From a virus (taxonomy: Duplodnaviria > Caudoviricetes), in IMG/VR virus record IMGVR_UViG_3300014208_001391, positions 1 to 33,333 of that record: DNA of 33,333 nucleotides; one strand, 5' to 3'. The position numbers and the translations under genes were made by a program. Shown piece after piece: positions 1 through 33,333 of this stretch (the stretch's first letter is position 1; each line of letters starts with the position of its first letter). The notes under the pieces were generated by a model. The model did no database searches and had not been told where the DNA came from. It saw only the letters and a list, made by a program, of their open reading frames with translations.

Positions 1-109
1 GCGAGATAATGAGCGTTGTGCAACCCTAAGTTGTCTTTGTGCTGATTTTAAGAAATCTTTATTCTCGAATTTCTTTCCATCAGACGTTATTAATAAGTCT
101 TTTATTCCC
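1..109. repeat. Terminal direct repeat, copy 1 (identical to 33225-33333)
   Basis: gcgagataatgagc...gtcttttattccc is present at both window ends. Confidence 0.97.
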
Positions 110-657
110 AAATCTATTCCAACCGAAGTGGATTCAGAAATTTGTTTTTTTGTTGGAAGGTCTTGTTTTGTGTCAACCAAAATCGACACAAAATATTTGT
201 TTGTCACAGTCTTGGAAACTGTCACAGTTTTTATATCACCTTTAAATTCTCTGTGCAAGTCAATTCCAACCCACTTTAATTTGGGAATGAATATTTGTTT
301 ATTATTTTCAGAAAAACTTGTTCCCTGTGGCAAAGAAAAACTTTGTTTTCCATGTTTGTTCTTAAACTTCGGAAATCCTTTTCCACGAAAGAAAGCATGG
401 TATGCATTGTCCAAATTCCTCATTGACATTTGTAATGCCTGAGATGGAGTTTGCTTTAACCAAGTTAAATCTTCTTTTAATTCTGTTATTTGTTTGTTTA
501 AATCAAAACATGTAAGATTCTTTTTGTTTCCAGCATATGCAGCGATTTTTGTTTCCAAACCAAGATTATATACAAACCTCACCTGCCCAAATATGCTTGC
601 CATAACATTTTGTTGTTCTTCGCTTGGAAATATTCTGTATTTATATGCCTTTAACAT
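1..657 (-). CDS. tnpB: TnpB (IS200/IS605 RNA-guided endonuclease), N-terminal 219 codons; runs off the window start
   Basis: Not in the ORF track. Manual translation from the ATG at 657 gives MLKAYKYRIFPSEEQQ...RFVYN...QALQ...FFRGKGFPKFK...VGIDLGIKDL (RuvC-I Asp), open to position 1. Confidence 0.93.
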   Translation of the reverse strand, partial: MLKAYKYRIFPSEEQQNVMASIFGQVRFVYNLGLETKIAAYAGNKKNLTCFDLNKQITELKEDLTWLKQTPSQALQMSMRNLDNAYHAFFRGKGFPKFKNKHGKQSFSLPQGTSFSENNKQIFIPKLKWVGIDLHREFKGDIKTVTVSKTVTNKYFVSILVDTKQDLPTKKQISESTSVGIDLGIKDLLITSDGKKFENKDFLKSAQRQLRVAQRSLSR

Positions 658-678
658 CTTTTCTTACACATTCTATAT

Positions 679-686
679 ATAAATAT
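679..686 (-). promoter_or_regulatory. ATATTTAT motif (putative late-type promoter) upstream of tnpB
   Basis: The minus strand reads ttttacATATTTATatatag about 22 nt before the tnpB ATG. The same motif precedes the plus-strand units. Confidence 0.55.
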
Positions 687-712
687 GTAAAAATTTTATA
701 AAATCAAATTTA

Positions 713-746
713 TTTGCAACTATTTTAAATAATTTTCGTATATTTG
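713..746 (+). promoter_or_regulatory. Overlapping promoters for the sigma gene: AAC-N16-CGTA (718-740) and Bacteroidota-like TTTG-N22-TATATTTG
   Basis: tttgcAACtattttaaataattttCGTAtatttg. Confidence 0.6.
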
Positions 747-829
747 TAAAAACAACAGAAATTCACCCAAACCACACTGCGTGATAAATAAGTTTTTTCT
801 AAAATTTTATAAACTAACACCTCCATTAA

Positions 830-1723
830 ATGAAATCATTAAAAATCACCAAGCAGATCACAAGAAGAGAAACCCAATCTTTTGTAAGATATCTTCAAGA
901 GATATCAAAAATGAACAGAAACAACACATTAACTCCAGAACAAGAAGCTGATTTAGCAGAAAGAATAAAAAAAGGAGACAAAAAGGCTGAAAATGAATTA
1001 ATAGAAAAAAATCTAAAGTTTGTAATCAGTGTAGCCAAACAATTACAATATGAAGGATGTCCAATAGAAGATCTTGTAAGTGAAGGTAACTGCGGACTTA
1101 TTAAAGCGGCCAGAAAGTATGATGCATCAAGAGGTTGTAAATTTATTTCTTATGCAGTTTGGTGGATTAGGCAATCTATTTTGTGTTATTTAAATGAAAA
1201 CGCAAGGACAATTCGACTTCCTCTTAACAAAATCGTTCAACTGAAAAAAATAAAAAAAATTCAGGATGCATTTGAACAAGAACATCAAAGAAAGCCTTCA
1301 ACAGAAGAAATAATCGAATCTTTGGAGTTTGAAATAAGCACAGAAGATTTGGATAATATGTTTTTGATTGATAAAGGTATCCAATCTTTAAACGTAGAAA
1401 TAACAAGCAATAATTCTTCTAAATCAGATGCATTTACTTTAGAAGATTTGCTTGCAGATTATGCTTCTAAAAAAACAGACGAAAAACTAGAAGAAGACGA
1501 CTTAAAAAACCTTGTTGGTAAAATTTTAAACAAAATCCCCGAAAAACATAAAATTGTTATTGAATTACATTACGGATTAACTGGTCAAGAACCAAAAAGC
1601 TTGGATGAAATTGCAAATTATCTTAATTTATCCAAAGAAAGAATAAGACAAGTAAAAAATTCAGCTATCAGATGTCTGGGAAGCAAAAGGAACTTCAACA
1701 TCGTTCAACCATACTTAAAATAG
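830..1723 (+). CDS. rpoD: RNA polymerase sigma-70 factor, Bacteroidetes RpoD/SigA type (no region 1.1)
   Basis: MKSLKITKQITRRE..YLQEI start, NLKFVISVAKQ, DLVSEGN.GLIKAA, KFISYAVWWIRQSI, RTIRLP, and a region-4 HTH (SLDEIA..LNLSKERIRQ). Confidence 0.92.
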   Translation: MKSLKITKQITRRETQSFVRYLQEISKMNRNNTLTPEQEADLAERIKKGDKKAENELIEKNLKFVISVAKQLQYEGCPIEDLVSEGNCGLIKAARKYDASRGCKFISYAVWWIRQSILCYLNENARTIRLPLNKIVQLKKIKKIQDAFEQEHQRKPSTEEIIESLEFEISTEDLDNMFLIDKGIQSLNVEITSNNSSKSDAFTLEDLLADYASKKTDEKLEEDDLKNLVGKILNKIPEKHKIVIELHYGLTGQEPKSLDEIANYLNLSKERIRQVKNSAIRCLGSKRNFNIVQPYLK

Positions 1724-1745
1724 AAAGAATTTCTTTCCCAACATT

Positions 1746-1776
1746 AAGCCAGGTGATTTTTTCACTTGGCTTTTTT
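1746..1776 (+). terminator. Intrinsic terminator after the sigma gene
   Basis: aagccaggtga / tcacttggctt stem followed by a T run. Confidence 0.75.
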
Positions 1777-1811
1777 ATTTATTTTTCTTATATTTAAAAA
1801 TAAAAAAACAT

Positions 1812-2513
1812 ATGGAAAAAAATAACTTTAAAAATTTGCTCACAGACTTGTATAACATATACAACCCAGCAAACACACAATATATCGATGATTTAGTTGA
1901 AAGATACAGTAGACTTGAATTCGATGCTTTAAAAAATGTTTTTATTAAATATAATAGAAAATCTGCAGCGTATTATGATCCAGAAGTTGGAACAGATGAT
2001 TATATCTATAAACTAATCAAAGAATATGAAGCAGGATTGAGAAGCTTGGAAAATATAAAGTTACAAGATCAAATAACGGAAAAACCAGAAGTAATTGAAA
2101 AAAAAGCTGTTCTTGAAGGATTTAAAGAAATTCAAGATGCTCAGAATGGAATAAAAGAAGAAGTTAAAGGTGAAGTTGATAAAAAAATACAAGATATAGA
2201 AAAATCATTTGAGGAAAAACAGGAAAGCCTTAAAAAAGCATTAGAAACGATTTACAAGGATTTCGAAAAAAGACTATGCGCACTCAAAGAAAGTAAAGAT
2301 GATGTCACAATTCGAATCTTTTCCACTTATACAAACTCAGAACTGGACCTCCCTAACAAAAAAATAATAGCTGGACTTGGAAAAGGATCCAGATTAATTA
2401 TAAAAGACAAAGATAATAAAACGGTTGGTTTGGAAATTGTAGACATAACTTATGATGGAATTTCTGATCTTGACGGAAAACCTCTAGTGGAAATATTCGT
2501 TGATAAAGTTTAA
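1812..2513 (+). CDS. Hypothetical protein with a central coiled coil
   Basis: 233-aa ORF with an E/K-rich heptad-like middle, flanked by terminators. Confidence 0.75.
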   Translation: MEKNNFKNLLTDLYNIYNPANTQYIDDLVERYSRLEFDALKNVFIKYNRKSAAYYDPEVGTDDYIYKLIKEYEAGLRSLENIKLQDQITEKPEVIEKKAVLEGFKEIQDAQNGIKEEVKGEVDKKIQDIEKSFEEKQESLKKALETIYKDFEKRLCALKESKDDVTIRIFSTYTNSELDLPNKKIIAGLGKGSRLIIKDKDNKTVGLEIVDITYDGISDLDGKPLVEIFVDKV

Positions 2514-2516
2514 AAC

Positions 2517-2544
2517 AAAAAAAGGGGCTAAGTGCCCCCTTTTT
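2517..2544. terminator. Bidirectional intrinsic terminator
   Basis: A run, ggggc-taagt-gcccc stem-loop and T run between convergent genes. Confidence 0.7.
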
Positions 2545-2562
2545 ATAAACGAGAAGATGTGA

Positions 2563-2772
2563 TTAGAAAGCTTTTTTAGCCTGTTTATTAGAAATAGCAG
2601 CCAATGCTTTTTCTTTTGAAATCATTGCACACATTGAATTTCCATCTTTGTCTTCTCCTTTAATCATAAATCCACCTTTTGACGTTTGATGAACTTCTGC
2701 CAACACAAATTCTCTTTTTTCTTTTGCCTTCATTGAGTAACCCATTAAAGGCTCGATCTTTTCTTTTGCCAT
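2563..2772 (-). CDS. Small basic hypothetical protein (69 aa, MAKEKIEP...)
   Basis: The ORF track starts at 2832. The ATG at 2772 is preferred because a promoter lies at 2803-2833. Confidence 0.7.
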   Translation of the reverse strand: MAKEKIEPLMGYSMKAKEKREFVLAEVHQTSKGGFMIKGEDKDGNSMCAMISKEKALAAISNKQAKKAF

Positions 2773-2802
2773 AATAATATAATTTAAGTTTGTTTTAAAA
2801 AT

Positions 2803-2833
2803 CAAATATATAAAATTATATTGATAAAACAAA
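2803..2833 (-). promoter_or_regulatory. Bacteroidota housekeeping-type promoter TTTG-N19-TATATTTG
   Basis: Plus strand has caaatata at 2803-2810 and caaa at 2830-2833. Confidence 0.65.
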
Positions 2834-2904
2834 GAAAAACAAAGAATATTTATATTAATATGTATTTTTTATTTTCTTATTCCTATATTTACAAAAAAAT
2901 TAGC

Positions 2905-3045
2905 ATGTCAAAGAAAAAAACAAAAAAAATATCAATATCAATTTCTCCAGAAGTAGAAAAAAAGTTAGCACAAGGATTTGTTAATTGTAATAAACTTATA
3001 AATCAACTTCTTAGTGAATATTTAAACAAAACAATAACAAAATAA
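2905..3045 (+). CDS. Small RHH-like DNA-binding protein, cassette 1 ORF A (46 aa)
   Basis: MSKKKTKKISISISPEVEKKL...NCNKLINQLLSEYL: an alternating beta strand plus two helices. Homologous to the ORFs at 20364 and 24056. Confidence 0.7.
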   Translation: MSKKKTKKISISISPEVEKKLAQGFVNCNKLINQLLSEYLNKTITK

Positions 3046-3097
3046 TTATGGATTTCCATAATTTTATTTTTCTACATATTTATAACAAACGAAAAAA

Positions 3098-3280
3098 ATG
3101 TATACTATGGGTAGAAAAAAAATTAACTCAAAAGAAAAAAAGAAAATACTAACAATTAACATTGAATCTGATTCATATAAAAGATTCGAAATTTTGAATA
3201 TTAAAAACAAATCTAAATTTTTTAATTGGTTACTTGAAGAACATTTTGGAATAATTAATTTTACTGAAGAATATGAATAA
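3098..3280 (+). CDS. Small RHH-like DNA-binding protein, cassette 1 ORF B (likely start 3107)
   Basis: MGRKKINSKEKKKILTINI...NKSKFFNWLLEEHF. Homologous to the ORFs at 20584 and 24260; overlaps the nuclease start. Confidence 0.75.
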   Translation: MYTMGRKKINSKEKKKILTINIESDSYKRFEILNIKNKSKFFNWLLEEHFGIINFTEEYE

Positions 3281-4142
3281 ATTCACATTTATATATGGTT
3301 TAAAAGAGATTGGTGGAGAAATAAGATATGTTGGCAAAACAAATAACCCAAAGAAAAGATTTAACGACCACATGAAAAATTACAAAAAAAGCAAATCTCA
3401 TAAAAATAGCTGGATTAAATATTGTAAAAACAATGGAATTAAAATAGAAATGGTTATTTTAGAGAAAGTTGATTGCTCAAAATGGCAACAACGTGAAATA
3501 TTTTTTATTTCTCATTTTAAAAATTTAACTAATCATAAAAAAGGAGGGGAGGGAGGGTCAACAAACATAAACACGCTAAATTATACAGATGCTTGTGAGT
3601 GGGTAAAAAAATGCAACCTAAACATAGTAAGTAGCGCTATGTGGCACAAATTACATAAAGAGAAAAAAATTCCAGATTTTTTGCCAGGAGACCCAAGAAT
3701 AACATATAAAAACTTTGGGTGGAAATCTTGGAACATATTCTTAGGAACAAATTATATTTGCAATATTATAAAACACAAAAATTATATTAAATTTGAGGAT
3801 GCTGTATCATTTGTAAGACAGTTGAGTATAAAATCATCAAGAAAATGGAATATTTGGCATGAAATAAATAAACCTAAAAATATTCCAAAGTATCCACATT
3901 CAGCATATAAAGAATGGAAGGGGTGGGAATACTTTTTGGGAACAGACCCAAAACGTTCTAATAATTATATGTCATATGAAGAATCTAAAAAATTCATAAA
4001 GAAATTTAATTTTAATAACCGCAAGCAGTTCTACAATTGGATTAGAAAAATCGAGTCTTTAGAAACAAAAGTCCCAAGATCTCCAGATAGAGTTTATGAA
4101 AATTGTGGTTGGACAAATTGGAAAGATTTTTTAGGATATTAA
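3273..4142 (+). CDS. GIY-YIG homing-type endonuclease with 3 C-terminal 'integrase repeat'-like units
   Basis: FIYGL...IRYVGKTNNPKKRF..H, catalytic E (QREIFFI), NLTN..GGEG; repeats of P..P...YK..GW..W..FLG. Confidence 0.85.
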   Translation: MNKFTFIYGLKEIGGEIRYVGKTNNPKKRFNDHMKNYKKSKSHKNSWIKYCKNNGIKIEMVILEKVDCSKWQQREIFFISHFKNLTNHKKGGEGGSTNINTLNYTDACEWVKKCNLNIVSSAMWHKLHKEKKIPDFLPGDPRITYKNFGWKSWNIFLGTNYICNIIKHKNYIKFEDAVSFVRQLSIKSSRKWNIWHEINKPKNIPKYPHSAYKEWKGWEYFLGTDPKRSNNYMSYEESKKFIKKFNFNNRKQFYNWIRKIESLETKVPRSPDRVYENCGWTNWKDFLGY

Positions 4143-4160
4143 TTTTTACATCTCTTTAAA

Positions 4161-4637
4161 TCAATAATTTTTTAGCTCATCACGCAATTTTGTCAAAACT
4201 TTTCCTAAAAGATTCTGTCCAGGCCAGTTTTTAGGATCAGTTTTCTTTGCTGCATCTTCATCTAACCCAATACCCCAAATTTTATCGTAAGGAGACGATT
4301 CTACAAATTCACCATCTTCTGCAAGCAACGCTTTATTAAGTTTTTCGTTCTGTGTAAATTTTGCCTTACAAGCAGAGAATACAACATCGAACCTAACTTT
4401 TTCCCAGAGTTCTTCCTTGTAATTTTTAACCTCTCTTCCAAGAGCCTTTATGGTTCTAGGATCAGAAGTTGACATAATCTTATTTGCTGTATCAAAATCA
4501 TGCATTAAAACAGCTTTAGACCACATCATATACTGTTCTACGTTTTGATACTTAACTCCATCAATCTCAAATTTAGATTCATGCCAATTTGAAAATGGGG
4601 ATGCTGTTTTCCAAAAAAATACATACTTTTTTTCCAT
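4161..4637 (-). CDS. NADAR (YbiA/RibX-like) family protein
   Basis: FSNW, VEQYMM.SKA, K.LGREV, KF.QN, E.SPYD.IWGIG, GQNLLGKVL..LR. Confidence 0.92.
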   Translation of the reverse strand: MEKKYVFFWKTASPFSNWHESKFEIDGVKYQNVEQYMMWSKAVLMHDFDTANKIMSTSDPRTIKALGREVKNYKEELWEKVRFDVVFSACKAKFTQNEKLNKALLAEDGEFVESSPYDKIWGIGLDEDAAKKTDPKNWPGQNLLGKVLTKLRDELKNY

Positions 4638-4643
4638 AATTCA

Positions 4644-5612
4644 TTAATTGTTTTTTTTATATTTATAAGTTCTACTACCATCTCCTGCATCATCAAACGC
4701 ATTAAAGTGTTTTGTAATTTCTTTTGCAAAAGTTTCAGATTTAACATTTGCTACGACTTTTGTTTGTGAAACATCACCAGAGTCGGGGTCAATGTCTTCA
4801 AAATAAACTACAAATTCATCTTTTAAAAACTGTTCCTTTCTTTCGTGAACAGTATGTTTGTCTCCACAACCTAAACATTTACAGTTGTTCAAATCTTTAT
4901 ACTTTTCTTCTTCTCCAACTACCAGAGGATATCCAACAAGAGTAGTGCTATATTTATCAGAACCACATTTTGGACAAAGTTTATGTAGCCTTCTGTATTC
5001 CTTTCTAAAAAGGTCCGACTGAGCTGAGATTATTTTAATATCATTTAAGATTTTTGTAGCCTCTTCACGAAAATCTTCAAACGTCAAACCTTTTGGTTTA
5101 CCATATGCCTCATATATTTGTTTTTTTGCATATTCATCGTTTGGATCTTCGAACATTTCTGGTTTTACAATATATTCGCTTGCAGAACCTTCTTGGATTT
5201 TTTCCATTGCTCTAATCATACTTGAAGAAACGTGCTCAAATCTAACATCGCAAGGAATAAAAATCATTTTTAAGTCTGGTTTTTGATCAAGCATCACTCT
5301 CAATTGATTAGTTTCATAGTTAAGATCTGCTCCGTTTCTTAAACCCCTAACTATTGTAACATTGTACCCTTCATCTTCTTTGTCTTGAACATAATCCGAT
5401 AAAAATCCAGAGAATTGCTCCACTTTTTTACCAGGCAATTGAAACCTTAAAGTTTCCAGCCTGTTAATCTTTTCATCAATTTTTTTATCTGGATTTGTAC
5501 CAATAGCAACAATAACTTCATCAAATATTGCTTCTGCTTTTTTTAAAATTTCCAAATGTCCTTTGTGGAAAGGATTAAAGCTTCCTGGATAAATTGCCAA
5601 TTTCTTTTTCAT
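4644..5612 (-). CDS. coaD: Phosphopantetheine adenylyltransferase (CoaD)-like HxGH nucleotidyltransferase with a long C-terminal extension including a Zn ribbon
   Basis: AIYPGSFNPFHKGH, IVRGLRN..D..YE, VSSSMIR; about 170 extra residues containing CPKC...CLGC. Confidence 0.75.
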   Translation of the reverse strand: MKKKLAIYPGSFNPFHKGHLEILKKAEAIFDEVIVAIGTNPDKKIDEKINRLETLRFQLPGKKVEQFSGFLSDYVQDKEDEGYNVTIVRGLRNGADLNYETNQLRVMLDQKPDLKMIFIPCDVRFEHVSSSMIRAMEKIQEGSASEYIVKPEMFEDPNDEYAKKQIYEAYGKPKGLTFEDFREEATKILNDIKIISAQSDLFRKEYRRLHKLCPKCGSDKYSTTLVGYPLVVGEEEKYKDLNNCKCLGCGDKHTVHERKEQFLKDEFVVYFEDIDPDSGDVSQTKVVANVKSETFAKEITKHFNAFDDAGDGSRTYKYKKNN

Positions 5613-5627
5613 ATTATTTTTTTAATG

Positions 5628-5954
5628 TTATGACTTTCTTTTTAATTTAATTTTTCCTCCACATACGGAACATTTGTTTTTTAACTTTTTAGCGCATTTT
5701 TCGCAAAAGTAAGTTTCATTGTGAACAGAACAATATGTCCATCTTGTCCATCCTAATTTTTTTTCTTTAATCATTTTTGTAAGCTCATCTTTTTGCTTTT
5801 CATAATTAGTCACATTCATAAACAATTCATTATTTCTCTTTCGTATTATCCCGCAACAAGAATATTCATCTTTATGCTGGATATTATCAAATTGTGACCA
5901 CCAAGCTATATTGGTTTTACATTTAAAACATTTAACGTCGTGTGTACTGCTCAT
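5628..5954 (-). CDS. Cys-rich putative zinc-binding protein
   Basis: CFKC, CC, CSVH, CEKC and CSVC motifs. Confidence 0.7.
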   Translation of the reverse strand: MSSTHDVKCFKCKTNIAWWSQFDNIQHKDEYSCCGIIRKRNNELFMNVTNYEKQKDELTKMIKEKKLGWTRWTYCSVHNETYFCEKCAKKLKNKCSVCGGKIKLKRKS

Positions 5955-5968
5955 AATTTTATTATTTA

Positions 5969-5991
5969 TACGAAAAAAATTTAAAAAAGTT
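5969..5991 (-). promoter_or_regulatory. AAC-N16-CGTA promoter (ECF-like)
   Basis: Plus strand tacg at 5969-5972, 16 nt, then gtt at 5989-5991, just upstream of the 5954 start. Confidence 0.7.
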
Positions 5992-6031
5992 TTTTTTACA
6001 TATTTATGTAATACAATAATACAAAAAAAAT

Positions 6032-6916
6032 ATGAAAAATCAAAAAAATGATGTAATTAAATTTGCCAAAGACTTTGCAGTTGCTCTTAATCCTTATACA
6101 AATGTGTTTCAAAAAATTGAATTGTATGATTATCAAAAAAAATTATTAAAAACTTTTGAAAAAGAAAAATATACAATTATAAAACAAAGCAGACAGGTTG
6201 GAATCGATTTAACTGCCGCAATATATATTGCTTATTATATAATGAAAAACTCAAAAAAAACAATTCTTGTAATATCTGAAAATTTTGATGGTTCAGTAAA
6301 TTTTTTAGAAAAAGTAAGAAAAATTCTGCTTCATGCTACAGAAAATTTATATATAGATTCCAAAGAGAACATTTCCATAAACAATTTGAAAAAAATTGAA
6401 CTTAATAATGGAAGCAAAGTTTTTGCATTACCAGCAAATGAAAATTCATTGAGAGGAATTGATCATGTAGATTTGTTATTTATAAATAATTTAGAATACA
6501 TTAAAAATGCTAATGATATTTGGGCGTCTTTAGGAATTCCTTTGTGTATGACAAACGGGAAAGCAATTCTTTCATCAACACCAAAATACAAAAAAGAATT
6601 TTTTCATTCATTGTGGACAAATGCTATAAAAAAAGAAAATGGTTTTAAACCCATAAATGTTTCCTGGAATCAAAATCCACATTTTGGCAATGAATGGTAT
6701 GAGAAAATGTGCAGAAATTTTAATTATGACAAAAACACAATAAAAACTGAATTGGATGGAAAGTTTATTTCAAGAAAAGATAAAAAGAAAAAATCAGCAA
6801 TAAATATAAGAGTTGACCAAGAAGATAAACAAAGAATTTTAGATAGGATGAAACAAAAAAAAATAAGCTCCATAACAGATTATATCATAGAGCTTATTAA
6901 TAACGATTTAAAATAA
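6032..6916 (+). CDS. Terminase large-subunit ATPase-like protein (degenerate) with a C-terminal RHH-like tail and no nuclease domain
   Basis: LYDYQ Q-motif, KQSRQVGID (Walker A-like), NGSKV, SLRG, LLFINN (Walker B DE replaced by NN), ILSSTP; tail KSAINIRVDQEDK...SITDYIIELI. Confidence 0.75.
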   Translation: MKNQKNDVIKFAKDFAVALNPYTNVFQKIELYDYQKKLLKTFEKEKYTIIKQSRQVGIDLTAAIYIAYYIMKNSKKTILVISENFDGSVNFLEKVRKILLHATENLYIDSKENISINNLKKIELNNGSKVFALPANENSLRGIDHVDLLFINNLEYIKNANDIWASLGIPLCMTNGKAILSSTPKYKKEFFHSLWTNAIKKENGFKPINVSWNQNPHFGNEWYEKMCRNFNYDKNTIKTELDGKFISRKDKKKKSAINIRVDQEDKQRILDRMKQKKISSITDYIIELINNDLK

Positions 6917-6972
6917 AAAAATTTTATCATATTTATAATAAACCCATCCTCCTGGGTAAAAACTTTATAATT

Positions 6973-8073
6973 ATGAAAACTACCTATATTTACGGATTAT
7001 ATGTAACAGAAAACAACATAAGATATGTTGGAAAAACTAACAATCTTAACAAACGACTGTATGAACATGTTCTAAATTCTAAACATAAGAAGACACACAA
7101 AGATATTTGGATACAAAAAGAGCTACGTAATGGAAATGAAATAAAAATTATTTTATTAGAAGAAGTGTCTTGTGAAAAATGGCAAGATGCAGAAATAAAA
7201 TATATTGAAAAATATAAAAACAACAAATTAACCAATCACGCTAAGGGTGGAATTGGAGGAAGGTTGGAGTTTTATAAAATTAGTTATGATAAAGCTAAAA
7301 TATGGGTAAAAGAAAATTTAGTTTGCAAATCGGGTAACGAATGGGATAAATTAAATAAAAAAAATAAAATACCAAACTTCGTTCCAAAAAGCCCATATGA
7401 GCACTACAAAAATAAAGGATGGATAAGTTGGGGAGATTTTCTTGGAACCAATAAAAGTCAAGATAATCTACTTGCTCTTATTTATATTTCTTATGAAAAT
7501 GCAAAAAAAATTATAAGAAATTTAAACATAAGAACTCAAAAGGAATGGAAAAACTTGGCACAAGGAAACAACATCCCAAAAGAAATTCCAAACAGACCTG
7601 AAAGATATTACAAAAAAAGAGGGTGGATATCATGGGGAGATTTCCTAGGTACAAATAGAATATCAAATAAAAACAAAAAGTTTATTTCTTATAAAGAAAC
7701 AATTTTGTGGTTAAAAAACAACAATATATCTTTAAATTCTATAGAAGATTGGAGACATTTTTACAAAAATTTAAAGCCACAATTTATCCCCTCAAATCCA
7801 GACAAAGAATACAAAAACAAAGGATGGGAAAGTTGGGGTGTTTTTTTAGGAACAAACAAAATTTCAGATAATTTAAAACACAAAAACTATATGAGCTTTG
7901 ATGATGCTGTTAATTTTGCAAGGAAACTAAACATAAAATCAATGCGTGAATGGAAAATATGGCATTTAAAAAATTTTCCAGAGAACATTCCATTAAACCC
8001 AGATTTGAGTTATAAAAAATTTTGGAAAGGATCTTCATATTTTTTAGGAAAAAGTTCTAAATACTATAGATGA
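6973..8073 (+). CDS. GIY-YIG homing-type endonuclease with 4 'integrase repeat'-like units
   Basis: YIYGL..NIRYVGKTNNLNKRLYEH, AEIKYI, LTNHAKGG; repeated YKNKGWISWGDFLGT. Paralog of 3273-4142. Confidence 0.87.
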   Translation: MKTTYIYGLYVTENNIRYVGKTNNLNKRLYEHVLNSKHKKTHKDIWIQKELRNGNEIKIILLEEVSCEKWQDAEIKYIEKYKNNKLTNHAKGGIGGRLEFYKISYDKAKIWVKENLVCKSGNEWDKLNKKNKIPNFVPKSPYEHYKNKGWISWGDFLGTNKSQDNLLALIYISYENAKKIIRNLNIRTQKEWKNLAQGNNIPKEIPNRPERYYKKRGWISWGDFLGTNRISNKNKKFISYKETILWLKNNNISLNSIEDWRHFYKNLKPQFIPSNPDKEYKNKGWESWGVFLGTNKISDNLKHKNYMSFDDAVNFARKLNIKSMREWKIWHLKNFPENIPLNPDLSYKKFWKGSSYFLGKSSKYYR

Positions 8074-8164
8074 ATTAAAAGATTGCCAAAAAACTTTACT
8101 CAAAGACCATATATAAAATATAAAAACAAAAGATGAGTAAATGTTAAAGATTTTTTGAAAAACT

Positions 8165-8192
8165 AAAAAAAGGCTTTTAAGAGCCTTTTTTT
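8165..8192. terminator. Bidirectional terminator overlapping the clpP stop
   Basis: aaaaaaaggct-tttaag-agccttttttt. Confidence 0.65.
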
Positions 8193-8851
8193 ACTAAAAC
8201 AGTGTCAATTAAGCCATATTTCTTTGCTTCTTCGGCAGACATAAAATAATCCCTATCGCAATCTTTTTCTATTTGCTTAAAAGTTTTTCCTGTTTTTTCT
8301 GCTAATAAATCATACAAAGAATTTCTCACTTTTTTTGCTTCTTCAATTTGTATAGACATTTCTGTGAAATCTCCTTCTAAACCACCTGATATTTGATGTA
8401 TCATAGTTCTAGAACGTTTTAAAGCCCTTCGCTTTTCTTTCTCTCCACATGCCAATATTACCGCAGCCATAGAAGCACATGTTCCCATGTTAACCGTAGA
8501 AACTGATGCAGTAATCATTTCCATTACATCTATGATGGAATTTCCACCACTGACACTACCTCCGCCACTATTAATATAAATATTTATATCACTCTCGGAA
8601 TTAACCGAATCTAAAAATAACATTTGGGCACATAATACATTTGCGAACTCATCTGTAATTGGCATTCCAAGAATAAGAATTCTATCTTGCATAAGTCTAT
8701 CAAAAACAGACATTATGGCCATATTTTTAGTTGCTTCTAAAACAACATTTGGAGTCATTGAAACAGTTTTCATTGCACCCTCATAACGATGCAGCGACAT
8801 GCTACTAATACGCCTATGCTTAATAGCATATTTTTCAAATTCATTTTTCAT
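8177..8851 (-). CDS. clpP: ATP-dependent Clp protease proteolytic subunit
   Basis: YINSGGGSV, CASMAA (Ser), MIHQ (His), DRDYFMSAEEAKKYGLID (Asp); Bacteroidetes-like N-terminus (EFEKYA.KH). Confidence 0.95.
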   Translation of the reverse strand: MKNEFEKYAIKHRRISSMSLHRYEGAMKTVSMTPNVVLEATKNMAIMSVFDRLMQDRILILGMPITDEFANVLCAQMLFLDSVNSESDINIYINSGGGSVSGGNSIIDVMEMITASVSTVNMGTCASMAAVILACGEKEKRRALKRSRTMIHQISGGLEGDFTEMSIQIEEAKKVRNSLYDLLAEKTGKTFKQIEKDCDRDYFMSAEEAKKYGLIDTVLVKKGS

Positions 8852-8894
8852 TTTGCTTAATTTTAATTTAGTGATTGTTTTAAATTTTTTATTA

Positions 8895-9470
8895 TCATAA
8901 ATCTATTCTTCTTTTTTCTATGCCCATAAGATTATACAAACTAAAATAAGCGAAGCTTTCTCCACACAATTCAATATCGTTTATAATTTCATTTTTTTCA
9001 ACATCATCTGTTTTCCACTTTTCACTTCTTATTTTTTTAGTTAATTCTGTAAAAAACAACGCTGGAAAAGTTGCCATACTTTTATTATTAGACATATCCA
9101 TAATAAATTCAACCATATTTTGAGCGAATGTTTCATTTTTTAATTTTTCAAGAACAATTTTACCTTTCTTTGTTTTTAAAACTCTACACAAGCATTTTGG
9201 AACAGAGGTAATTATTTGAACACAGTTAGTAACAATAACAATTGTTTTTTTATATTCATCAAAATTAGAAACCTTTTCCACATAAGACAACGATTCCACA
9301 AATGATAATTTATTTTCTGGGAATGTTTCTGAAAAATCATAATTTCCCCCATAATAAACATCATTATTGCCATTTGGAATTATAATTCTCATGATTTTAT
9401 CATTAAATAATCTTTTGGATAGTTTAATGTCTTCTTCAGACAACTTAAAGTTTGAATCTATTGTTTTCAT
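8895..9470 (-). CDS. Hypothetical protein
   Basis: 191-aa ORF with an ATGA overlap with the upstream gene. Confidence 0.7.
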   Translation of the reverse strand: MKTIDSNFKLSEEDIKLSKRLFNDKIMRIIIPNGNNDVYYGGNYDFSETFPENKLSFVESLSYVEKVSNFDEYKKTIVIVTNCVQIITSVPKCLCRVLKTKKGKIVLEKLKNETFAQNMVEFIMDMSNNKSMATFPALFFTELTKKIRSEKWKTDDVEKNEIINDIELCGESFAYFSLYNLMGIEKRRIDL

Positions 9471-10483
9471 AATCCCATTTCTTCTTGTATAATTAATTCT
9501 TTTCCTATTGTGTTTAAATCCTGAATTTTTAGTGGCTCCTTATTAAAGTCTTCTTCAAATTCACCTTTCAACCTCTTTGCTTGAACTCTTAATTTTTCCT
9601 GGATTTCATATTTTTTAACCAATGACAATTTTTTGTTTAGATCGGAATCAATAGCTTTTTTTATTGCATCTAATTTTAACTTAGATTCTCTTATGGTTTT
9701 AAGAACACTTTTTGTCTCTTCTAGACTGTGATGATACACATAAATGTTGGGAAAAATTTCAGTTGTTTTTTCCAATTTTTGGTATTCGCAATGTGGATAG
9801 AAAGGAGGATATGGTCTAGCTGTTGATTCGTGGAAAATAAATACGTTTTCTGGATTCTTAATTAAATCTTCATACAGTGTTGGATTAACGTTTTTAATAA
9901 TATCTGTAAATGGAACATTAATGTCTCCACTATAAACCACGAACAAATCTTCTCCTCCTTTTCTAAAGTTAAAAACAAAACCCCCAGATGCATAATCTTT
10001 ATAATGAAAACCAGTAGTTTCTATTTTATGAACTATCATATTAAGATCTTCATATACAATTCCTGAGTTTGAATTTATAGAAAAACTGTTATCAAGTGGT
10101 CCATCATGTCCACAAACATCCTTTAAATACATTTCTATTTTCGGCTTTAAAGAAGGAACACATTCTATTTTTACAGTTTGTTTTTGTGCAAAATATTTAT
10201 GATAAACTAAAGTAGAAAGACTTCCAATATGATCTTCGTGACAGTGGGTTATAAAAACGTAATCTAAACTTTCAACCAATTTTTTTGTTTGTAATTCAGA
10301 ATATACAGTAGACCCACAATCAATCAATATTGTTCCTTTTGAAGTTTTTATAATAGCACTTGAGTTTTTTTCGGCTAGGTCAAAAGCGCCACCAGTTCCC
10401 AAAAAGTTTATTTCGACTATTGGTGATTTTCCAGTGTTTTTGAGTAGAGAGTTTAACCTAGATTTTAATATAAACTTAGCCAT
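9467..10483 (-). CDS. Metallo-beta-lactamase-fold hydrolase (RNase Z/Apyc1-like)
   Basis: FLGTGGAF, LIDCG, THCHEDHIG, YSGD, FHE, PHC. Confidence 0.85.
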   Translation of the reverse strand: MAKFILKSRLNSLLKNTGKSPIVEINFLGTGGAFDLAEKNSSAIIKTSKGTILIDCGSTVYSELQTKKLVESLDYVFITHCHEDHIGSLSTLVYHKYFAQKQTVKIECVPSLKPKIEMYLKDVCGHDGPLDNSFSINSNSGIVYEDLNMIVHKIETTGFHYKDYASGGFVFNFRKGGEDLFVVYSGDINVPFTDIIKNVNPTLYEDLIKNPENVFIFHESTARPYPPFYPHCEYQKLEKTTEIFPNIYVYHHSLEETKSVLKTIRESKLKLDAIKKAIDSDLNKKLSLVKKYEIQEKLRVQAKRLKGEFEEDFNKEPLKIQDLNTIGKELIIQEEMGL

Positions 10484-10502
10484 TATATATTTTTGTATAT
10501 TG

Positions 10503-10525
10503 TACGGAATAAATTATTTTTTGTT
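10503..10525 (-). promoter_or_regulatory. AAC-N16-CGTA promoter
   Basis: tacg at 10503-10506, N16, gtt at 10523-10525. Confidence 0.7.
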
Positions 10526-10529
10526 ACAC

Positions 10530-10829
10530 TTAGCAATCCTCAGCTTTATCTATTTCTTCTAAAACTATGCTAAGCAATTGATTTTCTCTTATACACTCTT
10601 TGTATGCCTCAAAAATTTCATCTGTCCTAATACGAAGATCTTGAACTACGTCTCCATATTGTCTACTTTCATCAGAAACCACTTCTCTTGGATTTGCCGA
10701 GACAAGCATTAATATTTCTTTTTCAAACATCTCTATCAAAGAATCATTTTCTTCAATTTTTGACTTAACTTCATCTTTCCTTACTCTGGAAACATAAATG
10801 TCTGTTGTTAATTGTACTCCCCATCCCAT
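10530..10829 (-). CDS. Hypothetical acidic protein
   Basis: 99-aa ORF in operon orientation with an A-rich leader. Confidence 0.7.
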   Translation of the reverse strand: MGWGVQLTTDIYVSRVRKDEVKSKIEENDSLIEMFEKEILMLVSANPREVVSDESRQYGDVVQDLRIRTDEIFEAYKECIRENQLLSIVLEEIDKAEDC

Positions 10830-11005
10830 ATTTTATTTTATTTAATTTTATTTTTCATCTTTACATTCATCTTTTGGCCATACAACAAACACATCTATAT
10901 CCTCCACAAAAATGATTATCTTTAATCAAAAATCCTTCTTCTGGTTCACCCGATGCTATGAATGTTACTATATGTTCCACAAATATATTAATTTTTTTTG
11001 ATATA

Positions 11006-11512
11006 TCAACAAATTCTTCCACATTTTTTATACATTCTCCAAACGGAGTAGTTTCTTTCAAGATAAAGAGGAGTTGGTCCACCCAAAGTAAGATGAAGCC
11101 CCCATTGTCCATCCCTGGGATACCCCATTTTCTCTCTTAAATCCTTTATTTCATCACATCTCACCCTTAACCATACATGAGCACCATTTGTTCTTGGAGA
11201 AAGCTCATAAATGAATTTAATGGGCTTGTTGTTATATAATTCTTTAAACTTTTCCCAATTATCTTTATTTGTTTCTTCTCCACGTACAACACTAATGTGT
11301 GCTCCAAATGCTGGTCTTTGCAATTTAATTCCATGTTGTCTTTCATATAGCCAAGTATAAAAAAACCCCAATTCATCATTGGGATCTAAAGAAATAATAA
11401 CCCACCAAGGCTTAAACATCTTACCAGATGGATCGCTGATGGCTTTGGGATCAAATATTATTGTACCCTCATATTCAATCATTTGTTCTGTTTCAAAATC
11501 GAGGCTATACAT
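11006..11512 (-). CDS. 2H phosphoesterase family protein
   Basis: Two HxS/T motifs, AHISVV and LHLTLG, about 70 aa apart. Start placed at MYSLDF (11512), overlapping the upstream stop. Confidence 0.75.
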   Translation of the reverse strand: MYSLDFETEQMIEYEGTIIFDPKAISDPSGKMFKPWWVIISLDPNDELGFFYTWLYERQHGIKLQRPAFGAHISVVRGEETNKDNWEKFKELYNNKPIKFIYELSPRTNGAHVWLRVRCDEIKDLREKMGYPRDGQWGLHLTLGGPTPLYLERNYSVWRMYKKCGRIC

Positions 11513-11876
11513 ATAATGCTTTTCGATATGTTGCTGCAATATTTTTCATTATATTCAATTCTGTAGTTTTTTGTTCTACTATTTTAGAAATTCTCATCAA
11601 TTCTTTTTCTATAAAATCTCTTTTTCTAAAAGTTTTAGAATTTTTAAAAATAGTATCTTCTATTGCAAACAAATTTAAGGTTTTTATAACTTCATCTGCT
11701 TGTTCTTTTGATATTCTCACACTATAATATTCTCCTTTTCTTGTAGTGTTTTTTACAAAAGAAAATTCTTCGCAATATTGAGAAATAGAAAACTTATCCG
11801 TCCATGACTTTATTACTTCATTGACATCAATTTTACATATTCCACCTTCTACAAGTTTTGTAATTAATTTTTTCAT
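11505..11876 (-). CDS. Hypothetical protein
   Basis: 123-aa ORF tightly packed in the operon. Confidence 0.7.
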   Translation of the reverse strand: MKKLITKLVEGGICKIDVNEVIKSWTDKFSISQYCEEFSFVKNTTRKGEYYSVRISKEQADEVIKTLNLFAIEDTIFKNSKTFRKRDFIEKELMRISKIVEQKTTELNIMKNIAATYRKALYV

Positions 11877-11877
11877 A

Positions 11878-12264
11878 TTATTGTCTCTCTTTTGGTGTTG
11901 TAATTAAATAAAATTTATCCCCAAGGTGTATTTTTTTAGAACTCTTATTAAACACATATTGAAATTGTCCAATTTCTTTTTCTTGATTGTTGTATATTTT
12001 AATCGTTGGGTATTCTGCGGTATCATTTGCAAAACCAATGCACATAAACATCAAATCTGTTCTCCACCCATACTTGTCAAGTTCATTTATCAAAGAATCT
12101 TTTTGAAATTCACATTTTTTAATTACGTTTTTTTGCGTTTTTACAACTTTTTGTAAATCATTTATTCTACTATTAAACGAATTGTTGTTTAAAATCAATA
12201 TTGATATTGTAACAATAAAAAGAATAACAAAAGTAATTGCAACTACCATCCAAGATTTTTTCAT
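11878..12264 (-). CDS. Hypothetical membrane-anchored protein
   Basis: N-terminal hydrophobic helix WMVVAITFVILFIVTISILIL followed by a coiled coil. Confidence 0.7.
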   Translation of the reverse strand: MKKSWMVVAITFVILFIVTISILILNNNSFNSRINDLQKVVKTQKNVIKKCEFQKDSLINELDKYGWRTDLMFMCIGFANDTAEYPTIKIYNNQEKEIGQFQYVFNKSSKKIHLGDKFYLITTPKERQ

Positions 12265-12267
12265 AAA

Positions 12268-13218
12268 TTATTGTTTTTTAATTGTTTTACTTAATTCAAA
12301 AATTTGTTCTGCTATAAGTTTTATTTCATCAATTTTAAATATTTTATCTACCCACTCCTTTGGAATTCCACTGAGTCCATAATATGCACCAGCAATCTGT
12401 CCATATACAGCACCAGTTGTGTCAGCATCATTTCCAATGTTAACAGCTAGCAAAGCACCATCTCGAAAATTATCTGTCTTATGGAAAGCCCACAAAGCCG
12501 TTTCTAGACAACTGATTACATAACCACTTCCAACTACTCCACCAGACACACCAGGTTGTTTATATTTATATTTTCCTTCACGAATTTCAACCACCAACGG
12601 GTGAGTTATTTCAGGATCGGTGTGAAAATATGCCCACTTATTTGGATCTGGACCTTCTAATACATCATTTTTTGACATCCCAGATAGCAAGCTTGATATA
12701 ATCCATCCCATATAAACTGAGCACCCAATCCCCTGTGGAGAAGGGTGTGTCATATTAGCATTAATTTTACAATAATCATGACATTTTATATCATCATTTA
12801 CAAACATCATTGGAATTGGGGCCAATCTCATAATTACTCCGTTTCCAGCTGCAGTATTATCTTTAATAAAACTTCCTTCTCTTTCAAAATACCTTATTGC
12901 ACTTACAGTAGCCATTCCTATATCAAAACATTTTCCAGTAGGAGAATTATATCCTTCACGATACCATTTGGAAAACTTTTTCATAATATCGATAGCATCG
13001 AAGTTTTTCTTTTCAATTAAGCTATCTGCAATACAAAGCGCCATAGATGTATCATCAGTCCAACATCCTGGGGGCAAATTAAAAGGACCCCCACCGACAA
13101 TATCTGTAACTAGATTTTCTTGTGCTTGTTTATAAGTTGTAAACTCTAAAGTGGTTCCCAAAGCATCTCCAACAGCAAGACCAACCAAACATCCTAAAAA
13201 ATTGTCAACTTTATTCAT
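12268..13218 (-). CDS. ADP-ribosylglycohydrolase (DraG/ARH family)
   Basis: GLAVGDALG, WTDDTSMA, GNG.IMRLAP, TH, DADTTGAVYGQIAGAYYG. Confidence 0.95.
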   Translation of the reverse strand: MNKVDNFLGCLVGLAVGDALGTTLEFTTYKQAQENLVTDIVGGGPFNLPPGCWTDDTSMALCIADSLIEKKNFDAIDIMKKFSKWYREGYNSPTGKCFDIGMATVSAIRYFEREGSFIKDNTAAGNGVIMRLAPIPMMFVNDDIKCHDYCKINANMTHPSPQGIGCSVYMGWIISSLLSGMSKNDVLEGPDPNKWAYFHTDPEITHPLVVEIREGKYKYKQPGVSGGVVGSGYVISCLETALWAFHKTDNFRDGALLAVNIGNDADTTGAVYGQIAGAYYGLSGIPKEWVDKIFKIDEIKLIAEQIFELSKTIKKQ

Positions 13219-13433
13219 TTTAATATTTTTTTTAATTCAGAATAAACTATCGCCCAATATTCTAATCTTTCAAAAGCCTTATCACATCCATTTTGAGTTG
13301 ATGCATCTATGTGTGAATTTTCATTCATCAAATAAAAAACAACATTTTGTGATAAATTTCCAAAATTTTCCTTTAATTCTTTTGCCTTAGATTCAGCGTT
13401 TAATTTAATATCTATATTAAAACTCCTATCCAT
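13215..13433 (-). CDS. Hypothetical protein
   Basis: 72-aa ORF overlapping both neighbours by 4-8 nt. Confidence 0.65.
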   Translation of the reverse strand: MDRSFNIDIKLNAESKAKELKENFGNLSQNVVFYLMNENSHIDASTQNGCDKAFERLEYWAIVYSELKKILK

Positions 13434-13878
13434 TTAGCTTACTTTTTACAATTTCAGAAACAGTTTTTCCATCTGCTTTTCCAGAATATTTTGAATTGAA
13501 TGATTTCATAACCTGTCCCATATCTTTCATTGATGTTGATCCAATTTCTTTAATTGTTTCAACAACCTGAGCTTCTATTTCCTCTTTTGTCATTTGTTGC
13601 GGAAGATAGGAATTTAATATTTCAATTTCCATTAAAACATCAGCTGGAACTTCTTTTTGAATTTTTTCATATTCTGCCTTTATAATTTCTTGGCTGTTTT
13701 TTTCTTTTTTTATAACTGCCATAACTCCTTCGTCATTTAATAAAAACCCAGCTTTTCCACGACCTTCTTCTATTGCTATTTCTCCCAATACAACTTTAAT
13801 CAATTCCTTTTTTAATGAGTTGCCAGATTTTAAAGCAACTTTTAAATCTTCTTTTAATTTTTCTTTTAATGTTTGCAT
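13426..13878 (-). CDS. GatB/YqeY domain protein
   Basis: LKEKLKEDLKVALK, EIEIL.SYLPQQM, MKDMGQVM, GKADGKTVSEIVK. Start placed at MQTLKEK (13878). Confidence 0.9.
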   Translation of the reverse strand: MQTLKEKLKEDLKVALKSGNSLKKELIKVVLGEIAIEEGRGKAGFLLNDEGVMAVIKKEKNSQEIIKAEYEKIQKEVPADVLMEIEILNSYLPQQMTKEEIEAQVVETIKEIGSTSMKDMGQVMKSFNSKYSGKADGKTVSEIVKSKLNG

Positions 13879-13895
13879 AACTTTTTTATTTAATT

Positions 13896-14330
13896 TTAAC
13901 AAAATTTTAAAACTTTCTTTTCTTTGGCACAATAATCCATTCCATCAGCAAGACCTAAAGCTTGTTTTTTATCATAATCATCGTCTGGCCAATCTTTAAT
14001 TAATTCTCTTAGCCTCGGAGCAATTTTTTTACACTGACTGGCAGTTAAATTTCCATCACAATCTGAATGATATAATAAATCTACTATTGGATCTTTAATA
14101 TTATCCCATTTTAATGGTTTTGTAGGAAGCCAGAAAAAATAATCATTTATCATCTTTTCTCCAACAATTCTTTTTGTCAAAGGAAAAGAAGATGAAGAAA
14201 ATTCAGAATCTGTCCAAAATCCATCCATTAAAGGAAGACATATTCCAATTTCTTCCGCCAATTTTCCTCTAAACCTATTAAAACCAGAGTATGCCCAATG
14301 TGCATCTGCATGATTAAAATCTAAACCCAT
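13896..14330 (-). CDS. Hypothetical phage protein (HSDCDG motif)
   Basis: 144-aa ORF with YSGFNRFR and LLYHSDCDG. Confidence 0.75.
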   Translation of the reverse strand: MGLDFNHADAHWAYSGFNRFRGKLAEEIGICLPLMDGFWTDSEFSSSSFPLTKRIVGEKMINDYFFWLPTKPLKWDNIKDPIVDLLYHSDCDGNLTASQCKKIAPRLRELIKDWPDDDYDKKQALGLADGMDYCAKEKKVLKFC

Positions 14331-14345
14331 AATATCATATTTTAA

Positions 14346-14603
14346 TTAATCAACAAAACTATCTCTAAACCAAGCTTTTGAACAATGTTCATCAATCCAT
14401 TTTAAAACTTCTGGTTTCACTAATGAAAATAGAAAATTATACATTTCTTCTTCATAGTCCAACCAATATGAATCCCAAGTAATTGTGTAATCGTCTGAAA
14501 GCGCATTTATTTTTGGAATTGAAATATCCATTATTTTTTTAGCTTGCTGTACAAACAATCCTTGTTCTATAAGCATGTTTTCTACTTTTTCTCTAACAGT
14601 CAT
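14346..14603 (-). CDS. Hypothetical protein
   Basis: 85-aa ORF with an ATGA overlap. Confidence 0.7.
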   Translation of the reverse strand: MTVREKVENMLIEQGLFVQQAKKIMDISIPKINALSDDYTITWDSYWLDYEEEMYNFLFSLVKPEVLKWIDEHCSKAWFRDSFVD

Positions 14604-14872
14604 GATTTTTTGTTTTTTTCTTCTTCAATTAAATTTTTTATTTTCATTCCTATCTGAGTAAAAGAAACATAAGAATCAAAACTTCCTTCGCATGACACAC
14701 TTTCTTCTTTTAGAATGCCCATTTTTATTAAAGATTCTATTATGTCAAAACTCTTTTTTTCTTTTCCAAAATCCCTTATTTCATAAAAGGCATATTCTTT
14801 TTTGCTAATAAATTTAACAAAACTTGGGTGCAATACTACTCCGATTTCAAAACTTGTTTTCATATTACCCAT
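14600..14872 (-). CDS. Hypothetical protein (possible winged helix)
   Basis: 90-aa ORF; LIKMGILKE...VSFTQIG is a weak wHTH-like pattern. Confidence 0.6.
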   Translation of the reverse strand: MGNMKTSFEIGVVLHPSFVKFISKKEYAFYEIRDFGKEKKSFDIIESLIKMGILKEESVSCEGSFDSYVSFTQIGMKIKNLIEEEKNKKS

Positions 14873-15801
14873 TTAGCAAGACGGTTTTCTAAGGTAAACA
14901 AACAATCTCTGTCTTCCACATCTTCTTCAAGAACGTGTTTTTTAAAGTTAATGTAGTACATGTTTCCAGGACAACCAAAAAGAGTTTTATAAAATTTAAC
15001 AATTGAATCATCTGTCGCAAAGTAAATTTCTTTCAAATATATACCTTTCGAGATTTTATTCATTTTGAAGATGCTGTATTTAACATACATCCAAGTTTCT
15101 CCATTGTTCAAACGAGTTTCTTTAATAGATTGAACAACATCTGAAATTTGTTCCACTCTTTTAAACGCTATGTCTTTATCATCACCAAGATTCAGAACGA
15201 TTTCGTCATGAGAAATGAAAATTATATTTTCTAATGGAAAAACTTTTCCCAAATCCTCAACCAGCTTCAAAATGTGAAAGTGCTGAATTTTTTGAAATCT
15301 TTTCGGATTTAAATTTCCAAAAACAACCTGCCTAAAACTTTTGCTGGATGCAAGCATTGGATGAATTTTTAAATACGAACACAAAGCGGCCCAGCTCATT
15401 TTTAAATTATTTTCTTTATCAAAAATCTTCATAGACTGGAAATTTGCACTAGAAAAATCAAGAGACAACATAAAATTCCCCTCATACATTTTTAAGTGAT
15501 CTTTTTCATAAAATTTAACCTGGGAATAATCAAGCGCTTGACATCTTGTGTATGCTTCTGATAACGACAAATGATTCTTAATTAAATCATAAGCATATCC
15601 CATTTTATAATGACCAACATTGTTGTATCCGTTTTCTTTCAACCAATCTTCGAATTTTGAATATTCATTAACCAATGAAACTATATCTTTAAATTCAAAT
15701 GATTTAGAAAGAGTTTGTATATAATATTCAAAGTGTTCTTCAACTGGAACATCTAATTTGAATAATTTTGAGAACTCTGTAATTTCTTTAATTTTTTTCA
15801 T
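14860..15801 (-). CDS. Hypothetical protein with family-A polymerase-like motifs
   Basis: LSLDFSSANFQ (motif A-like) and ISHDEIV (motif C-like). The ORF is solid; the function is tentative. Confidence 0.55.
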   Translation of the reverse strand: MKKIKEITEFSKLFKLDVPVEEHFEYYIQTLSKSFEFKDIVSLVNEYSKFEDWLKENGYNNVGHYKMGYAYDLIKNHLSLSEAYTRCQALDYSQVKFYEKDHLKMYEGNFMLSLDFSSANFQSMKIFDKENNLKMSWAALCSYLKIHPMLASSKSFRQVVFGNLNPKRFQKIQHFHILKLVEDLGKVFPLENIIFISHDEIVLNLGDDKDIAFKRVEQISDVVQSIKETRLNNGETWMYVKYSIFKMNKISKGIYLKEIYFATDDSIVKFYKTLFGCPGNMYYINFKKHVLEEDVEDRDCLFTLENRLAKWVI

Positions 15802-16969
15802 TGAATTCTTTTCTTATTTTTTTTGTTAAACTTTCAATAAATTTATGATCAACTTTTTTTGGAAGATTTGATTTTTCGAACAATTCATCCATTTTTGCAA
15901 TTTTTTCTTCTGCAGTATTGATTAATGTATCCAAATCTACTTTTCCATGCCTAATATCAAGCAACTCTTTAGCATTAGGTCTTCTAACAATGATTCCTTT
16001 TCCTTCGGCAATCTCAATTGACATATCAATCAATCTCATACAATGTAGCATGTTTTTTCCGTCAATTTTCTGACCATGACTTTCAACATCAACCCACCTT
16101 TTTGTATTTCTTGTTTTAAGCCAATTTTGATATTTATTGTAATATCTACAGTGCTGAGTATAAGAATCTTTGTTGTAAGAAAATATACAAATTGGAACTT
16201 CTCCTTTTGGAATAGAACTCAATCTTAAAGCATTGGAAGTTCCCGCATTATCTGAACCACCTTCTTTTTCCAACCCTTTATATCCAAGACCCACTTTCTC
16301 TCCACTTTCTTTAAGTGCCTTTTTGTTATGTTCCTTTTCTTCTTCGCTCATAGAATCAGAAAAACAATAATGAGCTTTTTTGTCATAAAAAAGAGCAAAA
16401 GTATCTCTTGTATTTGGAATGTTAACTACACCGCAAAATTTTTGTTCATAATTCATTTCTTTCAAAAACTTCTTTAATGATTTTGAACCATATCCATCAA
16501 TGTAATAGCAGAAATCAAGAGGATTTTTTCTTGTAACCTTTTTTTTCTCCCAGTTCATCATTTTATCCTGCCCTTTTGCTTTTTTAATTTGTCCCCTGGA
16601 ATACCCACCAAATGAATCAGCGCATTTTTTGGTAATAAACTTATCCTTTTCATTCAAGATCAAATCAAAGATTGGATGCTTAATTATAACACAATCATCT
16701 GGACTGTTTAATAATTCTAAAAGTGTTGGGTTTGAAGTTTCAATAAGCTTCATAAATTCATCCAATTCAAATCCAACATAATCTTTATTGACTTGAATTT
16801 GTTTGACATAATCTTTCAAGTGATCTGGAAGAATATAAATAAACTTTCTATCTTCATCACTTTCTGGAGTACTGGTTCCATAAGCCTGAGATCCAACAAT
16901 AGTTTCAAAAATAATCAAACCTTTTGTTTTTAGATATTCGTAAAGCTTCTCTGAATTTGTTTTTTCCAT
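15788..16969 (-). CDS. Pol-beta superfamily nucleotidyltransferase (YcgL/RlaP-like)
   Basis: IVGSQAYGTSTPESDED (GS...DxD), SNP.LLELL, DGKNMLHCMRL, LLDIR.G. Confidence 0.88.
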   Translation of the reverse strand: MEKTNSEKLYEYLKTKGLIIFETIVGSQAYGTSTPESDEDRKFIYILPDHLKDYVKQIQVNKDYVGFELDEFMKLIETSNPTLLELLNSPDDCVIIKHPIFDLILNEKDKFITKKCADSFGGYSRGQIKKAKGQDKMMNWEKKKVTRKNPLDFCYYIDGYGSKSLKKFLKEMNYEQKFCGVVNIPNTRDTFALFYDKKAHYCFSDSMSEEEKEHNKKALKESGEKVGLGYKGLEKEGGSDNAGTSNALRLSSIPKGEVPICIFSYNKDSYTQHCRYYNKYQNWLKTRNTKRWVDVESHGQKIDGKNMLHCMRLIDMSIEIAEGKGIIVRRPNAKELLDIRHGKVDLDTLINTAEEKIAKMDELFEKSNLPKKVDHKFIESLTKKIRKEFNEKN

Positions 16970-16993
16970 TTTAATTCTCTTTTCTCTTTTTTA

Positions 16994-17016
16994 TACGTTT
17001 TTTTTAAAGAAATGTT
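16994..17016 (-). promoter_or_regulatory. AAC-N16-CGTA promoter
   Basis: tacg at 16994-16997, N16, gtt at 17014-17016. Confidence 0.7.
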
Positions 17017-17030
17017 ATTGTTTTTTAAAA

Positions 17031-17681
17031 TTAAAAAGGTAATTCAATAATTTCATCTGCAGATTCAACAAATTCAATTCCTTCTTTTTCTGCTTTCTCT
17101 ATAAAAACTTTAGCATCACCAAATGCTCTTGTTGCGCCTAGATTAATAATAACTCTAAATCCAGCACTTTTTAAATCTAAAGCCGCTTCTTTTACACAAA
17201 AATTTAAAGCTAGCCCACCGAGAACAAACGCCTTAATTCCATCACATTTAGCTTTTTCAATCATACCTGTAGAAATTTTCTTCTCCAGGTCATGATAAAT
17301 AGGAGAATATGGGTGCATATCCCTTTCGGCGCCTTTATACACAATAAAATTATATTGTGAAGGATGTGGAAGACCATCTAATAATTCAAATCCAACCGTA
17401 CCAACGGTGCAGTGTTCATTCCAAACAATATCCATGTTTTTTTTACCTTCAATTTTAGAAAATTGTGGATTTTCTGCGGTTGCTTTCCATACAGCATTAG
17501 ACGGATGAGCATCCTTTGACATGTAACGAACTATTGCTTTTTTAGCATTTTTGTTACATTCTTCTACTATTTTGTCACCTTCTGGAACTGGCAATTCCAA
17601 AGGACAAATTGGAGTAAAACCTTTTTGTGCATCAACATCCAAACTGGCTGTTTCACCATAAATTACAAATAATTCTTTCAT
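17031..17681 (-). CDS. pncA: Nicotinamidase (isochorismatase family)
   Basis: DVDAQKGF, ELPVPEGD, KDAH, W.EHC, YKG, GLALNFCV (Asp-Lys-Cys triad). Confidence 0.9.
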   Translation of the reverse strand: MKELFVIYGETASLDVDAQKGFTPICPLELPVPEGDKIVEECNKNAKKAIVRYMSKDAHPSNAVWKATAENPQFSKIEGKKNMDIVWNEHCTVGTVGFELLDGLPHPSQYNFIVYKGAERDMHPYSPIYHDLEKKISTGMIEKAKCDGIKAFVLGGLALNFCVKEAALDLKSAGFRVIINLGATRAFGDAKVFIEKAEKEGIEFVESADEIIELPF

Positions 17682-17692
17682 AACATTTATTT

Positions 17693-17911
17693 TTATTTAT
17701 TTAATTTCCCCATTAAGTTTCCGTGAGAATTACAAAAAACACCTTCGTTACCATAATTATACATGGCTAAATTTTCACTACTTCCTTTAATAAACTCCAC
17801 TAAAATACACCACAATATTCCTTCATCTGTCCAGTTCATTTGTACAATTTTTTTAACTCCCCAACTTTTATTATCAATTACATTAAAAACTTCAATTTCA
17901 GGTTGCTGCAT
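17693..17911 (-). CDS. Hypothetical protein
   Basis: 72-aa ORF packed between dnaJ and pncA. Confidence 0.65.
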   Translation of the reverse strand: MQQPEIEVFNVIDNKSWGVKKIVQMNWTDEGILWCILVEFIKGSSENLAMYNYGNEGVFCNSHGNLMGKLNK

Positions 17912-17916
17912 AAAAA

Positions 17917-18987
17917 TTATTTTTTAGATTTGAAACTATCTGATTCTTTAATTTTTTCTAAAATTTCCTTTTCTTCATCTGAAACCTTAGATGGTATAAA
18001 TACAATTACATCAAGATAAAAATCTCCTCTGTAATTTGTACCCATTTTATACAACCCCTTTTCTTTGATTCTTAATCTTTGTCCACTCTGAGTACCTGGC
18101 GGAATCACAACTCTGGCAACACCACCTTCAATTGTTTTTACTTCTATTTCCTTTCCAAATATTGCTTCATATATTGTTATATCAATTTTAGAAAACAATT
18201 CAGATTCTTGTCTATTGATATCTTTATTTATTTCTTCTTCTATTAAAACAAGTAGATTTCCGTTTGGCCCACCATCTCTTGAAACATTTCCACCAAAAGC
18301 AAGAGATAAAACATCTCCGTTTTTAACACTTCTTGGAATTGTCAATTCAACAACTTCATCTTGAATTGTAACTTTTCTTCCAGAACATGATGGACAGGTT
18401 TTTCTAATTATTTTTCCACTTCCGCCACAATTTTGACATTGTTCTTGAGATATAACTGTTCCAACAATAGTGTTTTTAACTTTCTGTACCCAACCAGATC
18501 CTTGACATGTTGTACAAGTTTCTACGGAAGATTCACTGGCACCACCGCTTCCATTACAAGTAGTACAAATTATTTCTTTTTTGTATTTTACCTTCTTTGC
18601 AATTCCAGTAAATATTTCTTCTAAAGTTAATGAAACCTTAATTCTCAAATCAGAACCAACGTGTTTTTGTGGTCTTGCTTGGTTCCAATTTCCCCTGTGA
18701 CCTCCAAAAAACTGATTAAATATATCATCCACATTAAAACCTCCAAAACCACCTGGTGGAAATCCGTGATTTTCAAATCCTCCTTGATCATATTTTCTTC
18801 TCTTTTCTTCGTCTCCAATAACACTATAAGCTTCTGCAACCTCTTTAAAAGAAGCTTCTGCTTCTGGGTTGTCTGGGTTTTTATCTGGGTGATATTTCAG
18901 AGCAAGTTTCCTGTATGCTTTCTTTATTTCATCTAAAGAAGCGGCCTTTGGAACTCCTAAAATTTCGTAATAATCTTTTCTTGCCAT
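17917..18987 (-). CDS. dnaJ: Chaperone DnaJ
   Basis: J domain with HPD, G/F region, four CxxCxGxG-type repeats and a C-terminal domain. Confidence 0.97.
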
Positions 18988-18988
18988 T

Positions 18989-19204
18989 TTATATTAATTT
19001 CAAATCTTCTTGCCATAAAGTTGGTTGAACGTCGTGCTTTTTAAAGTAAACCGTAGCACAAGGAACTCCATCTTTATCTTTTTTAACATCAACTACAACT
19101 CCTTTTTCTCCAGTGGTAACTTCTTCTATTGGATAAGGATAATCAATCATTTTCCCAATAAATTTCACATTATCACCCGCTTTTATTTTTGTTCTTTTTG
19201 ACAT
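18989..19204 (-). CDS. Small SH3-barrel-like hypothetical protein
   Basis: [27 protein letters not shown] pattern. Confidence 0.65.
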
Positions 19205-19227
19205 AATTTTTATCTTTCACTAATTTA

Positions 19228-19250
19228 TACGGAAATAGTACAAAAAAGTT
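19228..19250 (-). promoter_or_regulatory. AAC-N16-CGTA promoter
   Basis: tacg at 19228-19231, N16, gtt at 19248-19250. Confidence 0.7.
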
Positions 19251-19255
19251 ATATT

Positions 19256-19282
19256 AAAAAACCCCAGCTTAAACTGAGGTTT
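19256..19282 (-). terminator. Intrinsic terminator overlapping the stop of the 20210 gene
   Basis: Minus strand aacctcag-tttaag-ctggggtt followed by a T run. Confidence 0.6.
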
Positions 19283-20210
19283 CTTTTTTTTCTTCTGACG
19301 CAGAAGGTTGTGTCGGTGGAATATAAACCCTAACTTCTTCTGTCATCGATTTCATTTTTAAATATACTTGCGCTAACGCCACAACATCTTTTTCACAATA
19401 TTTTACTATTTTATTTAAATCTTTTTCTTTGTAAAAAACATTTTTAACATCAGCTCCAGAAATTTCATCTTTTGATGAGGGAACATTGAAAATTTCACAT
19501 AACAAATCTAAAGATGTGGAATTATCAAATACATTATAACTCCAAACAGATTTTGTATCTATTATAACATCATTTAAATCCCAAGACTTTAAATGAGAGA
19601 CATCAAACATCTTCGGTGGTTTAATTTCATTAATAATCATTCTTTTAGAAATAACAGGTAAATCAAAGACAGAAATGTTGTGCCCAACAAGAGCCCAAAA
19701 ATCTTCCCTGTTTTTATCAAATTTTCCAGGAATTTTATTTAAAATTGGTCCAAGTTTTGGATGATTTACAAAATCCAATAAAAGTTTTTTTTCATCTTCA
19801 CCATAAAAAGACAATATTTTAATATTATAAAAACTATCATTTTCATTGTTTTTCCATAAGACACCACAACTTATACACAATATTTTATTCCATTCACAAT
19901 GAATTGGACCTTTTGTATCATATAATTCTTGTGCAATGTCGTTTTTTACATTTTCTATTATTTTTTCAGGAGTTAAAATGTTTTTTTTCTTTTTAGTTGC
20001 TTTTTTTGTTTCTTCACTATCGTTTACATTTTCACTATCAAACACTTTTAAAACTGAAAGTTTATTTTGGATTTGCATTTCAATATCTTTTTTAAATCTG
20101 TTTTTAAAAAGATCTTGTTGATGCTTTGTTAATTCCGAAAACGTTTCTTTTTGCGAAGTTGTTTCTATGTCAATAAATAACAACTTATTTAAAGATTTTT
20201 GATCTAACAT
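19269..20210 (-). CDS. PolB-exonuclease-like 3'-5' exonuclease (stand-alone DEDDy)
   Basis: FIDIET, VGHNISVFDLP, IDTK..W, SLDLL, YCEKDV; Lys-rich insertion near the N-terminus. Confidence 0.88.
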   Translation of the reverse strand: MLDQKSLNKLLFIDIETTSQKETFSELTKHQQDLFKNRFKKDIEMQIQNKLSVLKVFDSENVNDSEETKKATKKKKNILTPEKIIENVKNDIAQELYDTKGPIHCEWNKILCISCGVLWKNNENDSFYNIKILSFYGEDEKKLLLDFVNHPKLGPILNKIPGKFDKNREDFWALVGHNISVFDLPVISKRMIINEIKPPKMFDVSHLKSWDLNDVIIDTKSVWSYNVFDNSTSLDLLCEIFNVPSSKDEISGADVKNVFYKEKDLNKIVKYCEKDVVALAQVYLKMKSMTEEVRVYIPPTQPSASEEKKETSV

Positions 20211-20239
20211 AATAACTAAGGTTTAAATTAATAATTTTA

Positions 20240-20270
20240 CAAAGATACAACTTTTTTTTGATAACTCAAA
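20240..20270 (-). promoter_or_regulatory. Bacteroidota housekeeping-type promoter TTTG-N19-TATCTTTG
   Basis: Plus strand caaagata at 20240-20247 and caaa at 20267-20270. Confidence 0.7.
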
Positions 20271-20363
20271 ATTTTATTGGTTTATTTTTTAAGTTAAAAG
20301 TTACAACAAAAAAGAATTTTGATTTTTAAACTTCTTTTACTATATTTATTAGAAATTAAGATC

Positions 20364-20504
20364 ATGAAAAGAAACAAACCAAAAATAAACATTTGTATTT
20401 CTCCAGAAATTGCAGAAAAATTAGAAAAATATAAAATAAACAAATCTAAGTTAGTTGACTCATTATTAACAGATTATTTTAAAAAAGAAGAAAAGGTGTT
20501 GTGA
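20364..20504 (+). CDS. Small RHH-like protein, cassette 2 ORF A (46 aa)
   Basis: MKRNKPKINICISPEIAEKL...NKSKLVDSLLTDYF; ATATTTAT at 20342. Confidence 0.72.
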   Translation: MKRNKPKINICISPEIAEKLEKYKINKSKLVDSLLTDYFKKEEKVL

Positions 20505-20583
20505 AACATATAAATAAAAATTAAGATTAGTCTTAATTTTATTTTTCTACATATTTATAGTAAACAATTAAATATTATAAATT

Positions 20584-20748
20584 ATGGCACGTAGAAAAAT
20601 TAACCCAGAAAACAAAAAACAACATCTCTCTGTTGTTGTTTCTCCAGAAAATTTTAACAAATTAAAAGATTTAGATTTAAACGAATCTAAATTCATTAAT
20701 TGGCTATTGGAAGAATATTTTTGTAAATTAGAAAGTGGAGGAAAATAA
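20584..20748 (+). CDS. Small RHH-like protein, cassette 2 ORF B (54 aa; not in ORF track)
   Basis: MARRKINPENKKQHLSVVVSPENFNKLKDLDLNESKFINWLLEEYFCKLESGGK. Confidence 0.75.
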   Translation: MARRKINPENKKQHLSVVVSPENFNKLKDLDLNESKFINWLLEEYFCKLESGGK

Positions 20749-20750
20749 TT

Positions 20751-21683
20751 GTGAAAAAATTAACAACAGAAGAATTTATAAGAAAAGCTAAAAAAAAACA
20801 TGGAGAAAAATATGATTATTCTTTAGTAAATTATAAAAAATCATCAGAACCAATTTGTATTACTTGTAAAATACATGGTAAATTTATGCAAACTCCTAAT
20901 GATCACTTAAACGGTTGTGGGTGTAAGTTTTGTGGATACAAATCTATTAAAGAAAAAAATTGTGATTCTTTAAAAAAATTCATAAATAAATCTAATAAAA
21001 TACACAATGGAAAGTATGATTATTCATTAGTAAATTATGAAAACAACCATGTAAAAATAAAAATTATTTGTAATATTCATGGAGTATTTTACCAGGTTCC
21101 AAATAGTCATTTAGTTGGTCGTGGATGCCCAAAATGTGCAGATATAGAAAGAACTATTAAAAATTCTTTTTCTACAAAAGATTTTATAAAAATAGCAGAA
21201 TCAGTTCATGGGAACAAATATGATTATTCACAAGTTGATTATAAAAATGCACTCACAAAGGTTAAAATAATATGTAAAAAACACGGGGAGTTTTTATCTA
21301 CACCCGCTAACCACACCCATAAAACATCACCAACTGGATGCCCATTTTGTAATACTTCAAAGGGAGAATTAAAAATAAAATATTTTTTAGAAGAAAAAAA
21401 CATAAAATACATTCAACAAAAAACTTTTAAAGACTGTAAAATAACAAAATCTCTACCTTTCGATTTCTATTTACCTGATTATAACTTATGCATAGAATAT
21501 GATGGAATACAACATTTTAAACCGATTAAGATATTTGGTGGATTAAAAAAATTAGAATACACACAGAAATCAGACAAAATAAAAACGGAATATTGTAAAT
21601 TAAACAATATTCCATTAATAAGAATTTCGTATAAAGAAAATGTAGAAAAATCTCTAAACAATATTTTTATTTATAACATTTGA
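20751..21683 (+). CDS. Putative homing endonuclease: 3 DUF723-like Zn repeats plus a Vsr/DUF559-like PD-(D/E)xK domain
   Basis: Three copies of FI.KA...HG.KYDYS.V.Y...I.C..HG.F...P..H..G.GC..C; SKGE, LPFDFYLPDYNLCIEYDGIQH, D..K..YC...IPLIRI. Confidence 0.85.
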   Translation: MKKLTTEEFIRKAKKKHGEKYDYSLVNYKKSSEPICITCKIHGKFMQTPNDHLNGCGCKFCGYKSIKEKNCDSLKKFINKSNKIHNGKYDYSLVNYENNHVKIKIICNIHGVFYQVPNSHLVGRGCPKCADIERTIKNSFSTKDFIKIAESVHGNKYDYSQVDYKNALTKVKIICKKHGEFLSTPANHTHKTSPTGCPFCNTSKGELKIKYFLEEKNIKYIQQKTFKDCKITKSLPFDFYLPDYNLCIEYDGIQHFKPIKIFGGLKKLEYTQKSDKIKTEYCKLNNIPLIRISYKENVEKSLNNIFIYNI

Positions 21684-21694
21684 TAGAAAATATT

Positions 21695-22756
21695 TTAAAT
21701 ATGACAATCGTAAAGACTTAACATTGTATCATCAGGAATTTCATCGAGAAGTTTTTTAAATTCAAGATTCCAATCTTTTGGGTCTTTTTCATTTGAAACA
21801 CATGCCCACCATCCCATTTCTCCTTTTTCATACCATTTACCATCTTTTAATACAGCAAATGTGGTAATAGAAGCATGGCGATTAAGATACTGTTCTTTTG
21901 TTTCTGGAATAAAAACATCACGGCTTCCACTTATGTTATATAACCCAAACTCAAAATAAGCTTTATTAGCGGCTTCCTCTGGATTCTTTTTATAAAGATC
22001 ATCAAACTCTTCATATGATTTAATTGCTTTTTCAAGGTTTTCTTCATACATTGCATCAAAATCAATGTGTTTTTTAAGTGCTTGATCTGTAGTCCCAATT
22101 TCTGCACGTTTCGAAGAAACAAGACTTGGGTTTCCAACCACACCTTTAGCACCAGGTTTTAATCTAAAAAATCCAGTCCAGCGCCCACCAAGCTGATACC
22201 AATCCCATTTTGCGTTTTCGTTTGAATAATAACCATACTTTCCTCTTATTTTTTTATATCCATTATATTCTTCAGCATATTTTGCAAGAGTTTTGTATTT
22301 TTTATTTACAGGAATATTTTTTGGATGTGCAATTCTTTCAACTTTCACTTTTCCTTCAAAACAAACATCTGGATCTGGATGTTCTGTTTGAACAATTTCA
22401 ACAACCTTAAGCCAACAAGATTTTTTCATCCTTTCTCTTTTTTCTGGTTGAGTGAAATAGCATCTATAGCATCTACCTTTTGTAAAATAATTACCGAATT
22501 GAATTTTTCCAACAACGTATTCAAACTTATCACCAATCTTTGTTTTAGAAAGTTTTTTATACATATCTTCTGTGATTTCCATTCCCCAACTACTTCCTGA
22601 AGAACAATAAAACTCACTTGTTTTTTTTGTTTTATACTCCTTCTCAAGCTCTTTTGTTTTATCAACAAACTTCATATACTTTTTATCCTGTTCACAATAT
22701 GGAGCAAGTTGCTCTTCTGGATTATCTCCCAAAACTAAAACGGTAAAATGTGACAT
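21695..22756 (-). CDS. Conserved hypothetical phage protein
   Basis: MSHFTVLV start, NAKWDWYQLGGRW, DGKWYEKGEMGWW and a C-terminal DCHI. Confidence 0.8.
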   Translation of the reverse strand: MSHFTVLVLGDNPEEQLAPYCEQDKKYMKFVDKTKELEKEYKTKKTSEFYCSSGSSWGMEITEDMYKKLSKTKIGDKFEYVVGKIQFGNYFTKGRCYRCYFTQPEKRERMKKSCWLKVVEIVQTEHPDPDVCFEGKVKVERIAHPKNIPVNKKYKTLAKYAEEYNGYKKIRGKYGYYSNENAKWDWYQLGGRWTGFFRLKPGAKGVVGNPSLVSSKRAEIGTTDQALKKHIDFDAMYEENLEKAIKSYEEFDDLYKKNPEEAANKAYFEFGLYNISGSRDVFIPETKEQYLNRHASITTFAVLKDGKWYEKGEMGWWACVSNEKDPKDWNLEFKKLLDEIPDDTMLSLYDCHI

Positions 22757-22791
22757 AATTTTTATTTTTAAATTTAAATTTTTCTTATCTA

Positions 22792-22814
22792 TACGAAAAA
22801 AAAGTAATTTAGTT
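22792..22814 (-). promoter_or_regulatory. AAC-N16-CGTA promoter
   Basis: tacg at 22792-22795, N16, gtt at 22812-22814. Confidence 0.7.
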
Positions 22815-23377
22815 TACAAATTACACAAGTTTTTTAATATAATGGCTGTCATTTTTGCATCATCCACACCTCTATGTTGAGTTCCTTCAAATTCAACTCC
22901 CATTTTCTTCAACGCAGTTGAAACACCTGGAGATTGTTTTAATCCATATTTAAAAGCATACCATTCTTTAAGATTAAAATGTGTTCTTCCAAATGGATAT
23001 TTTATTTTTTTTAAAGCGCATTCTTTTTCAAGTGCCACTCTATCATAATCACCCCAGCTAAACCACATTCTTCTATTAGATTGGAAATCGTTTGTCAATA
23101 TTTCACAAGCTTCTTTGAATGAAACTCCATTTTCAGCAACGTATTCAGGAGTAAGAGTTGTTAATTCAGTGCAAAATTTGCTTATCTCAGAATATTCAGG
23201 TTTAACTATAATACTTCTTGAAACAATAGTTTCTTTTGTAAAATAATCAACACAGGCTATTCCAATTTCAATAATTTCTTTGTATTGTCCACTTGGCGGA
23301 TTCCCATACCAGCAGCATGCTTCAAGATCTATAACAAGCGCAAAGCTGTTAATCTTTTCTTTTCTCATTTTTATCAA
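22814..23377 (-). CDS. DEDDh 3'-5' exonuclease (ERI1/KapD-like)
   Basis: VIDLEA.CW, EIIEIG, FCTELT, SWGDYD, FEGTQHRGVDDA. Confidence 0.9.
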   Translation of the reverse strand: MIKMRKEKINSFALVIDLEACCWYGNPPSGQYKEIIEIGIACVDYFTKETIVSRSIIVKPEYSEISKFCTELTTLTPEYVAENGVSFKEACEILTNDFQSNRRMWFSWGDYDRVALEKECALKKIKYPFGRTHFNLKEWYAFKYGLKQSPGVSTALKKMGVEFEGTQHRGVDDAKMTAIILKNLCNL

Positions 23378-23936
23378 TTTTTATATATTTAGGAGGAACC
23401 GCATTTGTTAAATAAACATCATTATCTGTTTTGTAAAACTTATATCCCTCATTATGCATTTGTTTTGCTTCAATTATTAACAACACCGCTTCAACACCCT
23501 TTTCGTGTCTAGAGCCAGTGTTTTTGGCCTTTTCAATGTTTTCTTGTGAATACAAATGAACATGATATCTGTTCATTTTTTTCAACCCATCTTTCATAAT
23601 TGAAGATAAAAACCTATTTGCTGTTCCATGATACAATTTGAAAGGTGGAACTATAGGTTTTAATTGTAAATCAACTTCAACAGAATGACCTTGATTGGCC
23701 ATAATTTTCTTTTCATCTTCACTGAACTTAAACCTTTGTTTATCGGAAGTTTTTACAACTTGTCTCAAATCTTCAATAGTAAACTCTATTTTATCCTGTG
23801 AGTTTTTTATTATTAAATCCACATCTGCCCACCCATTTTTGTCTAATTTAATTCCTATTGATTCTGGATGATGCCTTAACACATAAGATAGATGTTTGCT
23901 AATTTTTGTTATTTTTTCTTTATAAATCGGTGTCAT
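23349..23936 (-). CDS. kptA: NAD-dependent RNA 2'-phosphotransferase (Tpt1/KptA)
   Basis: SKHLSYVLRH, GWA, DKQRF, ANQGHS, LYHGT, GLKKMNR.HVHL. Confidence 0.92.
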   Translation of the reverse strand: MTPIYKEKITKISKHLSYVLRHHPESIGIKLDKNGWADVDLIIKNSQDKIEFTIEDLRQVVKTSDKQRFKFSEDEKKIMANQGHSVEVDLQLKPIVPPFKLYHGTANRFLSSIMKDGLKKMNRYHVHLYSQENIEKAKNTGSRHEKGVEAVLLIIEAKQMHNEGYKFYKTDNDVYLTNAVPPKYIKIDKNEKRKD

Positions 23937-23960
23937 AATAAAATTCTACTTTGATAGTTG

Positions 23961-23992
23961 CAAAAATAAAAAATAAAAATCACATATCCAAA
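23961..23992 (-). promoter_or_regulatory. Bacteroidota housekeeping-type promoter TTTG-N20-TATTTTTG
   Basis: Plus strand caaaaata at 23961-23968 and caaa at 23989-23992. Confidence 0.65.
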
Positions 23993-24055
23993 CTTATTTT
24001 ACATTAAATTTGAATTCCCGTAACATTTTTTATATATTTATGAGAAACAATTATT

Positions 24056-24211
24056 ATGGAAAAAAAAGAAACAAAAAGACTAGAAATAGTCATCACACCT
24101 GAAGTGTCAAAAAAATTAAATGAAGGGAATTACAATAAAAACAAATTGATTATAAACCTTTTAAAAAATTATTTGTTAAAAAATGTTAAAAAAGATAAGG
24201 TTTTGCCTTAA
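24056..24211 (+). CDS. Small RHH-like protein, cassette 3 ORF A (51 aa; not in ORF track)
   Basis: MEKKETKRLEIVITPEVSKKLNEGNYNKNKLIINLLKNYLLKNVKKDKVLP; ATATTTAT at 24034. Confidence 0.72.
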   Translation: MEKKETKRLEIVITPEVSKKLNEGNYNKNKLIINLLKNYLLKNVKKDKVLP

Positions 24212-24259
24212 TTTTATTTTTTTCACCTATTTATAAGAAACAATTAAAACTTATAAATT

Positions 24260-24427
24260 ATGGGACGTAAAAAATTAACACCTGAAGAAAAAAAGCAAGT
24301 CTTAACCATTCATCTTCCAAAAGACCTTTTTGACAAATTTGAAGAATTAAATATTGAAAACAAATCTAAGTTCTTTAACTGGCTGTTGGAAGAGCATTTT
24401 AGCTTAATTGAGAAAAGGAGGGTATAA
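24260..24427 (+). CDS. Small RHH-like protein, cassette 3 ORF B (55 aa; not in ORF track)
   Basis: MGRKKLTPEEKKQVLTIHLPKDLFDKFEELNIENKSKFFNWLLEEHFSLIEKRRV; TAATG coupling to the nuclease. Confidence 0.78.
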   Translation: MGRKKLTPEEKKQVLTIHLPKDLFDKFEELNIENKSKFFNWLLEEHFSLIEKRRV

Positions 24428-25365
24428 TGGCTAAAAGATTAACAACCGAAGATTTCATAAAAAAAGCTAAGGAAATTCATGGAGATAAATACGATTATTC
24501 TTCTACTAATTATGTTAATTGCTACACAAAAGTTAACATCACATGCTTAATTCATGGAGATTTTAAAATTTCACCCGACAATCACATTCATAACAAGCAA
24601 GGTTGTGCAAAATGTTATTATAAAAAAAACAGTGAATTTCACAGTTGGAGTTATGAAGATTTTGTCAAAAAAGCAAAAGAAGTTCATGGGAACACATATG
24701 ATTATTCATTAACTAAATTTAAATCTACAAGAGAAAAAATACAAATTATATGCAAAAAACACGGAGAATTCAATTCGCTTCCATCAGACCACATTCACAA
24801 AAAAAGCGGATGCCCAAAATGTGCTTATAAAAAATGTTCAAACAGATTAAAAAGCACAACAGATGATTTTATTTTAAAAGCAGAAAAAACACACAGAAAT
24901 AGATATGATTATTCGTTAGTTAATTATGTCAATAGCACAACAAAAATAACCATAATATGTCCTGTTCATGGAAAGTTTTTACAAACTCCAGATGCACATT
25001 TAAGTGGAAAAAATTGTCCACACTGTAATCTTTCAAAAGGAGAATTAAAAATAAAAGGAATATTAGAAAGCAACAACATTCAATTTAAACAACAAAAAAC
25101 TTTTAAAGAATGCAAAGATATTAGATTACTTCCATTTGATTTTTATTTACCTGAGTATAATTTGTGCATAGAATATGATGGTGAACAACATTATAAACCA
25201 ATTAAGGTATTTAAAGGAGAATTTGGATTAAAAGAAATTCAAAGAAGAGATTTTATAAAAACAGAATATTGTAAAAACAACAATATTCCATTATTAAGAA
25301 TTTCTTATAATGAAAATATAAAAAATTCTTTATTAAATTATTTAAAAACTTTTAACATTATATAA
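24427..25365 (+). CDS. Putative homing endonuclease: 3 DUF723-like Zn repeats plus a Vsr/DUF559-like domain
   Basis: Paralog of 20751-21683; LPFDFYLPEYNLCIEYDGEQH. Confidence 0.85.
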   Translation: MAKRLTTEDFIKKAKEIHGDKYDYSSTNYVNCYTKVNITCLIHGDFKISPDNHIHNKQGCAKCYYKKNSEFHSWSYEDFVKKAKEVHGNTYDYSLTKFKSTREKIQIICKKHGEFNSLPSDHIHKKSGCPKCAYKKCSNRLKSTTDDFILKAEKTHRNRYDYSLVNYVNSTTKITIICPVHGKFLQTPDAHLSGKNCPHCNLSKGELKIKGILESNNIQFKQQKTFKECKDIRLLPFDFYLPEYNLCIEYDGEQHYKPIKVFKGEFGLKEIQRRDFIKTEYCKNNNIPLLRISYNENIKNSLLNYLKTFNII

Positions 25366-25885
25366 AAGAAGTAAAGCACAATGCAACTAAACATGTACCA
25401 AAATTTTCTTCTGGAATATATGAATTTGTAATAATATTAAAATTATCTAATTTGTAATTTTTGTATGTTTTTTTATGCAAATCATTAATTACAAGACGCA
25501 ATCTTTCTTTCAACTCTGAATCTTCATTATAATTTCCAGAAACCTCGCAAACTAACGAACCAATTTTTTCGCTATTTGCATTTACATCAATTAAATCACC
25601 CAAAATAATTCCACAACTTATGTATTCATTTTTTTTTCCATGAATACAACTCATAATTGTATATAATTCACTTCCAAATGGAATTTCTTGAATTATATTT
25701 TGATTTATTTCTTTTGCTAATTTTGGAATTACCGAAGAATAAGTTTGTATATTAAAATTACAGATGTTTGCATCATATAGTGCCATATGATAACTTCCTG
25801 CATGAATTTCTAGATTTGAGGAACCTTTTCCTGAAGTTATAAAATATTCATGTGGAATTCTGTTTTTTAATAATGTTTTTTTCAT
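25358..25885 (-). CDS. Pyruvoyl-dependent arginine decarboxylase
   Basis: YFITSGKG, ALYDANI.NFNI..YSSVIP (Ser-Ser self-cleavage site), GS.L, and a C-terminal ALCF pattern. Confidence 0.82.
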   Translation of the reverse strand: MKKTLLKNRIPHEYFITSGKGSSNLEIHAGSYHMALYDANICNFNIQTYSSVIPKLAKEINQNIIQEIPFGSELYTIMSCIHGKKNEYISCGIILGDLIDVNANSEKIGSLVCEVSGNYNEDSELKERLRLVINDLHKKTYKNYKLDNFNIITNSYIPEENFGTCLVALCFTSFI

Positions 25886-25930
25886 CTTTAATGCATATAT
25901 TTAAGGTGGTTTTGACATAAATATAATTAA

Positions 25931-25977
25931 AAAACAAAAGAGCCAAATCTTTGTAAAAAATTTGGCTCTTTTGTTTT
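25931..25977. terminator. 18-bp perfect inverted repeat, terminator downstream of the DHS-like gene
   Basis: aaaacaaaagagccaaat ... atttggctcttttgtttt. Confidence 0.75.
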
Positions 25978-25988
25978 ATTTTTTTCTT

Positions 25989-26960
25989 TTATAAGTCAAG
26001 CAAATATGCAAAAATCAATGGAACAACAATAGTCGCATCAGATTCTATCCAATATTTTGGAGTATCAATATTCAACTTACCCCATGTAATTTTCTCAGAA
26101 ACATTACAATTCGAAAATCCGCCAAAACTGGTATGTCCATCTGTAATTTGACAAAAATAATTCCAAGTGGGAATGTTTTTTAATTGTAAATCTTGTGTTA
26201 ACATTGGTACGAGGCATTGCACAAAATCCGCAGCTTGCCCTCCTCCAATTTGAAAAAATCCAATTCCTTGTCCTTTACAATTCTTCGGATACCAGTCTGC
26301 GAGAAACATCATATATTCCATTCCTGTTTTAAGAATAGATATGCCTATTTCGCCTCTTATACAGGCAGCTGCAAACATATTTCCAATCGTAGAATCTTCC
26401 CATCCAGATACAATAATTGGTAGATTTTTTTCTGCCGCAGCAACAACCCATGAATTTTTTGGGTCAATTTGATAATATTGAGATAAAACTCCGTCGTTAA
26501 TAAGTTTATAGAAATATTCATGAGGAAATTTTTTTATTCCACTTGCTTCATCATTTTTCCAAAGTTCCAACATATGCGACTCAATTCTTCTAAAGGCTTC
26601 TTCTTCGGGCACCGCTACGTCTGTGATACGATTCATATGTCTATCAAACAGTGATTTATCGTCCTCTGGAGTTAAATCTCTCCAATTAGGAATTCTCTCA
26701 TAAAAATCATGAGCTACTAAATTAAAAATATCTTCCTCAAGGTTTGCTCCGCTGCTGGAAATAGCATGCACTTTATCTTGTCTAATCATCTCTGCAAGAG
26801 TTTTTCCTATTTCAGCAGTACTCATTGCACCAGCAAGAGAAATTAACATTTTACCACCATCTTCAAGATGTTTTTCGTAACCTGCAGCTGCATCTACCAA
26901 TGCTGCTGCATTAAAATGTAGAAAATTGTTTTCTAAAAAAGCCTTTATTTGTCCGTGCAT
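25989..26960 (-). CDS. Deoxyhypusine synthase-like protein (bacterial DHS/SpeY family)
   Basis: HFNAA, SLAGAMSTAE, GANLEED, EDSTIG, IGGG, GGFS, EKITWGK (catalytic Lys), SDATIV.PL. Confidence 0.92.
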   Translation of the reverse strand: MHGQIKAFLENNFLHFNAAALVDAAAGYEKHLEDGGKMLISLAGAMSTAEIGKTLAEMIRQDKVHAISSSGANLEEDIFNLVAHDFYERIPNWRDLTPEDDKSLFDRHMNRITDVAVPEEEAFRRIESHMLELWKNDEASGIKKFPHEYFYKLINDGVLSQYYQIDPKNSWVVAAAEKNLPIIVSGWEDSTIGNMFAAACIRGEIGISILKTGMEYMMFLADWYPKNCKGQGIGFFQIGGGQAADFVQCLVPMLTQDLQLKNIPTWNYFCQITDGHTSFGGFSNCNVSEKITWGKLNIDTPKYWIESDATIVVPLIFAYLLDL

Positions 26961-26973
26961 ACTTTTGATTTTA

Positions 26974-29900
26974 TTAAATTTTTATTCCTGTTATATAAAT
27001 AAACTTACCTCTATTTTCAATCGTTCCCTTAATTTCGAACCCACATTCATCTAAAATGTTAATCAAATTTTGTAAATCTTTTTCGGATTCGTAATTTTTT
27101 GATGGCTCAGCAATATAAATCAACCCACGTCTATTCATTATTCTATTTGCTTCGATAAAATACTCTTTATAATTTGTTCCCCACAAAGCTAATGAAAATA
27201 CTGCAATATCAATTGTCTCATCATTCAACCCAGTATTTCTCATATCACAAGCTATAACAGAATCATCAATTGACACATGGTCAAAAGCATAAACTTTATT
27301 ATTTGGAATCTTATGTCTCATTAGATTTTCACCACATCCAAAATCAACAACAACATCTCTTTTGTCTTTAATTTTGGTTGCAATGTATTCATATGGTATT
27401 TCTGGCCAATCTTTCATTCTATCATTTCTAAGAGCATGGTATCTAAACCAAGATTCAGGATTGTCTAAAAATTCCTTATGAGTAGTTGAAGATAAAGACG
27501 TATTTGCTCTACGATGATAAGAGTTTAATTCTGATTTTATTCTTGTAGTTCTATCAATACTATTCGATATTTCAGGATAGAGATTCATTGACACTAAATC
27601 CCTTTTGGTTTCTATAATATTTCCACTATCCACCCTTTCTTTCCATTTTTTCAGTGATTCTTGTGCCTTTTTAAACATTGTTTCTGGTTTTGGTAAAACT
27701 CTGGATGGAATTACACCATCAACCGATGCATCAGCTAATGTTTTTTTATTTTTAATTAGATTTAAGCGCTGAATATCCCACGACCAAAATTCTCCTCCAC
27801 CCATATCAATCCTAACTTGCGGAATAATAATTTCAACGCTATCAAAAATTGAACCTTGTCTATATATTCTACCTTTTAATTGAGTGTATTCAGAATCAGT
27901 CCAAGGAAGAGTAAGTATAATCATTCTATCACAAACTTCTTGTAATCCATCAACACCAGTTCCAATTGGTTTTGAGCCAATAAGAATATCTATCTTACCT
28001 GAAACAAAATCTTTTAAATTTTTATCTCTAAGATATGTAGATTCTTTCCCTGTATAAGTTCCAACTTTAAAACCAAGTTCAGATATGAAATTTTCTACTT
28101 TTTTAATAAATCCAGTGGTGAAATATGTATAAATTATAGTTCCTTTTTTAAGATACTGTCTAATAGAATTTAATTTATCATCCAAAAGAAGTTTTTCAAC
28201 TTTTATATAATCTCTCGAATGAGTTTCCAACAAAGTGTCTAACAAATGAACGCCATCAATATTAAGATTTGACATATTTTGACCTGTCAACTCTGTAATA
28301 TTAATATCATATTTTGGAATAAACCTTAATCCATTCAAAGTTAATTGCTGAAAAATCTTCAAAGCATTCGCCAAACTTCTTCTGTGACCCAAATCATCAT
28401 ATTCCAATCCAGTCATTAAATTAAGTAATGATTTTGCTTCATACAACTCATTTATAACGGGAGTGGCAGACATAACCAACGTATAAACATTTTTATTACT
28501 TTCTCTTACTCTACCCAACAATCTGTTTAATATACTTCTTCTAATAGATTCATTTTCTTCTCCTTCGTTTCTTTGCTTTACATTGTGAACTTCATCTACA
28601 ACTACAAAATCAATCTGATTGTTATTTGTTAGTGATTGACATAATTCTTCGGAATATTCTTGTTGAAATTTCTCATAGTTTAATATGAGATAATTGTGTT
28701 TATTTCTATCAAATACGTAATTGTCTTGATAGTCCGTAAAAACAGTACTATCTGGATATACAGCTTTAATTGCTTTTCCCGTTTGATCTATTGTTGAATT
28801 AACTGCAATGACTAATGTTAGTCTCGCATCCATTTCTCTACTTGCAATAATAAAAGACAGAGTTTTTCCAGCTCCAGTTCCAGACCAATTACCATATGAT
28901 TTATATTTAAGCAGTCTATGAACTGTTAATTTCTGCATTAAATTCGGAGGAGCAATTTTTCCCTTTAGTGGCCCTTCTTTATATTTAAACGAATATCCGA
29001 CAGGGGGATTATAATTAACAACGTCATTATATTCCTCAAAAAATAGATTCTTGATTGCTGTAAAATATTTTCCACCCTCTTCTTTTTCAATGTCAGATGC
29101 TTTAATTTCTCCATTAAGAAATTGATTCCACAACTTTCTTAATTTATATTGGATAAGACTTTCAAAAGCTTCCTCATCCATTGTAGCATAAATATTATTA
29201 TCTAAAGAATGCAATCCGTTTATAGGATTTACTTGTGGAAGCCTTTGTTGATTTAATTGTGTTGTAGTAATTTCGTTGTCAACATCATCAATTGTAACAA
29301 TTTCTTGTTCTTCAGTAAGTGTATTTATTTCGTTTGTATTTGATTCAGTTGTTGTTTGTGGTACTTCACCCGATTCATCTTCCAAACGAGCTCTAATTTC
29401 TTGTATTGTGGTAATACGACCATCTGAATTTGCATCTGTGTGAATAAGAGGTCTAAATTCCAATGGAAGATTTCCTTGACCAATTATAATAGACAATTCG
29501 ATTGGGTCCATCGTGAGAAGGTCAGAATATTGTATGTTTTTGAGAAGATGTAATTGTTTTTTTATAGTCCAATTTCCATTTTGCCCAATACCATATCCTA
29601 AAAAATCAGCCCAAGACAACCAACCGTTGCCCAAATAAACTTTACTTGGTGCGTTTGGAATGTTAAACGGCTTATCATTTTGAATTTTACAATAATTTTC
29701 CCAATCAATAGCGGATTTAAAATTTAATGAATGCACAAAAATCTTAGCATTTTCATATGGTATAAATTCACCGTTAAAGTTTGGTTTCGTTCCCAAAAAG
29801 TCTGGCCAAGATAGCCACCCTTCGTTTTTATAAGAAATATTTGGATTTGCTGGTATGTTTTTAGGGCGATTTCCTGTAGAACACCAATTTAACCAATCTT

Positions 29901-30588
29901 CAAGAGTTAAAATATTTAAGGTTTTTACAAATTTTTTGACTTCTTCAAAAGATAACCTGTTTTTTTTATTTACAATAAGTTTATTCTTCCCAAAAAAATC
30001 AATCCAGCTTATCCATTCGTTTTTTCTTTTAAAAGTTTGGTCTAAATTTCGTGGGATATTTTTTGGTTTGTTGTTATTCCACCAATTATTATATTCTTCA
30101 ACAGAGTTAATGTTCAATGATTTTATAATAGACTTTATTTCTTCAAGAGGCAAATATTCTTTATTTTGATTTGCAATATTCCCCGTTCCTAAAAAATCAC
30201 CCCATCCAGACCACTCACTATAATAAGCATCTGGGTTTTTTGGAATTTTATTTTGAAATTTTTTATTTAGAGAGTGCCAATCTTCAAATTCTTTTCTTGT
30301 TTTTAATTCAAAAGATTTTATTAATTTTTTTGCTTCATCGAAACATAAAAATTTATATTTACTTTTTTGGAAGTCTCCAACGGCTTTATTTGCACATACT
30401 TTACACCCTCCATTTCCAATCAGATGCCGTTCGGGGGTTGTTTCAAAAATACCATGTTCTTCTTCTAAACAAATAATTTTAATTCTCGTCTTTGAATTAA
30501 TATATTTGACCATAGAATAATTATATTTTTCTCCATGAACTTCTCTTGCTTTAGCTACAAACTCTTCAAATGTTGACTTTTTACTCAT
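26974..30588 (-). CDS. Multidomain protein: DUF723-like Zn repeat, 4 integrase-type repeats, SF2 helicase/ATPase and RRP8-like SAM methyltransferase
   Basis: HGEKYNYS..C..HG.F..GCKVC; GW.SW.DFLG repeats; GTGAGKT, DEVH, SATP, GTGVDG, QLKGRIYRQG; DFGCG, ACDM, DIAVFSLALWGTNY. Confidence 0.88.
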   Translation of the reverse strand: MSKKSTFEEFVAKAREVHGEKYNYSMVKYINSKTRIKIICLEEEHGIFETTPERHLIGNGGCKVCANKAVGDFQKSKYKFLCFDEAKKLIKSFELKTRKEFEDWHSLNKKFQNKIPKNPDAYYSEWSGWGDFLGTGNIANQNKEYLPLEEIKSIIKSLNINSVEEYNNWWNNNKPKNIPRNLDQTFKRKNEWISWIDFFGKNKLIVNKKNRLSFEEVKKFVKTLNILTLEDWLNWCSTGNRPKNIPANPNISYKNEGWLSWPDFLGTKPNFNGEFIPYENAKIFVHSLNFKSAIDWENYCKIQNDKPFNIPNAPSKVYLGNGWLSWADFLGYGIGQNGNWTIKKQLHLLKNIQYSDLLTMDPIELSIIIGQGNLPLEFRPLIHTDANSDGRITTIQEIRARLEDESGEVPQTTTESNTNEINTLTEEQEIVTIDDVDNEITTTQLNQQRLPQVNPINGLHSLDNNIYATMDEEAFESLIQYKLRKLWNQFLNGEIKASDIEKEEGGKYFTAIKNLFFEEYNDVVNYNPPVGYSFKYKEGPLKGKIAPPNLMQKLTVHRLLKYKSYGNWSGTGAGKTLSFIIASREMDARLTLVIAVNSTIDQTGKAIKAVYPDSTVFTDYQDNYVFDRNKHNYLILNYEKFQQEYSEELCQSLTNNNQIDFVVVDEVHNVKQRNEGEENESIRRSILNRLLGRVRESNKNVYTLVMSATPVINELYEAKSLLNLMTGLEYDDLGHRRSLANALKIFQQLTLNGLRFIPKYDINITELTGQNMSNLNIDGVHLLDTLLETHSRDYIKVEKLLLDDKLNSIRQYLKKGTIIYTYFTTGFIKKVENFISELGFKVGTYTGKESTYLRDKNLKDFVSGKIDILIGSKPIGTGVDGLQEVCDRMIILTLPWTDSEYTQLKGRIYRQGSIFDSVEIIIPQVRIDMGGGEFWSWDIQRLNLIKNKKTLADASVDGVIPSRVLPKPETMFKKAQESLKKWKERVDSGNIIETKRDLVSMNLYPEISNSIDRTTRIKSELNSYHRRANTSLSSTTHKEFLDNPESWFRYHALRNDRMKDWPEIPYEYIATKIKDKRDVVVDFGCGENLMRHKIPNNKVYAFDHVSIDDSVIACDMRNTGLNDETIDIAVFSLALWGTNYKEYFIEANRIMNRRGLIYIAEPSKNYESEKDLQNLINILDECGFEIKGTIENRGKFIYITGIKI

Positions 30589-31009
30589 TTTTTTTAATTT
30601 TCAATAAAAAATTACAAATTTCATATTTTTCTAATTTAGCATATATTTCAATCTGAGATGTGTCAATTTTTTTTACCTTTAATTTAAATTTAGTCCCATC
30701 GAATTCTGATGAGCAAGTATACCCTAAATAATTTTTATATTCACAAATACCTCTTTTTGTTGCAGATGTCTCGCCAGTTCCTAAATCTTGATTTAATAAA
30801 ATAAAACATTCTCCGTTAAACTCAGCAATCCAATTATCCAAAGAACGCGTTTCAAAAGATTCTAATAATTTTTTACACGTTTCACATTTATTAGTATGTC
30901 TTAACCAATCAAAATTATCTATTTCTATAGATAAAAAATCATCGCACCTTAAAACAAAATTATCATTTATGTATATTTCGTTTTTATTTTTTGTATCTAT
31001 TAATTTCAT
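30581..31009 (-). CDS. Hypothetical protein
   Basis: 142-aa ORF overlapping the helicase start; C-terminal EKYEIC (weak UVR-like). Confidence 0.7.
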   Translation of the reverse strand: MKLIDTKNKNEIYINDNFVLRCDDFLSIEIDNFDWLRHTNKCETCKKLLESFETRSLDNWIAEFNGECFILLNQDLGTGETSATKRGICEYKNYLGYTCSSEFDGTKFKLKVKKIDTSQIEIYAKLEKYEICNFLLKIKKNE

Positions 31010-31026
31010 TTAATTTTTTTTATTTC

Positions 31027-31049
31027 TACGCAACAAAGTTTAAAAAGTT
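31027..31049 (-). promoter_or_regulatory. AAC-N16-CGTA promoter
   Basis: tacg at 31027-31030, N16, gtt at 31047-31049. Confidence 0.7.
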
Positions 31050-31134
31050 ACATATAATCCAATGTTTCTTTGAAATTATTTAAGTTCCTTTGAGTTTCAT
31101 TTAAATTTTGTCTATATTTATTGGCAAATGCTTT

Positions 31135-31647
31135 ATGAATAAAATTAGAAAAATAATAAAAAAAACATTAAAAGAAATTTTTGACAAATTAGAAATGCCT
31201 ACAAATTACAAAGTCGCCAAAATCTCTAATGGGTTTCTTTATTCGTTTGAAAACAATGAAATAAATTATGGAGTTGAAATTAAAAAGGTTAAAAATGAAA
31301 AAATTGATCCAATAATGGTTCCAGATGAAAATATTAAAATTGTAATTTTTAACACTGAAGAAAAGTACAATGTAAACTTCGGAGTTTTATTAAATGGAAA
31401 ACTTTCAGATGATATTAAAACAAATAAATTTAACACAATCAATATTATTAGTTTTATTTTCGCAATAATGAATGATTTTATTAATAACAATAATGTTAAA
31501 ATAATTACTTATTACGCTACCAAGCAAAGAGATAAAATATATAAATACATTTATAATAAATATTTAAAAGATAATTTTATTTTTTATTCTGCGAAAGAAA
31601 CTCCCTTTTATGATAGGTTTTTAATTAAAAAAGAATTAATAAAATGA
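31135..31647 (+). CDS. Hypothetical protein (MNKIRKIIKKTLKE...)
   Basis: The ORF track starts at 31108. The ATG at 31135 is preferred because it follows ATATTTAT at 31114. Confidence 0.7.
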   Translation: MNKIRKIIKKTLKEIFDKLEMPTNYKVAKISNGFLYSFENNEINYGVEIKKVKNEKIDPIMVPDENIKIVIFNTEEKYNVNFGVLLNGKLSDDIKTNKFNTINIISFIFAIMNDFINNNNVKIITYYATKQRDKIYKYIYNKYLKDNFIFYSAKETPFYDRFLIKKELIK

Positions 31648-32237
31648 GTAGAGAAATTGAAACTAAGAAAAAATTAAAAATTAGACTGCAAGATGGGAAT
31701 GTGATATCTTATGAATCTATTAAAGATCTTTTTAAAAATAAAATGAAATGTAATATTTTTAATTCAAATATAAAAATACACATAAATCAAAAATGCTCTC
31801 CTTCTTTTTATATGGAATTAAATTGTAATGTAAACAAACAATTGTCTACAGATTTATTACTAAATGAAATCCCTTATTTTTTTAATAAATACTATATCAC
31901 GAAATTGAAAGATGAAAAACACATTTTTTTGAGTGCAGAGCTTTATCTTCGTGAATTATCAAACATAATAAAAAATGAAAAATTTCCTAATATAGACGAA
32001 TTTTTCGAAAAGTCACTCAAAGAAGATAATGTAAAAAGCTGGATTTCTATATTTGTTGATGATAAAGAATTATTAATAGAAGACTTATTAAAAATTATTT
32101 TATCTTTAAACTCGAATAAAGAAAAAATTGAAATTCAAAATATTGTAATAGATAATTTTAAAGAATTTTCTTTTGAATGTTCTGAAGGCTGGAAGTGTGT
32201 TTTAGATTATGAGCAAATTAAAAAATATGTGAATTAA
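31644..32237 (+). CDS. Hypothetical protein
   Basis: 197-aa ORF with ATGA coupling. Confidence 0.65.
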   Translation: MSREIETKKKLKIRLQDGNVISYESIKDLFKNKMKCNIFNSNIKIHINQKCSPSFYMELNCNVNKQLSTDLLLNEIPYFFNKYYITKLKDEKHIFLSAELYLRELSNIIKNEKFPNIDEFFEKSLKEDNVKSWISIFVDDKELLIEDLLKIILSLNSNKEKIEIQNIVIDNFKEFSFECSEGWKCVLDYEQIKKYVN

Positions 32238-32247
32238 TAACCAAAAA

Positions 32248-32637
32248 TCACTCTTGATCTTTTTTATACAAACCCATTTCTTCAAACATTTTGTCGGCTT
32301 TATCCCAATCAATAAAATGTCTTTTGCTAATTTCTGGAATAAACTTAAGCGGTGCACCAAGAGCAGCGTCATCTACGATCAACTGTCCGTATGCTTTAGG
32401 ACTTTTTGTCCATGTATGTTGTGAAGGATTTGATTGAATTCCATACAATGGAATTCCATTATTACAAAACCATTTTACTGCATCATTTAAAAACTCCTCA
32501 CTTCTCATTGTAAATAAAATTAGCCTGTGATTATTTTCAATAAGTTTTTTAAGTATTGGAACAGCCCCGATATCTTCACCTATTTCAGGGAATGAATGCA
32601 AAACCACTGAGCCGTCGAAATCTAAAATTATATCCAT
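32248..32637 (-). CDS. HAD-superfamily (BT0820-like) small phosphatase
   Basis: LDFDGSVV, LILFTMR, SPK, IVDDAALG. Confidence 0.82.
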   Translation of the reverse strand: MDIILDFDGSVVLHSFPEIGEDIGAVPILKKLIENNHRLILFTMRSEEFLNDAVKWFCNNGIPLYGIQSNPSQHTWTKSPKAYGQLIVDDAALGAPLKFIPEISKRHFIDWDKADKMFEEMGLYKKDQE

Positions 32638-32706
32638 ATTTTTATTTTTTAAGCAATATACATTTTTTTAATAACATTTACAAATAATTTTCAATATTTG
32701 TATCAA

Positions 32707-32750
32707 GTGAACTGACTCACTCACAGCTTAGCTGATAAGTGATCTTTCAC
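32707..32750 (-). mobile_element. Putative IS200/IS605 right end / 3' end of the omegaRNA scaffold
   Basis: Minus-strand hairpin tcacttatcagc-taa-gctgtgagtga followed by gtcagTTCAC, a TCAC-type right end at 32707. Confidence 0.6.
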
Positions 32751-33333
32751 GTTGCACGCACAATCTATTGATTCACGTTTAGCAACGCAAGGCTTGTTCC
32801 TAAGCCCGAAGTTTTTAATATTTTTTGCTGCATTTATGTCTCTATCGTGTTTGGCGCCACAGTGGGGACAAATCCAGGTTCTATCAGACAGTTTAAGGTT
32901 TTTGTTAATTTTCCCGCAGCAGGAGCACATTTTGGAGCTTGGATCGAATCTTCCGATGACGGAGGTGTTTTTTCCTTGCCATTCGGATTTATATTCGATC
33001 ATTGTTCTTAATTCGTTCCAACCCATATCAGATATTGCTCTTGCCAGACAATGGTTTTTAACCATGTTGGAAACAGCAAGGTCTTCCATGCAGATTGTAT
33101 CATAATTGTCAACCAAATGCTTGCTTATTTTGTGCAAATAATCCAGCCTCTGGTTTCTGACTTTTTCATGCATCAGAGCAACAACCATTTTTTGTTTTGC
33201 ATAATGATTGCTTCCTTTTGTTTTGCGAGATAATGAGCGTTGTGCAACCCTAAGTTGTCTTTGTGCTGATTTTAAGAAATCTTTATTCTCGAATTTCTTT
33301 CCATCAGACGTTATTAATAAGTCTTTTATTCCC
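32721..33333 (-). CDS. tnpB: TnpB C-terminal part (continues in frame from 1-657 through the terminal repeat)
   Basis: ICMEDL (RuvC-II), SSKMCSCCG...WICPHCG Zn finger, HDRDINAAKNI (RuvC-III). Confidence 0.93.
   Translation of the reverse strand, partial: GIKDLLITSDGKKFENKDFLKSAQRQLRVAQRSLSRKTKGSNHYAKQKMVVALMHEKVRNQRLDYLHKISKHLVDNYDTICMEDLAVSNMVKNHCLARAISDMGWNELRTMIEYKSEWQGKNTSVIGRFDPSSKMCSCCGKINKNLKLSDRTWICPHCGAKHDRDINAAKNIKNFGLRNKPCVAKRESIDCACNVKDHLSAKL
33225..33333. repeat. Terminal direct repeat, copy 2 (identical to 1-109)
   Basis: Direct sequence comparison. Confidence 0.97.

Follow-up and report, generated by a model that had tools for sequence, protein, structure and literature searches.

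The window analyzed here, a 33,333-nucleotide (nt) stretch of viral DNA, contains three plus-strand units, at 2905–4142, 20364–21683 and 24056–25365, where the first-pass annotation had placed them. In each, two small open reading frames (ORFs), A and B, are separated by a spacer and precede a nuclease gene. Copy 1 has, all on the plus strand, a predicted promoter box of A, ATATTTAC (2885–2892); A1 (2905–3045; 46 amino acids, aa), the ribbon-helix-helix (RHH) paralogue A; a spacer (3044–3083) with a terminator-like hairpin and U-run (z −2.6) and then a late-type promoter box (3076–3083); B1 (3107–3280; 57 aa), the RHH paralogue B with an MGRKK arm at its N-terminus; and a 289-aa GIY-YIG endonuclease with repeats at its C-terminus (3273–4142). 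A second box lies upstream of A at 2846–2853. The nuclease gene is convergent with a gene at 4161–4637, which we take to be NADAR-like. On the minus strand, an outward −7 box of the Bacteroidota type, TAnnTTTG, is predicted from the sequence at 2803–2810, about 30 nt 5′ of the ATG (2772) of a small minus-strand gene.

Copies 2 and 3 follow the same plan. The plus-strand features of copy 2 are a predicted promoter box of A (20342–20349), A2 (20364–20504; 46 aa), a spacer (20517–20558) with a hairpin and U-run (z −2.9) and then a promoter box (20551–20558), B2 (20584–20748; 54 aa) and a 310-aa Zn-repeat and Vsr-like endonuclease (20751–21683), which is convergent with 21695–22756. Its predicted outward −7 box (20240–20247, minus strand) lies 30 nt before an exonuclease-like gene (19269–20210) and is absent from the same place in the relatives G001 and G013. 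Copy 3 has a predicted promoter box of A (24034–24041), A3 (24056–24211; 51 aa), a spacer (24192–24234) with a weaker hairpin (z −1.7), a U-run and a promoter box (24227–24234), B3 (24260–24427; 55 aa) and a 312-aa Zn-repeat and Vsr-like endonuclease with 53% identity to that of copy 2 (24427–25365), again all on the plus strand. The stop of this nuclease overlaps a convergent gene (25358–25885) that was not found in G001, G013 or viral contigs, and the predicted outward −7 box (23961–23968, minus strand) precedes a gene that is presumably KptA-like. The junctions from B to the nuclease are −8, +2 and −1 nt in copies 1, 2 and 3, respectively. The window may derive from run X1, whose contigs matched 1500–9500 and 20602–26268 with zero differences.

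The front modules of the three copies have a mean column identity of 74%, and similarity is lost from the start of the nuclease on. As first noted, B3 is closer to B1 (58% identity) than to B2 (44%); B1 and B2 are 37% identical. The nuclease assignments stood in part. Copy 1 encodes a GIY-YIG protein (PF01541, E 1e-7), but the integrase-type repeats ascribed to it gave no Pfam INT_rpt match; this family was matched by a homologue, L170, at E 1.5e-5. For copies 2 and 3, the Zn repeats were recovered as DUF723/DUF4379 and the Vsr-like label was retained from a motif, PFDFY...EYDGxxH in the C-terminal domain, but a DUF559-like domain found no Pfam match. There is no Rfam match in the window.

The proposal that A and B adopt an RHH fold was borne out by profile matches, by Pfam CcdA and by structural matches of the B model. 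A2 matched CcdA (E 1e-4) and RHH_3 (E 4e-3), and CcdA was matched by 18 of the 134 B homologues. A profile of B matched five PDB sequences, including those of CcdA, NikR and CopG (E 0.0065). CopG, which autorepresses a coupled downstream gene, was the best sequence match of B. In a structural search with the B3 model (pLDDT 84.5), the top matches were nearly all RHH proteins, with NikR at Z 4.5 (rmsd 1.9, 46 aligned) and ORF56, TacA, CopASO, AmrZ and Arc among the others; every Z was below 5, and Foldseek returned no match at E 0.001. RHH match scores are modest, as expected at 50 residues. The AlphaFold2 model of A3 (pLDDT 84) has an extended N-terminus followed by two helices. Both proteins show an N-terminal strand pattern of alternating hydrophobic residues and then two helices, although the strand is unformed in the monomer models. 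They are paralogues of each other (hhalign 98.3%). An A/B complex prediction gave a weak score of 0.41 (best control 0.01); the runs had at least 95% of their contacts in common, and partner pLDDT was at least 68. Of 157 solved pairs 116 reached the mark used, as did 2 of 215 mismatched pairs; those that reached it with scores up to 0.60 were just 18 solved pairs and both mismatches. The score may reflect the resemblance of the modeled complex to solved RHH homodimers.

In fold and size, A and B resemble CopG of pMV158 (PDB 1b01, 2cpg), the N-domain of CcdA, and Arc and Mnt of P22. Unlike the CopG and CcdA systems, the cassettes contain no replication protein and no CcdB toxin. Their tandem arrangement also sets A and B apart from mnt and arc of P22, which are divergent.

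We examined the family, which is one of uncultured huge phages, outside the window. It comprises 99 distinct A-B pairs, from 112 distinct RHH groups, and was found only in phage and metagenome contigs. The linkage to nucleases held, with a nuclease directly next in 82 of the 92 pairs with readable cargo. The classes are HNH, GIY-YIG, Vsr-like, TnsA-like, LAGLIDADG and TnpB, counted as five unrelated folds; for the HNH class and for three TnpB-like cargoes the assignment is by motif, Pfam matches being weak or absent. TnpB or TnpB-like cargo is found in six cassettes. In 8 of the 92 pairs an extra small gene follows B, and in 5 of these 8 a nuclease-like ORF comes after it; one cassette, L130, carries a non-nuclease cargo. 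The nucleases conform to free-standing homing endonucleases, with GIY-YIG, LAGLIDADG, NUMOD and DUF723 domains outside introns and inteins, the Vsr-like and HNH assignments being partly by motif. In L071, B is fused to its own nuclease, and in P0078 a B-like domain is fused to a longer domain that we read as T5orf172-like. The same nuclease lineages also occur with one other small gene or none (TnpB 64%, TnsA-like 53%, LAGLIDADG 53%). Across six contigs, A-B was present at only 18 of 55 nuclease matches; since 24 of the 55 are without a coupled small gene, the head is not required.

Each nuclease is preceded by a head of about 450 bp (range 370–480 bp) that consists of an outward host-type promoter, A, a terminator-like hairpin, a late-type promoter and B, the promoters being predicted. 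TAnnTTTG is the consensus of the Bacteroidota −7 box (PMC6847099). It occurs facing outward in 52 of 95 heads compared with 9.2 in shuffled sequences, and facing inward in 12 compared with 12.7; the outward box is absent from 43 of the 95. Because the copy 3 box has a similar counterpart in cassette-free relatives, insertion beside an existing promoter also happens. The cassettes end convergently with the next gene in 55 of 63 cases and have a divergent upstream gene in 58 of 79. The conservation of the spacer noted at the outset is largely that of a general phage promoter and a terminator-like hairpin. The motif ATATTTAT is not special to the cassettes; the window has 20 instances of it, against 7.8 expected, and it precedes A, B and other genes. 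In five related contigs, TATTTA[TC] stands ahead of 220 of 1110 ORFs. A hairpin with z below −2 stands before the B promoter in 36 of 95 heads, against 14 of 100 other promoters, and TTGA[CT] lies upstream of the box in 34 of 84 A promoters, against 15 of 220 others. The palindromes in the spacer could be operators instead of terminators.

The occurrence of the cassettes was found to be patchy and mobile, as the first-pass annotation had supposed, with cassette-free relatives, a split gene and decayed copies. At the three window sites A-B is missing from the syntenic relatives G001 and G013, but these are imprecise empty sites where the flanking genes differ too. Precise empty alleles were found for L154 and L160, which interrupt, near residue 240, a nucleotidyltransferase gene whose counterpart in the window is intact, and for L155, whose flanking genes are separated by 67 bp in three other contigs. 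L049 and L059 are remnants with internal deletions. None of the three findings named at the outset as speaking against the original proposal, namely homologs unlinked to nucleases, lack of an RHH fold, or loci fixed without empty alleles, was encountered. No transposase or recombinase was recognized in the three window cassettes or among 97 scanned genes directly after B. TnpB and TnsA-like cargoes were considered as transposases and rejected, as TnpB is not a transposase and the TnsA-like matches are to nuclease domains. The only inverted repeats are scattered and AT-rich, with none common to the three window copies.

The discordance between heads and nucleases noted at the outset was upheld, as heads 88–97% identical in DNA precede unrelated nucleases. 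Examples are the pairs L018 (HNH) and L020 (Vsr-like; heads 94% identical, SH-aLRT 99), L196 (HNH) and L164 (Vsr-like; 94%), L055 (GIY-YIG) and L142 (HNH; 88%), and L072 (TnpB-like) and L080 (TnsA-like; 89%). The cargo of L088 is apparently chimeric, and the pair containing it is weak. The DNA common to discordant pairs starts 56–127 nt 5′ of A and ends no more than about 33 nt from the stop of B, although mis-joins of metagenomic contigs at shared heads are possible. The head tree requires 36 nuclease-class changes over 87 labelled tips, where 5 is the minimum possible. Heads and cargo are not independent, with 39 class changes compared with a shuffled mean of 54.5, and 48 of 92 cassettes have the cargo class of the nearest head. 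Among cassettes sharing a convergent neighbor, the nuclease class matches in 17 of 19 pairs (background 22%) and 10 of 12 groups; class-consistent groups numbered 2.4 on average and 8 at most in 10,000 shuffles. The class is mixed in the other 2 of the 12 groups. The heads of site-mates rank as distant as 76th or 83rd of 91.

Since nuclease class tracks the convergent neighbor and the head does not, the head looks like the exchanged part, and the nucleases act like free-standing homing endonucleases bound to their sites. It is likely that the head is swapped between nucleases tied to their own genomic sites. The original proposal was the reverse: A-B as a mobile element complete in itself, inserting at new sites with nucleases as interchangeable cargo. 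Near-identical, sharp-ended heads at unrelated loci, up to 7 A-B copies per genome and a constant head end at the B stop agree with it. However, the cassettes have no transposase or recombinase, no common terminal inverted repeat was evident in the three window copies, the same nuclease lineages exist without A-B, and exchangeable cargo is not supported when nuclease class goes with the neighboring gene and not with the head. We consider such an element unlikely.

These data also bear on how A and B act. A type II toxin-antitoxin-like module, in which B or A binds and neutralizes the nuclease protein, would fit the translational coupling of B to the nuclease and the RHH antitoxin N-domains among the structural matches. 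Yet heads whose proteins are 89–96% identical precede nucleases of unrelated folds, the RHH domain fills almost the whole protein, and many related nucleases have no partner. Because near-identical heads front unrelated folds, one binding surface is unlikely to fit, and neutralization or targeting by protein contact, as once suggested for the small proteins, is unlikely across five unrelated folds. A cognate, co-evolving pair was rejected on the same discordance, and the module as a whole is highly unlikely. We give no better chance to A and B as accessory DNA-bending or targeting factors that aid the nuclease or repair, a very improbable role. RHH proteins act so in conjugation, TraY and TrwA being relaxosome proteins, and the L071 and P0078 fusions are in keeping with it. 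But the nucleases bring their own DNA-binding repeats, and since one and the same site can carry different heads, the head cannot be what specifies it. The A-B head likely limits nuclease expression, putatively by repression.

Alternatively, A and B may serve the phage, as regulators of adjacent operons or as antitoxin mimics against host defense, with the nucleases hitch-hiking on a late promoter. Both genes are under purifying selection (dN/dS 0.12 for A and 0.16 for B in 20 disjoint pairs, a ratio biased down by choosing pairs of at least 75% protein identity), they have CcdA-like Pfam matches, a host-type promoter stands back-to-back with that of A, and eight cassettes have a non-nuclease gene right behind B. 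The mimic option has also been raised for the large Bacteroidota phages termed moraphages (PMC12619734). On the other hand, A-B almost never occurs without a nuclease behind it, relatives differ in position and copy number (from 2 to 13 RHH matches in a contig), remnants decay along with the nuclease, and A and B are bare RHH domains of 46–57 aa without a long C-terminal tail. A role in service of the phage thus appears rather improbable.

The pairing itself is not wholly new. One descriptive paragraph on moraphages pairs CcdA/HicB-like genes with PacI-like homing endonucleases (PMC12619734). As here, these are large aquatic phages with predicted Bacteroidota hosts and several copies per genome, in which a small CcdA-like gene adjoins a putative homing endonuclease and regulation is suggested; that paragraph has nothing on a tandem arrangement, on promoters, on variety among the nucleases, on exchange of heads or on empty sites. 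In size, habitat type, a DnaJ-like gene and a host-type promoter, the features compared, the phage studied here is compatible with the moraphage lineage. Single-RHH versions of the pairing are common. No description of the tandem twin head or of head exchange was found in the literature searched. As a precedent for repression, a recent preprint reports that Arc binds and represses IS605 tnpB promoters; it also notes Arc homologues beside homing endonuclease genes (bioRxiv 10.64898/2026.09.24.754181). Its arrangement is similar in having an RHH gene of about 50 aa by a homing-type nuclease and a bidirectional promoter. In IS605, however, a single RHH gene is divergent from tnpB in an element with TnpA, whereas the cassettes have two tandem paralogues co-oriented with the nuclease, no TnpA, mostly protein-guided nucleases and a head common to five folds. 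The IS605 Arc-TnpA-TnpB layout was rejected for the six TnpB cases, where A/B are co-oriented with TnpB and no tnpA was recognized among the neighbors.

The free-standing endonucleases of T4-like phages, seg and mob, are reviewed in PMC2988022, and the sections on them describe intergenic insertion, a neighboring-gene target, late promoters, translational coupling, replacement promoters for displaced host genes and tight down-regulation, which have observed or proposed parallels here. The control given there is by promoter choice, RNA hairpins, terminators and nuclease autorepression, with no separate repressor genes, and our cassettes, unlike seg and mob, are mostly antisense to their neighbors.

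We propose, with somewhat more confidence than doubt, that the cassette is a huge-phage gene for a free-standing homing endonuclease, joined to a two-RHH-gene head that putatively represses transcription and is exchanged among site-tied nucleases. The nuclease would cut in or near the convergent neighbor of a cassette-free phage at co-infection and be copied by break repair, as in intronless homing. The head would make the antisense insertion tolerable: the outward host-type promoter would restart the interrupted gene run, transcripts of A would begin at a promoter of its own and be terminated, and the late-type promoter would express B and the translationally coupled nuclease. B would then shut its own promoter, a negative feedback on nuclease dose, and A would act at the back-to-back promoter region or tune B, possibly as an A/B heterodimer. 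Because the heads are repeats homologous to one another, cassettes could swap them through recombination or gene conversion, from the outward promoter through the B stop. In a bolder version, which we regard as possible but on balance doubtful, the head would itself be a mobile unit of second order. As a regulatory cassette that is not autonomous, it would pass from one site-bound homing nuclease to another through ectopic gene conversion at the breaks these make, tame any fold, including TnpB, by an early/late switch of two repressors that may form a heterodimer, and restore transcription of the interrupted operon. If true, it would be a plug-in controller for selfish genes and would explain why huge phages tolerate many antisense nucleases, even those that split genes.

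The surprise is limited in that the basic RHH-nuclease pairing is not new. Because there are natural pairs with the same head and different nucleases, or with the same site and different heads, the system is directly testable, and the family offers a large set of small RHH-promoter pairs whose recognition strands vary. Huge phages carry many selfish nucleases, and what prevents such enzymes from harming the genome that encodes them is known mainly from T4, where control operates through RNA structure and self-repression. The present family points to a different form of control, a compact and separable repressor-and-promoter unit that may serve any nuclease fold and move between nucleases.

The three cassettes described in the first-pass annotation, each consisting of two tiny tandem ORFs, A (46-51 aa) and B (54-57 aa), followed by a nuclease gene, were all present in the window with the claimed layout (copy 1, 2905-4142; copy 2, 20364-21683; copy 3, 24056-25365). 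Contigs of sequencing run X1, which may be where the window comes from, were identical to it, with zero differences, over 1500-9500 and 20602-26268. A second X1 contig of similar depth shared 137 of 156 bases with 20602-20757 and diverged beyond, consistent with another similar head (the promoter-A-hairpin-promoter-B unit, 370-480 bp) in the same sample. The window is a contig of 33,333 bases with about 29% GC, from a record catalogued as viral. It shows synteny with two phage contigs, G001 (229 kb) and G013 (91 kb), at roughly 40-84% protein identity, and cassette-carrying relatives reach 290-372 kb. A phage sigma factor is encoded at 830-1723. The gene at 25358-25885 had no relative among viral contigs, and an Rfam scan of the window returned zero families. 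Near the contig end, Pfam recognized the C-terminal part of an IS605-type TnpB (32721-33188, minus strand). The plus-strand gene at 6032-6916, which we read as a terminase-like ATPase fragment ending in a NikA-like RHH (Pfam E 0.003), has counterparts at the same position in G001 and G013 (50-54%), which marks it as a fixed gene and not a cassette.

A and B are paralogues, and a conserved MGRKK arm and WLL motif are found in B but are absent from A. Against solved structures, the B profile (126 representatives at 50% clustering) matched CopG best (E 0.0065), with CcdA and NikR next, while CopG was the sole and weak match of the A profile (E 0.26). Pfam CcdA was matched by 18 of 134 B homologues. 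AlphaFold2 models of both proteins showed an extended N-terminus and two helices (pLDDT 84 each), and RHH proteins were the top structural neighbours of the B model (Z 3.5-4.7). Foldseek with the B monomer returned nothing at E 0.001, and its only rows were weak ones to TCP domains. An A/B complex was weakly supported by prediction, scoring 0.41 compared with 0.01 for the best control, with contact agreement of at least 95% and partner pLDDT of at least 68, in a range that held only 18 of 157 solved pairs along with both passing mismatches (2 of 215); the score could be explained by resemblance to RHH homodimers. The dN/dS values were 0.12 for A and 0.16 for B over 20 disjoint pairs, and these are biased low because the pairs were selected for high identity. 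In one locus (L071:5001-6263), B and a TnsA-like nuclease form a single reading frame, and a B-like domain is joined to a longer domain in the protein P0078. The top protein match (P0001, 1795 aa) was discarded as a repeat artefact. One locus (L177:4219-5479) has two B-like genes on opposite strands; the nuclease ORF on the plus strand covers the minus-strand one, which may therefore be spurious.

The motif ATATTTAT had been proposed as a mark of the cassettes. It occurs 20 times in the window against 7.8 expected, upstream of A, B and other genes, and in five related contigs it stands before 220 of 1110 ORFs. Such general spread upstream of phage ORFs rules it out as an element-specific end motif, and it is probably a late phage promoter box. 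TTGA[CT] is common upstream of A promoters (34/84 vs 15/220 others), which suggests that these belong to a different timing class. In the spacer between A and B, a hairpin of variable sequence is followed by TTTTA[CT]TTTT (50 of 95, compared with 10 of 220 other promoters) and then by the promoter box. We read this arrangement as a putative terminator for A and a putative promoter for B and the nuclease; alternatively, the palindrome may be a candidate operator. A 57-nt intergenic repeat occurs five times in the locus L072 (2927-5108), at spacings of 330-666 nt; a hairpin follows some of the copies, and this is probably a repeated early promoter-terminator unit.

The upstream gene is divergent in 58 of 79 cassettes, and 55 of 63 lie tail-to-tail with the next gene, overlapping it in 34. 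Of 95 heads, 52 have an outward TAnnTTTG box upstream of A, compared with 9.2 after shuffling; the box at copy 2 was not seen in relatives, and a similar box to that at copy 3 is already present in them. Since these boxes fit TAnnTTTG, which PMC6847099 gives as the Bacteroidota promoter consensus, the phage host is likely in Bacteroidota.

Scanning viral and metagenome contigs for A and B yielded 112 distinct RHH groups: 99 with A-B, seven with A alone (four at contig edges, two deletions and one longer fusion) and six with B alone. Excluding seven A-B pairs severed by contig ends (92 of 99 kept), a nuclease lies directly 3' of A-B in 82 of 92 readable cassettes. These are HNH (32), GIY-YIG (16), Vsr-like (15), TnsA-like (10, including the B fusion), TnpB or TnpB-like (6) and LAGLIDADG (3), where the HNH class and three TnpB-like cargoes were assigned by motif and not by Pfam. 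We take these classes to represent five unrelated catalytic folds. The copy-3 nuclease had no solved relative by sequence. The other ten cassettes carry nuclease-associated repeats cut by a contig end (1), an extra small gene (8) or unrelated cargo (1). The extra genes fall into two unknown families between B and the nuclease (L078, L083, L086, L094, L114 and L139, as the gene after B; L102 and L104). One family encodes 124-147 aa; its members have an acidic stretch and cysteines clustered at the C-terminus, and weak ESM Atlas leads point to a possible winged-helix protein. The other encodes 180-187 aa. These eight cassettes were not taken as exceptions with non-nuclease cargo, as a nuclease-like ORF (first 45 residues read) comes next in the five with enough sequence. 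The TnpB-like proteins behind A-B (L063:1132-2637, L072:1094-2668, L121:2635-4149, L123:5357-5944) are 500-524 aa with RuvC-like motifs seen by eye, three without a Pfam match, and no CRISPR-like array was found behind the four TnpB or TnpB-like cargoes examined, L072 among them. A tblastn search of two B proteins against GenBank phage records (E up to 1) gave no A/B relative, and of 38 pattern matches in GTDB genome contigs 0 were confirmed; with queries this short, both searches are insensitive.

At the three window sites A-B is missing from G001 and G013, where the flanking genes differ too; site 1 of G013 has a Vsr-like nuclease on its own, and G001 carries seven A-B cassettes. No empty allele was seen at contig joints, with short sides, in runs X1 and X2. 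In three other contigs, 67 bp separate the genes that flank the cassette of L155. A gene labelled nucleotidyltransferase from an annotated database match is split near residue 240 by an antisense cassette at the same site in L154 (4404-6600 region) and L160; the second half has a new start codon, and the window copy is intact. A GC-rich hairpin lies between the converging stop codons of this split gene. L150 has an intact nucleotidyltransferase gene to the left of its cassette and, to the right (5793-6030 region), a short piece of the 5' end of that gene, possibly a remnant of co-conversion. Internal deletions were found in L049 and L059. This pattern of gain and decay fits the behaviour of free-standing homing endonucleases as outlined in PMC2988022.

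Which part of the cassette moves was examined by comparing heads, cargo and sites. The A+B tree has 36 cargo-class changes over 87 labelled tips, with five unlabelled tips left out (minimum 5). A fuller labelling gave 39 changes against a shuffled mean of 54.5, and there is therefore a head-cargo signal besides exchange. Unrelated nucleases at unrelated loci lie behind heads of 88-97% DNA identity, and this identity starts 56-127 nt before A, usually slightly past the outward promoter box, and stops at about the B stop. When cassettes were matched by a homologous convergent gene, 17 of 19 pairs agreed in nuclease class (background 22%), as did 10 of 12 groups (2.4 on average after shuffling), and the heads of cassettes sharing such a neighbour are often distant. 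L169 and L174 have a common site and related nucleases, with the head of L169 grouping with window copy 3 and that of L174 with copy 1 (branch support 48 for the latter). The discordance of head and nuclease agrees with the nuclease swapping proposed earlier, but the nuclease does not appear to be the moving part. Since its class follows the convergent gene while near-identical heads carry unrelated nucleases, these comparisons indicate a nuclease tied to its site and a head that is gained, lost or replaced. The simplest route would be recombination between homologous heads.

The labels NADAR, KptA, ClpP, arginine decarboxylase and exonuclease for genes here are our own presumed identifications from sequence. 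A ClpP-like gene is the convergent neighbour of both the lone GIY-YIG endonuclease at 6973-8073 (plus strand), which has its own promoter box, and the A-B cassette L170, and the two nucleases are close mutual matches (41%). The lone gene is absent from G001 and G013, in which the genes to either side of it adjoin. Among 80 NADAR-like loci, most of them distant homologues, A-B was within 3 kb in one and converged on the gene in zero. The window also encodes a 1204-aa protein (26974-30588, minus strand) in which Pfam recognizes a helicase and a methyltransferase domain as well as nuclease-type DNA-binding repeats at the N-terminus, and its homologues are the divergent upstream neighbour of the A-B cassettes in L018, L118, L129, L164, L170 and L176.

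The pairing of RHH proteins with homing nucleases is already known. For large phages of Bacteroidota, PMC12619734 describes several copies of CcdA/HicB-like genes, each paired with a putative homing endonuclease, and proposes a regulatory role; an Arc preprint (10.64898/2026.09.24.754181) reports that an RHH protein represses IS605 promoters and also notes Arc next to homing endonucleases. PMC7824862 mentions none of ribbon-helix, RHH, MetJ, homing or TnpB. Neither a tandem twin-RHH head nor an exchange of heads between site-bound nucleases was described in the literature searched; the supplements of PMC12619734 may list these genes. The twin tandem head and its exchange would be the new part. 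By the features tested, the cassettes are neither IS elements nor toxin-antitoxin pairs. The endonuclease part resembles the free-standing endonucleases of T4, and the A-B head may be likened to Arc and CopG in its proposed autoregulation.

The observation in the first-pass annotation was confirmed and its interpretation borne out in part. We favour, with moderate confidence, the view that the cassettes are site-bound homing nucleases with a portable head of two predicted repressors. The 55 nuclease matches on six contigs comprise 18 with A-B, one with B alone, 12 with a single coupled small gene and 24 with none. The 12 single genes (48-61 aa) belong to other lineages, with weak RHH-type Pfam matches in eight. 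Since such small genes, some RHH-type, are also coupled to nucleases, nucleases accompanied by an RHH protein are a general arrangement in these phages, of which A-B represents one lineage.
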